A stretch of DNA of 63,995 bases, filler included, from Stramenopiles sp. TOSAG23-6 (GCA_900128565.1; 5 parts of 5 records of this genome joined end to end with filler, not necessarily neighbours in it), one strand, 5' to 3'; counted from the first letter of the whole stretch, positions 1 to 63,995 are shown. Numbers and translations are program-made. The notes: generated by a model not told the origin, from the sequence alone.

Positions 1-476
1 CCCAAAACACCATCTTCTTCTAACTCCAAATAATTATCTTCTAAAAAGGTTTTCAATTTTTCAAAGTTTTTCTTAGCTCCACTAGATGTGTCATACTCAA
101 TGAGTACTTTATGACGTCCAGGTAATATCTTTCGTTTACTTTTCTTTCGAGATTTTCTCTTTTTTCTATTCTTCATTTCTTCTGGAGTTGCAAACTCGTC
201 ATCTTCCTCACTAGAAACAGTTTCTTCATCGACCAGGTTTTCGTTAGGATAATCATCATCAACACTACTATCTTCATCAATCTCATCATCGTATACATTC
301 TCTTTCTTCAATTCATCATCGTCTTTTGCTTCGCTTGCTAAAGGAACCTTGTCAGCTTCAGTCGTTGGCAATTTCGATTTGTATTTTAGCTGGTATGCAA
401 AATTTGCGTCACGAAGAGTCAACAAAGTTGACAAAGCAAAAATCACAGATACAAATAATATGCTAGAGTATCCCAT
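1..476 (-). CDS. Selenoprotein T/Rdx-family-like protein, 3'-truncated; N-terminal signal/TM, acidic linker
   Basis: Hand translation from ATG476: MGYSSILFVSVIFALSTLL... to ...KVLIEYDTSSGAKKNFEKLKTFLEDNYLELEEDGVLG at the window edge. It resembles the SelT CxxU region, with DxxS in place of CxxU. Confidence 0.55.
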   Translation of the reverse strand, partial: MGYSSILFVSVIFALSTLLTLRDANFAYQLKYKSKLPTTEADKVPLASEAKDDDELKKENVYDDEIDEDSSVDDDYPNENLVDEETVSSEEDDEFATPEEMKNRKKRKSRKKSKRKILPGRHKVLIEYDTSSGAKKNFEKLKTFLEDNYLELEEDGVL

Positions 477-701
477 CAACAAAACAATATCAGTAATACC
501 GTATTAAATACGAGAAAGTATTCACTTGTTAATCAATAAAACGCAAATTTTAGTACGAACGAACAGTCTGTCGAAGAACGAAGAAGAACTGACCTTGACT
601 TCGACTTCGACTTGACCACTTGAGCCATCAACGCAAAACCGCTTGCTAGCGCAGCAGCTATAGCAGGCGCTACTCATTTGAACTTCCCGAAAAATCGTTG
701 A

Positions 702-884
702 ATGAAGGCATCGTGGGTAATCATTGGTACTACCGCTGGGGCAGTAGCTGGATTTTACATACAGCATCGTGTTGCAGAAAAATATCACCTTGAGAACTCA
801 ACTTTTGTTAAAAACGAGGTCGAGCGTCGCATCAGGGAAGAACTAAGAAAAACCGAAAGCATCAATAGCATCCGAGAGAGGTGA
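702..884 (+). CDS. Small single-pass membrane protein (60 aa)
   Basis: ATG start, N-terminal hydrophobic Gly-rich helix (WVIIGTTAGAVAGFYI), charged helical tail. Confidence 0.6.
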   Translation: MKASWVIIGTTAGAVAGFYIQHRVAEKYHLENSTFVKNEVERRIREELRKTESINSIRER

Positions 885-939
885 AAACTAGACTTCCGTT
901 GCGATTGAATATTACTTCCGTAGAAGGATTGTATTTATA

Positions 940-3816
940 ATGCTCCGACGAATGAGATTTTATTCCTCCAGTCAGGTTTTTACTCTCTGTAGATTTTGTT
1001 CCAACGTCACAACTCAAGCTTCAAGCACATCTAAAAGTGATGGCGGGTTCAGTTATTCAGCGTTATGCAGTGTTTTAAGTAGAATAAGCACGTTCCAAGG
1101 TAACTCCGCAAAACTTCAAGGTGTTGAATTGTTATCATCTGTTTTCCGTCAGATACGCATAGAGCATTCTTCGGAAGAGATAGCTGCAGCAGTATGCTTA
1201 CTTTCTAATCGAACTGGTTTTAGGCTCCAATTTGGAAAAGTCGCGTTAGAGAAAGCCGTTATAGAAGCTTCCATCAATTCTCCTTTGATTGCAAATATCA
1301 TCGATGATGATGACTATAATGAGGATTTCATAGCTGCGGAAGTTGAATTTGGTAAAGTCTTGGTAGAATTAGGTGATTTCGGTCTCGCAGCAGAGTCATT
1401 ACTATCACATCAATTATCATCAGAAAACATTCAAAATTCATTCGAAACAAATTCAAAGTTAGAAAAACTACATTTAACAGTCGGTGAAATTTACTCGGAA
1501 CTTCAAGAAATATCTAGTGACAGTGGTAAAGGTGTATCAGTTCGTGATAGTACACGTATTAAAACACTATTATATCGTTGTCACTTGGGCGAAGAAGTTC
1601 GATTTTTGATTAGACAAATCGAAGTTTCACCTTTTAAGTCCAGAGGGTTAAACTTCGGTTTGGGTCCACAATTAGTTTTATCGGCTTTTGCTAGTTCAAT
1701 ACTACCTAAAACTGTATCTCGACAAGATGAACGATATGCTACAAATGTAGTTCAAAATGCTTTTGCAATATGTCCTAATTTGTATTTTGTTGTTTCAAAG
1801 TTATCAAAATTTGCTTCACACAGCCCTAACCCTAGTTCGGATTCTACTGAAATTATCAAAGACTTGGATATTTTTATAAATAAGGAATTCAGTGTAAAAT
1901 ATGGGTTTCCTGCACTTCCTATGCTTGCTTCACCCACAAATAGTGCTGAAGAAATTGCAAAGCGGCTTTTTCCTTTCGTGGAAAACTATCAACAAGAAAA
2001 TGATGTAAGCAAGAATATCGCCAAAAACGCAAAGAATCTCCTTCCAAAGAATAAGATTTCGTGTACGTCATTTATGTCTGAGTGGAAGTATGATGGACAT
2101 AGGTTACAAGTTCATTTAGATACTAGAAACAAATCGGTTGAATTGTTCTCTCGAGGTTTAGAGAATCGAACGAAATTTTATCCAGATTTGTGTGACACAA
2201 TTTTAAATGCATTTTGTGGTACAATGCAAAACATGAATAATGATTATCATTTATATACTGAAAGGGATGATTATCATTTACATACGGAGAGTGATGATAA
2301 TTTATATATTTTAGATGGAGAAATTGTTCCAGTGAATGAAAATGGTACTATTTTGCCATTTGAGCATATGAAAGGCAGAAGAAATGATACAGAATCTGCT
2401 GTAGGTGGAGTTGCATTTGTAGCATTTGATATACTAAAACTAAATGGAAAAAATATATTGGATGTGCCGATATCTTTGAGACGTCAATATTTACACCGTA
2501 ACTTCTGCGAAAGTGTCACGAAAGAATTGAACGATTCAAATCATGATTTAAATCATGATTTAAATCATGATTTAAATCATGATTTGATAGAAATAAAGAA
2601 AAGAACAGAAAAGGAAACACATACTAATGACAATTCAAACCCTAACCCTAATCATGATTTGATAGAAATAAAGAAAAGGACAGAAAAGGAAACACATAAT
2701 AATGACAATTCCATTTGTCATTTTTTTTTTGCAAAATCAGAAAATATCCATATAAATTTTCATTGTGATGAAACTGAACAATTCATATATTCGATGAATG
2801 TTGATGGTTCCAATGGAAAATACACAAAAAATATCAAGATTGAAAATATACATGATAGTATTACAAAAATGATTCAAAGTGAATTTGAAAAAGCAGTTTC
2901 TGGAGGTGCTGAAGGCTTGGTTGTGAAAGCTACTGAATTTAATGCACCTTGTGAACATGAGATCCATAAAGATATATCATATAAATGTAATAAAAGATCC
3001 CTATATTGGATGAAGTTAAAGAAGGATGCCACTGGTGGGAAGGGTACTTCATTAGAAATAAAAAATAAAATAAATACAGAATCTGACAGTAACCAGCTTA
3101 GAAATTCTGGGATTGGTGGCAATACATTTGATTTAGTACCCATTGGAGCATATTGGGGTAAAGGTCGACGTAAAGGATTATATGGAGCATATTTAATGGC
3201 ATGTCGTTCCGAGGTAGATAATATGGATGTTTTCAATATGTATGATAGTTATGATGATATAAACTCTGTGAATCTTGATGGAAAATCGCAAAGTCCATAT
3301 TTTTATGGTTTAGGTTCGTCTTTTCAATCTGTATGTCGTCTAGGTTCGGGCTTCAGTGACATTACGATTCAAAATGCGATGGATAGTGTCAAAGGTAGCG
3401 AATTACAAAAATTATATAAACATAGAAAAGATAGTAAAAATTTACCTGGTGAAATTTCTTCGACTACTATACGACGAAAATTAAATAGACCAGATGTGTG
3501 GTTTGATCCACAAATACATAACCAAGTTTGGGAAGTTGCTGCGCAGGAAGTTTCACTCTCTCCATCGCACGCAGCTGGTCATCGAATAATCAGTAGTATG
3601 CAAGAAAATACTGAGAATGATGGAGAAAAAACAAAAAATGAAGTGAAGAAAAAAACTTTTTCTAATACGGAAAAATCCTCATTTGGTTTAAGTTTACGAT
3701 TTCCAAGATTTCTTCAATTTCGTACTGATAAAAATGTAAATACTGCAACTGCCGCTGACGAAATTGCATCAGTGTATTTAGCTACAAAACAACGAAATAA
3801 TGAAGAAAATAATTGA
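940..3816 (+). CDS. ATP-dependent DNA ligase (ligase I-like), probable mitochondrial presequence
   Basis: Motifs EWKYDGHRLQVH, ILDGE, AFDIL, EGLVVK, WMKLKKD, DLVPIGAYWGKGRRKG, SLRFPRF; Arg/Ser-rich N-terminus MLRRMRFYSSS; intronless. Confidence 0.93.
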   Translation: MLRRMRFYSSSQVFTLCRFCSNVTTQASSTSKSDGGFSYSALCSVLSRISTFQGNSAKLQGVELLSSVFRQIRIEHSSEEIAAAVCLLSNRTGFRLQFGKVALEKAVIEASINSPLIANIIDDDDYNEDFIAAEVEFGKVLVELGDFGLAAESLLSHQLSSENIQNSFETNSKLEKLHLTVGEIYSELQEISSDSGKGVSVRDSTRIKTLLYRCHLGEEVRFLIRQIEVSPFKSRGLNFGLGPQLVLSAFASSILPKTVSRQDERYATNVVQNAFAICPNLYFVVSKLSKFASHSPNPSSDSTEIIKDLDIFINKEFSVKYGFPALPMLASPTNSAEEIAKRLFPFVENYQQENDVSKNIAKNAKNLLPKNKISCTSFMSEWKYDGHRLQVHLDTRNKSVELFSRGLENRTKFYPDLCDTILNAFCGTMQNMNNDYHLYTERDDYHLHTESDDNLYILDGEIVPVNENGTILPFEHMKGRRNDTESAVGGVAFVAFDILKLNGKNILDVPISLRRQYLHRNFCESVTKELNDSNHDLNHDLNHDLNHDLIEIKKRTEKETHTNDNSNPNPNHDLIEIKKRTEKETHNNDNSICHFFFAKSENIHINFHCDETEQFIYSMNVDGSNGKYTKNIKIENIHDSITKMIQSEFEKAVSGGAEGLVVKATEFNAPCEHEIHKDISYKCNKRSLYWMKLKKDATGGKGTSLEIKNKINTESDSNQLRNSGIGGNTFDLVPIGAYWGKGRRKGLYGAYLMACRSEVDNMDVFNMYDSYDDINSVNLDGKSQSPYFYGLGSSFQSVCRLGSGFSDITIQNAMDSVKGSELQKLYKHRKDSKNLPGEISSTTIRRKLNRPDVWFDPQIHNQVWEVAAQEVSLSPSHAAGHRIISSMQENTENDGEKTKNEVKKKTFSNTEKSSFGLSLRFPRFLQFRTDKNVNTATAADEIASVYLATKQRNNEENN

Positions 3817-3989
3817 TTGAGTAGAACCTTGTAACGGGGAGATTTTTATTAAATGAACAAACAGCTAAATTCCAGCTAAATTCGTTACATTTATAAAATA
3901 ACAAGATGGTTGTTCGACGTGGGTATAGATAATCTATTAATGAATGAAACATATTTCTACTATATAAAAGCGGTCATATGACAAACATT

Positions 3990-4016
3990 CTAACCCTAAC
4001 CCTAACCCTAACCCTA
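3990..4016 (+). repeat. Interstitial telomere-like repeat (TAACCC)4
   Basis: ctaaccctaaccctaaccctaacccta between convergent genes. Confidence 0.85.
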
Positions 4017-4038
4017 TACAATTTTCACTCTTCTCCAC

Positions 4039-5058
4039 TTAAAATCCCGAACCGAAAAAATAATTCCACCACGATGATCCATTATTGAAAAGTTTTGTAC
4101 AAGCTGCAGCGAAATCTTTTCGAAATAATTCTTCATCATCTTTGTACATCTTCACATATTTCAAAAAAATTTCATCTTCAATGAGGGCAATGTCCGTAGG
4201 AAGCATCATCAAATCACGCCCGGAATNTTTATTTTCATACTGGAGTGGCCCTCTCCATCTTCTGACAGTCCATTTTTCCTCAATTAAGAGTCTAAAATAT
4301 TCATTAGAAAAAGTCGTTGGGGCACGAGTCCAAGGACCATCAAAACCTGACCGTGATGTATGGCAACGACCTAATGCATGGGCTCCGGAGAGTGCTACAA
4401 TTTCGCGGTCATTGAAACCCATTCGGTAAAATATATCACGCAAGTGTTGTGCACCCTGAGCTGCATCTGGGAGGCGACCATCAGGAGTGGGAGCATCGTC
4501 ACCTGGTGTTGTAGCATCTGCTGCATCAGTTCGGCCAGGATAAAATTTAATGGTAGGGCCTCCCATTTCTTCTATAGCCACAATACCTGCAAGAATCCAC
4601 AGATCAGCATATGAAATAGATGGGTGTTTTCGTTTGATGCTTTCCAAGAATTTTTGGGCAAGATGCAAACCAGCGTTCCCTCCGTGGTCAACTTCAGGTG
4701 AGAAACGCATTGTGGCACCGTTGCTACCTCCATATCCCCCAACACCGGACTTATCAAATGAACCAGAAGAATGCCAAGCCAATCTCAAAAATATTGGTCC
4801 TAAAGACCCATCATCCCAGTCTTCATTATCTAAAAGATCAGCAATGTCCTTTCGAACCTGCTCGTAGTCAGGTTTAGCATCAGCTGAGGCAGCAACGACA
4901 AGGCCACCTGTAGCTAAACAAGTAGCGAATACATACTTAAAATTCTTGTCCTGACTTTTATAAGCCATTACATTGTGACGCACCTTTTGACGAAATGTGG
5001 ATGTGGCACGGGCGCCAATGCGCATCGAACGAGCGCGTGTAGCAATGCGAGAGAACAT
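4039..5058 (-). CDS. CCP1: Cytochrome c peroxidase (class I heme peroxidase), mitochondrial
   Basis: [52 protein letters not shown]; mitochondrial presequence. Confidence 0.92.
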
Positions 5059-5293
5059 GACGAGAGGTTAAAGGGTGGCTGCAGGTAACTAGCTAATAAC
5101 AGAGACAATGCGAGTTCGTGGTAATAAATAAAGATTAATACGAAACAATTTCGGCGGGGGAGTCGGGGTTCGTAAAATCAACCTTGCGCTTGTAAAATTC
5201 ATGCAGTCAAAAAAAAAATTCATCGAAGGAATTCGGATTTCGGAATTTATTATTTCGATTTCGAAGAATTTCAAATTCAAAATTTCGAAAATA

Positions 5294-6067
5294 ATGAATT
5301 TCGCGCGCGAAATATTGCCACCGCCACGACACGTAGTACTATTACCTACATTAGCGACGATAACAATCGCAACAATGGGGATGAATTGGGATAATTTCGC
5401 ACTCCTTCAAGGAAACTATTTTACGTTATGCCTCTTTATGCATATATGTGTTACTCTGATGGCGCGAGCAGGTGAATGGATGCCAATGCCTCTACCTCAG
5501 GCGTTAATCTTTTGTGTCTTCACCACATTTGGAGGTGGTATCATTGGAGGAATTACTTTGAATAAAGTTCCGTTCCCAGCGAGAAATGATGTTGTCATTC
5601 CAATGTTATTCCTTGCAATGATGATGGTGAAACGCTTCGAAGAACGCTTTCAACGGTTGAAAAAATTAATGACAATACTTGCACAATTTTGGCGCACGCA
5701 TGCCATCGTATGCATGGTGAAACTCGCTCAAAACGAGATCACAACTGAGAGTTACTTCGATGAGGGCCCAGCCATTGTAGGGCCTATTTTAATTGGTACA
5801 CTTGCTGGGTGTGGGGGTATGTTCTTTTTTACGAATATTACGCATGCTGCTATAAATTGTAATGAAGGGCCTTTTGGAGTAAAATGGAATTTTTTCACTG
5901 CTTTCATTTCGGCTTTTTATTACCATGTGTCTACCTCGAGGTTTCAACAAAACCCAGATAGAGCTCGGCATCAAGTCGGATTTTTTCTATTTATTACTGC
6001 TATGTTGCGTTCAGTCATGATGCAGAAATTGAAGAAAGTTCGCAGCGAAGCTAAAAAACAACAATAA
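5294..6067 (+). CDS. TRIC/TMEM38-like trimeric intracellular cation channel
   Basis: Multi-TM protein with repeated TTFGGGII and GTLAGCGG motifs; ATG5294 preferred over 5201. Confidence 0.65.
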   Translation: MNFAREILPPPRHVVLLPTLATITIATMGMNWDNFALLQGNYFTLCLFMHICVTLMARAGEWMPMPLPQALIFCVFTTFGGGIIGGITLNKVPFPARNDVVIPMLFLAMMMVKRFEERFQRLKKLMTILAQFWRTHAIVCMVKLAQNEITTESYFDEGPAIVGPILIGTLAGCGGMFFFTNITHAAINCNEGPFGVKWNFFTAFISAFYYHVSTSRFQQNPDRARHQVGFFLFITAMLRSVMMQKLKKVRSEAKKQQ

Positions 6068-6125
6068 AAAAACTGCTGAGTGTACTAATATACTTAGACT
6101 CAATTTGTTGGATCATTTCTTTTTA

Positions 6126-9100
6126 TTAATTAACCATCGCAAAAGAATTTGCTGCTGCCCCTTGAAGCCGCACGATAATATTTTCCGCATCATGTATTTT
6201 TTTTAGTTGTAGTTGAATCCTTTCTTTTTTACCCGAAATATTTTTTGTGTCTGACAACAACGAAGCGAAAGACACCTTTTTTGAAAACAAGAAGGAATAT
6301 AAAGAAATTTCGAGATCTTTGTTCAATTTTCCTATTAATTTTAAAAGAATTGCCTTTGGTACAGAATCCTGAATTTTTTTACGAACGATGCCAAAATATG
6401 AATTTAGAACCAACTTAAGTAAACGGCTTTCAATTTCTTCAATTTCCAAAACACTTTTAGGCCTATACGCTATACGTCCGATTGCTGTCTTTTTTGATGC
6501 TGTTGCAGCTTTGTGCATTCGCAATTTTTGTTCTTCAGTACGTCTTTTTTGTTCAGCTCTTTGATGTTCCCGTTTGTTTTTTTCTTGGGCTTCTTTAGCA
6601 ATCTTTTGTTTGAAACGCCTCAAACGTTTCATATCTGTAACAATTTTAAATCGTTCTGCAAAACTTTGTTGTTTTATTCTTATCAATATTTTTTGATCAT
6701 CTTTTGAAGTTTCTGGCAGCCAACCAGCATGTTCACCAATCCAATCATCATCATCTACATAAATAAAATTAATATTAGTATCCGGATCTTTTTCTTCATC
6801 ATCGCCGATAATAACATCACCTGCTACAGGGCCCATTACACCATCATCAAACCTATCATCGTAATCATTCGTTTCTCGCCAACCGACGCCAAATGGGGCT
6901 ACAACTTTATACATTGGTCTCTGCCCCACTAACTCAAAAACATATTTTTTATCCCATTCGCCTGGATTTGATAATTCTATTTTATTTTCTTTTTGTTGTT
7001 TCATTTGAGAACCCCGAAGAAATAATTCAACATCTGGTTTTAAAGAGTTATTTGGAGGATAACTTTGATCTTTCCAATACTTAAATACTTCATCGCTTGT
7101 AATTTGTGCCCAAATGTTATAAAATTTATTACCTTTAAGAAATCCTGTTGATTTTTTTTGCAACTGTCCTTGCCATATAATAGTCGATGAAACTGTAGCA
7201 TTTTGTTCAAAGTTTCGAGGAGGAGGAGGAGGAGGTGCACCACGAGATTTATCTCTCCCATCATTGTCGTCACTCTCATCATCTTCTTCCAGATCTCGAT
7301 CTAACCGTTCCTCTTGTGCTTCAAGCTTGCGTTGGGCTTCAGCAATAACTTGAGCAGATATTTTGGCTATTACAAGTATGGTGAAGAAATATTTCAAAGA
7401 AAAAGAAATGTTAGGTACAAAATTTTCATAGTGAAAAAAATAAAATTAAAAATCATGATAAAAACACACGCGTCCGATTCGATGACGTTGACCAATAAAG
7501 TTAGGGTGTTCATTATTAATACGAACAAGTTCCATACTTATCATTTTATCCACTAATTCATCAGTTGGTGTACGTAAATTTCGAACTAATGAACCAGCCT
7601 CGGAACGAATGACGTCACCGAGCTGTGTATATCGTGTCATTTCAACTGTAGTCACGTGTGATACTAAATGTACAACATTATTTATTACATCGTCAATCAA
7701 CTTTTCACAAAATGGTCTCATTTGTTTAATACCTTTTCTGATAACACGTTCAAAGGCATCTCCAGGGGCGAATAGGCCAGTCCCAACAGTATTACCTAAA
7801 AGTTTTCTCAATTCATCTTTTGAGCATACTTGCATTATATCAATATCATCTAGTTGTTTCACAAATTGCTTAATTCTTAAATGTAGTTTTGCACCTTCTC
7901 GAAGTTTCGATGTGTAGGAATCAGTACCACTTCGTGTAGTCAAATCACTGATATTATCAATATTTCTTGTACAAACTGGTTCTCTGCGAAATTCTTTTAA
8001 TTGTAATTGATTTCGGACACCCATGGAATACGAAGTTAATGTTTTAGTAATGAGTTGAGCACGCTCCCTCGCATTTGAAGGTACGTCAACTAAGCTGTCA
8101 AGTAATGTCGTTTGTCTTTGAACAACTGCACTCACTTGACGTTGAATCTTGGGGAGATGTTGGACAATTGAATTTAACAATAATTGGTTGAGACGTTTTG
8201 CAAGATAAGCACTACCACATTGTGCAGATATAGTACTATACTTGGGATGCGATTTAAAAAAATTGGATTCAGCTCTTTGAGATGTTCTCAAAGTTACCCT
8301 TTCTTGCAAATCAGCTTGAGAGCGATTCACTACACCTATATAACCAAGTTTAAGTGGAATTACACCTTGTCCAGTAAGGGCACCAAATGCATCTGTTCCT
8401 CTATCCATTAAATCGAGTTTAGTAAGAACACCTAATGTCCGTTCTCCTGATGGATCTACTGTATGAGCTAATTGAAGTGCATCCGAAAGTGCAATATCTG
8501 TATTAGCAGCAGTAACAGCAAGTATGATGTATTGTAAACAAATATGTGTTTTTGAGTTTGAAATTCATTAGGTACAAAACTAAAATCTTTGCAAAAAACA
8601 AAATTGAAATTCATCATGATAACTTATATGCAATTCTTTTTCTCAATATAAGACATAATTAATTCACGTATAATTTCTTCAATATTGTCAGGTTGATTGC
8701 CCATAGGAACTCTAGTGATACCTGGAAGATCGATCACTGTTAAATTTAAAACATCTGCCGAGTAAATCTTTAAAAAAATAGGTTTTGCTGATATTGAAGA
8801 GCCCGATGCAATTTTCTCAGTGTCGTCAATAATTTCCTGTGCAATTTCACTAAAAATATCAAATCGACGGTTTGGAAGATGTCGAAATTCTCCGTATTCT
8901 TTAGTCAAGCCACGTGTTTTAACCAATGTAAGAACTAGCGGACGCCGCGTACAACAACCATTACTATCATGAGTGTGGTATATCAAGCATTTATACAATA
9001 ACTAAAATTACTGAAATTGAAAAAAGACTAAAAAAAATACTATAAAATTTGTTATACTGATGTGAAAAATATTTGTTTTTTTAGTAAAAATTTGTTAGGT

Positions 9101-10878
9101 ACAACATTTCGTATGAAACAAAAATGTTAAAAAAAACATACCTACGAGGTAAAAATCCACGACCAACAAGTGTTGTGAAGAAATATGTTTTCGGTTTGAA
9201 ATTTGTTAGGTATGATATTTCATACGAAAAAAAAAAATCGAAATGAAAATGAAGATTTTTTTTTTCGGTAAAAAAAAAAAAAAAATTCGTTAGGTACAAA
9301 ATTTCGTACTAAAAAAAAAAAAAATTCGAAATTGGTAAAAAACGGACAACAAACAAATGCTTCTAATACCGAAGATTTTCCTGCACTCTGACCTCCAACA
9401 ACAGCTATGGCGGGGAGATCCATTTCAAAATCATTGTTTGCTTCACTGACGGACGACATGGCATCTTGAAGAGTATTTATGAGTTCAACAATATCGGACA
9501 TATCATTTAAATTAAGCCCTTTGGCATTATCCACAGCACTCAAAATTTTACCAGTACCTACATTGTGAAAAAATATTTTAAAAAAAGTCGTTAGGTACGA
9601 AATTTCGTACGAAAAAAAAAATTAAATTCGAAATTGAAAAAAAATAAACGTACCTTCGTCAAAATGTCTTTGGAGAATTTTCGTACTTGCTTTACGAGCC
9701 AGGCTACGACCGACACTTGCATTTAGAGGAGCTTTTATGCGTGATTCATTGTTTTGAATTTGAGATTGGCGTTTTTGTTGTTGGAGACGTTTTAGACGGG
9801 AATTTTCAATTTCGGACTCTTTTGCTCTTGTTGTCATTCTTTCTAATTCTTTTGTTAGTCTAGCAATTTCGATCCTTTGCTCTGATGAATCCTGGGACGA
9901 AATTGTGGGCACAGATGATGCATTGATTCTTTCATTACGCTCTCTTTCCATTCTTTCTTTTCTTTTGCGATCACGCTCCGCTCGTTTTCTTTCCCTCTCT
10001 CGTTGCTTATCAGACTTACCATTTCCAAGGTCTTGTTGGATCGATATATCACGCACCACTGCGCGACTATCCAATTGTTTTTGTTTCTCATCTAATCGTC
10101 TACGTTCTTCTGCTTCTCGNTCTATTCTTTGTTTCTCATCTAANTGNCTTCGTTGTTCTTCCATTCGCTTCTGCCTCTCGTCAAATTGTCTACGTTCTTC
10201 TTCCAATCGTTTTTGTTTCTCGCGAAACTGTCTACGCTCTTCTGCTTCTCGTTCCACTTTTCGTTTCTCCTCTAATCGACGTGCTTCGGATTTTCGTTCA
10301 GCTTCATCGGCAAGTGCTTTCTGTTCTTCTAATCGTTTGCTCCGCCTAGCTTGATCAAGAAGTCGCTGCATATCTTCATCACGAAGCATTTTAGATCGTC
10401 GATCGCGGCGTTTCCTCTCTTCTTCTAGTTCTGACATCTCGGCTGCTTTTTTCTCAGCCAACTTTTTTTGCAACTTTGCTTTTTTTGCAGCCTTTCTTGC
10501 AGCAAGGCGTTCTAAAACGGCTGCTTGACGGAAAGCTTTGTTTTCTTCTTCTGAAGCATCTCTTGATGAAATGGATGCCTTTTTGCGTATTGGAGGTGAG
10601 GATGAAATTGCAGTGGACGGAACTAGTCGTAAGTTCTTCGATTTATAATGTCTTTCTCCAGCGATACCCCAGTCAACGAGCCACTTGTCCAATGAATCAT
10701 TCCATGATATTATCGTACCGGTAAGACCTGACTTGGAACCAGCGATTGCTTCAACGGAATCTCCAGGCTTCCAATCACTTTGAGTCGGTGGCATTGAAGG
10801 AAGCAATCTAAATCTTAGACAATTTGTAAGAATTGAAAAATTTAAGAATTGGATTATATTACAAATTTACAATGTCAT
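6126..10878 (-). CDS. Dynamin-family GTPase with N-terminal coiled-coil extension, GTPase, middle, PH and GED domains (7 exons)
   Basis: Exons 10878-10871, 10807-9654, 9557-9355, 9167-9142, 8963-8628, 8526-7470, 7373-6126 join in frame. Motifs [79 protein letters not shown]. Confidence 0.9.
7374..7469 (-). other. Family intron, GT..TT (96 nt)
   Basis: CGC|GTGTGT...TTGTACCTAAC...CACCATACTT|GTA; joins IGR-VIAKI in frame. Confidence 0.75.
8527..8627 (-). other. Family intron, AT..AT (101 nt)
   Basis: TGC AT|ATAAGT...GTACCTAAT...ACAATACAT|C ATA; restores dynamin [11 protein letters not shown]. Confidence 0.85.
8964..9141 (-). other. Composite intron, GT..AG (178 nt): family element (9057-9141) plus unrelated 3' part
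   Basis: CGT AG|GTATGT...GTACCTAAC...CACATCAG...GATAG|T AAT GGT; restores [13 protein letters not shown]. Confidence 0.8.
9168..9354 (-). other. Family intron, GT..TT (187 nt, two internal cores)
   Basis: GCA TTT|GTTTGT...CACAACACTT|GTT GGT; restores [15 protein letters not shown]. Confidence 0.85.
9558..9653 (-). other. Family intron, GT..AG (96 nt)
   Basis: GAA G|GTACGT...GTACGAAATTTCGTACCTAAC...CACAATGTAG|GT ACT; in frame. Confidence 0.85.
10808..10870 (-). other. Putative ordinary GT-AG intron (63 nt), not of the family
   Basis: ATG ACA TT|GTAAAT...CTAAGATTTAG|A TTG gives an in-frame ATG start. Confidence 0.5.
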
Positions 10879-11109
10879 AATCTTTTTCTCTCTCTTTGAT
10901 TTTTGATTTCCGAATTGATTTTTTTTGATTGCGGATTGATGATTTTGAACTTGAAGTTGAGAGTTCAAATACAGGTTTGTTCCCATTTGGGATGAAAAGT
11001 TTTTTTTGCTGTCAAATGAAATTTTCCATCGAATGTATTCTTTTCTGTGCGCACTGCTCAAAAGATATAAACACGATCAATTCAAACACTCCAACTTATT
11101 TATCATCCA

Positions 11110-12090
11110 ATGGCAATGCTAAGGAAACACCTTTTTGTTCTTTTGAATATAATTCGTGTCTTTGAAAGCACATCTATGGGAAATTTTCCTTTAAAAACCG
11201 AAGAAGGTATTCTATTTGATCCAGTTTTTGCTCAACCAACAAACGAACGAGAAAGGAAAGCAATAGCACTCGTAAAATCCAATGCATTAAAAAATGGGCA
11301 TTTGGCCCTTGAAATATTTAATCAAGAGTCAGAAATATGGGGTAATAATGGTGCATATACTAATATCGGTCACACATTTTTGATTTTGTTTAAGGAACTT
11401 TCAAAAGTAGAAAGCCTTGAATTACTTCAACAAGTTCAAATTTTGGAACAAGCAAAAGAAGCTTATGAGGAGTCCTTCAAAATATTTGCCTCAGAAGCGG
11501 CTCGAAGAGACATACAGAATGCAGCTAACCATTTTTTTTATTTCTTACACCCACACACCCGACGTCACTTAACTCTTAAAAGAATACCTGGAAAAGACAA
11601 TTATGTAAACAGACAANCAGGTTACTGGTTGCATAGGATACCCCCTTCAACACCGCTAATTTGTTTACTTCAACCTAACCACCTATCACACTGGCTTAAA
11701 AAATTTAACGGACGCCCACAGNCGCCGCCTGGTTTTGAGAATCATGAGGCTGGTGAAATGCCTGATTTTGGTAATGAACATCGTTTTGATCAAATAGAAG
11801 TTCTTTCTTTGGTGCTCAGAGAAGAAGAAATCGACGGACCGACATTTGACATTTTAATTGTACATTTTTATTTAAAAAAAAATATCTAAAATTGTACGAA
11901 AATTTGTACCTAACGACATTCAAATTTGACATATTCTTTCACAATATTTGGTTCCGATGGCTCAAATCTCAAAGAGTTGGGCATCGAGGACGATGAACTT
12001 CGTCATGATATTTCAGAAAGTTGGCTTCAAGAGTTGAAAAGATTTTATGAAATGAATGATGTATATGACACACAAAAAAAAAGGTGCTGA
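11110..12090 (+). CDS. Protein with helical (TPR-like) region and C-terminal SAM domain (2 exons)
   Basis: Splicing 11860-11949 gives the SAM-like LREEEIDGPTFDILI-GSDGSNLKELGIED; stop TGA 12088-12090. Confidence 0.65.
11860..11949 (+). other. Family intron, GT..TT (90 nt)
   Basis: ATT|GTACAT...GTACCTAAC...CACAATATTT|GGT; completes the SAM domain. Confidence 0.8.
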
Positions 12091-12239
12091 AAATAAAGTT
12101 GTAACATAGTAAAATAAAAAAGATATATTATGTATTATATATTTTTGTACATGGGACAAATTTATAGTACGAATAAATCTACAAGCCCTCTTATATCCTT
12201 CTAAAAATAACAAAACGATAAATAAAATTGACATTTTCA

Positions 12240-13253
12240 TTACACAGTCATNGTCGANTCAACATATCGACAAAGCATTTCGTTCAGAGGACCCACGGGT
12301 AGAGAGCCTGCCATTCCATAAATAGGCGCGTTACCCGAGGCTCCTTCTTCCCAATCTTTAATAGTTAAAGGCTTCGCTTCGCCCTCTTTAATTAAAGCAT
12401 TAAAGCAATTCCGTAAATCNGACTCAAATTTCTGAATCACACCATCNTCAGTATGTAGCATTGTGATACATAAATGAACAGATGCAGGTGATTGTAAATT
12501 GTTAAGACTCCAACCTAGTTTACTCATTTTATCAGAAAGAACAAAAACATTTACTTTTACACCACTACGTTCATCAACGACGGAACCAAACGATATCACC
12601 ATAGCTACTGGATTTCCGAGAACTTCAAGACCTGAAATGGAATCAATAGTTTTCTTTACTTCAGCTGCAGCTTCCATAATTTTCTCAGTTGCTCTCATAT
12701 ATCCTTCCTCACCCATACGAACCATAGCGGCCCATGTAGATGCCAAGAGTGCTCCCGGGCGAGATCCTGCAATTGTAGCAGTGGCATAGAGACCACCTGT
12801 CCATTTTGGATATGTAAAGTATTGATAGCGACGCATAGATTCATTTCGATATAATACAACTGATGTTCCTTTGCAGCTATAACCATATTTATGAGTATCC
12901 ACTGACATAGCAGTTACACCAGGTAAACTGAAGTCGAAATCTGGAATAGAACATCCAAGTTTTTTTGCAAATGGAAGGATAAAGTACTGTGAAAAATATA
13001 TTTTTTTTTACGAAAATTTTTTTGTTAGGTACGGAATTTCACACAAAAAAATTCATGGTACAAAAAATTCAATTGTAAAAACTTACAATCCCCCTAAGCA
13101 ACAATCTACATGGAGGCCAACATTATATTTGACTGCAAGACTGGAAAGTTTATCTATAGGATCTATAGTACCTTGAGCAAAGCTTGGTGCGGAACCAACT
13201 AACATAATAGTATTCGATGTAATAAAACTTTCTACATCTGATCCACGAAGTTT
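12240..13253 (-). CDS. SGPL1: Sphingosine-1-phosphate lyase (PLP-dependent), 5'-truncated by gap
   Basis: [59 protein letters not shown]. Confidence 0.92.
12982..13086 (-). other. Family intron, GT..TT (105 nt)
   Basis: GGA TT|GTAAGT...CACAGTACTT|T ATC; restores [13 protein letters not shown]; the CAG 5 nt upstream is out of frame. Confidence 0.9.
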
Positions 13254-13307
13254 ATGTATTTTGGAAAAATATTTCAAAAAAAATCTAAAAAATTTTGTTA
13301 GGTACAA
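13254..13307 (-). other. Family intron 3' half (..AT), truncated by gap
   Basis: TTGTACCTAAC...TTTCCAAAATACAT|AAA CTT. Confidence 0.8.
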
Positions 13308-13407
13308 NNNNNNNNNNNNNNNNNNNNNNNNNNNNNNNNNNNNNNNNNNNNTTAATTAATTAANNNNNNNNNNNNNNNNNNNNNNNNNNNNNNNNNNNNN
13401 NNNNNNN
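13308..13407. other. Artificial contig linker / assembly gap
   Basis: 100 nt: N-run, TTAATTAATTAA (stops in all frames), N-run. Confidence 0.97.
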
Positions 13408-13408
13408 C

Positions 13409-16400
13409 CTTGGAATTAAATCTGATTTAACAATACAAAATACGTCACCTCTTCATATGATTCGATGGCATCGTGTAATTGTGGATGAATCACATGCAAT
13501 TAAAAATGTCGGTAATAAAATGTCCGAGGCATGTTGTAAATTAGAAAGTGATCGTCGTTGGTGTGTAACTGGTACTCCTTTCAATACTTCAACGAGTGAC
13601 CTTGTAGGACAATTAAAGTTTTTAAAAGTACATGGATTGGATGATCATCGTTTATGGGAACAAAGAGTTGAAAAGCCATGGGCGTCTTATAAATCTCGTG
13701 CTTCTCATAATGGTGGTATTGTCCCTCCTGGAGCCTTACTTTCTGTTTTAAAAAATACAATGGTACGACATGAAATGAAGCAAAAGTGGGGCCTGAAAAA
13801 TGTTCGGCAATTATTAACACTTCCACCAAAAATTGAAAGTTGTCGTGTGATTGAATGGGATGCGAATACTTTAGAGAAATATACTTCTTTACAAAAAGAT
13901 GCATTTACAAAATTCAAAAAAATTAGAGATCAAGGTCCAAATGAAATTTCACGAAATACTTTTAAATTGTTGACTTTACTTCGATTGTTGAGACAATATT
14001 GTAGTTCAGGTAGTCTTGCACCACCAACAGCATCTTCGACATCATCGGCAACACCTGTAACTAATGCAGCTCTTGAAAAACATCGAAGTAAAGAGTTAGT
14101 TTTAGATGAATTAGATAAATGTCCTATTTGTCATGATGATCAGACACTTCCTGCTGCACCAACAACATGCAAGCATTCATTTTGTTATGATTGTATTGCA
14201 GGATTATGTAATTCTTTCGAGGGTAAAGAAATTTCATGTCCGAAATGTCATGTCAAAATGAAAGGAATTAATCATATTCGACCAGTACGACTTACTCCTG
14301 CAGCAGAAAAGAAAATAAAAGATGCTAATGATGCTAAAGTTGCCGCGAACAAACTCAATGTTGAGGATATGCTGAAACTACCAAAGATAAAGGCATTAAT
14401 TGAGGAACTAAAAATATTACGAGCAGCTGACTCTACTTCCAAAGTACTTATATTTAGTCAGTTTAAACATACACTAGAACACCTTAAACTCGCTCTGTCG
14501 GCATCTGGTTTTCAATATAGAACTCTCACCGGAGATATGACTTTGAAAAAACGAGCCAAAGCTCTGTCAGAATTCCAAAATGATCCACCAACAACTGTCT
14601 TCCTGTTGTCTATGAGAGCTGGTGCTGTAGGTATCAATCTAACTCAAGCAAATCATGTTTTTCTAATGGAACCGTGCATGAATCAAGCATTGGAAGATCA
14701 AGCAATAGGTCGTGTTCATCGAATCGGACAAAAACGAAATGTGAAAATTCGAAGATTTGTCATTTCTAAATCAATAGAGTCACGAATTCGTGCAATGGCA
14801 ATTGCCAAAGTTGCAAAAGCCACAAAACATTCAAGTAACAAGTCAAAGAATTCTCCTGAAATTGCCGAGGAAGACATTTGGAGAAGTAAACTCAAAGTTG
14901 GCAATCACGTAGATGCTCAAGAAAAAGGCGGGAAATGGTTGGAAGGTCGAGTCGTCAGTATAGTGGACAATAAATGCAAGATTCGTTTCCGAGGTTGGAA
15001 AGTGGGTGAAAATAAAGATACTTATGATGAAACCTTTGATCTTTCTAAACATATCGATTGTGATAAAATACAAAAAAAATATACCGTTGTCAAAAATTGG
15101 CGTAAATATATGAAGAATGGTGACTATGTAGAGTGTTATGACTCGGAGGATAAAAAATGGTATTGTCGAAGATTACGTAGTAGTCCATGTATGTTTAATT
15201 TTTTTTCAAATTTAATTTTTTTTTCGTACTAAATTTTGTACCTAACAATTTTTTAGATTTTTTTTGAAATATTTTTCCAAAATACATCAGATAACTCTGT
15301 TTATCTTTTTCTTGGAGGTAAAAATGGTGCTTCGTATGGTCGTATAACTTCTTCATGCGATTCCGATAGTATCCAACGTTTGGGTGTTAATCTTGATTTA
15401 GAAGAAGTAGAAGAAGGTAGGTTGAAGAATATTGCAGAAAGATTTATGGAAAAGGTAGAAAGAATGACAGACCGCGAAGCTTCAGCTAGAAGAAAATCTT
15501 CAGCGAGTCGTTTGTCTGTTGGATCAAAGTTTGCTGGTAGTGTTGTTTCAGATAAGCAAATGTTACGCCAAGAAGAATTTAATGGGTTATTTGATCCCGA
15601 ATCAAGTTTTACACTACGCAATGTTGTAAGTGCTTCTTCAAAAGATAATATTTCAGTAAAAAAACAGACATTTGTTTCAGTTAAAGAAGCGCCTAAAGAA
15701 TTACCGAAAAACGAAAATGTTCTTCAAAATAATGCTAGTCAAACATTGGAAAACCAAGATACTAAAATGCCAAAGAAAATTAATGTAAGTGGTAAGTTAA
15801 AATCATCTGATAATGAAAATGTAATATTGTGTGAATCATTAACAATTAAGTGTCCGGCGGATCTAAATGAAAATCGTTATTTACGTGTCGTTACATCAAA
15901 TAGTATTGTTATGGTGACTCCTGTGCCAAAGGAAATCAAAGCGGGTGAAACATTTTGTATTGATGGACCACCGGGAAGTAATAAAGATGATATTCATATA
16001 ACTAATTTTGAAATGAAGGAAAAAATGGATATTTGTTTGAATGCAGACCCAGAAATACGAAATATTATAAAAATACCCGTTGCTAATACCGCGAATGATA
16101 ATACTCATACAAAGAAAAGTACTATTATAAAGATACCAGTTGCCAACATCTCATCTAAAAACAAAAGCGAATCTGTACAGGAAAACATCTCATCTAAAAA
16201 CAAAAGCGAATCCGTACAGGAAAACATCTCATCTAAAAACAAAAGCGAATCTGTACAGGAAACATTTTGTGTATGTAAAACGACCAACGGCAATGGTTTC
16301 TTCGTTGGATGTGAAGGCTGTGATGGTTGGTATCATCCAAAGTGTATTGGTCTTAGTGAGGATCAATGCTCAAACTTGAGTGATACGTGGCGTTGTCCTT

Positions 16401-16906
16401 CTTGTCCTCCATACAAACCGAAAACAACGTCAAAGAAACGGCGAAGGACTAGTATTGAAAAAGTTGTGACGGACAAAAAACAAAAGAAAAATCTCAATAC
16501 TAAAACAAATGTTGATAATAATAATATTAAAGAGAATAAGTCTATTCTAAGTAATAAACAACCAAAAAGTCAAATTAAACAAAACGATAATGCCAATAGA
16601 AGAAAACGACGAAACAGNTTCGATATAGCTGGTATTTTTAGTAGTATGACATCACCGACGAAGAAAACAAAACTTGACTTGAAAACACAAAATGTTCATG
16701 GAACACCAACTGCAGAAATGGAACTAATTCGAAATAGATCTTGGACTAAAGGTGAAGAAATTTGGTGTTTGTTCAATGGAAAAAGGTATGCTGCTGTTGT
16801 ACTAAATGTGGCACGTGCCGCTCTAGTAATACGATACAAATCAGATAGGGCGAAGGAAAAGATTCGGTGGAGCCAAGTTGGTACTCGAGTTACAAAGAAG
16901 AAATAA
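13409..16906 (+). CDS. SNF2-family helicase, Rad5/HLTF/SHPRH-like (RING inserted), with C-terminal Tudor-like and PHD domains; 5'-truncated
   Basis: SPLHMIRWHRVIVDESH, WCVTGTP, RING CPIC..CKHSFCYDC..CPKC, LIFSQF, GINLTQA, QAIGRVHRIGQ; PHD FCVCK..CEGCDGWYHPKC..WRCPSC; exons joined by intron 15189-15287. Confidence 0.9.
15189..15287 (+). other. Family intron, GT..AT (99 nt)
   Basis: CCA T|GTATGT...CCAAAATACAT|CA GAT; in frame with the 15380 ORF (a CAG 3 nt downstream is also in frame). Confidence 0.8.
16144..16263 (+). repeat. Coding minisatellite, 39 bp x3 (NISSKNKSESVQE)
   Basis: Near-identical tandem units just before the PHD finger. Confidence 0.9.
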
Positions 16907-17042
16907 TCTATTTATACTTTTTTATTTTTATTGGTATTTAATAATTATGTTGAATGTACATATTATCTTTAGAATAGATATAATAAATATATATTTTATT
17001 TTGTACCTTGCAAACTTGCAAACTATTGCATTTTGTATCTAC

Positions 17043-18086
17043 TTATTTTTTGTATTTACCTGACGGACTTCGAGACTTCGATCTGTTACTATTCGTACTC
17101 CGTTTACTAGATGGTTTACTTTCTCCACGCCTACTATTTGTCATTGGTTTGCCATATCGGCGACCACCATCAACCTTTCCTCTTCCCATTCGTTTTCTCA
17201 TTCTATTTTGAGTTTTTTCATAACGCAATCTTATTTTTGTAGCTCGCTTCCTCCCAGAGTGCCCCCGAACAATTGATTGGATACTAGTTGCACAACTTGC
17301 TATATATTCCTGTCTTAAAATTTTCTTTTTTTCCTCTCTCTGGATTCGTCTTCTTTTCAGTTCACGTTTTGCTTCATCACGCAAAAACTTTTGCCTTTGA
17401 CAACTTTGGATTATTTTAGCCGCATTAGTGTATCGTATCCGTTTTTCCTTTGCATATTGTCTACCCATTTGACCCCGCCATATTCGTTGCAAAGAGGTTG
17501 CACCATAATTGTCTTTTTCTATCTTTCTACGTTGGTGATACAGTTGTCTTTTCGTAAGATAAATACGCGCCACAACTTGTATTTGACGAGCTGCTTTTTC
17601 GTGCTGGATACGTCGTTTTCTTCGAGCTTCTTTTCTTTGCTTTTCTTTTAAAAGGCGATTTTCATAATTTTCCCTCAGTTTTTCTAAGTGTCTAATTCTT
17701 TCTTGTGCCATATCAGCAGACTTTAGTGCTTTGGCATGCTGACGCCGTAAAGCTTCCATAGATGAATCATGGTAAACATCTGGAAAACCTAAAGTAAATG
17801 CTGATGTTCGACCTCTCCAAGAGGATTCTTGAATTTTCTTTAAAGTTGAGTATCCATTTCGAAGAGAAGGATCATTCATAAGTTGACGGTTTGTAGTTTG
17901 ATACAAAGGGTGATTTATATTACCCGGAAGAGGTGTAGGGTTACCATAAGGTACCGGAGACTGGAAACCGAAGCTTGGAGAATTCAGTGAAGAACTACAA
18001 ACTTCATCACTCTCTGGTCTTCCTGATGATTTTGGGGTTGAGATAGTTAGAGCGCCTGGAATAGCAGGTAAATGGTTCTTTGACAT
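17043..18086 (-). CDS. IQ-motif (calmodulin-binding) coiled-coil protein
   Basis: AARQIQVVARIY, ATSLQRIWRGQMGR, AAKIIQSCQR, ATSIQSIVRGHSGR. Confidence 0.8.
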   Translation of the reverse strand: MSKNHLPAIPGALTISTPKSSGRPESDEVCSSSLNSPSFGFQSPVPYGNPTPLPGNINHPLYQTTNRQLMNDPSLRNGYSTLKKIQESSWRGRTSAFTLGFPDVYHDSSMEALRRQHAKALKSADMAQERIRHLEKLRENYENRLLKEKQRKEARRKRRIQHEKAARQIQVVARIYLTKRQLYHQRRKIEKDNYGATSLQRIWRGQMGRQYAKEKRIRYTNAAKIIQSCQRQKFLRDEAKRELKRRRIQREEKKKILRQEYIASCATSIQSIVRGHSGRKRATKIRLRYEKTQNRMRKRMGRGKVDGGRRYGKPMTNSRRGESKPSSKRSTNSNRSKSRSPSGKYKK

Positions 18087-18353
18087 TATCCTTTCAGATA
18101 ACTATTAAAAAAGATACAGTTAGTATGGTAATCAAAGGAGACCTTCAATGATGTAAGTTGTAACTGTAGCTATTTTTTTTGACCTAAAAGAAGATTTTCC
18201 AGATTTTTCGTGATGTTTTCGTTTTGACTTTGTCTTCTTTTTGGCCATTTTTCTCTCTCTCTCCGAGAAGGTTCTCTGTTGTCGGGTATAAATGTCTGTA
18301 GAAGACTTCAATTTAACAACTGCGGTACATTGCTTTATCTTCTTACAGAAACT

Positions 18354-18966
18354 ATGGATACTTTCAAGCAGCGCGTCAGCAAGCAATTGGATTCATTAAA
18401 TGAAGTGTGTTATATTTGCTTGTATACGTCTTCTCGTGTTAAGTTTTTGTAAAGTATCCAGTTTTCACTCACACGTGCATCATTTCTTCATATTATAATT
18501 AACACAGGAACTTCATCAATATTCGGCTTTCCGATTCATGGAATACGCAACTGGTTTCCCAAAGATCTATGTTGCCCTCGTACTTAGTATTTTCGCATCG
18601 ATGTTTTTATTTTTTGGTTTAGGTGATTCAGGACTCTGTAACCTTGTCGGTTTTATTTATCCAATGTTCATGTCATTCAAGGCTCTTGAGTCCGAAGAAC
18701 CCATTGATATTCAATGGTTGGCATATTGGATTATTTTCTCATTTTTTCTTCTGCTAGAAAACTTCCTCGAACTCCTATTGTTCTGGTTTCCCTTTTATTA
18801 TGCATTTAAGATAGGTTTTCTTATATTTTGTTTGTTACCTGGTACTCGCGGAGCTTCGTTTGTGTTTCAAAATATTCTTCGGCCTTTATTGAAAGAGTTT
18901 TGTTCAAGTGTACGAATGTCTGAAGATACTAGTACTACTAATAATGATTCAAAAAAGGACAAATAA
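18354..18966 (+). CDS. REEP5/YOP1 (TB2/DP1/HVA22) ER-shaping protein (2 exons)
   Basis: NLVGFIYPMFMSFKALES, QWLAYWIIF, WFPFYYAFK; exon 1 18354-18404 MDTFKQRVSKQLDSLNE joins ELHQY. Confidence 0.88.
18405..18507 (+). other. Ordinary GT-AG intron (103 nt), not of the family
   Basis: GAA|GTGTGT...ATTAACACAG|GAA; branch-like motif adjacent to the AG; no family core. Confidence 0.75.
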
Positions 18967-19070
18967 GTGTAATAAACTAGAAAAGAAAAAAATATTCATT
19001 ACTTTTATATATCATCAGAGTTGGGTTTTGTCATCAAGATATTAAAATTATTGATTACTTTTATATATCA

Positions 19071-21354
19071 TCAGAGTTGGGTTTTGTCGTCAAGATATTT
19101 TTCGTCTTTCTTGTTATTATTCAAATCAATGCTCATTACACTTTCATCATCATTTACTGGATCGCAATGTTCAGGCATGTTTGTACACAATAACAATAAT
19201 ACGGCAACAAATTGCTCTGCTGCAAGCACGAAATATCCTTCTCGAGCTCCACCAAACCAATAACCAGCTAAAGCAAACGTCAATGGACCAATAACTCCAG
19301 ATACTCGACCAAGTAAAGAAACGATGCCAAAGAAAAGTACAGCCTCTGAAGGAGGAACCATTAATTCTAGGACTGACTTTGATAAAACAATCATACTTGT
19401 AGATACTATACCAAGAAATATTTGCAATAGTAAATATCCAATTGTTTGAAAACTGAGTGAGTTTTGCTCATTTGATATGATTATACATATAAGCGCACAG
19501 ATGAATGCTAGAATATTAAAAAAGATAAAGATAAATTTTGTCGTCATCTCTCCTTGTGTCCATTTAGATGGAGCTAAATTTCGAAACATTTTATGTACTG
19601 CAAGTTGTCTGGACATCATTTTACCTTTTGAATCTATAATTTGTGTTTCAACAGTAGATTGTGATTTTGGCGAAGATGTATCTATTACAATTCGTACTTT
19701 TTCGAAACGCTCAATGTTAGTATTAGGTGGAGCTGTACAGACGCCAATATCACCATCCTCATCATCTCTTTCAAACATATCAGAAGATTTTTGATGAGAA
19801 TCTAGATTTGAAGACATTTCACCAGAGTTTTGCATGGAAACATTATTATTATCATCATTAATATTAAATGGGGTACCATTTTCACTGAACATTGAAGTTA
19901 TTGGGTTTCCTACATGGATTTCTTCTATGCAACTATCATCATTAGCATCTAATTCTGCATCTATTTTTCTAGGTACCATCCTCGGCCAACGCCAGTTTGG
20001 TGCGGCAATTATGGAAATGATAGTAATAAAACAAGATAATTTGTTAATGAGAGCATACCAGATACATGTAGTTTCGGAGAAACCAATGTTTGCTCGAGCA
20101 AATACAATGACATTATGGCTCATTGTTCCTATCACATCTCCATATATAAACATTGCAATCAAGACAAAGGCAAGATCTCTATCTTTACACACGCGGCGTA
20201 ATGCCCAAAAACAAGAGCGTTTGTTCGCGTGCTTTGTCCTTGGTGTCCACGGAGATGAACTATTTCCCGTTAAATCTGAAATACTAATGTCAGACGTGTT
20301 AGATGCGGTCCTTTTATGTAATGTAGGCGTTTTCACTGTGTTTTTTTCATCCTCAAGATTTTCAACTCTCGATTCATTTCCGTTTCCTTCAGTTAAACTA
20401 CTTTTATCAACCATGGTTTCTATCTGATTAATATCGTTTACAGAAGCGGTACCTTTGTTCTTGAATTCTTGAGAAGAAAAGTCATCATCTAAATGAATTG
20501 ATGTTTCATCATCAAATGAATAATGATTTTGTGCAATTCCACCGTTGCGTGACTCACCTTCAAGGATATGCTCATCAAACTTTTGGAGAGAATACCACAG
20601 AGGTATTTGTGATACAATCCAAATAAGTCCACTCAATACTGCTGCAGTGTACATCAAAATGTGAAGAGTAACACCAAACAGTATTAAAAAAGCAAAGAAA
20701 AACAGAAAAAGCACAGAGCCCATATTACCTGTAGCTGAATTCAAAACGCAATTTTGATTAAACGGCGAACCTTCCGTAATAATGTAAAGAATACTGTTAT
20801 TAAAATTTGAGGCTATACAATATAGGAGTAATACGAGAGCTAACCACGTACACATATATTCAGAAACATATTTTAAATTCGAAATTAGTTACGTACAAAA
20901 TTTCGTACGAAAAAAATAATTTGAAATTCATGATGAAAACGTACAGACTATAAAGATTATGTTTCTCGAGAGTACCAGGATCTAAAAGAAGTGGGAGAAC
21001 ACATGAAACGATCCCAACGGTTGTCGAAAACAACATTAGAACATAACGCCGAACACCGAAAAAGTCGGCAGGGTACGACAAGAGTATTGTTAGCGTAATA
21101 CCACCAAAGTATGCTCCTGCAGAAATTGCCGACCAAGCAGCTACTGTGTTTTCATTGCCTGGATAAACTTTCGAAAATTGATGGGAAAAGAATAGTGGCA
21201 AAAGAGACCCAAATAATAATGTGTACCAAATATAAAATCCAAAATCAGTAAAAGCCCATTGTATTTCTAATGAGTTAAAATGTGATAGTGTATACCACGT
21301 TTTTACAGACTTTGATACATTCATTGGTGCTGCCCATGATAGACTATTACCCAT
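19071..21354 (-). CDS. MFS-fold transporter (Atg22/UMF1-like) (2 exons)
   Basis: WAFTDFG, LSYPADFFGVRR, ELMVPPSEAVLFFGIVSLLGRVSGVIGP; many TM helices. Confidence 0.75.
20854..20944 (-). other. Family intron, GT..AT (91 nt)
   Basis: AGT CT|GTACGT...GTACGTAAC...GAATATAT|G TGT; joins two ORFs in frame. Confidence 0.8.
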
Positions 21355-21643
21355 TTGCACCGGCGAGAGGAAAAGACACAATGTTACGAATCAAACTCAA
21401 ATACTTCAAATTACTGCACGAGATTTGAATGAGTGTCTTATGTTCTTCTTATCATTTTGAATCTTTGTGAGTTAGTGAGAGAAGATGAAATTCATAGATT
21501 AAATCTAATCAAAGATTGATATTATTGATATCAAAAATAACAGCTTTTTGATTGAATGTTTTTTTTAACGGATATTGGATATTAAAAGTTTAAAACTCAG
21601 CTCACATTTATTTATTTAAAATTTGAAATTTCGGTGGATTTTT

Positions 21644-22336
21644 TTAAATCATTGCCACAGGAGGCCATACTTTTAAACCATTATATTTTGGTATACTCAT
21701 AATTTTTTTAATGGATACTCTCAATGATTCTTGGGTTTTCGGAGCAACCATTTTAAATAATTCTTTCTTTTGAATGTCAATGAGCCCTTTCGCAGCGTCT
21801 GCTGGGTCAATGTCACAGCATTTTAAGTTCGAAGAAAGTTCTAACATTTTTGCCGCTGTTTCAACCTGCTGAATGCTAGTAGCATCTAAAAGCGCACTAA
21901 GTTCTTTTTCTATTTTACTTATTTTTTGTCCAGAAATACCGTTTTCAGCCCAAAATCCGTCCTTGTTTTTTTGCTTACGGTCAGCCCCATATCTGAGTAG
22001 AACTTCAGAAGTCCAATAATAACCATACTCTCTTGTCATATGCAAGGCGCTTTGTCCCGTATTGTTTTTTAAACGAACATCAGCACCATTTACTAATAAT
22101 TTCGTGCATATCTCAGCTCGACCATTTTGGGCAGCTAACATTAGAGCTGAGTTACCAGTTTTGCAATCTTTCGCATTAATGAACCATAAACTTTTATCAG
22201 CACTATTGGGTTTCTTTTTGTCTAGAATTAGTTTGATACTTTCCCAACTTTTCATCCAACGAATTTGGGAGTGTAGTGTATTCACTTCATCATCCGTCCA
22301 ATTGACAGCCTGTTTTTTGGGAACTATACAACCCAT
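21644..22336 (-). CDS. Ankyrin-repeat protein with N-terminal MGC acylation motif
   Basis: TGNSALMLAAQNG, TGQSALHM, LLRYGAD. Confidence 0.85.
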   Translation of the reverse strand: MGCIVPKKQAVNWTDDEVNTLHSQIRWMKSWESIKLILDKKKPNSADKSLWFINAKDCKTGNSALMLAAQNGRAEICTKLLVNGADVRLKNNTGQSALHMTREYGYYWTSEVLLRYGADRKQKNKDGFWAENGISGQKISKIEKELSALLDATSIQQVETAAKMLELSSNLKCCDIDPADAAKGLIDIQKKELFKMVAPKTQESLRVSIKKIMSIPKYNGLKVWPPVAMI

Positions 22337-22562
22337 ATAGTTGCTTTCAAATACTATTTATACATTCGACGTTGAATGCACGTTGAATACCCTTTCACTT
22401 TTTCGAAGTAACTGTTAGTTGTAGTAGTACATAAAAAAAAACACAAACCTGTTTTGTTTTCGCGACGAACACTGACTTCTTTTAACTAACTACTACAGCT
22501 ACTACTGTAATAGGCCTTCTTCTTATTTTATTGTTTTCACGACTAAATTAAAAGTGATTACA

Positions 22563-23924
22563 ATGGCAAAGAGAAACAATAAACAACGGCGTAAAAAGAA
22601 AAAACAAAAGAAGAATGTGCAGCGAAATTCTAAACAGCAATTACAGGAACAAGTACCTAGTGGTGTGGAAACTTCTGAGGTTTCACTAGAAGAAAATCAA
22701 CTTGTAAAAACTTCTGAGGTTTTAGTAGAAGAAGACCAGCTTGTAGAAACTTCCGAGGTTTCAGAGGAACAAAGACAGGCAAATTTGTTGAACACGATTG
22801 AACATCTCATGCCTCTGCCGCTTTCGTACTTCGAACGTGTGGTTCGTTCAGTGCTTGTTCCTGAAGAAAATATTGAGACTTTGAAGGTGTGGGAGCAGAA
22901 TGATGAGTTTATGGAAGTTATCAGAAATTTATATCTCAGTAAACGATACAGGAATACTCCTGAATATATTCGTGCAACCGAGGCATTTAGTGACCCTGAT
23001 GCCCTTCCCTCACGCAGTGAAATTATTAGTATATTTGGTATAAGGCGTCCATCTGTTAATAATTGGACTCGACCATCACCCCAACAGCACTTGAAACGTC
23101 GAAATGAAATTTTGGATATGGTTGTCAGAGTTGGAGCGCTTAACGGCCATGGGGAAAGTAGTAAAAATACGGAATGTCTCTCATTTGAAGAAATACTAGA
23201 AGCTGGCGGTGGATGTGTCTATGGTAGAGGTGCATATAATTTATTTTGCGAAGACTCTGGACGGTACGAATTTTGGACCCAAGATTATATTAAGAAATTA
23301 GGAGAGTATTTAAGTAGTAGGTTAAACGATATTGGCGTTGAATCATTGCGAGACGGATCTATTTTAGAAATCGGTTGTGGAAATGGCGCTTTATCGTATT
23401 TTTTAAACAAGGAAGAGAGCATTGGAAACATTATTATCGCAACAGATAATGATTTGAGAGCTGCACCGAGACAGATTATTCAAAACAATACTTCCTCCTA
23501 TCGTGTTGAAAGAAGTAATTATATGGATGCCGTCCGGAAATATCAACCCAGTATAGTTTTATGTGCCTGGATGCCAATGGATAGTGACTGGACTGAAGAT
23601 TTACGTAACTTTTCCTGTATCCAAGAAATTATTCTCATTGGAGAGGCAGATTTTGGAAATTGTGGACATAATTGGCTTACATGGGGAAATAAGGATTTTA
23701 TTGACCACAAAGCACCACAACAACAGAAACTAAATCAAAATATAATAGAGAAGGATATATTGAAAAAATCTAGCAATGCAAAGGAAATGATTCCACCGTA
23801 TGTTGTTGATGGCTGGTCTCGAGTAGATTTAAATGACCTGGCAAAGTGGCAAATGCAAAGATATGATAATGATTTGTATTCTGGTAATAGTACTACAGTT
23901 TCATTTCGTAGGCAAAGAATTTAA
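22563..23924 (+). CDS. SAM-dependent methyltransferase-like protein
   Basis: Motif I ILEIGCGNGAL, IATD, IVLCAWMP, IILIGE. Confidence 0.7.
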   Translation: MAKRNNKQRRKKKKQKKNVQRNSKQQLQEQVPSGVETSEVSLEENQLVKTSEVLVEEDQLVETSEVSEEQRQANLLNTIEHLMPLPLSYFERVVRSVLVPEENIETLKVWEQNDEFMEVIRNLYLSKRYRNTPEYIRATEAFSDPDALPSRSEIISIFGIRRPSVNNWTRPSPQQHLKRRNEILDMVVRVGALNGHGESSKNTECLSFEEILEAGGGCVYGRGAYNLFCEDSGRYEFWTQDYIKKLGEYLSSRLNDIGVESLRDGSILEIGCGNGALSYFLNKEESIGNIIIATDNDLRAAPRQIIQNNTSSYRVERSNYMDAVRKYQPSIVLCAWMPMDSDWTEDLRNFSCIQEIILIGEADFGNCGHNWLTWGNKDFIDHKAPQQQKLNQNIIEKDILKKSSNAKEMIPPYVVDGWSRVDLNDLAKWQMQRYDNDLYSGNSTTVSFRRQRI

Positions 23925-24083
23925 ATACAATTTGCACTTGAAATTCCTTTAATAATTTTTAATTCTTTAAAATTGCTTTGATTTAAACTTTGCTACGTAT
24001 ATAGGTATATAACCCTAACCCTAACCAGTAAAAAATAAAATGTAGATGCTATACATGTGTTGTTCTAAACAATAAAACTAAAA

Positions 24084-25283
24084 TCAACAAATCCATGAAC
24101 TTGTTACCTTGAGATAGTTATGTTCTGAATTTCTATTTTTTGATACATACTGATATCCCTTCAACATCCCTTCATTAGTACCAACACAAACTTGATTATC
24201 ATTAATATGAGTCATTGAGGATATTGAACCATTTGCCACTATGGCGTCTTCACAAACACCAGTCATAAGATTCCAACAGCGGATTGTTCCGTCTGTTGAT
24301 CCAGATAATCCATAGGCGATAGATTCTTGTATAGCATTTTTAGGTGAAAATATACAACTTGTAACATTTTGTGTATGCCCTTCTAGTGTAAATATTTGCT
24401 TATTTGTTCGCAAATCCCAAAGTCTACATTCACAACCTTTGTTGTTGAATCTACTGTAAAAAATATTTCAAAAATTCGAAATTTGTTAGGTACAAAATTT
24501 TTAATGAAAAGAAAAAACTAAATTTCAAATGAATGATGAAAACGAACATCCTTTACTGCCAGTAAAAACATAATGACCATCAGAAGATACCGTTACAGAT
24601 GTTGGAATATATAAATATCCAGTAAACGTTTGTGATGCACGTGTTTTTATATTGCTTCCACTTGAGAGTATTCTTGAGTCCCAGAGACGCATTGTTAAAT
24701 CTTCACTAGTTTGTACAAACAAATCACTTTTCGGAATCCACGAAATATCAGTGACTATATTACGAGATAGTGTAGTAGAAGCGACTGGACTTTTTGGATC
24801 ATTCAAATCCCATAGGCATATTTTTGCATCTCGTCCACCGGATAAAAGTTTACATTCAGAATCATCTAATGATATACAGCTAACTGAATATTTGTGGCCA
24901 CAAAATTCTGTAGTAAAAGCATTGGTGACTGAAGTAGTAGTTTCGACGCTTTCGTTTGCAGTAGTTATCTTTGCATTCCACGCTTTTACAGTAGAATCCC
25001 GGGAACATGTATAGAAAATGTCACGTTGAATTCCATGGACTACTTGATTAATACCAGCACTATGACCTCCCCATGTTCCTTTTATGCTATTTGTGTGAAT
25101 ATCACGTAACCTGATTAAATTGTCCTCAGTTGCAACAAAAATTTGATTTTTTCTATGTGGACCTGCAGGACATATTGAATATATAGAATTTCCAGAATCT
25201 TCCTCTACGCTTGATTCTACTGTTGAGTCTTTATAGCATTCCCCGCGTTTTCGGGCTTTTTTTGAAGAAAAATGGGTGCCCAT
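24084..25283 (-). CDS. WD40-repeat protein, WDR31-like (2 exons)
   Basis: WD repeats; SRNIVT, QTSEDLTMRLWD, spliced GSKGFNNKGCECRLWDLR resemble WDR31; MG start. Confidence 0.8.
24449..24547 (-). other. Family intron, GT..AT (99 nt)
   Basis: GGA T|GTTCGT...TACAGTAGAT|TC AAC; both nearby AGs are out of frame. Confidence 0.88.
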
Positions 25284-25547
25284 TACATATACTATATATA
25301 TTTGGTCTGAACAAAATTGAATGTCGACCGACCGTTATAATATCTACGGTTACATTTTTGGAGCTTTTGGATATATTTTTTCCGTCTTTCATGTGTTATA
25401 TAGTGTAGTACCACCTGTTGGATTGGCCGAAGCTACTCTCCTTATCCATTGCGTTACACGTATAATACAAAACCACACTATACATACTCAAAATTTTATT
25501 TAAATATATATGAGGGAATAATATTTGACAGAAAATATTCCAATACA

Positions 25548-26324
25548 ATGAGCAATCAAAATAAGGTAGTAATAACCAATCCGAGTTCAACAAGAAACCC
25601 GAGTTCAATAAGAAAAGTCCCCAAAACAGACACGAAACCACCCCCACTAAATGAAATGATTCGACAGATAGATAGCAGAATGGATACGTTAAGATCAAAC
25701 ATAAGTATGTTGAATGATATTCGTCATAGAAATGCAGCAGCGTTAGGCCGAGAATCTAAACGCTTGGCTATAATTCATGCAAAAAGTATGGAAGAACCCA
25801 AAACATTTTCTTCACGTTTCCTACAGCTACAACTAGGAAATCCCACACATATCAAGGAAAAATCTGAATATTTGAAAAAGCTTGATGAATATTCACGAAA
25901 GTATGGTGAAATAAAGCCAGTTAATTCAGAAGAGTATAACAAAACACAAGCTAAAATATGCTCCTGTAAAGCAGCCAAATTTGCACATGCAGCTGCGAAG
26001 GCTTCATTTGAAATAGAAAATACTTGCAATGGCATTCAAAAACAAACTGCAAATTATATAAAGTGTCTTAAAATACGTAATCAAAAAAAGAAAAATATAT
26101 CTAGAGGTACTCTAAAAAGATTAGTTTTAGCTCAAACGAGGCACGCGAAAAAAATAGAGGAATTACATAAATCAATTCATGATGCGATTGCTAATAAAAA
26201 GTTTCATAAATTACTTGACATACGAAATAATGTCACAACTCACACACATGATACAATGCATGACATACATGGTACATGTACAAGCACAATTTCATTAATT
26301 GATCATTTATTGACAGAAAAATAA
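25548..26324 (+). CDS. Hypothetical basic coiled-coil protein
   Basis: About 258-aa ORF from ATG25548; no recognised motif. Confidence 0.55.
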   Translation: MSNQNKVVITNPSSTRNPSSIRKVPKTDTKPPPLNEMIRQIDSRMDTLRSNISMLNDIRHRNAAALGRESKRLAIIHAKSMEEPKTFSSRFLQLQLGNPTHIKEKSEYLKKLDEYSRKYGEIKPVNSEEYNKTQAKICSCKAAKFAHAAAKASFEIENTCNGIQKQTANYIKCLKIRNQKKKNISRGTLKRLVLAQTRHAKKIEELHKSIHDAIANKKFHKLLDIRNNVTTHTHDTMHDIHGTCTSTISLIDHLLTEK

Positions 26325-26390
26325 CGGAAAATAAATTTGCTATTCTTAGAATTTTGTGGTTGACGAATTTTTATATTTCTTAGTTTGTTG

Positions 26391-26706
26391 TTACATATAG
26401 AATGTCAATTTTGATAGTTGACCAATTTCTTTTGGTATTGAACCAGATAGGTTGTTATCATTCAAGTACAATCTTTTAAGATTTGTTAGTTGACCAATTT
26501 CAGTTGGAATTGTACCAGATAGTTTCTTACTTCTCAAAACCAAATGTGTGAGCTCTGTTAGTTGACCAATTTCTTTTGGTATTGTACCAGTTAGGTTGTT
26601 GTCTGTCAAGTACAAATATTGGAGATTTGTTAGTAGACCAATTTGCGTTGGTATTGGACCAGTTAGATAGTTGTCACTCAAGAGCCACTCTGTAAGACTT
26701 GTTAGT
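26391..26706 (-). CDS. Leucine-rich repeat protein (LxLxxNxLTGxIPxEIGxLxxL type), 5'-truncated
   Basis: Four 24-aa LRR units running into the gap. Confidence 0.85.
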
Positions 26707-26806
26707 NNNNNNNNNNNNNNNNNNNNNNNNNNNNNNNNNNNNNNNNNNNNTTAATTAATTAANNNNNNNNNNNNNNNNNNNNNNNNNNNNNNNNNNNNNN
26801 NNNNNN
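26707..26806. other. Artificial contig linker / assembly gap
   Basis: N-TTAATTAATTAA-N, 100 nt. Confidence 0.97.
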
Positions 26807-26808
26807 AA

Positions 26809-29800
26809 GTATACGAATATTCTTACTTATCAAAAAGTATACGAATTTTCATACCTAAAAATACTGAAAATACTGAAAATACTGAAAATACTGAAAATAA
26901 TCTAGCAAAAAATAAAAATACTAAACATATTTCTACTGCTAGTGTCTCTACTAGTACAGAACCAAAAGAAGTTTTCCTATATGATGAGACAGATGAAGAA
27001 GCGATGATGAGAATTGCTCGAGAAACATCTCAACGGCAAAAATCACACAAATCTCTCTACTCGGCTCCACCAATGAGAAAGGAGGAATCTCTTGAAAACT
27101 ATCGTGCCTTATTGAAATTGGCGCGTGGTTCTGGTTACAAGAGTGAAGAGGAAGGGAAAGAATTGGTATTGTTAAACAATGATTCTGCTTCCTCTAGAGG
27201 TGGTGCAATGGCTGGTTGTAAGAAAAAGAATGAAAACAAAATATCAGTCGATTCTAGAAAATTACATTCGAAACAAAAAAATGTAAAGAAATTTACTGAT
27301 ATAAAAGAATCACGAATGACACTGGCAGGTTCTTCGTCATATTCATTTGTTTTGATTAAAGAAACAAACCCAAATGATAAAAAATCATCGAATGAAACTT
27401 CAATTGATAATAAATCTTTTACAATTCGTCCTGCTTATGAGACTTGTGGTAATACATATACATTTGAACACGAAATACCAATAGATAAGTGGGTGTATAT
27501 AGCATTTGTAGGAGATTTTGGGGACGCTTCGACGTCATCAAGTGGAATATTTTCATCTAACTCATTATCTCAGGGTGTAAAGCCAAAATCTGCAAAGATT
27601 TCATTATTTGTTGATGGGAAAATGTCTGAAGTCCTTAATCTAAAGTCATCTATGCAAAGTATGCTCCCGATGGATTCTATTAGTGCAAAACAAAATGGAT
27701 TTTGTGGTGATGTTGCAGAAATTCGCTATTGGTCGTCTGCAAAAACTCAATCTGAAATTAAACGATATATGAAAGACCCCGTTCGTAGACAAACACTTCC
27801 AATAAAAAGCCAAATTATTGGTGATGAAATAGATACAATATCATATTTAGGATCTTCCGAATGTTCAAGTGGGTTCAGTTATAATTACGAATTTGGTACT
27901 TTACCGCTAAATCTCCATGCATTTTGGCGTATGTGTGAATACGAAGGCTCCATAATTAAAGATGAAACAGGTAGACACAATCATTGCATTATGCATGGTG
28001 TTGAATGGATTGGCATACATGCTGATTCACATCCTTGTGCACAACGTCGAATCACACAACGTAAGATTGAAAGTAAATTACATTCATCACCACAGAATGA
28101 TTTTGAAAATCCAGATGGAGGAATAGATGGAATACGATACACTGGAGTGTGGTGCCGAGAAGACGCGTCAACTGAAGTTGGTGACGCGTGTGGCATTGAA
28201 GAAAGAACATCTGTTGTAATTTGGTTTAACGTTGTAAAAGAAATCAAAAGACCTGGAAGTAAATGTGCTATATTCGATGAAATAGTTGTTGGTGAAATTG
28301 AATGGCCTGAGAAGGAAACTGTGGCATTTTTATCAGGTAAACGTCTAAGTGGTAGTAGTAATGTTATCGACCTCACCATTGGAAAAATTCGCACAGGATC
28401 TTCAGAGAGAATGGGTTGGTTAGAAGGCGCCAAACTTTCTTTCAAGACTGATAAAGATGGTACACATATGTTTTGTAATTGGACTACACCTATAATTTTG
28501 AAAAGGCCAAAGTCTGTCGGTCCGAACAAAATTAGGTTTGCTCAAATTGGTAATAGTACCTCTGAAGAGAGTACTATCATACAAAAGTCTTTATATAAGA
28601 AACACGATATTTCGTTGAGTCCTTCGTGGTGTCGAATAACGTGTAGTAGGGATGTTTTTGGTTATGAAAATTTTCGCAATCACAAGAAAAAAAATCACAA
28701 CGGAAAAGTTTTGAATTCTCGGAGTGGTGGGGTTGCAATGCTAGAAATTGGACGTAGTGGATTTATCACAAAGTTCAGCGGGAGAATCGAAGGCGCAGAA
28801 GTAAAAATTCCAATTTTGGCAAAAGGAATATTTTTTTTGTCAAAAGATGGATTCGGGGGATTTAATGTTGAAGGTGCTTATCAAACGACTCGGTGTGAGG
28901 GAGGTTGGTGGGATAGAAATGCGATGCGTGGATCTATAACTGCATCAGGAAAATTTACAATTGATTCATTTGCACCAAATGTACGTTTTATTTTTTTTTC
29001 AAATTCGGTTTTGTTTTGTACGAAATATCGTACCTAACAAAAAAAAATAAAAATATATTTTTTCACAATACATAGCCGTTCAAAATTAAGTCAGTTATCG
29101 GCGATGTATCCTGTGAGTATTGTGAACATTGATGGCGTTGTAGAAAATGAAGAAGAGAGAAAAAAACAAGAGACAAAACTTTCGAATGCTGTAAAGATAA
29201 GCTTATCTGGAACTAATGCGAAAGGTCTTACTCGAATTTGGAATTTAGAACTAGGGCCACATGAAAAAATACTCCGAGGTCTCGCCACTCCTTTACATTT
29301 TGGTACTTGGCTATGGGAATTTCGTATTATTGAAATTCACTCAACTCTTGCTATTGGTGTATGTTCAAGTGGTTTATCAAATGTAAGCATTGCTTTGCAA
29401 TCTCTTGGTTCCAATAATTACTCCTGGGCGTTTTTATCTAATGGCGATGTGATGAATAATAGCTCAACATTTTCATATGGTAAATATTGGCAGCTCGGTG
29501 ATACTGTTGGTGTTGAATTGGATATGACAAAAGGATCATTGCGTTTCCGCCATAACAATATAGATTTTGGCGTCGCATTTTCTAGTTTACATAAAATTGA
29601 AACAACCTGTAATGGTTTGATTCCTGCAGTCAATGTATCTATGAAAGGAGATTCAATGCAAATAATTGGACTGAAAGAAGGCGAAGGATTTACAGAATAT
29701 TATCGTTCAGGAAAAGACAATGAATCGAAGTTGTGGTTTAGTGGAAACTGGGAGCACGGACATAAACAAGGTAAAGGATTCATGTTTTATTCTGTTACGG

Positions 29801-32800
29801 GCACAAATTCTGATGTGTCTAGACTTGGTGATATTTTCGTATGGTTAGAATCATCAAAGGATAGCTTTGGCGAGTCGTATACTTGTATATTTGAAAAGTT
29901 TGGTATGTTAGATTTACTAACAATAGCTTATGTACCAACAGTATGTAAAAGAAGTGAATTTCGAAAACGGCTTTTAAATAGTGGAGTAAAAGTTGAAGAT
30001 GTTGATATAATTTTGGAGTCTGTGTATGTTTCATATTTTTTCAATTTTTTTATCGAAATGTTTTTTTCATACGTAATTCCCTACCTAACAAATTTTACAA
30101 AACAATATTTTTCACAATGTATGTGTGTTCTTTCAACATCTTTTAAAAATTGTGATTCAAGCGCTTGGATTGTCAATACAATTGATGTATGTTTTAATTT
30201 TTTTTCAAATTCGTTTTTTTTTTCGTACGAAATTTTGTATCTAACAAATTTTAGTTTTTTTTTTTTCAAATATTTTTCCAAAAGTCAATAAGGAAGAGGA
30301 GACAAAATCGAGTATTGTAGAAACCGAATCAAAAATGAAAAATAGTAGTGATTCTAAAAAACATCAATGTTTAGATCACAGAGACTGTGTAGCTGTTTGT
30401 ATTCGTGGTAATTTTGTTGCTGGATACTTTCATGGAATTGTGAGTAAAACATTACTTGATGCTAGTAGTCGTGTGATAGGACATCCTACCCTTCACCTTT
30501 ATGAACGAGGCGTTGAGATAAAACAGTTGGGCTATAAAGAGGCGCTACAATCAAATGAGAAGAATATTTTATCAGCATCTTTAGAAGTTCAAGATGTCAT
30601 TAATTTTTATCCTAAACTTCGAATTTTAATTGGTAAACAAACTCCAACAGATTATCATTTTGATGCTACATTCCCATGCATGATAACTTCCAGGAGTTTT
30701 GAATGTTCATCCTTGAGTAAATACAATACTGGTATAGCNGAAACTACTGCAAATGGTCTAAAAATTTCAGAGAATGGTTGGTGTGTGGAATGTGTTTCAG
30801 GTAATCAACCATGTGTTGCACTAGGATCTATGGGTATGACGTCAGGAACGCATCAATGGGATGTCCAAATTGTTCAAAGTACCGATATGTTTGTCCGTGT
30901 TGGGATTGCAAAGTCTTCAAAATTAGGTGGTGGGAGGACGACAAAAATTTTAGGTAAAACTCGTTTTAGTTGGGGATATAGAAATGATGGAAAACAGTTT
31001 CATAATAATGACAATACTGGATGTGGTCCTTCTTATTCGAATGGTGATGTTATTTCACTTACGTTAGACATGAAGCAAAACACGNTTTCGTTTTTAAAAA
31101 ATGTATGTTTTCATTATTAGTTTTAGTTTTCTCGTACCCTCCTATGATTTCATTTTTTGTAATGTTACAAAAACTAATACATTTGAAAGTTTATATATTT
31201 CTCAGAANACATGGAGTGGATAGTGGAGTGTTATTTAATTTGGATTCTACCAAAGATGACATCATTGATCAGGAAATATATCCTGCGTTTTCTTTATGCA
31301 ATAAAGGCGATAAATTAAGATGGCGTGTTGCTGGTCAGCGTTGGTCGAATGAAATAAATGATTCGTTTAATAAAGAATCTTCTGAAGTAGATTCTAAACA
31401 AAATGATCAAAACATTTGTCCTTTATTTACACCAGTGATGTCAGGTGATTCAATCGTTCTATCTGATTGTGGAAAAACAGCAAAAAAGGTTGGTATTCTC
31501 GATTGGNATAATAGTACTATTCTTGTGGATAACCAGGGGATAGNAATACCCGANATACTCTCAAATGTTCAGGATTCTAATTATGATTATATTATGGAAT
31601 CATTTGCACCATCAAAATCCTATATACGAAGATGGACATTTTCAATGGTCAATTGCAAAAAGGCAACTGTTGGTGTCGTAACAGCATTGTATAACCCAAA
31701 GACAGATGGATACATTAATTCAACAAAATATGGTTGGGGATATTATCAAGAATCAGGTAATTGCGGTCACGCGAGCCCGGCAACTCAAGTGTACGGGGAC
31801 CCATTTAGAGATCCCGGTGATGTTATCGATGTAGAGCTCAATATATTGGAACAGAGCTTGCGATTTTATAAAAATGGAATTGATCAAGGTGTCGCATTTA
31901 ATGACCTTCCTAGAGGACAAGTTTTTCATGCTGCTGTATCTTTATATACACCGGAAGATCAGGTCACGTTACTTGGTTGCAGAGATATAATGCCCAAGGA
32001 GAGAACAGTATGTTTTTCATCATGAATTTCAAATGTACTTATTTTACAAAGAAAATCTCGTACTTAACAAATTTNAAATGTAACATTCTTTTTCACAATA
32101 TATACTTCTTCTCATTGTAAATTTGGAAGATCTTTGTGGTCAATAAACATTTGTCATGTTACGAAGAATCCATATTATTATAATATGACTAAGCGATGTT
32201 CCACTTGGATTCGCCCTTGGCATGATGCCTTTATTAAACAATTTTTATCTAATAACGATTCTAGTATTTCATGTAACACCATTGCCAAAAAGGTTTTGAA
32301 GTCAAAGAAGAAATTTCTTTCTTGTCCTTCTGATTTATGTGTTTTGCCAAATGGAATTCTTGTCTTAACTGATACTGGAAATCATAGAATTTGTATAAAT
32401 AATCCTTCTAAAGATGAAATATTTATTTTAGCAGGAAGTGGTAAAAAAGGTCACCGTGATGGATCTGGATATNCTGCATTATTTGCTTTTCCTGCAGGTA
32501 TTTGTTGCAACAAAGATGGAGATATGTACGTTGTCTATTTACATTTCATTTATTTTTCGTACCTATTCCACTGATTTCAAACTTTTGTAAGATATCTAAC
32601 ATTTTTTTTCTGAAAATATTTTTCACNATACATTTTCATTGCTGATCAAGATAATCATTGTATTCGCAAAATTTCATTTAATTTAAAAACAAATGTAATT
32701 CTAGATGAATTGAAAAAAACAAAACAGAAATTCAAAAGAAATTCTATTCCTCAAGTCCAAGTGACAACAATCGCAGGTGTTCCAGGAAATCCAGGATTTA

Positions 32801-35800
32801 CGAATGGTGCAGCACTCGTTGAATCAACTTTTAATTATCCTTATGGTTTATGTATTGACTGGGAAGGTTCTATCTTTATTTCAGATTGTAATAATCATGC
32901 AATTCGACGATTATATGCAGAAGATAAAGGTTCAATATTAAATAGAGTAGAAACATATGCAGGAGGTAAACATGGTTGGAAGGATGGTACATGTTTAGAT
33001 TCATCATTTAATTTTCCAGCAGGTATTGCAGTTCAAATGGATGGAGTAGTATTTGTTGCAGATTCGAATAATCATTGTATCAGACGCATCAATTATAATG
33101 ATCGAATGGTTACTACATATGCAGGTTCAGCATCTTATCCAGATATTATTGATGGACCAAGTTTTGCTGCGCGCTTTAATCATCCAATAATGTTACAATC
33201 TTTAAAAGACGGTTCTTTACTTGTCGCTGATCGTGATAATGCCACTGTACGCTTAGTGCTTCCTTCTAAGCAAGTGATTACAATATTTACTGGAAGTAAC
33301 TTGAAGAGTTCTCGTAATGGGTCAAAAGTTTTAACTAGAACAAGGAAAGCTATTGGGGTTGGTAAAAAGGTTTCCATTTCTAAAAAGATTTTTTTTTCTA
33401 AACCAAATGCAATTGTCATAGATGTGAACAGAGATTGTTTATATGTTGTTGATAGTCAAAAACATTGTGTTTTTTCATTGACTAGGAAAAAAAGATCATC
33501 AGNTAGCGATAAGAATACTACAATTGGACAAGGTGGAGAAATTATTCCAGATAATAGTAATAATAACATTAATAATAATGATGTTGATTCAAATGTATCT
33601 GTATACACAGATCAATATGAATCATTGAGTTCAATGTCAGATCGAGCTTTAAAGGAATTATTTAATCCAAAACTACAATTTAGAGCCTCATCTGATCCTC
33701 GTATTTCTGACGCTGGAGTTCGTTTAATAGAAACCTTAATACAAAGAACATCAATGGGTACTGCAGTTAGACATGCAAGAGGACCACGAAATCCATCTAG
33801 AGAAGCTGACTCGAACTTCAATAGAGGACAGTCGCATTCTCGTGGCACAGGATTTCCTAGAATGATATCGTCTCATTTATCACGAGATCCATTGTCAGAT
33901 GTATCTACTCCACCTTCTGGGCATTATGTCCGGGTAAGCAGTGAAGAATCTTCCGCTGATCATGATGCTGCTGTGGCAATAAGGAATGCTAGAAGAGATG
34001 AACTTGCGACAAATCTTTCTAGTCTTGGATTTGGTTTCAGCAAAGAAATGTGTCGGCAAGCGCTCATTCGAAATGCAGATAATCCGGATGCGGCATGTGA
34101 ATGGATGATGATGGGTGGGCCTGAAGTTGATGCAGTTCGTGTTCGCGTAGATATGAAGGAGTCTGCAGATCGTGCAATTCGCGAATCAGCTGAATCTACT
34201 GTGAAAGAATCTGAGACAAAGACCAAAACTGATACTGATACAGAGGAAAATACTGAGACAAAGACCAAATCTGATAATACTGTTACAGAGGAAAATACTG
34301 AGACAAAGACCAAATCTGATAATACTGATGCAAAGCAAAATACAGAGACAAAGACCAAATCTGATAATACTGATGCAAAGGAAAATACAGAGACAAAGAC
34401 CAAATCTGATAATAATGTTACAGAGGAAAATACTGAGACAAAGACCAAATCTGATAATACTGATGCAAGGGAAAATACTGAGACAAAGACCAAATCTGAT
34501 AATACTGATACAAAGGAAAATACTGAGACAAAGACGGGCGGCGAGACCAAAGCAAATATGACCAACACTGCATCAGACTCATCAATTGAACCAATAATTG
34601 CTTCAGGTAATATGGCATCTACCAGTATTCAGAATCTAGTCACTGAGAATATAGACGACGTATCCTCTGATTTATCGTCAGTTACAGTATCTACTGAACG
34701 TGATTTACCCTCAGTTACAGTAGCTGCTGAACATGACACTAAAACAAAATCTCCTTCCTCAAACGACCACGAATCTACAGTAATGTTTACTACACCAAAC
34801 ACAAGTGAAGCATGTACTCCAACCGAATCACCCGTTATATTTTTATATTCACCTGTTGATCAATACTTAAAGGAGCATAGAACATTACCCGCTACCAAGT
34901 CAGAAGCTGGAATACAGTCAACAGAAAATACTATATCGAATAATAATAATGTACAAATTAAAACCAATAACATCGATTTAATATCCTCTGAAAATGTAAA
35001 AGTCAATAACATCGATTTAATATCCTCTGAAAATGTAAAAGTTAGTGTTGATAATATCACTCGAAAGGCTGTTTCCGCTGCATCCAATTCTAGATCAAAT
35101 ATAGATGTTCTGCATCCTTCTCATCTGCCACCTCCTCCATTAATTTTTAAAGGGTACCAAAATATAGAAATGACGAAACATATACCAGACGATTCTCCCG
35201 CCGTTCAATTAATTGACACAAGTGTACATCTTCGAGGAAGCTGTGATATTTCTAGTGAGCCTATGTTTGTTTGGACAAAATCGTTAGGTGGATCTAGCAT
35301 TGAGATATCAGATGATTTACTGAGCGCGACTTCTCTAAGTTCATCGAGATCAATTGTTCTTGGATCTCGTGGGTTTGATCGGGGGATTCATTATTGGGAA
35401 ATTAAAATTGATAAATGTGATTTTGGTACTGCATTTATTGGTGTTGCTGAAAAAACAGCTAGTTGGCAATTGAGTTCTTGGCGTGATTATGGTTTTGTAA
35501 ATTACAGATGTAAATATAATCGTACTGGTGAACATTTATATGGTAAATTTTATAGTGCAGGAGATACTGTTGGTGTTCTACTAGATATGAATAAAGGAAC
35601 TATATCATATACTAAATTGGGCCATGGCATGAGTTTAGGTAGACATGCTTTGATTAATATGGGTGTTGCTGATACTCATATTCGAACTGGAACGTCCAGC
35701 AATTCTTGGAGAAACAAATCTAGACTCTCGTGTAAATTATTTCCGTGTGTTGGTTTTGCACAAGTCGGACACAGAGCCACTTTAAAGAATTGCAATTGGT

Positions 35801-38673
35801 TGTCACTACCAGGTCAGCGACCAAGAAATTTGATACAAAGTTTATGGGAAGCTGCTGCATTGACATATCAGTGGGACAGAAGAGAATCAATTGGAGAGAT
35901 TACTTATCAATTCTCTGATAGTAAATCGGAACTCGATTTGTCGTCTCCAGTTGAAGTGAAATCTACGGATAAAGAAAAAATCTCAAATAAATTAACCAAG
36001 AGATTTTTGTCCCCAACTCTTACAGAATCATTTATAAAAGAAGCGTATATTCGATGGCAACGATGGGTTGGCCAAAGATGGAAAAGAACTCGCACACTGT
36101 CGGGTGGTTCTATAATGATTGATACAGATCCTGCAGAATGTGTTCGAGTATCCAGAGGACGCCTTCGTATAGGAGATTTAGTGAAAATTCCACGTGCTGA
36201 TACTGTCGTTATTGGGACGTATCGTGGATGTATATGGTTTACAGCTGTGAATAGTGTTCCTGCATTGGTTGATTGCGAGGATTGGGCATGGTACTGGACA
36301 CCTCGTCAGATTATAGAAGGTTTAAAATCTGAAGATTTGCGCATCATTGTAAAGGATGAAGATCAAAAAAAGAAAGAATCGTCTAGTAAAAGTAGTGATG
36401 ATTCCAGTAATGACAATGAAGAAGAAAATAGTCAAGATAATGGAAGCATCCCCAATAATGTCTTGATTGATGCTTCTCATAGTTGCCAAGATGAAAGTAG
36501 TCAAAGTACTACAAGTATAAATAGTAATACGACTGATGATGAGAGTACTGTAACTAATGATGAGGAAGAAACTACCATTGAGTTGGTATCAACAGAAATG
36601 AAATCTAATGATGAAGATTTGTACACTGCAATTGCGCTTGCTCGAAAGGAACGCCTGGAGGCTTCATCACTTTCAGAATTTAAAAATGTGTTACTCGGAA
36701 GCGGCCCTATTGGTCCTAACGGTAGCTGTAAGAATCAATGGACGGATCATGAAGATTCAACCCTCGTGACTTTAATTAATAAGGCTTGTAATGATGAAGG
36801 TGTTGATGCGTCGAATTTAACGCTTCAATTTCTTCGTGGTGATGCTGCTAATAGTAACGATAATATTGTCGGTGCAAAGGTAGATCGTGGACGTGAAACT
36901 TTACTAGAGAGACATTCACAAATCGACATTGAAGCTCGATTCGCCTTACTTTTAGTACTGAATGATCGATGGGCGTTAGGTCTTCCGCTTATAGACTTCA
37001 AAGCATCTCGATTTAATGAACTACCGCTTCAATCAGATTACCAATCGCCGACAACAATGCTATCATCAACAATGATACATCCAGCACGAGTCATGTTTGG
37101 TGGCATTCAATGCTTCAGTGCAATTGGCCGTGCTGTCACTTTTCATCGAAATCTTATTTTCACGCGAACGAAATTACTTTTATGGCATGACGTCATTGAT
37201 GCAACGACAGTGGCAACAACACCACCTCAAGATGAATGGGAAAGGCCAAACCAAATTCCAGAAATTACTGTTAATCGCATTTCTGCAAATGCACTTACTC
37301 TGGGGCGATTACCCTTTAACAAACGAATATCTAGAACAGTGTTTGGTCAATTGATGCAAAGTTTATCATCACAGTCTGTTAAACTTTTGAGGAGATCATT
37401 TTCTCATGTATCAGACGCTGGTCAACATCGTGCATTTTTCTTAAACTTTGAAGGAGAAGGTGTACTTGATCACGGCGGACCTTATCGTGCAATCTTTCAG
37501 ATCATGTGTGATGAAGCATGTGGCGTTTTACGTCTTTTAGAACTAGTGCCAAATGGAAGAAATCGAACTGGATCAAATCGAGATAAATTTCTGTTTAGTT
37601 CTCAACAAAATCCCTCGAAAGACATTTTGGATTCTATCTCAAAGAACAGTTCTAGAAGTAATACTCCAGTATCTATACTCCACGAAGTAACATCCATAAA
37701 TACACCAAATTTGACCATAGATGCATCACCTTCTGATTCCACAGTTAGTAAATCTCCAAAGGGAGTTCCTTTACTTGATCAGATTCGTTTCCTTGGCGCT
37801 TTGGTGGCTTTAGGTCATCGTCATCGTATGATGGTTTCACTTAATTTTGCATCTCTTGTATGGCGGTCGTTAGTTTGGCTTCCGATTACAGAAGATGATC
37901 TGAGTGCATCGGATTATCCACTTGTTGCTGCCTTACGCCGTGTGCGCCACATTGCGGCTCCCTATGATGATGTTGATGAGGACATCACAGATACAATGTA
38001 TCAACTGTTGGGATCAGATTATCCTGAAGTTGTGAGTGAAATCTGTGGACGTGAGATCAGCACTACATGTTTAGAACGGGACAGTGACGATGAACTTGTT
38101 TACACCCCAGCAACATTTCAAAATAGACACAAATTTGTTCGTGCAATAATGCGTCGACGGCTTCGATCTCAAGAAGAACAAATTGCCGCATTTAGTGAAG
38201 GATTAAGTATTTCAATGCCGATCGAATTATTACCAATTTTCACGTCCGAAGAAGCTGAAAGGCTCATATGCGGTGTTCCACGAATTGATATAGAATTATT
38301 ACGTAAGGTCACTCAATATGAAGAAGGAGTAGATTCTCAAGCGAGTCATGTGAAATTCTTTTGGACAGTTTTAGAAGAAATGTCACATGAGGAAAGAGCT
38401 AAATTTATTCAGTTTACATGGGCCCGGAGTCGTTTACCCATTTCTGCGGATAATTTTTCTATGCCTTTTAAGATTACAAATCCAACCGCAGCAGCGCGNA
38501 ATCAACCCGATTTACATTTGCCAACGTCCCAAACTTGTTTCTTTTCTTTATCTTTGCCTCCTTACACATCTCTTGAAATTTGTCGAGCAAAGTTAATTTA
38601 TGCCATCAATAATTCACCTACGATGGATGCTGATGTGATTGAAAGAAGTGCAGGAGGGTTCGAAGAAGTATAG
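26809..38673 (+). CDS. Giant HECT E3 ubiquitin ligase with LamG-like, four SPRY, WW, NHL-repeat and UBA domains; 5'-truncated; at least 7 exons
   Basis: Six family introns join the ORFs in frame. SPRY GDTVGVxLD/GDVI motifs, WW (WSIN..PYYYN..STWIRP), NHL (IADxxNHCIR), UBA (ALIRNADNPDAACEW), HECT (FEGEGVLDHGGPYR..FTWARSRLP..LPTSQTCFFSLSLPPY). The 5' limit is uncertain. Confidence 0.9.
28981..29073 (+). other. Family intron, GT..AT (93 nt)
   Basis: AAT|GTACGT...CACAATACAT|AGC; an AG 2 nt downstream would frameshift. Confidence 0.85.
30024..30122 (+). other. Family intron, GT..AT (99 nt, stop-free 3n)
   Basis: TCT GT|GTATGT...TACCTAAC...CACAATGTAT|G TGT. Confidence 0.75.
30187..30289 (+). other. 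Family intron, GT..AT (103 nt)
   Basis: GAT|GTATGT...CCAAAAGTCAAT|AAG; an AAG 3 nt downstream is also in frame. Confidence 0.7.
31103..31212 (+). other. Diverged family intron, GT..AT (110 nt)
   Basis: AAA AAT|GTATGT...ACTAAT...CAGAANACAT|GGA; restores SPRY SFLKN-GVDSGVLF. Confidence 0.85.
32008..32103 (+). other. Family intron, GT..AT (96 nt)
   Basis: ACA|GTATGT...GTACTTAAC...CACAATATAT|ACT; in frame into the WW exon. Confidence 0.8.
32526..32633 (+). other. Family intron, GT..AT (108 nt)
   Basis: GAT AT|GTACGT...CACNATACAT|T TTC; restores NHL DGDIFIADQDNHCIRKI. Confidence 0.9.
34246..34535 (+). repeat. Coding minisatellite, 45 bp x about 6.5 (ENTETKTKSDNTDAK)
   Basis: Units start at 34246, 34291, 34336, 34381, 34426, 34471, 34516. 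Confidence 0.92.
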
Positions 38674-38751
38674 TTTCATTCTATTGTCAAATGTTTCTAG
38701 CATTNTATTGAAAATAATTTAAAAATAAATCGTAAAATTATTATTTTTTAA

Positions 38752-39977
38752 TTAGAAAAAAACATTTGAAACATTACTAATTGAACGTTGTCGTTTATGT
38801 TGTCTTGATGGCGCTGATAGAAACGTTTTTTCCACATTCATTGTATCAATATTTACTACCATCTGATTTTTCAATTGTGGTTTAGGAAGTATTGCTTGTG
38901 TTTGGTTTTCATTAAATTTTTCACCAATGTGCTCTTTTGAAAAATCCGAGTCATTTGACACTTTTAGCATCATTGATAATGTTTTATGTAATGAAATACA
39001 AGCCTGTTTTGAAATGCTTGCAGCTTTGGCATTGGCGACACAAGATTGTGTCGTATATTCTATGTTTTGGTTTTCACAATTCCAAATTTTATCCCAGATT
39101 GAATTCCATTTTATTTTGTACTTTTCATTCTCCACACTAGATATGACATTTCTAACATTCAACAAAATCGCAAGACGAAGGCGTAATGCTGGGAGTTTCT
39201 TTTGCTTCGATAAAAAAGGCAATCGGCCAAGTGCATATTCAACAGCATCCAACAACAATGGACAGTTCCAACAAATATCATCTGCAAGTTCATCAAGAAC
39301 GAGACACAATGTCGAATACACTTTTTCTTGATTCTCTTTACTTTGTATATTCGCATTATCAGGGAGTTCTTTACTTTGTACATTTCTACTATCAGGGAGT
39401 ATGTGCAAGATGTCTATTATTGAACGAAAACTCATTGAAATAGCTTTATCCATCCAAGTAATGGATCTCTGTAAATAAATATTTTGACTTATTTTGTTGC
39501 CAATAGTACTTCTCATTGTACGTCGGGATAATGTCTTAATTAGGACAACCGATCTGCGTGGAATATTCATTATATAAACAAATGGGTTTAACCAAGCAGA
39601 ATATAGATTAATTGTTTTACACAATACTTCTAGTGCATTGCTTCGATTATTTAGCAATTTTTCACCTACAAAATTTGACTTTTTCGCAATATCACCATTG
39701 ATATCATTCACATCAACATTAATGACGGAACGTTCAAGTTCATATAAAGAATTATTAAAATTTTCTTGATCAACTACATTTGCTGCATTTAGCACAGATG
39801 TCAAAAGAACATTTGTTAACGACAATAAGTCAGGAACTTTGTCACTTACATCTTTTCTAGTTAAATGTGATTTCTTTCTACCATTTTGTCTATTATTATT
39901 TTGATCAACACACATAAATATTTCCGTAGATTTCGTGAGACCCAAATAGTCGTCAATAATCGTCTTCAAACGATCAT
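38752..39977 (-). CDS. Hypothetical alpha-helical protein, last exon only (5'-truncated)
   Basis: 405-aa ORF directly downstream of a family intron end. Confidence 0.65.
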
Positions 39978-40058
39978 ATGTATTTTGGAAAAATATTTCA
40001 AAAAAAATCTAAAAAAAATTGATAGGTACAAAATTTACTATAAAAAAAAAATTCGATT
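39978..40058 (-). other. Family intron 3' part (..AT), truncated by gap
   Basis: TTTTGTACCTATC...TTTCCAAAATACAT|AT GAT. Confidence 0.8.
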
Positions 40059-40158
40059 NNNNNNNNNNNNNNNNNNNNNNNNNNNNNNNNNNNNNNNNNN
40101 NNTTAATTAATTAANNNNNNNNNNNNNNNNNNNNNNNNNNNNNNNNNNNNNNNNNNNN
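40059..40158. other. Artificial contig linker / assembly gap
   Basis: N-TTAATTAATTAA-N, 100 nt. Confidence 0.97.
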
Positions 40159-40189
40159 TTATTTAAAAAATTGTGAAGTTGAACACCAG

Positions 40190-40470
40190 GAGGAATAGCT
40201 TTGGTTTATATTGCCACAGGTGAGTTTACGCCTGCCCAAGAAAATTTGCTTTTACAGGCATTTCAAGTAATTGATAAAGAAAATAAAGGCTGGATAGCAA
40301 CAGATACACTTCGTGAACTTTTGACTCAAAAGGGAACAAAATTTCGTGAGAAAGANCTCGACGAAATGATTTCATTGGTTAAAGATCCAGAAACTGGTAG
40401 AGTATACTATGAAGATTATATCTCAATTATATCCTCTGATGTCGAGGCTGCTCGAAATTGGCAGAAATGA
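40190..40470 (+). CDS. EF-hand protein, EFCAB2/DRC8-like, last exon
   Basis: ENLLLQAFQVIDKENKGWI..LLTQKGTKF..EMISLVKDPETGRVYYEDYI; probably follows a CAG acceptor at 40189. Confidence 0.75.
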
Positions 40471-40762
40471 AAAAAAAAATATCCCTTTAATTGTAGAGAC
40501 TGTAGACTAATAGTAATAGTTTGAACTATAAAAAATTCTCTTATAGAAATGATACATTGTCAAAAAATACAGAATATATTTACAATAAATAAATAAAATA
40601 CATAATGCTAATATATAAATAATATTTACTGGGAATTTGCAAAATAACTTAAATAAGATGGGTTAGGATTAGAGTTGGTAGTACACCAAATGTATACAAA
40701 ATCGGTACGGGTTCCCCCCAGGTTTCGTGTCGTTTTGCATGTGTCATGTATACACATACATC

Positions 40763-43176
40763 TTACTTGGATTTTCCATTAGAAAAATTTTCATACCATT
40801 CAATATCCTGAGCTGAAATTCCTGCATTCATTTCTTTCGCTGTTTTTTCAAAATGACGCATTAAAACTTTTTCTGCTTTAATATTTTCTCTGAGGGCAGA
40901 AATCGTAGCTTCTTTACAGATGCTTTTTATCTCTGCTCCAGTGAGTTTTTTATCAATACAAATTTGAGCAATTTGTTTTAAATCAACATCTTCACCAATT
41001 GGAATATTTTTAGTATGAATTTGAAGAATGGCTAGTGATCCAGAATAATCTGGTGGTGGAACATAAATGACTTGATCGAAACGACCAGGGCGCATTAGAG
41101 CTGCATCGATCATTTCAGGTCGATTTGTTGCACCCACAATGTATAGTGAAAAATATTTCAAAAATTTGAAATTCATTAGGTACAAAATTTCGTAAGAAAA
41201 AAAAGTAAATTCGAAATTAGTAATGAAAACGTACATGAGTAAACCTTCAGTTTGTTCAATGCCATCCATTTCATTTAATAATGTTGAAAGAATTCTCATT
41301 TGAACACGGCCATCACCACCACTTTGACTTCGTTTTCCAACTAAAGCTTCATGTAGGTGAAAAAATATTTAAAAAAAAAATCATTAGGTACGGAATTTTC
41401 TATTTAAAAAAAAATCAGAGTAAAAAATTAATTATGAAAACATACAAGTTCATCAAGAAACAAAATTGCTGGTAAAGCCAATCGTGCACGTTTAAATACT
41501 CGACGTATACAAGCTTCCGATTCACCAACAAAAGCTGAATATATTTGAGCACCAGAAAGCGAAAGAAATGTATTGTGAAAAAATATTTAAAAAAAATCGT
41601 TAGGTACAAAATTTACTATAAAACAAAATTAGATAAAACATTGAAATGAAAACGTACAAGTAGCATTTGATGCAGACGCTGCAGCACGAACTAATGTAGT
41701 TTTGCAGCATCCCGGAGGACCATATAACAGTACACCTCTGGAGGGTCTAAGTCCCATATAAGAAAAAACATCAGAGTGTTGTAGTGGCCATTCAACAGCT
41801 TGTTTCAATTGTAATTTTACTTTAGATAGTCCACCAACGTCATGTATTTTGGAAAAATATTTCAAAAAACATTTGTTAGGTACGAAATTGCGTACGAAAA
41901 AAAAATTCGGATGTGAAAAAAATAAAACGAACATCCCACTGTACCTTGGATGGTTGTATAGCATGACCTCGAAGAAGTGATGCACCTACATTTTCTGCAG
42001 CATCGTGAAGATCTTTAGGAGATGCAAGTATAACATTTGATTTTTGTATACTATGAGAATCAATATTGTTTATAGTACTATTTGTACTATGAATTGCATC
42101 TGCTGCCCGGGAAACACAAATCATTGCTAATTCCCTAGCCAGTGCAAGTAAATCTGCATGAACATATCCAATACAATGTTTTGCGGCAAATTCGGCTATT
42201 TTTCCCTTTTTAGCTATTTTATTCTTTGTATTTTTGTTGTATGTAGCAGCAATACATTCTTTTAATTTATCTGTCTTATTCTGGTTAGGGTTGGGGTTAG
42301 AGAACATTCCCTCTTCAACGGGAATATGTCTACAATAATGTTCTAAAAGAATAGATCGTTCATGTATTGTAAAAAAAAAAATGGTTTACATTGTTTTGTT
42401 AGGTACAAAAGTTGGTACGAAAAAAAAAATAAAATTCGAAATGAATGAAGAAACCATACATCAGGGCCAGGAGGGTCAAGTGCAATTTCTATATCTAATC
42501 GACCAGGTCTTCTTAAAGCAGAATCAACATCGGATACATTATTTGTGGAGGCTACAACAATAACAATACCAAAACTTGTATTTTTTGTGTTGAATATATC
42601 AGAATTTTTTGATGTAGATTGATAGGTTTCAATACCATCAAGTAATGTTAATAAAGTCGCGACTCTTCGTGCAGCAGCCGCATCAGTACGATCCCGATTG
42701 GGGCATAAAATATCAATGCTTTCAATGTGTATGATAGAAATTGCGCCTGGCATTTCAGCATGATGTTTAGCTGATTTAAATACACCACACAAAGCTTCAG
42801 TGGCATCACCAGCACCAGTTTCAACACTTATATCCGCACCATCTACGTGGAATAATTCTACATAAACACCTTTGGTATTTCTACAACAAGACAGAGCTGA
42901 TTGAATTATCGATGATTTTCCAGTGCCTGGTGGACCATGTAACAGGATACCTTTTGTTGGAAATAATTTTAAATCTTTCATCAAATCATTATGAAATATT
43001 GGTAGAAGAATATTGTCTACGAGCTTTTCACATGCGATTGCGTGTGTACCAACCAATGATGACATAGTTTCTTCAACTGTTGGTATATTATTATTATCAT
43101 TATTATTATTATTATTATTATCAGTAGTAGTAGTATCAGTAGTAATGTTGCTATTATTCAATAGAGTATCAGTATC

Positions 43177-43216
<40 letters not shown>

Positions 43217-43221
43217 TTGTT

Positions 43222-43269
<48 letters not shown>

Positions 43270-44430
43270 GTTAGTATTATTAGTAGTAGTAGTGGTAGTG
43301 GTAATATTCATATTATTTAAAACAACATTATATATTTGTAAAAGAGCCACAGTAGATATTTTGTACTTTTTGGCTACAGCAATTACTAATCGTTTTTCCT
43401 TTCCGTTATATTTATGAAGTACAAAATCAACCGTACCAACTTTATTCGGTGCATACTTTTGCCAAATGTGTAATAAAATTAATTTTGCTGTATATTCAGA
43501 AATATTTTCTGGTAACTCTGTGGCATTTTTCATTTCATTAGTTTCACTTGTTTGAGCAATACAGGTATTTGTATTATTTTTTATATACTCAATACGACGA
43601 AGTTTTATAGGTAAAGGATGTGGTGTCCTCCAGTCTATTGTTTTGATTTTATTCTCTGAGTTAACAGTGGCTCCTTCCACAACTGTTATTGTTACAATTG
43701 TTGTTGCTGTTACTTTACATACTTCAATATGACCAAACGATGAAGAGTCCCCAGAAACACTGGAAGCACGAACAACTCTGGAATATCCTGGGAGTGAAAA
43801 TGGTAATTTCAAAATGGAACCAACACAAATGTATAGATTTCGTACACTTTGTATTAAATGAAATTTTACGGATGACATCAAGACACTATCCCATGCCCTA
43901 GCTTGCTGTCGTCGAACAGGGAAAAGTTCAATTTCAATACTAACTGCTTCGTTTGGAGGAGGGTTTATTAGTCCCCAACAAATCCCACTTTGATTAGTTT
44001 CTATATTTGGACAAATACGTATTAGTTCTTTAGTCCATGAGAATGAAAGTTCAACACGTGAACTGACATAGCTGCAACACAAGGATGAATTATTTCCATC
44101 ATCTGTAGTAACATCACACAAACTTTTCTGACTTTGATCACGACAAGGCCAAGAACTGCATATAAAAGCACGCCATCCGCACCCACTACTCGCAATACCT
44201 ATACTATTATGACTATCACTGTCAATCAAAGAAGAGGTTTCCGGAAGAAGTATTAATATAGCTTCACCAACTAATATTGTGTTTTTACTTGACGAAGATG
44301 GGCGCAAACGACAACGACCTCTAAGATAATCACCTGCAGCAGGTAGTTCAAATATTCCAGCGCTTTCATCAGCTACTATTTGATTTCCTCCACGTGCCAC
44401 ATCAACCTGGTACCACCAACGTGAAGTCAT
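40763..44430 (-). CDS. Double-ring AAA+ ATPase, AFG2B/SPATA5L1-like (6 exons)
   Basis: D1 GILLHGPPGTGKS..ALRRPGRLD; D2 VQWDDVGGL, GPPGCCKTTLVRA, FVGESE, FLDELEALVGKR, LLIVGATNRP, ALMRPGRFD; needs 5 family introns. Confidence 0.88.
41139..41234 (-). other. Family intron, GT..AT (96 nt, stop-free 3n)
   Basis: CTC AT|GTACGT...CACTATACAT|T GTG; restores GLLIVGATNRP. Confidence 0.92.
41351..41445 (-). other. Family intron, GT..AT (95 nt)
   Basis: GAA CTT|GTATGT...CACCTACAT|GAA; restores Walker B FLDEL-EAL. Confidence 0.92.
41568..41657 (-). other. Family intron, GT..AT (90 nt)
   Basis: ACT T|GTACGT...CACAATACAT|TT CTT; restores ATFLSLSGAQIYSAFVGESE. Confidence 0.92.
41842..41932 (-). other. Family intron, GT..AT (91 nt)
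   Basis: TGG GAT|GTTCGT...CCAAAATACAT|GAC; restores VQWD-DVGGL. Confidence 0.93.
42362..42459 (-). other. Family intron, GT..AT (98 nt)
   Basis: CCT GAT|GTATGG...ACAATACAT|GAA CGA; restores PPGPD-ERSILL. Confidence 0.88.
43086..43306 (-). repeat. Compound (AAT)n/(ACT)n microsatellite encoding poly-Asn/poly-Thr
   Basis: Long tta/gta runs within the AAA ATPase N-terminal exon. Confidence 0.95.
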
Positions 44431-44903
44431 TTTGTACTCTACAACTAAATTCGGACAACACACTCAAGTAATACACTATAAAACGTATTTTTGACTATAG
44501 AATGTGCGCTACTATTACTTCCCCGATCAAAAAGGAACAAATGAACTTGTAAATGAGCTGAGTTTTGGCTAGGTCTATATAATATATGGTGATGGTGTTT
44601 GGTAGTGTATCTTTACGAAATTTAATTTGACTTGAAGTCGCGGCTGAATCTCAAGAATCTCAAAAAATAAAAAAACACGAAATATACTTGATTAATTTCC
44701 CAAATCATTGAAAAAAAAATCATCTTTTTCTACTTTGTTTTATAGATCTCTCCCCCCTCACTAATTAGAATACATTATGCACGTACAGTACGATAAAGTA
44801 AATCTATAGTAAATCTATTGGAAGACTTTCAGTTCAATTGTATTATATACATTTTTTGATACTGGCAACAAAATTAAGTTATAAACAACTTTTCAGTTGA
44901 GTT

Positions 44904-45752
44904 TTAGTTGAGTGGTATAGTTATATGATGAGTATTACCCATCATTGGACTAAAATGTCGCATCACAATGCTCCCAATTGGGCTACTTTTCATAGTAAAA
45001 TGGCGAATCCCAGCATCACCGTTAAATACGTTATTCATTAATTGCTCAAATGGATCTGTATGTTCTTCCTCCCTTTTTTGTTGTTGTGTTGGTTCATTCA
45101 ACCACTCTGCCATATCCTTCCAGTGTTCATCATCTGAATCTTCTTCATCCTCATCCTCATCATTATCCTGTTTCTTCTTTTTTTGTTCAAAATGTTTGGC
45201 AGCAGCAGCATCCATGGCTTTAACATCTTCTTCATGAGTTGTCGATGTTTCACCTTTCTTTTTATTTGATTTTTCAACTTCACGTTGAACTTGAGAGCGC
45301 AACCATTCTTGCCAAGTTTCTTTTTGTGTACTCAATTTTTCACCATGACTCTTTAAAGTAGAATCATGACTGCTGAGTGACTCCTCGTGTTTCTTTAACT
45401 GCCCTTCATGATCCGAAATTTTATTGTCGAGATATTCTTTGAGCTTTTCGAGTTGTTCGTCAAGTTTGTCTTCATGGTCACCAGGTATCTTTCTTCCTAG
45501 ACGAAAGCTACGATACCTTCTCTTTCCAGTATTCCATCTGACCTTTACGTCCATATGAGAATGTACAACATATATAAAAGCAGCTACGGCACATCCAAGA
45601 AGAACAAAACAAAGGACTTTCGAACGAGAATTTGGTCGCTTTGACGCGAGGTTATTTTGACGCCATTGCTTCGCACGATCTGTCACTGGTGTTACACTTG
45701 ATTCTTTTGTTCGATTGGATGATGTTGCAAGCAAACTACTTGTTGATGACAT
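44904..45752 (-). CDS. Type II membrane coiled-coil protein, unknown function
   Basis: Single TM (VLCFVLLGCAVAAFIYVV), coiled coil, acidic tract. Confidence 0.7.
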   Translation of the reverse strand: MSSTSSLLATSSNRTKESSVTPVTDRAKQWRQNNLASKRPNSRSKVLCFVLLGCAVAAFIYVVHSHMDVKVRWNTGKRRYRSFRLGRKIPGDHEDKLDEQLEKLKEYLDNKISDHEGQLKKHEESLSSHDSTLKSHGEKLSTQKETWQEWLRSQVQREVEKSNKKKGETSTTHEEDVKAMDAAAAKHFEQKKKKQDNDEDEDEEDSDDEHWKDMAEWLNEPTQQQKREEEHTDPFEQLMNNVFNGDAGIRHFTMKSSPIGSIVMRHFSPMMGNTHHITIPLN

Positions 45753-46014
45753 TGCGATTTATCCAATTTCGATCTTCGGATATTAGGAGAATACTCAGGA
45801 ACACACAGAGAATATTCCGGCCGGATATGCTGCAGGAGCAAAAATAATTGCTCCTCCACACGAAAAATCCAACTTTTGAAATCTGAAAAAATTAATCAGA
45901 CCGAACAAACCATTTTTTTTGCTGTCATTTTTTCTTGTTATTAGGACGATTTTTCTTGTGCAAGTTTTCACAGAATCATCATAATTCAATCTAAATCTAA
46001 TCTTAGATAGGAAA

Positions 46015-48211
46015 ATGAGATTTGTGTCTGTAATTTTGCGTTATATATATGCCACAATTGCTCTTCAATCTCGTGTTCTTTCAATTTTCTGGAATGATCC
46101 AAAGTTTTTTGCACCCTGCTTAGTGATTTGGGTTGCAACATTTGGCGGCTCTTTGCACTCATCTGTGACACCTTACTTCTACAACAAGGTGGGTGCAACT
46201 GATACTGATATTGGTTATTTAACATCTGTAGGAGAGTTTCCAGGAATATTTGTTGTTCCATTTTATGGCTGGTTGATGGATTTTCATGGTGCATACCTTG
46301 CATGTTTATTGTCAACTATATTATGTGCTGTGGGTTGTGCTATACGGGGTTTTGCTTTCAATATTAATAGTTTATACATTGGTGTTGCTGTCATTGGGTT
46401 AGGTTCCAGTGCTTTATGGACAATAACTATGAGCTTTGTAGCTAGTCAAAGTTCCCGAGAGGATAGATCTGCGATTATATCAGCGTATGTTGTTCAGATT
46501 ACTGCTCTGAGATTAATTGGTCGTGGAGTATATCCTTTATGGGATTTTTGTTTAATACAAGTTTGTGGAGAACACAACATTCTTTTACGATATCGTATAT
46601 CTATGAGTGTTTGCACATTTTTTTGTTTTTTTGGGTTTTTTGTTTTGACATATTGGGGTAAAGCCTTCAGAAGTGTTGGACCTTTATATGGAACTAATGA
46701 AGACGTTGAATCGTCGTCAACCTGTGAAGTTATAAAAAATACAGTAGGGATTTTGAACTATTCTCCAACCTCTTTCAAAACAAAAGAAGCAAATGAAAAT
46801 CATAATGCAATAGATTCATCAAGTTTAGTTGTATCACCATCCTTGAAAAACACGAAATCCAAATTAAGAAAGAAGGATATAATTGAAACTGAAAAAGGAA
46901 CAAACTCTTCAACATTTCAGTTTCAGCTTGTACCATTTCTTATTATATGTATTGCAATGGTAATTCAAGCAATAGCCACTGCAATTATAAAAGTTGTTTG
47001 GCCTCTTTGGCTAAGAGATGCATTTGGTTGGAGTGCAACAGAATTTGCATGGTTGTTATTGGCGAGCTCAATACTTTCCACTGTGAGTATTGCAGTGTTT
47101 ATGTTTTCAGCATGAATTTCGAATGTATTTATTTTTCGTAAGAAATTTTGTACCTAACAAATTTTAATTTGTGAAATATTTTTTCACAATACATATCCAG
47201 CAGTTGAACTTGTTCATGGTAAGTACAATACTTTATTATTAGTTTTATTGTTATCCGCGTTTTCCGGATTGCTAGCATTTAGTGTTTTACATTATAATGT
47301 AAACCCCAACCCTCTTAGAAATAAAAATGCCTCTTTTATGGATGGTAACTTAAGACATCTTTTACAAACCCCTAACCCTAACCCTGATGCAAATGATCAA
47401 CTAGAAAAAATAGAAAAAACACAAATACAAATAGTAGGAACTCTAAACAAATATTGTATAGTTCTTCATATATTATTTATTATTATATTTAAATCAACAA
47501 TAGCAACACTCGAACCTGCATTAAAAGCAATGGGTTCACTGCTAATGCCGCGTGCTATACAAGGAAGAACTTTTGGTTCCCTAAATGCATGTATGTTTTA
47601 TTTTTTTAATTTCGAATTTCTTTTTTTTTTCGTACGAAATTTTGTACCTAACGATTTTTTTTTAAATATTTTTCCAAAATACATCAAGTACTGGCCGGTT
47701 TTGGATTTCATTTGCTTTTTTTAGCGGAAGTATGATGGGTCGTATACTTGCAGGAATTACTAGAACATTTACAGTAAGCATTCTTAGTACTCGTATAAAT
47801 TTTGGCTTACGCTGGCCCAATCGTTGGCCTCTGGGGCTACTAAATATCGCTCAGGCTGCTGCGTATCTTTATTGTACAACATTGACCGCATCAGCAATGA
47901 GGTCTGCAGATAAAAATGCAACACCTGCTCCTTTGTGGTTATCATTTCTAATGATTTTATTACTTTCTACTGCTCATGGACATATTGTTACTCTTGGGTT
48001 TGTAAGATTACCTTCAGCAGTAGAGTTGGATATGGTACCGAAGAACAGATCCATTGGAGATGGAGCGTTTGGCATACCTGAAAAAAACAAAGATGAAAGG
48101 ATACAAGTTGCTTGTAGATTTGCTGGAATTTGCAATCAAGCTGGAGCTCTCATGGGATCCGCCTTAAATCTTATTTTACTCACAAGTGGGGTTTTAATAA
48201 AGAAAAAATGA
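46015..48211 (+). CDS. MFS transporter (3 exons; last exon possibly from another transporter family)
   Basis: PFYGWLMDFHG, VASQSSREDRS, WLRDAFGWS, LMPRAIQGRTFG; exons join in frame through 47099-47194 and 47591-47684. Confidence 0.75.
47099..47194 (+). other. Family intron, apparent TT..AT (96 nt); donor ambiguous
   Basis: GTG T|TTATGT...TTGTACCTAAC...CACAATACAT|AT CCA by family alignment and frame. Confidence 0.6.
47591..47684 (+). other. Family intron, GT..AT (94 nt, near-consensus copy)
   Basis: GCA T|GTATGT...TTTCGTACGAAATTTTGTACCTAAC...CCAAAATACAT|CA AGT. Confidence 0.85.
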
Positions 48212-48394
48212 GAAAGGTTTCACAGAGTACTAAATTGAGTACTAAATTACAATAAAAGCGGAAGCATGTTTTCAAGTATAGTTTTTTTAATTTGTTTTTT
48301 TTTGGTGTGAAGTTTACTATCTCTTTTTCTGAAGTCTTCATAAATATGTAGATCGCATAATTCAACGATATAATTCAACGATTAAAAAAGTTTT

Positions 48395-48769
48395 TCAGTT
48401 GTAGTTTTTCCAACTCTTTTGAAGATATTTTTGCATATCTTGAAATATTTCGGGGTTACGTGAAACGGAAACGTATGCAAGCCCAACAGCAGCACCAAGA
48501 AGTCCCTTCCAATGAGGGAGCATCATAGTAGCGTCATTATTGTCAACTTTTTCCGGGGAATTATATATAGCTTCTCCCTTCTCTTCTGTCTCTTCTACAG
48601 GCTCGGTTTCACTGTCGTTCTCATGAACAGCGTTCATTGTAGCTTCTGTTAACTTTTCAATCAACACAACAGTCTTACTGTTTGCTTTTATTCCCAAAGC
48701 CTTGCAACGTCTCTGCAATTCAGCACGTGGGAGCTGAGTGAGATCTTCCTCTAAAGTTGCCGAAACCAT
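48395..48769 (-). CDS. SAP-like domain protein with C-terminal TM helix
   Basis: LTQLPRAELQRRCKALGIKANSKTVVLIEKL; hydrophobic LLGAAVGLAYVSV. Confidence 0.7.
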   Translation of the reverse strand: MVSATLEEDLTQLPRAELQRRCKALGIKANSKTVVLIEKLTEATMNAVHENDSETEPVEETEEKGEAIYNSPEKVDNNDATMMLPHWKGLLGAAVGLAYVSVSRNPEIFQDMQKYLQKSWKNYN

Positions 48770-49115
48770 GCTTTTAATGTATATAATTCGGGGTGTGCAC
48801 GAGGAGTAACTTCAAACAGTGAGAGATAGAGCCGAGAGTGAGAATCAAACCTGTTCGATTTGAAAATTTTCCCGCGCTTTTTCTGTTTTCCCTCCACGTG
48901 TCCACGTGTGTGGGTTCATTCATTTTTCAAAAACTTAAGCGGACAGGTCTGCGCGCGCGANTTTTTTTTGAAATGTGTATCGTGCGATTTCATTTCAGAT
49001 TTGGGAGGAGGTAGCCTATACTCAAGAAGAAAGATACGCAGAAGCATAAATTGAAATGTACTATGAAAATCGCCAGATCAATGTATTAATATTATAGACT
49101 ATATACAGGTTCGCG

Positions 49116-49826
49116 ATGTTTGGCTCTTTATTCTTCTACTACTGCTTAATCAGAGAAAGAGATCATTGCTCTCGTAAGGCTCGTGGACTCTTTTCAAGTT
49201 GCATTCTTTTGTTGTCGGTAACGCTATGGACATTTTTGTTACCACATCATTTTGAAGAGGGATGTAAAGAAAATTTAAACACATGGCTGATTGTATTTTT
49301 ATATTCGGGTGCATTATTCATCTTTGGACAGGCTTTTGTAGGTATGCGTTTTGGGACAATTCGTGAAAAAGCTTTTTACGACTACGCGAGAGCCACGAAG
49401 ATGCCATTGTATCATAAGCACACGTTATCCGAATTCGGGGAACATTCGATACTTCGAAGAGTCTCATATCCACATAGAGATAGTAGATTAGAAGTATTAG
49501 ATTATACACATGAAAAATTTAAATGGCCAAATGATCTATCAGTGACAGAACTCGAACCATGCTCGCGTAGTTTGCAGTACTTCGACACTATGTTTAAGTT
49601 TGCCTTCACATATGATCTCATCATGGTTACTTCCGGGTTTTGTTTGTATGCTGTAGCAGAAACATGTGAATCTAAAGGAAAACTAGTTGATCATAGAGCG
49701 ATTTTTATATTGATGGTTATTCTCCTTGTTGTTGATGGCGTCTGGATATTCTGTTATCAGACTAAAAAAAAGATAGACTCTATGAAAGACAAAGAAAATA
49801 ATTCTCCAAAACTAGAAACAACATGA
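49116..49826 (+). CDS. Hypothetical multi-pass membrane protein
   Basis: 236-aa ORF with 4-5 hydrophobic segments; start uncertain. Confidence 0.6.
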   Translation: MFGSLFFYYCLIRERDHCSRKARGLFSSCILLLSVTLWTFLLPHHFEEGCKENLNTWLIVFLYSGALFIFGQAFVGMRFGTIREKAFYDYARATKMPLYHKHTLSEFGEHSILRRVSYPHRDSRLEVLDYTHEKFKWPNDLSVTELEPCSRSLQYFDTMFKFAFTYDLIMVTSGFCLYAVAETCESKGKLVDHRAIFILMVILLVVDGVWIFCYQTKKKIDSMKDKENNSPKLETT

Positions 49827-49895
49827 ACAATGAATATACTGTACTGCCCCGAGAAACTGCCAACTATGAACAGAAGAATAATTTAGAGTTTCACA

Positions 49896-51246
49896 ATGTA
49901 TTTAAATAGATATACTTTCTTATTGAGGAAACATGTGATTACCCATAGACTTTCTACCACGACTCTTTCTAATTTGGGGCGAACTCTGTCGCAAGCATCA
50001 GATACTTCTATACGTAAATCCTCCACAACAAGCCGTTTGACCAAGTTAAGAGCTCAGTTAGCTAGCGAAGATAATGAAAACGATCTTTTACATTTCGCTG
50101 GAGTATCCAATACTGATCCCCCGAAAATTCCATATGCACCTACACTTTCATATTCTAGCGGGGAAAAAAATAATAGAGATGCAAATACCCCAACTGGTAT
50201 AAATAAAGGACCTCGTCGAAAAAAAAGAGAACGGTTACCCCCTTGGTTGAAGGCACCATTACCAGCTGGTGAAAATTATCACCATCTTAAGGACACTGTT
50301 CGCGATTTAAAACTTGCCACTGTGTGTGAAGAAGCACAGTGTCCAAATATAGGAGAATGTTGGGGAGGAGAAGAAGGAACGGCAACTGCAACAATTATGT
50401 TAATGGGTGATACTTGTACTCGTGGTTGTTCATTTTGTGCTGTAAAAACGAGTCGTGCACCACCACCACTTGATCCAGCTGAACCTGCACATGTGGGGAA
50501 AGCGGTTGCTGATTGGGGTTTAGATTACGTGGTCTTAACTTCTGTCGATCGGGATGATTTGGAGGATCAAGGTGCAGCTCACGTTGCTGAGTGTGTTCGT
50601 GCTCTGAAAGAAAAAACAAAGAACCGTGTTTTAGTTGAAGTACTGACAGGTGATTTCCAAGGCCACGAGGATAAAATAGAAATGGTTGCAAAATCAGGTC
50701 TAGATGTATTTGCACATAATGTATGTTATTTCATCATCAATTTCAAATTCACTTTTTTTTTTTTTTTTTTGTAAAAATGTTTTGTACCTAACGAATTTCA
50801 AACTGTACACATATTTGTTTATAATACATGTTGAAACCGTGAAAAGCAGACAGGCCCGTGTTAGAGATCGGCGAGCAGGTTATGAGCAGTCGTTGTCTGT
50901 GCTAAAGCATGCCAAAAAGACGGTGCCGTCCTTAATTACCAAGACTTCTATTATGCTTGGCGTTGGAGAGAAGGAGGAAGAAATTTACGAATGTCTCAAA
51001 GATCTTCGTGAAAATGAAGTCGACGTTGTCACTTTTGGGCAATATTTGCGTCCTTCCAGACGACATATGCCTGTTGATAGATATGTAACTCCTGAGGAAT
51101 TTGATAAATGGCGTGTTGAAGCTGAGAGGCTTGGTTTTAAATATTGTGCGAGTGGTCCTCTTGTTCGGTCAAGTTATAAGGCAGGTGAATTTTTCCTCGC
51201 AAACCTTGCTCGAGAGGCAAAAGCCTCTGCAAAAGTTATTCATTAG
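49896..51246 (+). CDS. LIAS: Lipoyl synthase, mitochondrial (2 exons)
   Basis: [32 protein letters not shown], spliced [27 protein letters not shown]. Confidence 0.97.
50721..50829 (+). other. Family intron, GT..AT (109 nt)
   Basis: CAT AAT|GTATGT...GTACCTAAC...ATAATACAT|GTT GAA; restores the conserved HNVETV; no AG inside the intron. Confidence 0.95.
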
Positions 51247-51301
51247 ATTTTTAAAATTGGCATATATTTTATTTCAGACCTACTATTTTAAATTAAAGAA
51301 A

Positions 51302-51622
51302 CTATTTCGTCTCTGTATCCTCTTTTATACTGTCTTTAATAGCCTGTGTAAGATCAATTTCTTGTGCTGGGGGAGGGTTTGAGGAGTTTCCCCCGGTATC
51401 AAGTGGAGGAGGGCTTTTCCCTTCTACAGGTGATTTTGGTGTAGGAAAACACATTGTGGAACATTTGGAATTATTTTTCACAATTTTACACTTTGTTAAA
51501 CACTGAGTCGACTTCAATACCTCTGGTGAAGCAGTGTCCGCTTCAGTTTGAGCCAATGAAGATTTCATAAAAGCGAACAGAAAAATAAAGGGTACTACTA
51601 TGATGAAGCGAAAATGTAACAT
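51302..51622 (-). CDS. Small secreted Cys/Pro-containing protein
   Basis: Signal-peptide-like N-terminus, CxxxC..CxxxC, Pro-rich tail. Confidence 0.55.
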   Translation of the reverse strand: MLHFRFIIVVPFIFLFAFMKSSLAQTEADTASPEVLKSTQCLTKCKIVKNNSKCSTMCFPTPKSPVEGKSPPPLDTGGNSSNPPPAQEIDLTQAIKDSIKEDTETK

Positions 51623-51971
51623 ATTCGACGGTTTACAAAGGATCAACTGTATAGTTATAGTATTAGAATGCTGTTTACGAATATTCTAGATACAAGAAAG
51701 ACATTGGTGTCACCGTGTATTTCCAAAGGAGAGTCAACAACCCACTTTTTTGTTATTTTAATGTGTGTCTTTCGCGCTCCTGCAGGCCAACCCTATTATA
51801 AAAAGTTAGGTACAAAATTTGGTAGGAAATATTTTTAAAATGTAATATTATTTTGCGCCAGGCCAGTAATAGCGGTTAAAAAAACTGATGATCCAAAAGA
51901 AACGTTTCTACAGTACCTTTTACTTTACAGTCACAACGTATCCGTATATTTCAAAAGAATCAAATAGCAGT

Positions 51972-52937
51972 ATGTTGATTCATTTGTTCACGTATGTCTT
52001 CTTGTTTATATGGTCACAATCACTTGTTTCAGCATACCAAGAATTAACTTCGGATAATTTCAAACCTTTCTTAAAAGAAAATCCCTTTACGTTGGTTGTC
52101 TTCTTCGCTCCTTGGTCTGAATCTTGGGAAAAGTTCGAGGAAGACTTTGAAACCCTTGACGAAGAAATGGCAGAGAGATTTCCAAAAGTTAATTTAGGTC
52201 TTTGCAATATTGATGAACACTTCACTCTTTCTTCTTACAGTGGAAAAAATACCCTATCTGTAAAGTTTTTCTGGGGTGAAGCCTATGATTCAAAACCAGT
52301 ATCTTACCTTGATGTTCTAAATGCTGAAAGCATTTTTGATTTCATAGAAGCCGTTTTGGATTCAACAGTAGAAGTGACTGTTGATGATATGGATGACGTT
52401 GTCGAAGAATTTGTGAAAATTACATTTGGACAGGAATCAAATGACAGAAGTAATAAGCAAATCGAACTGCTCAAACAGGTACAAAAACGAGTCGCCGAAA
52501 CGGATAATGAAACTGAAAAAAAGCTTCATTATTTGTACAAAGTTCACGTTAAAATAATGACAGGTTTAATGCAAAATTCACAAACTCTTGCTGAAAGAAT
52601 TCATTCACTAAACATGGAACTTAATCAATTTGGAGAATTCATGAAAATTCAAGATTACAAAAAAAAGAAAACGGAATCGGTCTTATGTACGTGTTCATCA
52701 TGAATTTCGAATTTATTTTATTTTTCATACGAAATGTTGTACCTAACAAATTTCGAATTTGACATATTTTTTCAAAATACATATCAACAGTATGCTGACA
52801 AACTTCTACCTCCAAAATATCGTTCAAATGCTAAAAATGTCTTATTTCCTGATTCTACACCCAATGAGAGAGGAGCTAAAAAAGCTAATTTTGAAGTTCA
52901 GTCAAATGGTGGAGCGAAACGTATTCTGTTAGAATAA
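51972..52937 (+). CDS. Non-catalytic thioredoxin/PDI-like ER protein with helical C-terminus (2 exons)
   Basis: Signal peptide; ELTSDNF..LVVFFAPWSES (WCxxC lost). Confidence 0.7.
52687..52782 (+). other. Family intron, GT..AT (96 nt)
   Basis: TTA T|GTACGT...TTCAAAATACAT|AT CAA; in frame. Confidence 0.82.
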
Positions 52938-53057
52938 AAAGGTTCATCGTCATCTTGTGATACACACTCGAGCGGGTGTAGTACTTGTTATTTTTTTATG
53001 AAAGTGGCATATTTTCTTTTGCTAATGTGAACAAAGAAAACCAAAAGATTAAAAATG

Positions 53058-53266
53058 TATATATTAAAATTTAAACTGTAACATTTTATTCATTGTTCAT
53101 GTTGTTTCTAGTTTTGGAGAATTATTTTAAAAAATATATATTAAAATTTAAACTGTAACATTTTATTCATTGTTCATGTTGTTTCTAGTTTTGGAGAATT
53201 ATTTTAAAAAATATATATTAAAATTTAAACTGTAACATTTTATTCATTGTTCATGTTGTTTCTAGT
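53058..53266 (+). repeat. 77-bp tandem repeat, about 2.7 copies, abutting gap
   Basis: atattaaaat recurs at 53061, 53138, 53215. Confidence 0.9.
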
Positions 53267-53366
53267 NNNNNNNNNNNNNNNNNNNNNNNNNNNNNNNNNN
53301 NNNNNNNNNNTTAATTAATTAANNNNNNNNNNNNNNNNNNNNNNNNNNNNNNNNNNNNNNNNNNNN
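53267..53366. other. Artificial contig linker / assembly gap
   Basis: N-TTAATTAATTAA-N, 100 nt. Confidence 0.97.
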
Positions 53367-53402
53367 TAACGATTTTTTTTGAAATATTTTTTCACAATAC
53401 AT
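53367..53402 (+). other. Family intron 3' end (..AT), truncated by gap
   Basis: TAAC...GAAATATTTTTTCACAATACAT. Confidence 0.8.
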
Positions 53403-53530
53403 GTTTGTTTCCAACTTTTATATACGGTAGATTGCCTACTTTTATAAAAAGAATATTTTGTTGTGAATTTAAGAGGTATGAGTACAATGAGAATGAAATG
53501 GACAATTCTTTTTTTGCTCAAGATGATTAA
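53403..53530 (+). CDS. Putative terminal exon of an unidentified gene
   Basis: Open frame LFPTFIYGRLPTFIKRIFCCEF...QDD* right after the intron end. Confidence 0.45.
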
Positions 53531-53776
53531 TGAATTTTTTAATGAATGATACTGGTAATGAAATTTTTTCAGATTTGATTTCTAGCTAGATTTTTGATTT
53601 CTATAATTATAAAAGATTTTTTTTACGATTTTTTTTTACGATTTGGGACCCGGGTAACGTTTAACTGAAAAATATGCCGTTTCATTTTTTTAGTTTTTGT
53701 AGAGGTTTTTTTTATTTTTGTAAAAAGATACTTCTACTACTAGTCCTATAAAGCGAAATCATCAACTCGCATCTAG

Positions 53777-54962
53777 ATGGAGGCGAATATTTACACATTT
53801 TTAGTGCAATACTATGATGCGTATGCAAAGGCAAATAAGCCATATACTTTAATGTATCATGAAATGAAAAATGGCCAGCCTAACCAGTTGGAGTTGGTCA
53901 ATCCAAAGACGAAACAAAAGTTTATTGCGAAACATAGAACTCCGCATAAGCTTCGTCATTTCATTTTGGGTAATAACGTCACTATAAAAGGGCGAACATT
54001 TAATGTAGAGAGCTATAATGATAAGCAAACCAAACAGGTATTTTCTGTATTGCATGAAAAGACTCTCGTTTGTGTGTCTCCTCAAGCATTCAAAAACCTA
54101 GGTCTCTTATTGGACCTAATCGAAGGATCAGGTTTGTTATTAGGTCAGTTAAAGACTTGTCGTCTGAGTATAGAAACAGTTAAATACTTGATTAATATTG
54201 CTGGATTTGATTCTATTGATGCAGAATGCCTAAGAGGTCCAGGTGTAATGTGTGCTTTTGAAGTCGTTGGAGAGAAAGCGAGACAGATGTGGTTAGAGAT
54301 TAGCGCTCGTGCTGGAGTAGGTCCAATATTTGCCACTTCAAAAACGACTACTGATGCAACAGTCAACTTTTTCTTTGGTAATAATCAGCGGCAAGATATT
54401 GCTCAATCAAGCGCAGAAGTCATGCAACGTGTCAATGACGCTTGTGCTTTGCTTCTTATCAAGCCTCATGCTGTATCTCAGGGATATCACGGGAAAATCA
54501 TTGCTCAGGTGTCAGCTGAAAATTGTTTTGAAATATGCGCTTGCGATAAGGTAATGTTTTCTAAATCTGATGCTAAAGAGTTTTTAGAGTGTTATTCGTT
54601 TTTGCATAATATATCTGAGCATGTAGATCAATTGTCTTCTTCTTCGTGTATTGCATGTATGTTTTATTTTTTTTTTGTATGATTTTTTTTTCATACGAAA
54701 TTTTGTACCTAACAATTTTTTTAAGATTTTTTTTGAAATATTTTTCCAAAATACATTGTGTGTACGTGGAAAAGAAAATGTCCAAGCCCAATTACGTGCC
54801 TTTGCTGGACCATTTGATGTTATCGTTGGTAGAGAAATTAGTCCTCAATCTCTTAGAGCCCAGTTTGGTTATAATAGAGTAAGAAATGCTGTGCATGTGA
54901 CAGATTTAAAAGAAGATGGCGTGTTGGAATGCAATTTTGTATTTAATACTTTGAGGCTTTGA
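53777..54962 (+). CDS. NME7: Nucleoside diphosphate kinase 7 (DM10 + two NDK-like domains) (2 exons)
   Basis: DM10 FLVQYYD..ILGNNVTIKGR; LLIKPHAV; LRAFAGPFD..PQSLRAQFG..RNAVHVTDL.EDGVLE. Confidence 0.88.
54657..54756 (+). other. Family intron, GT..AT (100 nt)
   Basis: GCA T|GTATGT...CCAAAATACAT|TG TGT; restores SCIALCVRG. Confidence 0.9.
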
Positions 54963-55128
54963 GGCTTTGAGGTTTTGAGGTTTTGAGGCTTTGAATTGTG
55001 ATGTAATCTATCATGTAGCTGTACGCTTGACACTCATCATAAAAACCAAGATTTTAAAAACCAAGATTTTAAAAACCGAGATGAGTGTATGAGAAAGACG
55101 TTATAATCTTTAGATATATATATTGACT

Positions 55129-56782
55129 TTATTCGATTTTATTTAAAATAGATTTTGCATTTTTAATAATTTGTTCAATATTGTTATTCATTACCATTTG
55201 TTTCCTTGATACAATCTTCATTTCCTCTAATAACCCATTACTTAACATTTCCTTGTGGGTTTCTTGATTTTCTAAATATTCTTCTTTACATCCAAATAAC
55301 GCTTTCATTAGATTATTTATAAGTTTTGATGTTGCCGAGACTCTCCCCTCTGGTGTCTTATCATCAGGTTTACATTTTCTTAATACTCTTAATTTATTTA
55401 TCGTATCGTGAAATTTATGATTTATTTCTCTGAGATTTGCCTTTGCTAATACATCACCCTTGCTTGCAAGCTTTGAATATTTACGATATAACCACATTAT
55501 TTGTAAACAATTTGATGCCGTATGACGAAGCTCTCTCTTATAATTTTTTCTCATGACAATATTTATTAGATAGTTTTCACCCTCTGAAGTGTTACTTGCT
55601 TCTACAAAAACGGCAACCATCATTGTACTTATTACTAAACCACCCAAAACACCACCCAGTATAATCGTGATTTTTCCTATGGGAGACACGGCGACAGTAT
55701 TCCCATACCCTACAGTTGGCATCGTTATTAAAACTAAATAAATACCATCATGAAATGATGAAATTTTAGATGTCGGTATTTCTCTCTCGAGAATACACAG
55801 AGCTGCCCCTGTTGCGACAACAATTGTAAATAATAATGGTAGAAGAAGAAGAAGTATTTTGGGAAAATATTTCAAAAACAAAATCGTTAGGTACAAAATT
55901 TCGTACGAAAACCAAAAAAAAAATAAACTCGAATTTGAAAAAAAAATAAAACATACAATCGGGTTATACTTGAGCAACATTTTAAAGTTGAAAGAAATAG
56001 ACAATGAATCAATTGCGTTCATATTTGCAATGAAATGAATTTGCTGTCCATAAAATCCTGAGTGATTTCGCATTACCCTCAACATGGTATAGATTCTAAA
56101 TAGAACAACTATGTTCTGTGAAAAAATATTATTTTTTTTTTTTTTTTAACGTTAGGTACAATTTTTTTTTTCTTAAAAAAATGTAAATTGTACACTCAAT
56201 TTGGAAAACATACATATTAAGCACATTAACATGCATTGGATAACCATTTAAATTTGTATAAAAGTCCATACCTACTGGAATATGTAGTAGTGCAATGAAA
56301 CATTCTAAAATCCAATTTTTGGTTTCGGTAGAGTCAAATTTTGTCAATAATCCTGTATTTCGTGGAAGGATATTTCTCAAGGCTTTGATTCGTATTATTG
56401 TTTTATACCTAAGTGTGTGCAGAATAATAATAATAATGCTATCAATTGATGTTGCCCATTTTAATATTCGTGCTTTGTATGTATCATGATACAACTTTCC
56501 TTGGTGTTTCAACGCCCAGATACGCATTTCATCGTCAAGAAGAAAGCACAAAAGAATAACAAAAATACTCATTAATGCTGTTATATCTTCGTAATGTTTA
56601 CGACTTGTGAAGAGACGGTTTAATTCTCCCAATTCAGCTAAAGAAACAACTGTCTTATTATCGAAACTACATTCTAAAAGTTGTTTTTTATATACGGCAT
56701 ATAGATCATCCTCGTGTTTTTTTCTTTTTCCTGAAATGTCTTTGCTTTTCATTCGTACAGCATTTTTAGCACTTGAATTCAT
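55129..56782 (-). CDS. SK/KCNN-like calcium-activated potassium channel (3 exons)
   Basis: LECFIALLHIP, S4 LFRIYTMLRVM, pore LITMPTVGYG, CaM-binding-like ASNCLQIMWLYRK. Confidence 0.85.
55852..55956 (-). other. Family intron, GT..TT (105 nt, stop-free 3n)
   Basis: CCG ATT|GTATGT...CCCAAAATACTT|CTT. Confidence 0.8.
56111..56213 (-). other. Family intron, GT..AT (103 nt)
   Basis: AAT AT|GTATGT...CACAGAACAT|A GTT; the CAG 5 nt upstream is out of frame. Confidence 0.88.
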
Positions 56783-57114
56783 TGATGTATGAATGTAAAA
56801 GAAGCAGTCTTACTATTGGTAAAACGTAATCTATATTTACTGATAAATTGTTATAGTAAAGAGTATCCTCTTCGTAAGAAAAAAAGTATCTAAAAGATGT
56901 TGGCCAATGGCCAGAACAACAAAAAAAAAATGATAAAACAAAAAAAACAGGTTTGTGCGAAATATTTTTTACGACCATCTCGAGTCATTGCGATCGTCGC
57001 GATGATTTGCACCACGTCTCACACACAGCAGCAGTAAACTCACGAGTAAAGTCTGAGCTATAATTAGATTGCTACCGACGTCAGTCGTATTGTTAGGACA
57101 TCGGGTAGGATAGT

Positions 57115-60100
57115 ATGGCGCAATTTCCTGGTGGGGGTCTTTTGACACCAGGACTTTCAGCAAAACTGTATGGACGTCGTACAAGTCAAGAAACACCCAG
57201 ACAGTGTGAACCTCAAGGACGACTAAATTTTGGCAGCACTCCAGACCATAGGAATATGGATACAACGCAAGCATATACTCCTGCAGTACGACAGTATTCA
57301 GCATCAGATAAAATGCATACAGGCAGACGTACATCATTGACTAATGAAAATGCCGGTACAAAATTTTCTTTCACGCCTGCTGTAGATAGAGACGGAAACT
57401 TTGTTACTAATGACGACGACAGCTTTGATCCTCGGTTTGACGCCCCTTCCCTTTTTCCTTCTGATTCACGACCAACAATTCCAGAATCAACTCATCGTGA
57501 ACAAGCAACATTGAATGCGGGTCATTGTGAGTTTGTTTCTCTGGATTTACTTCAAAAATTTCGAGAATCTTTAGACTCTAGTCGTGAGAATAGTGACTTT
57601 GGAAATTTGCTCCACTTATATGAAACACACTGTGACGAAGCTGTTCAGAAATTAGTAGATAATTGTCCTCGGCGTGGTGGAGAATGGGACAGAGAAGAAG
57701 TGCAAAGACAAACTGAATTCTGTTCGCAACTAAAGCTTGAACGTGATACGTGGCAGTTATTAAGGGGGATACATGACCTTCGACAAGAATTAGCCATAGT
57801 CCCACCATATGACCCTACAACAGCAACGTGTGGAACATCAGCAGATGCCATATCTGATGCTTACGCACAGAACCATGTACTCCAATTACTTCATCGTGTA
57901 CGTGATTGGCTTCAATTATGTGCACGACCTCACTTGCCGCTTTGGAAGCAACCACCAACACCTGCACGAAATCTAGGTTCTTGGCCTGGAACATTTCAAA
58001 CACAGAAGGAAAATGCACTCAAGGAAAGTAATCAACAAAAAAACTATGCAAATAGAGGTAATGCTATGCAAAGTTCAGCAAAACAAAACATGAAATCAGT
58101 CTATTCTGGTGTTGATCCTGATATGTGCTTTCGAGGTGGTCAGTTGAGTGCGACAGACCTGTCTACTGAAACAGAGCTTTTATTAAGTATATGGCAATGT
58201 CTTCGCGCAGGTGACTTACAACGAGCTCAACAGGTTTGTCGACAACATAGTCAGTCATGGCGCGCGGCCTCTTTAGATGGTGACTGTCCCTTACATGATA
58301 TTATTGATACAAATCAGATGAATCAAGATGATAATAATTCCGTCAGACCTGCGACGAATGTATCAAGTGGAGGGAGAAGGACACGAAGTGGTAATGCTCA
58401 TAGATGGTTATGGAAAGCCTCATGCTGGGAAATATCTGAAAAACAGTGGAAAGCTGGGAGACATCAGAATAATCATGAATGTAGAATAGAAAATCATCAA
58501 AGAACTTCAGATTCATCAAGTGCATCTGAATTAGAAAGTATTATATATGCTACATTATGTGGCAATATTAATGTACTAATGCAATCTAAATATTGTGCTA
58601 CATGGAATGATCAGTGCTGGGCACTTATTGGATCAATTTTGCAAGTAGCAGAAGATTCAGTTCTACTGTCTCACAGAGAAGACCAATTGTTTAAAAGCCG
58701 ATTTCTCCCTGGTCCATATACTCTAAAATATGCACAATTACAGCAACAACGTACTGCAAATATTAGACAGATGGAAGCTGATATTGGTAAATTATTTAAA
58801 CGTCTCCTAAATAATTCTTCTACTAGTGTAAGTGAAGAAGCGCATTCAATATTTCGTATAGTTCAAGCAAGCGTAATTCTCCGAGTATCAAATATTCTTT
58901 CAGCAGCTCAGAATGAAAACAAAAATGAAAACAAAAATGAAAACAAAAATGAAAACAAAAATAATAATAATAATGATACTGTAATGAGTGATGCCTCCTC
59001 TTGTGACACAAAATTAATCTCTACAAATGAATCTATTTCTTTAGTTGTTGATTTAGTCAATGACGTCATTCGACCTATTCTGGATGATCCCGTTAGAGTT
59101 TCGCCTGTCCATCTTCGATTTGTTGCTCATTTAGTTTTATATCTAAAAACGTTGGATCAAAATAACTCGCAATTTTCGGAAATTTCAAAGGAAAGTAGAT
59201 CTGTTACGTATCATGTATGTGATGATATTATAGAAACGTATATTGAACACTTAGGTGCCGCAGGAAGACTTTGTGATGTGCCATTATATGCCATGTATTT
59301 ACCTACTAAAAGACGGATCAGTGTGTTTGCGTCAATTTTGGAGAGGATTCATGATACAAAAGAGAGAACAGATTGTTTAAATGAAGCTAGAAAATATTTT
59401 CCAGATGATTTGAGTATTGTCACAACATCTGTTGTACAGCAAATTATGTACGTTTTTGTTATTATTTTCAAAATTCAAAATTCTGTACTGTTTTTTGTAC
59501 CTAACAAATTGTAAATATTTTTGAAATATTTTTTTTCCAATGCATGGCAACTCCTCGAATTCCTAAAAATAAGCAAAACAGTCAACGTTTATTATCAACA
59601 ACTCCAGCGAGACATCTCTCACCATTAGGTAAATCATTTAATAATCGTGGTGACAATGCTCAGGATGATACATTTGATATAAACATGAACAAAACTCTGT
59701 ACAATTTGACGAATGAAACGATTGAAAATCATTCTACTGAATTTGATGATGATGATGATGATGGAAATTTCACTACAAATGATATGGAGCGTCTTAATGT
59801 CGTTCGTTGGTTATGTTCGTCATCACAACAACAATATGAAAACATCAGTAAAGATGCCGAAAGAAATGCCGCTGAGATGGAGTTGAATCGAACACAGATT
59901 CAAACTGACGAAGATGCTGCACTATTAGATGAGACGATTCAAACACAGATGCAACAGCAAGAAATCAGATTACGACAAGTATTGAGTCAATGTAAAGAAG
60001 CTGTTTCACAATCTAATAATCTTATGCTTGAATTTGTATCTTCCTGTGATTCAACAGGTTGTTGGGAGAGTAAACTTCCCGCCGCGCGTAAATTACTTAT

Positions 60101-61064
60101 TGGTGATGAAGAAAATGAGGGTTCAATTATACAGTCACAAAAAGATAAATTAAAAAATCTTCCAGAAGGTTCGATGCTTTTACCTGGTTGCTTGTCGTTG
60201 TTGGAAAAAGCTAAAGAAGATTTTGAAATGAGAGAAGAAGAGACGGGGATATGTGACGATGGTATTCAAGAAATAACCGATTTAATAGCTGAGCATCAAT
60301 GTTGGAAAGATTTCTTACATGCATATATTTCATGGACAAATTGGAATAATTGCATTTCTTCACCAAATAATAGAAATGCACCATTTCTTACTGTCGATCA
60401 ATCGTCTACAACAAATGGTACAAATAAACTGACAACTGAAACGACTCACTCGATTGAAAGTACTCTACAGAAAGAAGAACATATTCGAAATTATTTAGTT
60501 AACGCAACTCGTGCACAGACTAATGTCTTGGAATGTGTACGATTAACTTGTGCTTCCTTTAAAACAATTTTATTAGGAAATTCTGTTGGAAAAAGTCAGA
60601 ATACAAGTAGTAGTAGTAGTAGACCTTGGCTAATTTCATCAGATGAATTGGATGAAAATTATGTATCTGCTGATGAAGAATATATCATTCGAAAAAGAAA
60701 TCTTCTTGGTGTCAGAAATTGCCAAATTCCAAGAATTGCGCGATTTTATCATAAAGTTCTTCATGATAGCGCACTTTGGCTTTTACAATTTGTATCTCCC
60801 AGTCAAATATCAGAAAATACCGAAGATTTATCAAATAACTCAATGCAAGCTGCTGAAATTTTGTTTCAAGAGGCTTTCTGTGCAGCTAATATGATTGCTA
60901 GTGAAGATGGAAGGTTATATGCTGCATTTTCATCTGAACAATTATGCGCATTTTTAGGTGATATTAGGCAGTCTTCTGTACAATTGTTGGAAATTCGTGG
61001 AACAAAAATGTTCCCTAACCCACGTTCAACACAGCATGTTGTTTCTGCCACGTCTGGTATTTAA
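57115..61064 (+). CDS. NUP107: Nuclear pore complex protein Nup107/Nup84 (2 exons)
   Basis: LERDTWQLL, VRDWL, DPD, LRAGDLQRAQQVC..QSWRAASLDG, GNAHRWLWK, ESIIYATLCG, TWNDQCW, LRFVAHL. Confidence 0.88.
59448..59545 (+). other. Family intron, GT..AT (98 nt)
   Basis: ATT AT|GTACGT...TTCCAATGCAT|G GCA; joins two long ORFs. Confidence 0.87.
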
Positions 61065-61686
61065 TATTGATAGTAATAAACCAATTGAAATGAAAATGGT
61101 ACCTAAATACATTTTATTTTTTCCTTTGAAGTTCTAACATGCTCAATAACTGACAATTTTATGAGAACGCATCACCAAGTCAAAAAGAAATATTTGATAA
61201 TTAATTTTATATTCAATCAAGTCAATGTTTACTCTCAAAAACCCGTAGGAAAGGATAATAGTTTTATAAATTGATGACCATCAAACTATTTCATCCATTG
61301 AGTACACTAATCAAAATAAATTACATATCTTTTTATATATGTCAGCATCGCAGCAATAAAATTTCTTCATTGGTTCATTACTTCCATATTCAAATCTATT
61401 TTTTTCTCTTTTTCCTAATTTTTTCTGTGTTTTTTATTTTTCCCAATTTTGCATGCATTATTTTTTTATTTTTCCTAATTTTTATATTGTTTTTTTATTT
61501 TTCCTAATTTTTCACCTTGTATTGATATACACGTAATATACCTTCCAAAACTAAAATGTTGACTATTTATTCACAAGCTCTTTAGTACTTATTCTCCACT
61601 TACTCGATATTAGTACTGAACTATTTTTCATCAATATGATAGCTTATGTAAAATACTAGGGTAGATTGATATTGTTGATCCTTACG

Positions 61687-63942
61687 CTAAGATTGCGACG
61701 CGGCGAGGGCGGTACGAAACAGCTCTGTACCCTTTCGTGCCAGCATCTTTTTCTCAACTGCATCATCGATTTCTTTTTTGGACGTTTCAAGTTTACTTTT
61801 AATTTGCTTAACTTCAGCTCTTGCTTGACGACCACGTTCAATAGCTTGAAGTTTTGTTGCAGCTTTCTCTCGTCGTTGCATTTCGGCAACTTCCTCTGCT
61901 GCTTTCTGCTCAGCTTTTGCCCATAGTTTCTCAAGCTCCGCATATGGCGACATAGGAGGTGTAGCAGCACGCTGAGCACGCTTAGCAGCAGCAGCAGCAA
62001 TCTTAGCAAAATCAACAGCCTCAGTAGCAGCATTTCGAGCAGCTGTACGATGGGGTAGGTATCCATGCAACCAATCTACAAAATCCATTTTATCTTCCTG
62101 ATACATCAAAGGATTGAATGTTGAATTTTGTACAAATTTCGATTTCGATATTTTTTTGAATGCACCGTTACTCGAATTCTTGTGATTCAGCTGATATTCA
62201 TTTTCTGGTGACATGAGTTGTAGTAGATGCAAAACAGACATTGCCTTTTTGCTTACCATATGTATTTTGGAAAAATATTTCAAAAAAAATCGTTAGGTAC
62301 AAAATTTCGTACGAAAAAAAAATCGAATTTGAAAAAAAATAAAACATACATGATTCACTCCATAAGGTTCAGTAATGGAGTCTAATTTATGAACCCTTTG
62401 ATACACCCTAGTCGCGAAATTTTCAACTTGTGATGCACGATTAACCGGTTGGTCAAAACATAATGCTGTGCTAATTTCACCAACTTCACCTTTGAGATCT
62501 CTTACCAAATTGACAAATTTTGTGCAAAACTTTGGATAATTCACACAATTATAAAACATAATATGCTTTGGAAGTTTTGTAAAAACATCTAACATCCTCT
62601 TAATAAGTGCAAAGCTATCAAAACCCTGTGGTCGATTAACACTAAACACAGATATATCATCTCTTGCTGGTGCTGAGGCTGGTGCTGGTGCTGGAGTGTA
62701 AACCTTTAAATGAGGCACTTCATTCGGGTTGCGACCTAGCTGACAATGACCATCACAATGACCTGTCACAATTAGCCAGTCATGAGCTGAAGGTGTAAAT
62801 TTCTTTTTGATATGATCAAATTGATCAATTTGAAGTAACACAACTTCACGACCTTGTTTTTCTAATTGTTTTTTAAAATATACAGATGTCCTTCCTTCAT
62901 TTGTATTAGTTAGAGTCAAGATAAATACTCTCTGTCCAGTTTTTCGATGAACTTTATTATCAATTTTACGTGTAACACGATTACCGGAAATAGGCTGTGA
63001 ATTGTGTAAATTGTTGTCTACATCAGCAATGCGTTGTTCAATATCGATGATGAGCTTTTTGTTCTCAGAGTCGATCTGGGCTTTTTGGCTGACAAAGTCG
63101 AGCGGAGCAATGTTTTGTTTTATCTCGAAGTCGAGCCGAGCAATGATGTCTTTTAGACCTAGTTGTCGCGTAATGTCGGCAGAATCAGTTTTTTCTAACT
63201 GTTCTTTCCAACTAGCCTTCTCAGCTCTGAGTGATTGTATCTTTCGAAAAGCACTTTCGTCTACACGCTCGTCGTCATCTTCATCATTAAAATACTCGCT
63301 TTCAAGTACTTCACTTGCAGACAACCGATGTTCGTCCTCTGGTGTGACCATTTTCATGAGTAAATCAATGAATTGTGACTGCTGCTTCTGCGACATTCCA
63401 GGAAAGCGAATTGACTGAATAATAAACCACATTTTTTCCATTACAGAATTCAGATGGATATTTTCTCCCTTCTCTTCCGCTCCTGCTTTTGGTGTTGCAG
63501 CTTTTTCCTTACCTTCAGCACTCTGAATAGCAGCATTCTCTCGTCGCATTTGTTGAACTCTTGCTTGACGACCACGTTCAGCAGCCTGAATAGTTGTAGC
63601 AGCATTCTCTCGTTGCATTTGTTCAACTTTATCTCTTGCTTGACGACCACGTTCAGCAGTCTGAATAGCAGCATTCTCTCGTCGCATTTGTTGAACTCTT
63701 GCTTGACGACCACGTTCAGCAGTCTGAATAATTATAGCAGCATTCTTTCGTCGCATTTGTTGAACTTTATCTCTTGCTTGACGACCACGTTCAGCAGCCT
63801 GAATAGTTGTAGCAGCATTCTTTCGTCGCACTTGACGACCACGTTCAGCAGCCTGAATAGTTGTAGCAGCAATGTATTTCTCCAACTCCTTTGCTTTCTT
63901 CGACTCATTTGCTTCACGATCAAGGAAAACATAAAAAGGTTC
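61687..63942 (-). CDS. IQ-repeat protein, 5'-truncated (at least 3 exons)
   Basis: Tandem AATTIQAAERGRQAR IQ motifs at about 63500-63870 and one in the last exon. Confidence 0.75.
62260..62349 (-). other. Family intron, GT..AT (90 nt, near-consensus copy)
   Basis: AAT CAT|GTATGT...TTTCGTACGAAATTTTGTACCTAAC...CCAAAATACAT|ATG. Confidence 0.85.
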
Positions 63943-63995
63943 AGGTATTATGAAAAAATATTTCAAAAAAAAAAAACTCAAATTTGTTAGGTACA
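63943..63995 (-). other. Family intron 3' half (..CT), truncated by window end
   Basis: TGTACCTAAC...GAAATATTTTTTCATAATACCT|GAA. Confidence 0.7.

Follow-up and report, generated by a model that had tools for sequence, protein, structure and literature searches.

How does a cell remove introns of a family in which nearly all copies end in something other than AG? The question is raised by a 64-kb window, the whole stretch of DNA that was analysed, which consists of five contigs with N spacers between them and comes from the compact, AT-rich genome of a marine protist. The host is probably a MAST-3-type stramenopile, an assignment taken solely from the label (containing MAST3) of a public gene model with 99% identity, which itself mis-splices the introns described here.

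All introns found in the window belong to a single family of 35 copies, comprising 30 complete introns, typically of about 90-110 nt, four copies truncated by contig or window ends, and one intergenic fragment (Table 1); a preliminary description had counted the same 30 complete introns within a total of 34. The conserved 9-mer GTACCTAAC has 24 exact occurrences against 0.21 expected, a number reached in none of 100 shuffles, and 33 core hits align as a single element, the diverged copy at 31103-31212 having been added to the tally after that alignment. Pairwise identity among the 27 simple copies has a median of 0.68 and a maximum of 0.96. The complete copies interrupt at least 14 genes at unrelated positions and lie on both strands (16 minus, 14 plus), yet every one of the 30 is, as had been claimed, in the sense orientation of its host gene, and each joins long open reading frames on its own strand in frame.

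Table 1. Copies of the intron family in the window, with termini as read in the family register; a slash within a protein motif or residue pair marks the junction.
Position	Strand	Feature	Ends	Length (nt)	Remarks
7374-7469	-	Dynamin intron	GT..TT	96	Exon end GC, no repeat; joins 365- and 415-codon ORFs in frame
8527-8627	-	Dynamin intron, ATAAGT at donor position	AT..AT (AT..AC if slid 2)	101	Flanking exons are residues 164 and 166 of 2aka_B, one split codon between
8964-9141	-	Dynamin, long family-derived intron	GT..AG	178	Agrees with the residue count between 46 and 57 of 2aka_B
9168-9354	-	Composite intron, two family cores (9297, 9213)	GT..TT	187	Upstream exon ends at 2aka_B residue 46
9558-9653	-	Family intron	GT..AG	96	Exon-end AG equals intron-end AG
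11860-11949	+	Family intron	GT..TT	90	TT/TT repeat
12982-13086	-	Sphingosine-1-phosphate lyase (SPL) intron	GT..TT	105	AG 5 nt upstream unused; flanking exons are residues 280 and 282 of 5eud/3mad, one split codon
13254-13307	-	Family copy, 3' part, cut by contig end			Terminus ...ATACAT
15189-15287	+	SNF2/RING-PHD gene region intron	GT..AT	99	In-frame AG +3 possible
20854-20944	-	ATG22-like gene intron	GT..AT	91	Exon end CT
24449-24547	-	Family intron	GT..AT	99	AGs 5 and 2 nt upstream unused by frame
28981-29073	+	Family intron	GT..AT	93	
30024-30122	+	SPRY gene intron	GT..AT	99	Exon end GT
30187-30288	+	Family intron	GT..AA	102	No repeat; frame and family alignment only
31103-31212	+	Diverged family intron (FLKN/GVD)	GT..AT	110	AG 7 nt upstream unused by frame
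32008-32103	+	Family intron	GT..AT	96	Exon end CA, no repeat
32526-32633	+	Family intron (GDI/FIAD)	GT..AT	108	
39978-40058	-	Family copy, 3' part, cut by contig end			Families D5, D11
41139-41234	-	AAA ATPase gene intron (LLI/VGATNRP)	GT..AT	96	Gap-free against 16 homologues
41351-41445	-	AAA gene intron past Walker B (DEL/EAL)	GT..AT	95	Exon end TT; 16/16 homologues I or L
41568-41657	-	AAA gene intron	GT..AT	90	Homologue alignment
41842-41932	-	AAA gene intron (VQWD/DVGGL)	GT..AT	91	Homologue alignment
42362-42459	-	AAA gene intron	GT..AT	98	Homologue alignment
47099-47194	+	MFS gene intron	TT..AT	96	5' boundary uncertain; a GT lying 2 nt or 4 nt further upstream would likewise keep the frame
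47591-47684	+	MFS gene intron	GT..AT	94	X1 record 4 agrees at 3' end
50721-50829	+	Lipoyl synthase (LIAS) gene intron (HN/VETV)	GT..AT	109	237/238 of 8ugo/8tsk; X8 record 28
51780-51830	-	Degenerate intergenic family fragment, core without ends			
52687-52782	+	Family intron	GT..AT	96	Two poly(A) RNA contigs lack it
53367-53402	+	Family copy, 3' part, at contig start			Family D19
54657-54756	+	NDK7-like gene intron	GT..AT	100	
55852-55956	-	Ion-channel gene intron	GT..TT	105	TT/TT repeat
56111-56213	-	Ion-channel gene intron	GT..AT	103	AG 5 nt upstream unused by frame
59448-59545	+	Nup107-like gene intron	GT..AT	98	
62260-62349	-	Family intron	GT..AT	90	
63943-63995	-	Family copy, 3' part, cut by window end			Terminus ...ATACCT

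Read from their conserved GTAYGT start (the family register), the 30 complete introns begin with GT in 28 cases and with AT and TT in one each, and they end in AT (22), TT (5), AG (2) or AA (1). The 5' end thus carries the extended U2-type consensus, with GTATGT or GTACGT in 20 of 29 scored copies; an AG 3' end, as a U2-type GT-AG intron has, occurs in two of 30 copies whatever the register. Non-AG termini are therefore the dominant class, as the preliminary description held, and both the GTAYGT donor and the CTAAC box that it named are present. Its counts of TT and AG ends also stand, while its 23 AT ends become 22 because 30187-30288 is now read as ending in AA; of the two AT copies said to have an in-frame AG 3 nt downstream, just one was found (15189-15287). 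In 47099-47194, in-frame AGs lie at +6 and +9 of the junction. The box GTACCTAAC adjoins a small hairpin and contains a branch-like A located 32-44 nt from the intron end (27 simple copies scored). It is followed by a U-rich stretch and the conserved terminus ...CA(C/A)AATAC, after which come two more bases, mostly AT and usually identical to the last two of the upstream exon. AGs located 2-7 nt upstream of the junction are skipped in five copies. The terminal inverted repeat is short, consisting of GTAT/ATAC and an imperfect extension, about 8 bp with a bulge. Rfam gave no match within the window.

The excised length is exact for ten introns (five in the AAA gene, three in dynamin and one each in LIAS and SPL) by comparison with homologues or solved structures. 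Protein motifs that had been proposed to fix the junctions held up throughout: the AAA junctions, including VQWD/DVGGL and LLI/VGATNRP, align without gaps to 16 homologues, the LIAS junction HN/VETV corresponds to residues 237/238 of chains 8ugo and 8tsk, and the SPL junction LGGF/ILPF corresponds to 280/281/282 of 5eud and 3mad. GDI/FIAD in the NHL gene and FLKN/GVD in the SPRY gene were read directly off the sequence.

RNA support comes from assembled contigs and covers two introns. Intron 52687-52782 is missing from two poly(A) RNA contigs, each from a different sample (X10 record 15 and X8 record 30); both skip 96 nt at 52685/7-52780/2, which makes the excised length exact for one intron more, and they join 52684 to 52781, the leftmost placement of this junction. 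For the LIAS intron, the second piece of RNA contig X8 record 28 begins at 50828, which fits its removal, whereas X7 record 23 keeps it. The claim of precise removal without an AG is borne out, with one junction visible in two RNA contigs.

The borders of the family carry a direct repeat: the last two nucleotides of the upstream exon equal the last two of the intron in 22 of the 30 copies, whereas permutations average 13.6 and none of 100000 reaches 22. Upstream exons end in AT in 17 of 30 copies, compared with a background frequency of 0.099, and of the eight copies with an intron end other than AT, six match their own exon end. Exon and intron ends differ in eight copies (41351-41445, 7374-7469, 30187-30288, 32008-32103, 20854-20944 and 30024-30122 among them), and in six of these eight the intron side is still AT. 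This border repeat had not been noticed in the preliminary description. It looks like a 2-bp target-site duplication, and as such a signature it points to a transposon-like, non-autonomous intron family (introner) that would have arisen by transposition; many similar copies, a border repeat and removal from mRNA, three of the features by which introners are recognised, are present. No transposase, relative, autonomous element, empty site or empty allele was found. Because of the repeat, each junction can slide by 2-3 nt and mRNA cannot fix the cut sites: 14 of the 30 copies can also be read as AT-AC, two as GT-AG and 14 as no known pair, and in 22 an mRNA cannot separate GT..AT from AT..AC or TG..CA.

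We consider it probable that the spliceosome removes these introners, that their 5' site and branch box are canonical, and that the 3' junction is set by position and not by AG. A spliceosome, most likely of the major U2 type, would cut before the G of GTAYGT, the box would act as the branch site, and the exons would be ligated two bases past ...ATAC regardless of the identity of these bases (AU > UU > AG, AA), with nearby upstream AGs passed over; excision of the element together with one copy of the duplication would restore the original reading frame. We infer the GT..AT register, which is favoured by one conserved residue in one copy, 41351-41445. As the upstream exon of this copy ends in TT, the AT..AC register turns a Leu into His, at a position occupied by Ile or Leu in 16 of 16 homologues, and only GT..AT (or TG..CA) retains the conserved Leu. 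Ligation at U(-1), as originally proposed, is also favoured by the 14 copies for which no register gives GT-AG or AT-AC, but it stays an inference because 14 others read AT-AC equally well. Against GT..AT, copy 8527-8627 is validly excised and has no GT in any register, and since it reads AT-AC if slid by 2 nt it argues for the AT-AC register, at least in that copy; a further point against is the TT at the family donor position of 47099-47194.

The same introner family could instead have its true cuts 2 nt upstream, giving AT..AC introns with GTAYGT at +3 to +8 and making the AT 3' end an artefact of the assumed GT start. The isostery of G-G and A-C terminal pairs, stated in the part of PMC13326754 considered here, lends this some appeal, as do the 14 copies that slide to AT-AC, the RNA junction, which the aligner placed at 52685-52780 (AT..AC), and the GT-less copy 8527-8627. 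However, the copies that fit neither pair include those with a TT/TT repeat, which become TT-AC, the His in 41351-41445 contradicts the register, and six of the eight mismatched copies keep AT on the intron side, as expected of a splice signal. In addition, a 5' motif at +3 to +8 would not line up with the usual U1/U6 pairing. We regard this alternative as unlikely, and assignment to the U2-type AT-AC class was rejected because only 14 of 30 copies can be read that way and 41351-41445 contradicts it. There is a slimmer chance that the family is removed by a minor (U12-type) spliceosome or a derived second one, a machinery known to accept GT-AT and AT-AN termini. The initial GTAT and the CCTAAC box bear a loose likeness to U12 motifs, but U12-type introns have a 5' site with an ATCC core and a branch site about 10-26 nt from the 3' end. 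None of the 30 copies has the ATCC core (their hexamers are GTATGT, GTACGT and similar), the box lies 32-44 nt out, and a U-rich tract is present, so the U12-type class failed the motif test. In favour of this reading, PMC1557818 counts GT-AT and AT-AT introns among the non-canonical U12-type ones and reports that AT-AN and GT-AT termini can be spliced, a set to which the GT..AT copies and the AT..AT copy 8527-8627 belong.

Excision might also be non-spliceosomal, of the nonconventional kind proposed for euglenids and hemistasiid diplonemids, guided by end pairing and short direct repeats, a prospect that we rate lower again. Direct repeats and end pairing are both described for such introns in the excerpts used of PMC12621601 and PMC6221363; the present family has direct repeats at its borders and complementary GTAT/ATAC ends, which form a 4-bp helix in the minimum-energy fold of three of six copies. 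These folds are weak, however: their z-scores range from -3.2 to +0.7, and a single copy of the six was unmatched by any of its 200 shuffles; no compensatory change links the ends, since copies starting with GTAC retain ATAC ends; and the strongly conserved 5' motif and CTAAC box are absent from nonconventional introns. The euglenid-type class was accordingly set aside, there being no stable end-joining structure in the six folded copies and a conserved 5' site. Finally, the non-AG ends could be assembly errors, or the inserts retained or their genes dead. The assembly is fragmented, with Ns and with contigs that break inside copies, and one RNA contig retains the LIAS intron. Yet non-AG ends are common to 28 independent copies, the intron at 52687-52782 is missing from two RNA contigs, and across ten junctions the conserved protein sequence is recovered to the exact residue. 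Assembly error, an alternative that the preliminary description itself had raised, is moreover unlikely because independent DNA metagenome contigs (X1 records 7 and 4) span two of the 3' ends, 50828-50829 and 47683-47684 respectively, and agree at both, all listed differences falling elsewhere. The artefact explanation is largely refuted, and we give it very little credence.

The proposed positional choice of the 3' junction would set the family apart among known introns, which are compared here through the portions of the cited papers that we drew on. The introners of Micromonas, Aureococcus and dinoflagellates likewise consist of many similar short copies in unrelated genes, with a target-site duplication at the border, removal as introns and at least one splice signal of their own, and there too excising the element with one duplication restores the frame (10.1101/2020.10.14.339549; PMC12130899). 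Those introners have G(T/C/A)..AG ends, and the duplication supplies one of their canonical sites (same sources), whereas the present family brings its own GTAYGT and branch box and has a non-AG 3' junction in 28 of 30 copies; curated surveys distrust any 3' end that is neither AG nor AC (PMC12130899). Amoebophrya, also a marine protist, has repeated introns with inverted repeats at their ends, direct repeats at their borders and ambiguous borders, but these show no terminal consensus, 8-20 nt inverted-repeat hairpins and 3-5 nt direct repeats, and the section used reports that no U1 component was found (PMC7789003). Here, by contrast, one family dominates; its 5' site and CTAAC box are conserved, its direct repeat measures 2 nt and its copies fold weakly.

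In the tunicate Fritillaria borealis, too, a majority intron class lies outside GT/AG; a link to weak-site introner transposons is suspected for it, and the U2-type spliceosome processes it, but its introns vary at both ends, and their recognition is connected with U2AF subunits that have duplicated and diverged and with m6A changes in snRNA (PMC13326754, in part). The present family deviates at the 3' end only. Euglenid and hemistasiid diplonemid introns share non-canonical borders, short direct repeats and pairable ends, but are described as having extensive pairing and as being without a U1-complementary 5' site (PMC12621601; PMC6221363), in contrast to GTAYGT in 20 of 30 copies, GT in 28 of 30 and no significant structure here. 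Rare animal introns have the same terminal dinucleotides, GT-AT and AT-AT: the material used from PMC1557818 lists one U2-type GT-AT intron that human and mouse share, together with a handful of U12-type ones, with seven GT-AT and 12 AT-AT U12-type introns across four species. Those are single exceptions, whereas here such ends mark a whole family, and no other intron class was seen in the 64 kb. Our best reading is that the family is a variant of known non-canonical introner systems in which the 3' junction without AG is new; the earlier remark that such a class had not been described applies to this particular form, because other lineages have large non-GT/AG classes (PMC7789003, PMC13326754 and PMC12621601, in the parts considered).

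Depth spikes suggest thousands of introner copies, and we give about even chances to the broader proposition that the spliceosome of this lineage ligates after U(-1), with a YAU consensus and tolerating UU and AA, over possibly thousands of introners. If true, this would be a natural, genome-scale, AG-independent second splicing step operating with textbook 5' and branch sites, in which the ligation site is picked by position within the element and AGs a few bases upstream are ignored. It would bear on how splice sites get chosen and on the annotation of genomes with such introns.

We describe a transposon-like family of introners with a non-AG 3' junction and propose below its most likely cut register and excising machinery. 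The window consists of five stretches of ~13.3 kb each, chained by spacers, so the finding extends over several contigs of a single fragmented assembly; since four contig ends lie inside family copies, the repeat itself breaks the assembly. The 9-mer GTACCTAAC occurs 24 times in the window against 0.21 expected, and alignment of 33 core matches gave one single element that runs from a GTAtGTTTT start through an AT-rich region, whose palindromic pieces resemble AATTTCGAAATT, and a T run to cgTAcgAAATTTTGTACCTAAC, with TgAAATATTTTTTCAcAATACAT at the end. Including a diverged extra copy at 31103-31212, we count 30 complete introns, plus four copies truncated at the end of a contig or of the window and one fragment between genes; the preliminary description had the same number of complete copies, and its total of 34 becomes 35. 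As it had stated, every complete copy (30/30) lies in the sense orientation of the interrupted ORF. Length is 90-110 nt in 28 of the 30, the other two being 178 nt and 187 nt, the latter a two-core composite that residue counts show to be excised as a single unit. Pairwise identity among the 27 simple copies has a median of 0.68 and a maximum of 0.96, at 20% GC. In both the dynamin and the AAA gene, five copies are packed into 1.3-2.3 kb.

Coordinates of the composite intron, copy-bearing bins, spacers and simple or tandem repeats
Feature	Position	Strand	Remarks
Composite intron, two family cores	9168-9354	minus	second copy without 5' end, first without 3' end
High-depth bins with family copies	41470-41906, 47588-48024, 52395-52831		
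Spacers	13308-13407, 26707-26806, 40059-40158, 53267-53366		44 N + 12-nt all-frame stop linker + 44 N
Telomere-type hexamer CCCTAA	3994-4011, 24013-24024, 2640-2651, 47370-47381		2-3 units
Trinucleotide microsatellite	43071-43329		N-terminal exon of AAA gene
Tandem coding repeat, 45-nt unit	34187-34591		
Tandem coding repeat, 72-nt unit	26403-26690		
Tandem coding repeat, 69-nt unit	63511-63888	minus	IQ-like repeats

Summed contig depth in an independent DNA metagenome climbs from ~5-7 on unique sequence to 10,000-22,000 on copy-bearing bins (3,000-22,000 over the three in the Table), a rise that suggests thousands of family copies, although other organisms may contribute to this depth. RNA runs pile up on the same bins, which shows that RNA libraries, too, are rich in family sequence. 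When the window was scanned for further in-frame introns, the sole addition was a family member, the remaining candidates being noise; no Rfam model scored above its gathering threshold anywhere in the window. A 22-nt family stretch had 0 matches in viral contigs and 0 in metagenome contigs. Exon 1 of the lipoyl synthase gene (LIAS) matched 80 loci among metagenome contigs at a best-segment identity of <=71%; with no close relative there, no empty site was found.

As the preliminary description had proposed, conserved proteins fix the excised length. When the AAA protein is spliced by our coordinates it has no stop and aligns gap-free through all five junctions with 16 of the 120 homologues retrieved. 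The LIAS exons end and begin at residues 237/238 of human LIAS chains, while in sphingosine-1-phosphate lyase (SPL) a single split codon separates the exons, which meet the solved structures 5eud/3mad at residues 280 and 282. In dynamin, the exons reach residue 46 of chain 2aka_B, continue with an 8-residue mini-exon plus two codons and resume at 57; further on they meet residues 164 and 166, again with one split codon between. Apart from junction sliding, single-base precision is thus reached for 11 of the 30 introns, RNA included.

The intron is absent from RNA at one site: in poly(A) metatranscriptomes of two samples from the same study, contigs connect 52684 directly with 52781, with 123 + 82 nt on the two sides in X10 record 15 and 117 + 270 nt in X8 record 30, exactly the predicted 96-nt excision in its leftmost placement. 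Retention of the inserts in mRNA had been named as a result that would count against the observation. The LIAS intron is retained in X7 record 23, a contig of a non-poly(A) metatranscriptome covering 50362-50871, which represents precursor RNA before splicing or else DNA carry-over. From the poly(A) side, X8 record 28 resumes at 50828 and an X8 contig starts near 50655; these contigs fit splicing of the LIAS intron, the upstream piece not being among the matches listed. This contig evidence comes from usable aligned pieces, as the listed joints are mostly cross-matches between family copies, and window parts without RNA cover carry no information on splicing. Assembly error, which had also been raised, is made unlikely by independent DNA metagenome contigs that match the window at two 3' ends.

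Read from the conserved GT start, the 30 introns begin with GT (28), AT (1) or TT (1) and end in AT (22), TT (5), AG (2) or AA (1), which confirms the predominantly non-AG ends first reported, with small corrections. The last three bases are CAT in 18 copies, CTT in four, TAT in three, TAG in two, and TTT, GAT and CAA in one each. Five copies pass over an unused AG 2-7 nt upstream of a non-AG junction, including 12982-13086, where homology fixes the junction. An in-frame AG 3 nt downstream had been claimed for two AT copies and is found only at 15189-15287; in-frame AGs at +6 and +9 follow 47099-47194.

The last two nucleotides of the upstream exon equal those of the intron in 22 of 30 copies, compared with a permutation mean of 13.6 (0/100000 permutations reach 22). 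Of the eight copies with a non-AT intron end, six also match their exon end (TT/TT in four, AG/AG in two), so the repeat is not just shared AT-richness. The exon end is AT in 17/30 copies against a dinucleotide background of 0.099. One position further back stands a C that belongs to the element, which limits the repeat to 2 nt and gives the element itself the ends GTAT... and ...ATAC. By its sequence, the family thus bears the signature of an introner that would have inserted with a 2-bp target-site duplication, preferring AT.

The same border repeat means that the cut sites cannot be fixed from mRNA: in AT/AT copies the spliced product is identical whether the intron is read as GT..AT, TG..CA or AT..AC. 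With this ambiguity the original interpretation is partly supported: ligation at U(-1) is probable, and the GTAYGT-type donor and the CTAAC box that accompanied it stand. Over all mRNA-preserving registers, GT-AG is possible in 2 copies, AT-AC in 14 and neither in 14, a count on which a uniform AT-AC register is rejected. Reading frame is uninformative here because sliding preserves length, and in most of the eight copies whose two sides differ, the codon affected is unconstrained or changes synonymously between registers. The exception is 41351-41445, where GT..AT gives DEL|EAL after Walker B, at a position that is I or L in 16/16 homologues, whereas the AT..AC register would give His. In 6 of the 8 mismatched copies it is the intron side that keeps the consensus AT and the exon side that differs, as expected if selection maintains the intron end for splicing. 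Two copies speak against a uniform GT..AT: 8527-8627, although excised exactly, carries ATAAGT as its donor and offers no GT whichever register is chosen, and 47099-47194 has TT at the donor position. We consider GT..AT most likely to be the general register.

The 5' site matches the yeast-type consensus and the CTAAC box lies 32-44 nt from the element end; together with the sense-only tolerance, these fit spliceosomal removal. The element brings both signals itself, and the spliceosome would excise it at a 3' junction that lies two bases beyond ...ATAC regardless of their identity, ignoring nearby AGs. On this pattern it seems to be position or context within the element, and not an AG, that sets the 3' site. 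Base-pairing between the GTAT and ATAC ends could serve as a ruler for the junction, but folds of 6 copies lie near shuffled controls (z -3.2 to +0.7), only 3/6 form a 4-bp end helix and GTAC starts keep ATAC ends; given the weak folds and lack of covariation, we set this ruler aside. GU..AY termini resemble those of group II introns, and a group II ribozyme is ruled out by an element of only ~100 nt. Neither the motifs nor the branch distance of U12-type introns are found in the family.

Introners of green algae, pelagophytes and dinoflagellates are similar in copy number, duplication and excision of element plus duplication, but use G(T/C/A)..AG (10.1101/2020.10.14.339549), whereas the 3' junction here is not AG. 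The repeated non-canonical introns of Amoebophrya carry inverted repeats and 3-5-nt direct repeats but no terminal consensus (PMC7789003), end-pairing is described for the nonconventional introns of euglenids and hemistasiid diplonemids (PMC12621601; PMC6221363), and animals have single GT-AT and AT-AT introns, mostly U12 type (PMC1557818). The suggestion that no such majority class had been described needs qualifying, as 95% of Fritillaria borealis introns escape GT/AG, with divergent U2AF paralogues implicated (PMC13326754). Among the papers searched, none treats introners together with MAST-3, and nothing relevant appeared among the matches listed on non-canonical introns in stramenopile metatranscriptomes. 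The main text of a paper on single-cell MAST-lineage genomes nowhere mentions splicing or the term non-canonical, and one on a cultured MAST-3 genome nowhere mentions introns.

GC across the window is 29-42%, and long ORFs switch strand at very short spacing. Pfam and a protein atlas name a DNA ligase, dynamin, SNF2/RING helicase, PHD protein, ATG22-like and MFS transporters, SPRY protein, double AAA ATPase, NDK7-like protein, ion channel, Nup107 homologue and lipoyl synthase; the atlas match to the last of these carried no informative taxon. Microsatellite and tandem coding repeats occur (Table), as do CCCTAA runs, two intergenic and two within ORFs. Sequencing runs containing the stretch are seawater metagenomes and metatranscriptomes. 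The closest named LIAS relatives are diatoms (~70% identity), which fits a stramenopile, and a public gene model, P0001, matches the last AAA exon at 99% identity under a label containing 'MAST3'; from these we take the organism, as a lineage hint, to be a putative MAST-3-type marine stramenopile. A marine diplonemid, considered at first in the light of the literature, was set aside in view of the P0001 label and of how closely spaced genes change strand.

Compared with window 40766-44463 (minus strand), P0001 translates the 96-nt intron 41139-41234 in frame instead of removing it, reads into intron 41842-41932 and loses the conserved DVGGL motif, so the intron class was not recognised when this model was built. 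LIAS exon 2 matched longer proteins at <=72% identity, with no near-identical full-length or spliced model of the organism among them. Gene finders bound to GT-AG mis-build such host genes, and public proteomes of the lineage are therefore probably damaged wherever the family sits; systematic damage is likely in those of uncultured marine flagellates of this kind. Introner surveys that take annotated introns as their input and are wary of odd termini (PMC12130899) would overlook families of this kind.

Only one of three splice signals deviates here, making the family a cleaner natural test of 3' site choice than lineages in which all signals have dissolved. More generally, this transposon-like family makes introns without supplying or recruiting an AG, so a wider range of sequences can become introns.

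What the first reader, a model, noticed from the sequence alone, without database searches (positions are those of the whole stretch)
8527..62349. 2-bp direct repeat plus GTAY...RTAC inverted ends: signature of an introner transposon
Seen: in 23 of 30 complete copies the last two intron bases equal the last two upstream exon bases, and they covary: AT/AT in 17, TT/TT in 4 (9168, 11860, 12982, 55852), AG/AG in 2 (8964, 9558). The core between the repeats often starts GTAT/GTAC and ends ATAC, giving ATGTAT...ATACAT. Established: introners in some algae are non-autonomous DNA transposons that build splice sites from their TIR and target-site duplication. Inference: here the acceptor dinucleotide is simply the duplicated 2-bp target (AT preferred), so splicing restores the exon exactly without needing AG. 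No transposase is visible in the window.
Basis: partly seen in the sequence, partly recalled or inferred. Interest (0 to 1): 0.88.

Follow-up and report, generated by a model that had tools for sequence, protein, structure and literature searches.

The report
Repeat-derived introns ending in AT
Every intron I found in this stretch of a marine eukaryote's genome is a copy of one ~95-base repeat that is cut out at GT...AT instead of the usual GT...AG, and it is flanked by a two-base repeat that looks like a transposon footprint.

Summary
I defined 30 complete introns, all copies of one ~90-110 nt repeat and all sense to their host gene. Label shuffling expects 14.2 matches (p about 1e-5). The locus-specific match is confined to positions -1 and -2.

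Removing each GT...AT segment keeps the reading frame open in 30 of 30 cases and fuses exons into long ORFs. Poly-A RNA contigs skip 2 of the 9 copies laid, exactly, leaving one AT. Alignment to solved AAA ATPases shows no indel at two junctions.

The GT-AT reading fits the variant copies better than AT-AC. The element carries GTAYGT, a TACCTAAC branch-like box and a T-rich tract, and its consensus is an imperfect palindrome.

An introner with a 2-bp target-site duplication is the best explanation but is not proven. The terminal inverted repeat is only 4-6 nt, 17 matches are uninformative, 7 copies lack the repeat, and no transposase or empty site was seen. Close precedents exist (Fritillaria, Amoebophrya, algal introners), so I rate it a new variant of a known kind.

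The parts
7374..7469 (-). complete intron copy, gc|GTGTGT...ATACTT| (no repeat)
   Evidence: ORF open across the junction
8527..8627 (-). complete copy, at|ATAAGT...ATACAT| (starts AT, not GT)
8964..9141 (-). 178-nt GT-AG intron; element plus about 77 extra nt; ag|GT...AG|
   Evidence: junction reads [19 protein letters not shown], a dynamin G1-region motif (my reading; motif recalled)
9168..9354 (-). 187-nt composite intron with two tandem element copies; tt|GTTTGT...CACTT|
9558..9653 (-). complete copy, canonical ag|GTACGT...GTAG|
11860..11949 (+). complete copy, tt|GTACAT...ATATTT|
12982..13086 (-). complete copy, tt|GTAAGT...GTACTT|; CAG lies 5 nt upstream of the end
13254..13307 (-). 3' part of a copy cut by a contig end (linker)
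15189..15287 (+). complete copy, at|GTATGT...ATACAT|
20854..20944 (-). complete copy, ct|GTACGT...ATATAT| (no 2-nt repeat)
24449..24547 (-). complete copy, at|GTTCGT...CAGTAGAT|; two upstream AGs are out of frame
28981..29073 (+). complete copy, at|GTACGT...ATACAT|
30024..30122 (+). complete copy, gt|GTATGT...ATGTAT| (no 2-nt repeat)
30187..30289 (+). complete copy, at|GTATGT...GTCAAT|
31103..31212 (+). diverged copy, at|GTATGT...AANACAT|; an in-frame alternative end lies at 31182
32008..32103 (+). complete copy, ca|GTATGT...ATATAT|; no boundary ambiguity at all
   Evidence: slide 0/0
32526..32633 (+). diverged copy, at|GTACGT...NATACAT|
39978..40058 (-). 3' part of a copy cut by a contig end
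41139..41234 (-). complete copy in the AFG2-like AAA gene, at|GTACGT...ATACAT|
41351..41445 (-). complete copy, tt|GTATGT...CTACAT|; junction DEL|EAL
   Evidence: chain 9lgo_A residues 690-729, then query 2-35 on 731-764 (query 1 extrapolates to 730); no indel
41568..41657 (-). complete copy, tt|GTACGT...ATACAT|
   Evidence: chain 5vc7_A residues 287-346, then 349-388; no indel
41842..41932 (-). complete copy, at|GTTCGT...ATACAT|; junction VQWD|DVGGL
42362..42459 (-). complete copy, at|GTATGG...ATACAT|
47099..47194 (+). complete copy, gt|TTATGT...ATACAT| (position +1 is T; a boundary 2 nt upstream gives the same protein)
47591..47684 (+). complete copy, at|GTATGT...ATACAT|
   Evidence: contigs from other loci diverge exactly after 47684 (table 7)
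50721..50829 (+). complete copy in the lipoyl synthase gene; exact excision seen in RNA
   Evidence: joint 50718>50828, skips 109, ambiguity 4, poly-A run X2
52687..52782 (+). complete copy; exact excision seen in RNA
   Evidence: joint 52684>52781, skips 96, ambiguity 2; X2 record 15 is contiguous across it
53367..53402 (+). 3' part of a copy starting at a contig end
   Evidence: E=0.0022
54657..54756 (+). complete copy, at|GTATGT...ATACAT|
55852..55956 (-). complete young copy, tt|GTATGT...ATACTT|
   Evidence: 90% identical to its nearest copy
56111..56213 (-). complete copy, at|GTATGT...CAGAACAT|; CAG lies 5 nt upstream and is out of frame
59448..59545 (+). complete copy, at|GTACGT...ATGCAT|
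62260..62349 (-). complete copy closest to the family consensus, at|GTATGT...ATACAT|
63943..63995 (-). 3' part of a copy cut by the window end; ends ...ATACCT|
51793..51830 (.). short fragment of the element's central box between two genes; the only piece outside an ORF
   Evidence: (E=0.0025)

Best explanation
The window is a set of about 13-kb contigs of an unidentified marine eukaryote. All 30 introns I could find are copies of one ~95-nt non-coding element, an 'introner'.

In the sense orientation each copy supplies a U2-type donor (GTAYGTTTT), a branch-like box (GTACCTAAC, 31-45 nt from the 3' end) and a T-rich tract. It ends ...ATAC followed by two bases that in most copies repeat the last two exon bases.

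Most likely a non-autonomous cut-and-paste element inserted with a 2-bp staggered cut. The target is AT by preference and sometimes TT or AG. The second copy of the target became the last two intron bases. The spliceosome removes the element plus one target copy as a GT-AT intron (variants GT-TT and GT-AG), and the exon is restored exactly.

Shown: a single multi-copy family; sense orientation; exact excision; frames restored; a non-AG 3' end; a locus-specific 2-nt repeat.

Inferred: DNA transposition with a TSD; GT-AT rather than a shifted reading of the ambiguous copies; a spliceosome that accepts YAT.
For: - GTTAGGTAC occurs 24 times against 0.15 expected, and there are 32 profile hits at E<1e-3.
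- All 30 complete copies are sense to an ORF, and their removal keeps frames open in 30 of 30. It fuses exons into ORFs of 1360, 1076, 1285, 742, 738 and 678 aa, among others.
- Poly-A RNA contigs skip exactly 109 and 96 nt at 2 of the 9 complete copies in the laid stretch, leaving one AT.
- PDB coordinates are continuous across two junctions.
- The repeat is present in 23 of 30 against 14.2 expected, p=1e-5. TT/TT covaries (p=0.0034) and occurs in both 3'-end sub-types of the family, CCAAAATAC and CACAAT. The match is limited to -1 and -2.
- Exon positions beyond -2 and the downstream exon show no strong preference by eye (not tested).
- The consensus matches its own reverse complement with score 20, against -1.7 +/- 6.8 for shuffles; 2 of 1000 shuffles reach it.
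- Copies are 49-96% identical to one another, so they cannot be ancient orthologous introns.
- Three of the eight contig ends at linkers fall inside copies. The non-poly-A RNA runs laid 648 and 580 contigs, with depth concentrated in the bins holding element copies. This points to high copy number.
- GT-AT reading: GT at +1,+2 in 28 of 30 and T at -1 in 28 of 30. The AT-AC reading would give AT at the start in only 17 of 30 and AC at the end in 22 of 30.
- The two AG copies put AG exactly where the others have AT.
- Five copies have an AG 2-7 nt upstream of the end. For 24449-24547 I checked the two AG ends and both break the frame.
Against: - The terminal inverted repeat is only 4 nt (6 with the AT), and GTAT is also the donor signal.
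- RNA folds of six copies are no more stable than shuffles (z -2.6 to +0.3).
- 17 of the 23 matches are the family-wide palindromic AT, which is uninformative by the published criterion. The AG/AG pairs fit the ordinary splice consensus. The locus-specific evidence therefore rests mainly on four TT/TT copies.
- 7 of 30 copies lack the repeat. They are not older by sequence (Mann-Whitney p=0.86 and 0.98). All 7 youngest copies keep the repeat, against 16 of 23 others, Fisher p=0.15.
- No transposase was found in 40 ORFs. No full copy lies outside a gene or antisense, but about 90% of the window is ORF, so that is weakly informative (0.89^34 = 0.019).
- No empty site or presence/absence polymorphism could be examined.
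- RNA support covers only 2 of 9 copies, both of the ambiguous AT/AT type.
- Some contigs from RNA libraries retain the intron (X1 record 8; X2 record 9).
Confidence: 0.6

Rival explanations
1. The intron family spreads through RNA. Excised intron RNA is reverse-spliced into other transcripts at a preferred 'AT|' proto-splice site, then reverse-transcribed and recombined. There is no TSD, and the exon AT is a site preference.
For: 30 of 30 complete copies and all 4 partial copies are sense. No full copy lies outside an ORF. The repeated unit ends exactly at the intron's last base in another locus too (table 7, place 47684). No transposase is in the window. The TIR is very short.
Against: TT/TT and AG/AG covariation is not expected without duplication. 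The whole element is an imperfect palindrome, as in foldback elements and MITEs. With about 90% ORF content, sense-only copies are what selection would leave after random DNA insertion.
Confidence: 0.15
2. The match reflects a splicing rule and not an insertion scar. This spliceosome prefers the same short motif (NAT or YAT) at the end of the upstream exon and at the end of the intron, like the YAY triplets of Fritillaria. Selection keeps both, whatever mechanism copied the element.
For: In Fritillaria, a YAY triplet often precedes the donor and almost always ends the intron, and 3' AT is the commonest end (34-44%) (PMC13326754 section 21). Here YAY ends 21 of 30 introns and precedes 10 of 30. 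In 6 of the 7 mismatched copies the intron keeps AT.
Against: No known factor reads both sites. A pure signal model predicts a family-wide match but not the locus-specific TT/TT pairs. The Fritillaria pattern is itself attributed to transposon TSDs by the review PMC11282704.
Confidence: 0.13
3. The true termini are AT-AC, with boundaries two bases to the left. The introns would be AT-AC introns of the major or minor spliceosome, and the 'repeat' would be an artefact of reading them as GT-AT.
For: The tool reports both RNA joints as AT..AC, with an ambiguity of 2-4 nt. 17 of 30 copies can be read ATGTAY...ATAC. Copy 8527-8627 starts ATATAAGT under this reading.
Against: 13 of 30 copies do not have AT before the GT. 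Position -3 is C in 22 of 30 and ATAC sits at -6..-3 in 16 of 30. Shifting copy 41351-41445 would turn the conserved Walker-B DEL into DEH. There is no ATATCCTT donor. The branch-like box lies 31-45 nt from the end, not the 10-26 nt I recall for U12-type introns. GTAYGT is conserved at 28-30 of 30 per position.
Confidence: 0.07
4. The elements are removed from DNA, like ciliate internal eliminated sequences bounded by a short direct repeat, and not by RNA splicing.
For: One copy of a 2-nt direct repeat is retained after excision. Both element-containing and element-free forms occur in public runs.
Against: Strict sense orientation, a conserved GTAYGT donor, a branch-like box and a T-rich tract all point to a spliceosomal intron. 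The element-free forms were seen only in a poly-A RNA library. ORFs are long under the standard genetic code.
Confidence: 0.02

Closest known systems
Introners of Micromonas pusilla and Aureococcus (Huff et al. 2016, recalled; as summarised in PMC11282704 and PMC9860276, passages read)
   Same: Short non-autonomous repeats that create introns on insertion. They have a TSD plus a TIR. One splice site is carried by the element and the other lies in or next to the TSD. Splicing leaves the mRNA length unchanged.
   Different: Those TSDs are 3 nt (M. pusilla) or 8 nt (Aureococcus sp., PMC9860276 Fig. 2F legend), and the termini are canonical GY-AG. Here the repeat is 2 nt, the TIR is only 4-6 nt and the 3' end is AT.
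Non-canonical introns of Fritillaria borealis and F. pellucida (PMC13326754 abstract and sections 4, 21, 30; PMC11282704 passages; Henriet 2019 is not held)
   Same: The same short motif sits at the exon end and the intron end (YAY). 3' AT is the most frequent acceptor. There is a U-rich tract. A MITE/TSD origin is proposed. Processing is by a U2-type spliceosome.
   Different: The main classes there are AG/AC and AG/AT with many other termini. Here the donor is a well-conserved GTAYGT and one sequence family accounts for all introns seen. The host here encodes a class-I heme peroxidase that I would not expect in a tunicate (recalled), but its lineage is unresolved.
Introner elements of Amoebophrya (PMC7789003, passages)
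   Same: Repeated non-canonical introns with direct repeats over the exon/intron borders and inverted repeats at the ends. No transposase is linked to them.
   Different: There the direct repeats are 3-5 nt, the inverted repeats 8-20 nt, and no terminal dinucleotide is preferred. Here the direct repeat is 2 nt, the inverted repeat 4-6 nt and the termini are a consistent GT...AT.
Introner-like elements of Symbiodinium and Polarella (bioRxiv 10.1101/2020.10.14.339549, passages)
   Same: Splice sites are recruited from TSDs. Some classes create introns in one orientation only.
   Different: TSDs are 3-8 nt and boundaries are G[T/C/A]-AG.
Introner family 4 of an Acanthoeca sp. metagenome-assembled genome (PMC9860276, Fig. 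2D legend and methods only)
   Same: A marine plankton genome with an example intron of 109 nt, described as having 'clear TIRs but no TSDs'. That is how ATGTAT...ATACAT would look if the AT were counted as part of the TIR.
   Different: I could not see its sequence, because figures and supplements are not held. Any relation is unknown. I did not try to establish where the window comes from.
U12-type AT-AC introns
   Same: 17 copies can be read as AT...AC.
   Different: There is no ATATCCTT donor, the branch box is too far from the 3' end, and 13 copies cannot be read that way. The family features are recalled.

Membership tests
Introner (transposon-derived spliceosomal intron family) | Many introns of similar sequence at non-homologous positions in different genes | tested here: met
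   30 complete copies in at least 15 genes; pairwise identity 49-96%, median 68%
Introner (transposon-derived spliceosomal intron family) | Removed precisely from mRNA | tested here: met
   Exact skips of 109 and 96 nt in poly-A RNA contigs for 2 of 9 copies laid. Frames are restored in 30 of 30. There is no indel against PDB homologues at 2 junctions.
Introner (transposon-derived spliceosomal intron family) | Target-site duplication, meaning a locus-specific match of the flanks and not just a family-wide motif (criterion of PMC9860276) | tested here: met
   23 of 30 against 14.2 expected, p=1e-5; positions -1 and -2 only. Only 6 matches (TT x4, AG x2) are locus-specific.
Introner (transposon-derived spliceosomal intron family) | Terminal inverted repeats (6 nt or more in PMC9860276) | tested here: inconclusive
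   GTAT/ATAC is 4 nt, or 6 nt if the AT is counted. The whole consensus is palindrome-like (2 of 1000 shuffles reach its score), but the folds are weak.
Introner (transposon-derived spliceosomal intron family) | Recent gain: lineage-specific positions or presence/absence polymorphism | not testable with these tools
   No genome is held. One related locus was found (L001). No orthologous empty sites were available.
Introner (transposon-derived spliceosomal intron family) | Autonomous partner with the same termini | not testable with these tools
   None among 40 window ORFs. The rest of the genome is unavailable.
Tc1/mariner-type (Stowaway-like) MITE | TA target-site duplication and TIRs of 10 nt or more (recalled) | tested here: not met
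   The repeat is AT, TT or AG, never TA, and the TIR is 4-6 nt
U12-type (minor) intron | Donor [A/G]TATCCTT and branch box TCCTTAAC 10-26 nt from the 3' end (recalled) | tested here: not met
   The donor is GTAYGTTTT. The box is TACCTAAC, 31-45 nt from the end.
Fritillaria-type non-canonical introns | YAY triplet before the donor and as the last three intron bases; non-GT donors dominate | tested here: inconclusive
   YAY ends 21 of 30 introns and precedes 10 of 30, but 28 of 30 donors are GT
Euglenid/diplonemid nonconventional introns | No conserved borders; extensive pairing of the intron ends | tested here: not met
   Borders are conserved. The end pairing is 6 bp, and fold z-scores run from -2.6 to +0.3.

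The most novel reading that the evidence does not exclude
An unidentified marine eukaryote, apparently outside the tunicates and dinoflagellates, has had nearly all its introns created by one 2-bp-TSD foldback element. As a result it routinely splices GT...YAT introns. AG is not needed: in one checked copy nearby upstream AGs break the frame, and four more copies carry an AG 5-7 nt from the end. The 3' site would be set by the element itself, through a fixed distance from its branch box and/or the short helix between GUAU at the start and AUAC just before the last two bases. This would be an independent origin of non-AG splicing driven by an introner invasion.
Probability: 0.4. Interest if true: 0.75.

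Novelty: new variant of a known kind. Interest (0 to 1): 0.6.

Why it matters
If the reading holds, this is a compact case in which one transposon family both made a genome's introns and fixed an unusual 3' splice-site rule (YAT). The insertion scar would serve as the acceptor.

It would add an independent lineage to the few known to escape the GT-AG rule (Fritillaria, Amoebophrya, euglenozoans). It offers a simple system for asking how the second step of splicing chooses its site: one family, a conserved donor and branch box, and a variable last dinucleotide.

Practically, gene finders that assume GT-AG would probably mis-annotate the intron-containing genes of this organism. One database ORF call (P0001) already reads straight into an intron.

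Tried and rejected
- ORF length alone as a boundary test misled at short exons. It picked the wrong frame at 41351-41445 and 41568-41657. I replaced it with a frame test at fixed family positions and PDB coordinates.
- Public collections: a 21-nt degenerate core pattern found 1 metagenome locus. That locus (L001) has one copy, also at|GT...ACAT|. The looser patterns in viral contigs (28 loci) and genome contigs (120 loci) were chance hits: apart from L001, the loci gave only 5 partial profile matches (E 2e-5 to 9e-4) and no full copy.
- RNA: 7 of the 9 copies in the laid stretch have no bridging contig. Four other joints (41185>42416, 41646>41842, 47194>47588, 47684>52683; sides 20-26 nt; runs X1 and X4) link different element copies. 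I treat them as repeat chimeras or other loci.
- Lineage: dynamin, peroxidase and Nup107 searches, a cluster look-up and the Atlas gave no clear placement. The Nup107 search returned nothing.
- Age against repeat retention: no significant trend.
- RNA folding of single copies: not significantly stable.
- Covariation between +4 (T/C) and -6: none seen by eye.
- Rfam and tRNA scans: nothing.
- Literature: no held paper contains both 'introner' and 'GT-AT'. Henriet 2019 is not held.
- Supplements are closed. The family lists and TSD tables of PMC9860276 and PMC12130899 may already catalogue this family, and I could not check.

Full report
WHAT THE WINDOW IS

GC content is about 29-42%. Four N44-TTAATTAATTAA-N44 linkers lie at 13308-13407, 26707-26806, 40059-40158 and 53267-53366, so the window is five contigs of about 13 kb joined artificially.

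After conceptual splicing, about 90% of the window is open reading frame. The genes are ordinary eukaryotic ones: DNA ligase, class-I heme peroxidase, a dynamin-like GTPase, an SNF2/RING helicase, a WD40 protein, a giant SPRY/NHL/HECT ligase, an AFG2-like AAA ATPase, MFS transporters, lipoyl synthase, NME7-like, an SK-type channel and Nup107. No transposase, integrase or reverse-transcriptase domain appeared among the 40 ORFs scanned. Rfam and tRNA scans found nothing.

Marine metatranscriptomes hold parts of the sequence. The lineage could not be placed.

THE ELEMENT

GTTAGGTAC occurs 24 times against 0.15 expected. A profile built from window copies finds 32 hits at E<1e-3, and two more diverged copies were read directly. 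In all there are:
- 30 complete introns, 28 of them 90-110 nt and two of 178 and 187 nt;
- four copies cut by contig ends or the window end;
- one short intergenic fragment.

In the sense orientation the consensus reads at|GTATGTTTT...TTTCGTACGAAATTTTGTACCTAAC...T-rich...(C)CA(A/C)AATACAT|.

OBSERVATION

At boundaries fixed by the family alignment and the frame, 23 of 30 copies have identical exon and intron terminal dinucleotides.

Shuffling gives 14.2 expected matches, p=1e-5. Without the AG pairs it is 21 of 28, p=9e-4. The Fisher test for TT gives p=0.0034. The locus-specific excess is confined to -1 (p=0.0018) and -2 (p=0.0006) and is marginal at -3 (p=0.03). It is absent on the downstream side. 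Exon positions other than -2 (A in 19 of 30) and -1 (T in 26 of 30) show no strong bias by eye (not tested).

THESE ARE INTRONS AND THEY ARE REMOVED EXACTLY

All 30 copies are sense to an ORF. Deleting each segment keeps the frame open on both sides in 30 of 30. Deleting all of them fuses exons into single ORFs. Examples are 6129-10866 (1360 aa), 40766-44463 (1076 aa) and 57109-61061 (1285 aa).

In the one stretch I could lay (40400-53266, nine complete copies), a poly-A library (X2) has contigs that skip 109 nt at 50718>50828 and 96 nt at 52684>52781. The positional ambiguities of 4 and 2 nt include the GT...AT reading. The other seven copies have no bridging contig. Some contigs in RNA libraries retain the intron. 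Four further joints with short sides link different copies, and I discount them.

For the AAA gene, each exon was aligned separately to solved structures.
- On chain 5vc7_A, the exon before intron 41568-41657 covers residues 287-346 (61st residue at 347). The split codon falls at 348. The next exon covers 349-388.
- On chain 9lgo_A, successive exons cover 690-729 and 731-764 for query residues 2-35, which puts query residue 1 at 730.
- There is therefore no indel at the two 'TT/AT' introns.

WHICH TERMINI

With a 2-nt repeat the cut can be read as GT-AT, TG-CA or AT-AC. The variant copies favour GT-AT.
- G and T at +1 and +2 occur in 28 and 30 of 30. T at -1 occurs in 28 of 30 and A at -2 in 25 of 30.
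- The AT-AC reading would start with AT in only 17 of 30.
- The two AG copies carry AG exactly where the others carry AT.
- Copy 32008-32103 (ca|GT...AT|ac) has no ambiguity at all.
- Shifting 41351-41445 would change the conserved Walker-B DEL to DEH.
- Five copies have an AG 2-7 nt upstream of the frame-keeping end. For 24449-24547 I checked the two AG ends and both break the frame.
- The donor GTAYGT, the TACCTAAC box 31-45 nt from the end and the T-rich tract look U2-type and not U12-type (family features recalled).

ORIGIN

The published test for a TSD asks for flank matches that are specific to each locus and not shared by the whole family (PMC9860276 methods). By that test the AT/AT pairs are uninformative. 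AT is also its own reverse complement, so it could equally extend the inverted ends ATGTAT/ATACAT. The signal therefore comes from TT/TT (four copies, in both 3'-end sub-types of the family, CCAAAATAC and CACAAT) and AG/AG (two copies, which also fit the ordinary splice consensus).

The consensus is significantly self-complementary overall: score 20 against -1.7 +/- 6.8, with 2 of 1000 shuffles reaching it. This suits a foldback element or MITE. However, the terminal repeat is short and single-copy folds are weak.

Seven copies lack the repeat, and in six of them the intron still ends AT. Two of these (41568-41657 and 47099-47194) could be explained by a synonymous change in the exon (my reading). 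Copy age does not predict loss of the repeat.

Sense-only, genic-only copies would also fit an RNA route. With about 90% ORF content, though, that pattern is what selection would leave after random insertion.

I therefore hold a 2-bp TSD by a DNA transposon as the best explanation (0.6). The rivals are reverse splicing (0.15), a splicing-signal rule (0.13), AT-AC (0.07) and DNA-level excision (0.02).

COMPARISON WITH WHAT IS KNOWN

- Introners that take a splice site from their TSD are established in algae and dinoflagellates, with canonical ends.
- Non-AG ends tied to flank repeats are described in Fritillaria. There, YAY triplets sit at both sites and 3' AT makes up 34-44% of introns (PMC13326754 section 21; review PMC11282704).
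- They are also described in Amoebophrya, with direct repeats of 3-5 nt plus inverted repeats.
- A survey that included marine metagenome-assembled genomes reports an Acanthoeca sp. family with 'TIRs but no TSDs' and an example intron of 109 nt. I could not see its sequence.
- No held paper pairs 'introner' with 'GT-AT'.

The present family combines a conserved GT donor, a 2-nt repeat and a YAT acceptor, and within 64 kb I found no intron outside the family. That makes it a new variant of a known kind and not a new kind.

VERDICT

Interest is 0.6. Supplementary tables of the introner surveys, which I could not open, may already list this family.

Noticed in passing
13308-13407, 26707-26806, 40059-40158, 53267-53366: N44-TTAATTAATTAA-N44 linkers join contigs of nearly equal length (about 13.2-13.4 kb). 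Three of the eight contig ends fall inside an element copy, as expected if the repeat breaks the assembly.
   Followed up: partly
9168-9354 (-): One intron holds two tandem element copies with two branch-like boxes. The second copy lacks the donor end.
   Followed up: partly
8964-9141 (-): This copy has about 77 extra nt after the usual end and uses a canonical AG. The protein junction still fits the dynamin G1-region motif as I recall it, without a gap.
   Followed up: partly
8527-8627 (-) and 47099-47194 (+): Two copies do not start with G at the family's +1 position (ATAAGT and TTATGT). They may be spliced at shifted sites or poorly spliced. No RNA evidence is available.
   Followed up: no
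12982-13086, 24449-24547, 30187-30289, 31103-31212, 56111-56213: An AG lies 2-7 nt upstream of the frame-keeping 3' end; in four of the five copies it is a CAG or TAG after a T-rich run (in 30187-30289 it follows A). For 24449-24547 I checked that the AG ends break the ORF.
   Followed up: partly
51793-51830: A roughly 40-nt fragment of the element's central box lies between two genes, flanked by GC-rich sequence. It is the only piece outside an ORF.
   Followed up: partly
window 7449-8564 (-); protein P0001: A database ORF call that is 100% identical to the dynamin exon runs on into the intron (...[10 protein letters not shown]). It was therefore called on unspliced DNA.
   Followed up: yes
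34187-34591; 26403-26690; 63511-63888; 43071-43329: There are in-frame tandem repeats inside coding regions: 45-nt units in the HECT/SPRY gene, 72-nt LRR units, 69-75-nt units in the last gene, and long ATT/AGT trinucleotide runs in the AAA gene's N-terminal part.
   Followed up: no
L001:2250-2340: The single related metagenome contig carries telomere-like CCCTAA/TTAGGG repeats about 150 nt from its element-bearing gene.
   Followed up: no
41139-42459 (-): Five introns crowd the last 1.3 kb of the AAA gene (donor-to-donor spacing 527, 275, 212 and 211 nt), while the 2 kb upstream have none. This might reflect chromatin-guided insertion, as reported for algal introners (recalled).
   Followed up: no

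What the first reader, a model, noticed from the sequence alone, without database searches (positions are those of the whole stretch)
12982..56213. Nearby AG dinucleotides are skipped in favour of AT/TT
Seen: four introns have an AG within 2-5 nt of the frame-required end, and using it would frameshift a conserved domain. These are SPL CACAG-TACTT| (12982), WDR31-like TACAG-TAG-AT| (24449, two AGs), HECT ACAT|AG (29073) and SK channel CACAG-AACAT| (56111). Inference: the 3' site is set by position relative to the T-tract/CACA motif or the branch point, not by scanning to the first AG.
Basis: partly seen in the sequence, partly recalled or inferred. Interest (0 to 1): 0.78.

Follow-up and report, generated by a model that had tools for sequence, protein, structure and literature searches.

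The report
Mobile intron family ending in AT
Nearly every intron in this stretch of a marine protist genome is a copy of one roughly 95-base repeated element that starts with the usual GT but ends in AT or TT instead of the near-universal AG, so the published gene models, which forced AG ends, are wrong.

Summary
All four introns sit at the stated coordinates, and using the nearby AG would shift the frame.

They are not four oddities. They belong to one repeated intron family: 30 complete introns, 4 copies cut by contig or window ends, and 1 fragment in 64 kb.
- Consensus: GTAYGTTTT ... GTACCTAAC ... ATATTTTTYCAMAATAC-AT|.
- Last two bases: AT in 23, TT in 5, AG in 2.
- "CACAG" is an A-to-G variant inside the element, 5 nt before its end.

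The proposed boundaries join long reading frames clearly in 25 of 30 introns, with none contradicted. Seven non-AG junctions match homologues to the residue, in the SPL, lipoyl synthase, dynamin (2), AAA ATPase and SK-like channel (2) genes.

The last two intron bases equal the two exon bases before the donor in 22 of 29 introns (0 of 100,000 shuffles reach this). This looks like a 2-bp target-site duplication.

The cut stays with the element's terminal TAC+2. It is not at a fixed distance from the CTAAC motif, which lies 31-45 nt away.

The RNA test gave no junction-spanning contigs, so splicing is inferred from protein homology. I found no report of this in print.

The parts
12982..13086 (-). 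Finding intron 1 (SPL gene): GTAAGT...CACAGTACTT|, 105 nt; TT before the donor and TT at the end; unused AG 5 nt before the end
   Evidence: junction exact against 6 solved SPL chains
24449..24547 (-). Finding intron 2 (WD40 gene): GTTCGT...ACAGTAGAT|, 99 nt; AT/AT; unused AGs 5 and 2 nt before the end; an in-frame AG 12 nt downstream is not excluded
28981..29073 (+). Finding intron 3 (SPRY/NHL/HECT gene): GTACGT...CACAATACAT|AG, 93 nt; AT/AT; the exon starts with AG
56111..56213 (-). Finding intron 4 (SK-like channel): GTATGT...CACAGAACAT|, 103 nt; AT/AT; unused AG 5 nt before the end
   Evidence: gap-free against 8 of 9 homologues
55852..55956 (-). Family intron, SK-like gene: GTATGT...AAATACTT|; TT/TT
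   Evidence: gap-free against 9 of 9 homologues
50721..50829 (+). Family intron, lipoyl synthase: GTATGT...TAATACAT|; AT/AT
   Evidence...DVFAHN matches residue 237 and VETV starts at 238 of human LIAS chains
8527..8627 (-). Family intron, dynamin: begins ATAAGT (no GT in any register), ends ...CAATACAT|; AT/AT
   Evidence: NC-I-ILAVT contiguous with 3t34, 3l43 and 1jwy and with 8 homologues
9168..9354 (-). Composite intron made of two element copies, dynamin: GTTTGT...CAACACTT|; TT/TT; followed by a 26-nt micro-exon (9142-9167)
   Evidence: [12 protein letters not shown] gap-free in 7 of 8 homologues
8964..9141 (-). Composite family intron, dynamin: GTATGT...CATGATAG|; one of two AG-ending members; AG/AG
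7374..7469 (-). Family intron, dynamin: GTGTGT...CCATACTT|; GC before the donor, TT at the end (no match)
9558..9653 (-). Family intron: GTACGT...CAATGTAG|; second AG-ending member; AG/AG
11860..11949 (+). Family intron: GTACAT...CAATATTT|; TT/TT
13254..13307 (-). 3' part of a family copy in the SPL gene, cut off by a contig end; ends ...AAATACAT|
15189..15287 (+). Family intron, SNF2/RING/PHD gene: GTATGT...AAATACAT|; AT/AT; unused AG 31 nt before the end
20854..20944 (-). Family intron, ATG22-like gene: GTACGT...GAATATAT|; CT before the donor, AT at the end
30024..30122 (+). Family intron: GTATGT...CAATGTAT|; GT before the donor, AT at the end; frame support weak
30187..30289 (+).
31103..31212 (+). 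Diverged family intron: GTATGT...CTCAGAANACAT|; AT/AT; CAG 7 nt before the end
32008..32103 (+). Family intron: GTATGT...CAATATAT|; CA before the donor
32526..32633 (+). Family intron: GTACGT...CNATACAT|; AT/AT
39978..40058 (-). Family copy cut off by a contig end; ends ...AAATACAT|
41139..41234 (-). Family intron, Afg2-like AAA ATPase gene: GTACGT...CTATACAT|; AT/AT
41351..41445 (-). Family intron, AAA ATPase gene: GTATGT...ACCTACAT|; TT before the donor, AT at the end; settles the register as GT..AT
   Evidence: the GT..AT register gives ILFLDEL|EALVGKR; the TT..AC register gives DEH; homologues have DEI in 10 of 10 printed domain alignments
41568..41657 (-). Family intron, AAA ATPase gene: GTACGT...CAATACAT|; TT before the donor; frame test ambiguous because the exons are short
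41842..41932 (-). Family intron: GTTCGT...AAATACAT|; AT/AT
42362..42459 (-). Family intron: GTATGG...CAATACAT|; AT/AT
47099..47194 (+). Family intron, MFS transporter gene: element position 1-2 is TT (TTATGT); a GT lies 2 and 4 nt upstream; register unresolved
47591..47684 (+). Family intron: GTATGT...AAATACAT|; AT/AT
52687..52782 (+). Family intron: GTACGT...AAATACAT|; AT/AT; frame support weak
53367..53402 (+). 3' part of a family copy at a contig start; ends ...CAATACAT|
54657..54756 (+). Family intron, NDK7-like gene: GTATGT...AAATACAT|; AT/AT; unused AG 31 nt before the end
59448..59545 (+). Family intron, Nup84/107-like gene: GTACGT...CAATGCAT|; AT/AT
62260..62349 (-). Family intron, closest to the consensus: GTATGT...AAATACAT|; AT/AT
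63943..63995 (-). Family copy cut off by the window end; ends ...TAATACCT|
51805..51829 (-). 25-nt fragment holding the GTACCTAAC core, apparently between genes; not an intron

Best explanation
These are spliceosomal introns of a single mobile, introner-type element family.

Each copy appears to bring its own splicing signals:
- a 5' splice site, GTAYGT;
- a near-invariant branch-site-like motif, GTACCTAAC;
- a T-tract;
- a terminal ...AATAC.

The intron that is removed is the element plus two further bases. Those two bases are a copy of the two exon bases just before the donor, which looks like a 2-bp target-site duplication, mostly AT. The intron therefore ends in AT (sometimes TT, rarely AG). 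The 3' cut is anchored to the element's own end (consensus TACAT|). It is not set by an AG or by a measured distance. A CAG created by mutation 5 nt upstream is simply ignored.

Shown here:
- the family exists;
- the intron boundaries, by reading frame and by protein homology;
- the non-AG ends;
- the repeat of the two bases;
- the lack of a fixed distance to the CTAAC motif.

Inferred, not shown:
- that removal is by the spliceosome at the RNA level;
- that GTACCTAAC is the branch site;
- that the two repeated bases are a target-site duplication from DNA transposition;
- that this lineage's 3' splice-site recognition has been relaxed or retuned, for example through U2AF or second-step factors, as reported for Fritillaria.
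For: Family:
- GTACCTAAC with at most 1 mismatch occurs 35 times, against 7.0 expected; 0 of 100 shuffles reach this.
- A profile search finds 35 places. A second profile adds one more diverged intron.
- Mean pairwise identity of 27 copies is 0.69 (range 0.50-0.96), and the similarity runs through the whole intron.
- All copies lie in the sense orientation of their host reading frames.
- 3 of the 8 contig ends at the four linkers fall inside copies.

Boundaries:
- The frame class of GT...TAC+2 is clearly best in 25 of 30 introns, weakly best in 3, ambiguous in 2 and contradicted in 0.
- Residue-exact junctions: SPL, lipoyl synthase, dynamin at 8627, 9354 and 9141, SK-like channel at two introns, and AAA ATPase Walker B.

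Ends:
- Of 29 introns, 22 end in AT, 5 in TT and 2 in AG. The 30th ends in AT.
- 22 of 28 non-AG introns have no in-frame AG within 15 nt.

Two-base repeat:
- 22 of 29 introns match (shuffle mean 13.3; 0 of 100,000 shuffles reach 22).
- Among the 7 non-AT ends, 6 match: TT/TT four times and AG/AG twice.

Selection pattern: the donor, GTACCTAAC, ATATTTTT and TACAT are the most conserved columns, and the interior is looser.

Distance from CTAAC to the end is 31-45 nt. Copies with indels keep the cut right after TAC-NN.

Precedents in print:
- introners that carry the 5' site and take the 3' site from the duplication (PMC9860276, passages);
- non-canonical transposon-derived introns in Fritillaria and Amoebophrya (PMC11282704 and PMC7789003, passages);
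- divergent U2AF that recognises non-AG ends (PMC13326754, abstract).
Against: - No RNA evidence. In the one stretch I could lay (13408-26706, 3 family introns), no metatranscriptome contig bridged an intron, spliced or unspliced.
- Terminal inverted repeats are weak by eye (4 + 8 matching bases). No autonomous element or transposase was seen, and no whole genome is held.
- 7 of 29 introns do not show the two-base repeat. Because AT dominates both sides, the case for a duplication rests mainly on 6 non-AT matches.
- A relative's lipoyl synthase ORF (P0250, 55% identical) also leaves homology right after AHN. That suggests an intron at the same position and fits poorly with a recent insertion there.
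- Two members lack GT at element position 1-2: 8627 has ATAAGT and 47099 has TTATGT.
- For 6 of 28 non-AG introns, an in-frame AG within +15 nt cannot be excluded by frame alone. Of these, the SK intron at 56213 is excluded by homology. The finding's WD40 intron is not.
Confidence: 0.66

Rival explanations
1. Ruler model: the spliceosome cuts at a set distance from the branch point or from the T-tract/CACA motif, whatever bases lie there.
For: In most copies the end lies 5 nt after CA[AC]A[AG] and 10-11 nt after the T-run.
Against: The distance from CTAAC to the end varies from 31 to 45 nt. The constant offset from CACA is shared by descent. Copies with a 1-2 nt indel between the T-tract or CACA and the end keep the frame only if the cut follows the terminal TAC-NN: 41445, and 30187 and 31103.
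Confidence: 0.1
2. Register shifted by two: the real intron is NN-GTAYGT...TAC|. This would make it AT-AC in most copies, like rare U2-type AT-AC introns, with the exon keeping the downstream AT.
For: Both registers give the same mRNA in the 22 of 29 introns whose dinucleotides match. Copy 8627 starts ATATAAGT and ends ATAC in this register. Copy 47099 gains a GT donor in this register. The A1-C(-1) compatibility rule is recalled from the literature and was not checked here.
Against: At 41445 this register gives DEH in the Walker B motif, where homologues have DE followed by I (10 of 10 printed alignments) and the GT..AT register gives DEL. It would also make the AG/AG members into AG...GT introns. 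GTAYGT is a classical donor. Only one informative copy could be judged.
Confidence: 0.08
3. Not a DNA transposon. The family spreads at the RNA level by reverse splicing or intron transposition, or old introns were overwritten. On this view the identity of the two bases reflects a splicing requirement or insertion-site preference, not a duplication.
For: The terminal inverted repeats are weak. Every copy lies in the sense orientation inside a gene. A relative seems to have an intron at the same lipoyl synthase position (P0250). Fungal introners without duplications or inverted repeats are described in PMC9860276 (passages).
Against: Reverse splicing of an excised intron predicts a constant 3' end with no link to the upstream exon. 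Yet 6 of the 7 non-AT ends copy the exon dinucleotide. The strict sense orientation can equally result from selection against copies that cannot be spliced.
Confidence: 0.14
4. AG is used after all, with compensating donor shifts or small in-frame deletions. The AT/TT ends would then be an artefact of frame-based annotation.
For: 6 of 28 non-AG introns have an in-frame AG within +15 nt. At the WD40 intron, the AG at +12 gives a more typical WD-repeat loop. The deposited gene model P0121 was built this way.
Against: 7 non-AG junctions are exact to the residue against homologues. 22 of 28 have no in-frame AG within 15 nt. The AG-forced model P0121 translates intron sequence and drops conserved pieces.
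Confidence: 0.03

Closest known systems
Introner elements that carry the 5' splice site and take the 3' splice site from the target-site duplication (for example the Chrysochromulina and Micromonas families; PMC9860276 and PMC11282704, passages read)
   Same: Many similar short introns sit in unrelated genes, all in the sense orientation. The element supplies the GT donor. The last intron bases repeat the exon bases before the donor. Excision leaves the coding sequence unchanged.
   Different: The repeat here is only 2 bp, against 3-9 bp reported. It is mostly AT, so the resulting 3' end is not AG. Those families are described with canonical AG ends. The inverted repeats here are weak, and no transposase is known.
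Non-canonical MITE-derived introns of the tunicate Fritillaria borealis (review PMC11282704, passages; PMC13326754, abstract)
   Same: A majority of introns have non-AG 3' ends (AC or AT) and trace back to transposon insertions with duplications. A TAC next to the junction features in both. The proposed solution is a retuned major spliceosome, with divergent U2AF paralogues.
   Different: Fritillaria introns mostly also lack GT at the 5' end (AG-AC, AG-AT) and are diverse. Here the donor is a strong GTAYGT in 28 of 30 introns, and one element family accounts for all introns found. The host is a stramenopile protist, not an animal. U2AF could not be examined.
Amoebophrya introners and euglenid nonconventional introns (PMC7789003 and PMC11282704, passages)
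   Same: Repeated introns with short direct repeats at the borders and non-canonical ends.
   Different: Those have inverted repeats of 8-20 nt, or defined pairing, that bring the intron ends together, and their borders vary. Here RNAalifold finds 0 conserved pairs in 25 introns, and the borders are uniform.
U12-type (minor) introns, whose 3' dinucleotide is flexible and set by distance from the branch site (recalled, not checked in a paper here)
   Same: Tolerance of non-AG ends, and a highly conserved branch-site-like motif ending in TAAC.
   Different: The donor is GTAYGT, not RTATCCTT (0 of 30). The motif lies 31-45 nt from the end, not about 10-20 nt.

Membership tests
Introner (transposon-like intron family) | Many introns of shared sequence in unrelated genes of one genome | tested here: met
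   30 complete introns, 4 cut copies and 1 fragment in 64 kb. Mean pairwise identity is 0.69, up to 0.96.
Introner (transposon-like intron family) | Target-site duplication: within-intron match of the flanks that does not hold between introns | tested here: met
   2-nt match in 22 of 29; 0 of 100,000 shuffles reach it; 6 of the 7 non-AT ends match. The sample is small and AT dominates.
Introner (transposon-like intron family) | Terminal inverted repeats | tested here: inconclusive
   By eye, only GTAT/ATAC plus an internal 8-nt pair (ATTTCAAA / TTTGAAAT) in the consensus. No formal test was run.
Introner (transposon-like intron family) | Lineage-specific intron positions, or presence/absence between strains | tested here: inconclusive
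   A near-identical strain (P0241) keeps the lipoyl synthase intron. A 55%-identical relative (P0250) seems to have an intron at the same position. No other positions were compared.
Introner (transposon-like intron family) | Autonomous partner or transposase | not testable with these tools
   No whole genome is held. The element's 19-mer gave only 3 chance hits in the metagenome contigs.
Canonical U2-type GT-AG intron | GT (GTRNGT-like) donor | tested here: met
   28 of 30 introns: GTATGT 13, GTACGT 8, other GT donors 7. The exceptions are ATAAGT and TTATGT.
Canonical U2-type GT-AG intron | Branch-site motif and pyrimidine tract upstream of the 3' end | tested here: met
   GTACCTAAC is near-invariant and ATATTTTT is conserved. 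This is sequence only; the branch point was not mapped.
Canonical U2-type GT-AG intron | AG as the last two bases | tested here: not met
   2 of 30 end in AG, 23 in AT and 5 in TT. 7 non-AG junctions are exact by homology.
U12-type intron | RTATCCTT donor, and a TCCTTAAC branch site close to the 3' end | tested here: not met
   0 of 30 donors fit. The motif is TACCTAAC and lies 31-45 nt from the end.
Euglenid / Amoebophrya structure-dependent introns | Conserved base pairing that brings the intron ends together | tested here: not met
   RNAalifold on 25 of the 30 introns: 0 predicted pairs.
Fritillaria-type non-canonical introns | Non-GT 5' ends (AG-AC, AG-AT) in most introns | tested here: not met
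   The GT donor is kept in 28 of 30.

The most novel reading that the evidence does not exclude
In this marine stramenopile lineage, GT-AT is the standard intron form across the whole genome. Extrapolating the window's density to a genome of tens of megabases gives on the order of 10,000 introns. On this reading the spliceosome has lost the AG requirement and reads a TAC-NN type end signal instead. That would imply remodelled 3' splice-site recognition (U2AF1/2, Prp8, Slu7 or Prp18, or snRNA changes) that arose independently of the tunicate and dinoflagellate cases, driven by one introner family.
Probability: 0.45. Interest if true: 0.85.

Novelty: new variant of a known kind. Interest (0 to 1): 0.72.

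Why it matters
The AG at the intron's 3' end is one of the most conserved signals in eukaryotic gene expression. Only a few lineages are known to have given it up on a large scale, including Fritillaria, Amoebophrya and the euglenids.

This would be a further, independent case in a free-living marine stramenopile. It is unusually clean: one element family, a normal GT donor, and a uniform AT end. That makes it a good natural system for asking how the second step of splicing picks its site, and how a spliceosome co-evolves with an invading intron family.

It also has a practical consequence. A deposited gene model for this locus (P0121) forces GT-AG. As a result it translates intron sequence and deletes conserved protein segments. 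If the pattern holds genome-wide, the public proteome of this organism, and gene counts and functional inferences drawn from it, are systematically corrupted. They could be repaired by allowing GT-AT/TT introns.

Tried and rejected
RNA test
- The look-up of sequencing runs answered 'busy' 9 times. It then listed 4 seawater metatranscriptome runs.
No contig bridged 15189-15287, 20944-20854 or 24547-24449, spliced or not. The only joints listed were repeat-driven chimeras. This says nothing for or against AT use.

Tools that gave nothing or were closed
- No whole genome is held.
- Rfam found no family in the window.
- The element's 19-mer in metagenome contigs gave 3 hits, all chance matches without the element.
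- The protein atlas gave only SPL-like clusters and no useful taxonomy.
- Solved structures gave nothing for the two upstream SK exons. The SK junctions were settled with representatives instead.

Attempts that did not settle the question
- I looked for transcript-derived proteins of the same organism. Only an unspliced genomic ORF (P0241) and the mis-modelled P0121 turned up.
- 4 of the 7 introns whose dinucleotides differ (7469, 20944, 30024, 32008) lie in poorly conserved protein regions. In 41657 and 47099 both registers encode the same residues. The register could therefore be judged only at 41445.

Considered and rejected
- Programmed DNA elimination of the ciliate IES type. The elements are present in the assembled DNA of nearly every gene and carry full spliceosomal signals.
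- Pseudogenes. The frames stay open for hundreds of codons.

Literature
- Three searches and passages of PMC5778133 and of preprint 10.64898/2026.04.17.719054 mention no non-canonical introns in MAST-type stramenopiles.
- Supplements were not available and may hold intron statistics.

Full report
**What the window is**

The 63,995 bases are five contigs of about 13.3 kb each. They are joined by 100-nt linkers (44 N, TTAATTAATTAA, 44 N) at 13308-13407, 26707-26806, 40059-40158 and 53267-53366. GC content is about 35%.

Genes are densely packed and have long exons. Pfam identifies the following:
- a DNA ligase, a peroxidase and a dynamin;
- a SNF2/RING/PHD protein and an ATG22-like transporter;
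- a WD40 protein and a very large SPRY/NHL/HECT ligase;
- an MFS transporter, lipoyl synthase and an NDK7-like protein;
- an ion-channel domain with a weak calmodulin-binding match (SK-like), and Nup84/107.

Two further genes are identified from solved-structure matches rather than Pfam: a sphingosine-1-phosphate lyase (SPL) and an Afg2-like AAA ATPase.

The best protein matches are to stramenopiles and algae. One database protein, P0121, is labelled by its source 'eukprot:GSMAST32.ASY1.ANO1.1125.1 assembled CDS'. It is identical to the window's dynamin exons block by block, so it is a deposited gene model of this very locus. From that label and the hits I read the organism as a MAST-3-type marine stramenopile. 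This is my inference from a label, not a tool result.

**Checking the observation**

With donors at 13086, 24547, 28981 and 56213 and ends at 12982, 24449, 29073 and 56111, long open frames join. Every AG within 2-5 nt gives a frameshift into stop codons.

Two of the four are exact by homology:
- SPL. The upstream exon aligns to solved SPL structures up to ...CCLGG (residue 280 of 3mad and 5eud). The downstream exon aligns from F-ILPFAKK at residue 281. The same adjacency holds in 4q6r, 3mc6, 8cmx and 5k1r.
- SK-like channel. The protein spliced at the AT end aligns without a gap from HVNxxN through MRNHSGFYGQQ in 8 of 9 homologues. The next, TT-ending intron aligns gap-free in 9 of 9.

The HECT-gene intron has no in-frame AG within 15 nt.

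An AG 12 nt downstream is in frame. It would give a WD-repeat loop 4 residues shorter, which is closer to the usual spacing as I read the alignments. That single end is supported by frame and by analogy with the family only.

**What it really is**

The four introns share sequence with each other and with almost every other intron in the window.
- GTACCTAAC with at most 1 mismatch occurs 35 times, against 7.0 expected.
- A profile built from 12 copies finds 35 places.
- After the ends were fitted and a second profile was run, these resolve into 30 complete introns, 4 copies cut by contig or window ends, and 1 short fragment. Two of the complete introns are composites of two copies, and these two flank a 26-nt dynamin micro-exon.
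- I found no intron outside the family, though I did not build exhaustive gene models.
- The consensus is GTAtGTTTTcaTtaTtaaTTTcaAATttatTTTTTTTTTcgTAcgAAATTTTGTACCTAACaAaTTTattTtTgAAATATTTTTTCAcAATACAT.
- Mean pairwise identity is 0.69, ranging from 0.50 to 0.96.
- The most conserved columns are the donor, GTACCTAAC, ATATTTTT and the terminal TACAT. The interior is looser. This is the pattern expected if the splicing signals are under selection.
- Every copy lies in the sense orientation of its host frame.
- Three contig ends fall inside copies, as repeats tend to do.
- In two seawater metatranscriptome libraries, hundreds of different contigs matched the stretch I laid (784 and 756), and depth was concentrated in the bins holding two of its three element copies. 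That fits a very high copy number, but the material may be DNA carried into those libraries.

**Boundaries**

For all 30 introns I asked which length class (mod 3) joins open frames, taking the donor at element position 1 and the end at element TAC+2. That class is clearly best in 25, weakly best in 3 and ambiguous in 2. The two ambiguous cases are short exons of the AAA gene. In none is another class clearly better.

Homology fixes these junctions to the residue:
- SPL (TT end).
- Lipoyl synthase (AT end): DVFAHN matches residue 237 and VETV starts at 238 of human LIAS chains.
- Dynamin 8627..8527 (AT end): YIEKKNC matches residue 175, the split-codon I matches 176, and ILAVT starts at 177 of 3t34. 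The same holds for 3l43 and 1jwy.
- Dynamin 9354..9168 (TT end) and 9141..8964 (AG end): [24 protein letters not shown] is gap-free in 7 of 8 homologues. With all four introns removed, the CDS is one open frame of 937 codons.
- SK-like channel, two introns.
- AAA ATPase 41445..41351: see the register paragraph below.

In contrast, the deposited model P0121 forces GT-AG. It reads through intron sequence ([15 protein letters not shown]...) and removes conserved segments.

**The 3' end**

- The last two bases are AT in 22, TT in 5 and AG in 2 of 29 introns. The 30th ends in AT.
- The consensus of the last five bases is T-A-C-A-T, present in 26, 23, 20, 23 and 26 of 27 copies respectively.
- 'CACAG' is simply the element's CACAA or CAAAA with an A-to-G change at position -6. 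This change occurs in 13086, 24547, 30187 and 56213. Copy 31103 has a CAG 7 nt before its end.
- Other unused AGs lie 31-35 nt before the end in 15189, 54657 and 30187.
- 22 of the 28 non-AG introns have no in-frame AG within 15 nt either way.
- The distance from the A of CTAAC to the end is 31-45 nt in the 26 single-copy introns where it could be measured. There is therefore no ruler from that motif.
- Copies with small indels between the T-tract or CACA and the end keep the frame only if the cut follows TAC-NN: 41445 CAC-CTACAT, 30187 CCAAAAGTCAAT, 31103 CTCAGAANACAT. The cut is thus tied to the element's very end.
- RNAalifold finds no conserved pairing in 25 of the 30 introns. A structure-guided mechanism of the euglenid or Amoebophrya kind is not supported.

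**The two-base repeat**

The two exon bases before the donor equal the last two intron bases in 22 of 29 introns. The shuffle mean is 13.3, and 0 of 100,000 shuffles reach 22.

Because AT dominates both positions, the informative cases are the non-AT ends. Of these 7, 6 match: TT/TT four times and AG/AG twice. The miss is 7469, with GC/TT.

This within-intron, direct (not complementary) match is the signature that PMC9860276 uses for a target-site duplication (passages). On that reading, the element proper is GTAYGT...TAC. It inserts with a 2-bp duplication, preferring AT, and the intron that is removed equals the element plus one copy of the duplication. The identity of the terminal dinucleotide would then be an accident of the target site. 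It would not be a signal, which would explain why AT, TT and AG all occur.

Against this reading:
- 7 introns do not match.
- The inverted repeats are weak.
- No transposase is known.
- A relative's lipoyl synthase ORF (P0250) breaks off at the same AHN position, which hints at an older intron there.

**Register**

Where the two dinucleotides are equal, GT...NN and NN-GT...AC give the same mRNA, so sequence alone cannot tell them apart. Among the 7 introns whose dinucleotides differ, only 41445 lies in a conserved motif. The GT..AT register gives ILFLDEL|EALVGKR. The shifted register gives DEH. Solved Afg2, VAT and p97-type chains have DE followed by I at that column in all 10 printed domain alignments. 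I therefore take GT...AT as the register.

Two members lack GT at element position 1-2. Copy 8627 has ATAAGT and has no GT in any register; its junction is exact by homology. Copy 47099 has TTATGT, with a GT 2 nt upstream. These remain unexplained in detail.

**How it most likely works**

The donor, the CTAAC motif and the T-tract are those of ordinary major-spliceosome introns. I therefore infer spliceosomal removal, with 3' site choice that tolerates or prefers a non-AG end next to TAC. By analogy with Fritillaria, divergent U2AF paralogues there recognise non-canonical 3' ends (PMC13326754, abstract). A change in 3' site recognition factors is the likeliest enabling step here too, but I could not examine any splicing gene or snRNA.

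**RNA evidence**

I have none. The run finder answered only at the tenth try. On 13408-26706 no contig crossed an intron.

**Novelty**

Transposon-derived introns with border repeats and non-canonical ends are known from Fritillaria, Amoebophrya, euglenids and dinoflagellates (PMC11282704 and PMC7789003, passages). Introners that borrow their 3' site from the duplication are also known (PMC9860276, passages).

A single family with a canonical GT donor and a uniform AT/TT end that makes up essentially all introns of a stramenopile was not in any paper I found. I ran three searches and read passages of two papers on MAST genomes. Supplements were not visible. I class it as a new variant of a known kind.

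**Verdict**

The real finding is larger than the one reported, namely a genome-colonising GT-AT introner family. Confidence is about 0.9 that the non-AG ends are real and about 0.66 for the full explanation. Interest is 0.72.

Noticed in passing
window 13308-13407, 26707-26806, 40059-40158, 53267-53366: The window is a chain of five contigs of about 13.3 kb, in descending size, joined by N44-TTAATTAATTAA-N44 linkers. Genes on either side of a linker are not real neighbours. Three contig ends lie inside element copies.
   Followed up: partly
window 6129-9501 (-) and protein P0121: The deposited gene model of the dynamin locus forces GT-AG. It translates intron sequence and drops conserved segments. 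With the family introns removed, the gene is one clean 937-codon frame.
   Followed up: yes
window 9558-10866 (-): A 414-codon ORF upstream of the dynamin gene joins in frame, through family intron 9653..9558, to the ORF that holds the dynamin start codon at 9501. This is either an N-terminal extension of the dynamin or an upstream gene whose last exon overlaps it.
   Followed up: no
window 9142-9167 (-): A 26-nt micro-exon (VGRGFLPR) of the dynamin GTPase domain lies between two double-length introns, each built from two element copies.
   Followed up: partly
proteins P0241 and P0250 (lipoyl synthase relatives): P0241 is an unspliced ORF from a near-identical strain whose intron start differs by small indels. 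P0250 (55% identical, with an N-terminus like the Incisomonas sequence P0274) leaves homology right after AHN. This suggests an intron at the same position in a relative, possibly with a GC-type donor.
   Followed up: partly
window 26410-26700: Metatranscriptome contigs show 'goes back' joints and raised depth here, which suggests a tandem or dispersed repeat next to the contig end.
   Followed up: no
window about 54940-55010 (+): A short tandem repeat of the CTTTGAGG type lies downstream of the NDK7-like gene.
   Followed up: no
window 15184-15627 and 20512-20955, runs X1, X2, X4: Summed contig depth over two of the three element copies is hundreds to thousands of times that of the exons, because hundreds of distinct contigs carry the element. 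The family is very abundant in those seawater libraries. Whether this is DNA or unspliced RNA is not known.
   Followed up: partly
window 8527-8627 (-) and 47099-47194 (+): Two family introns lack GT at element position 1-2 (ATAAGT and TTATGT), yet they sit in genes that look intact. The first junction is exact by homology.
   Followed up: partly
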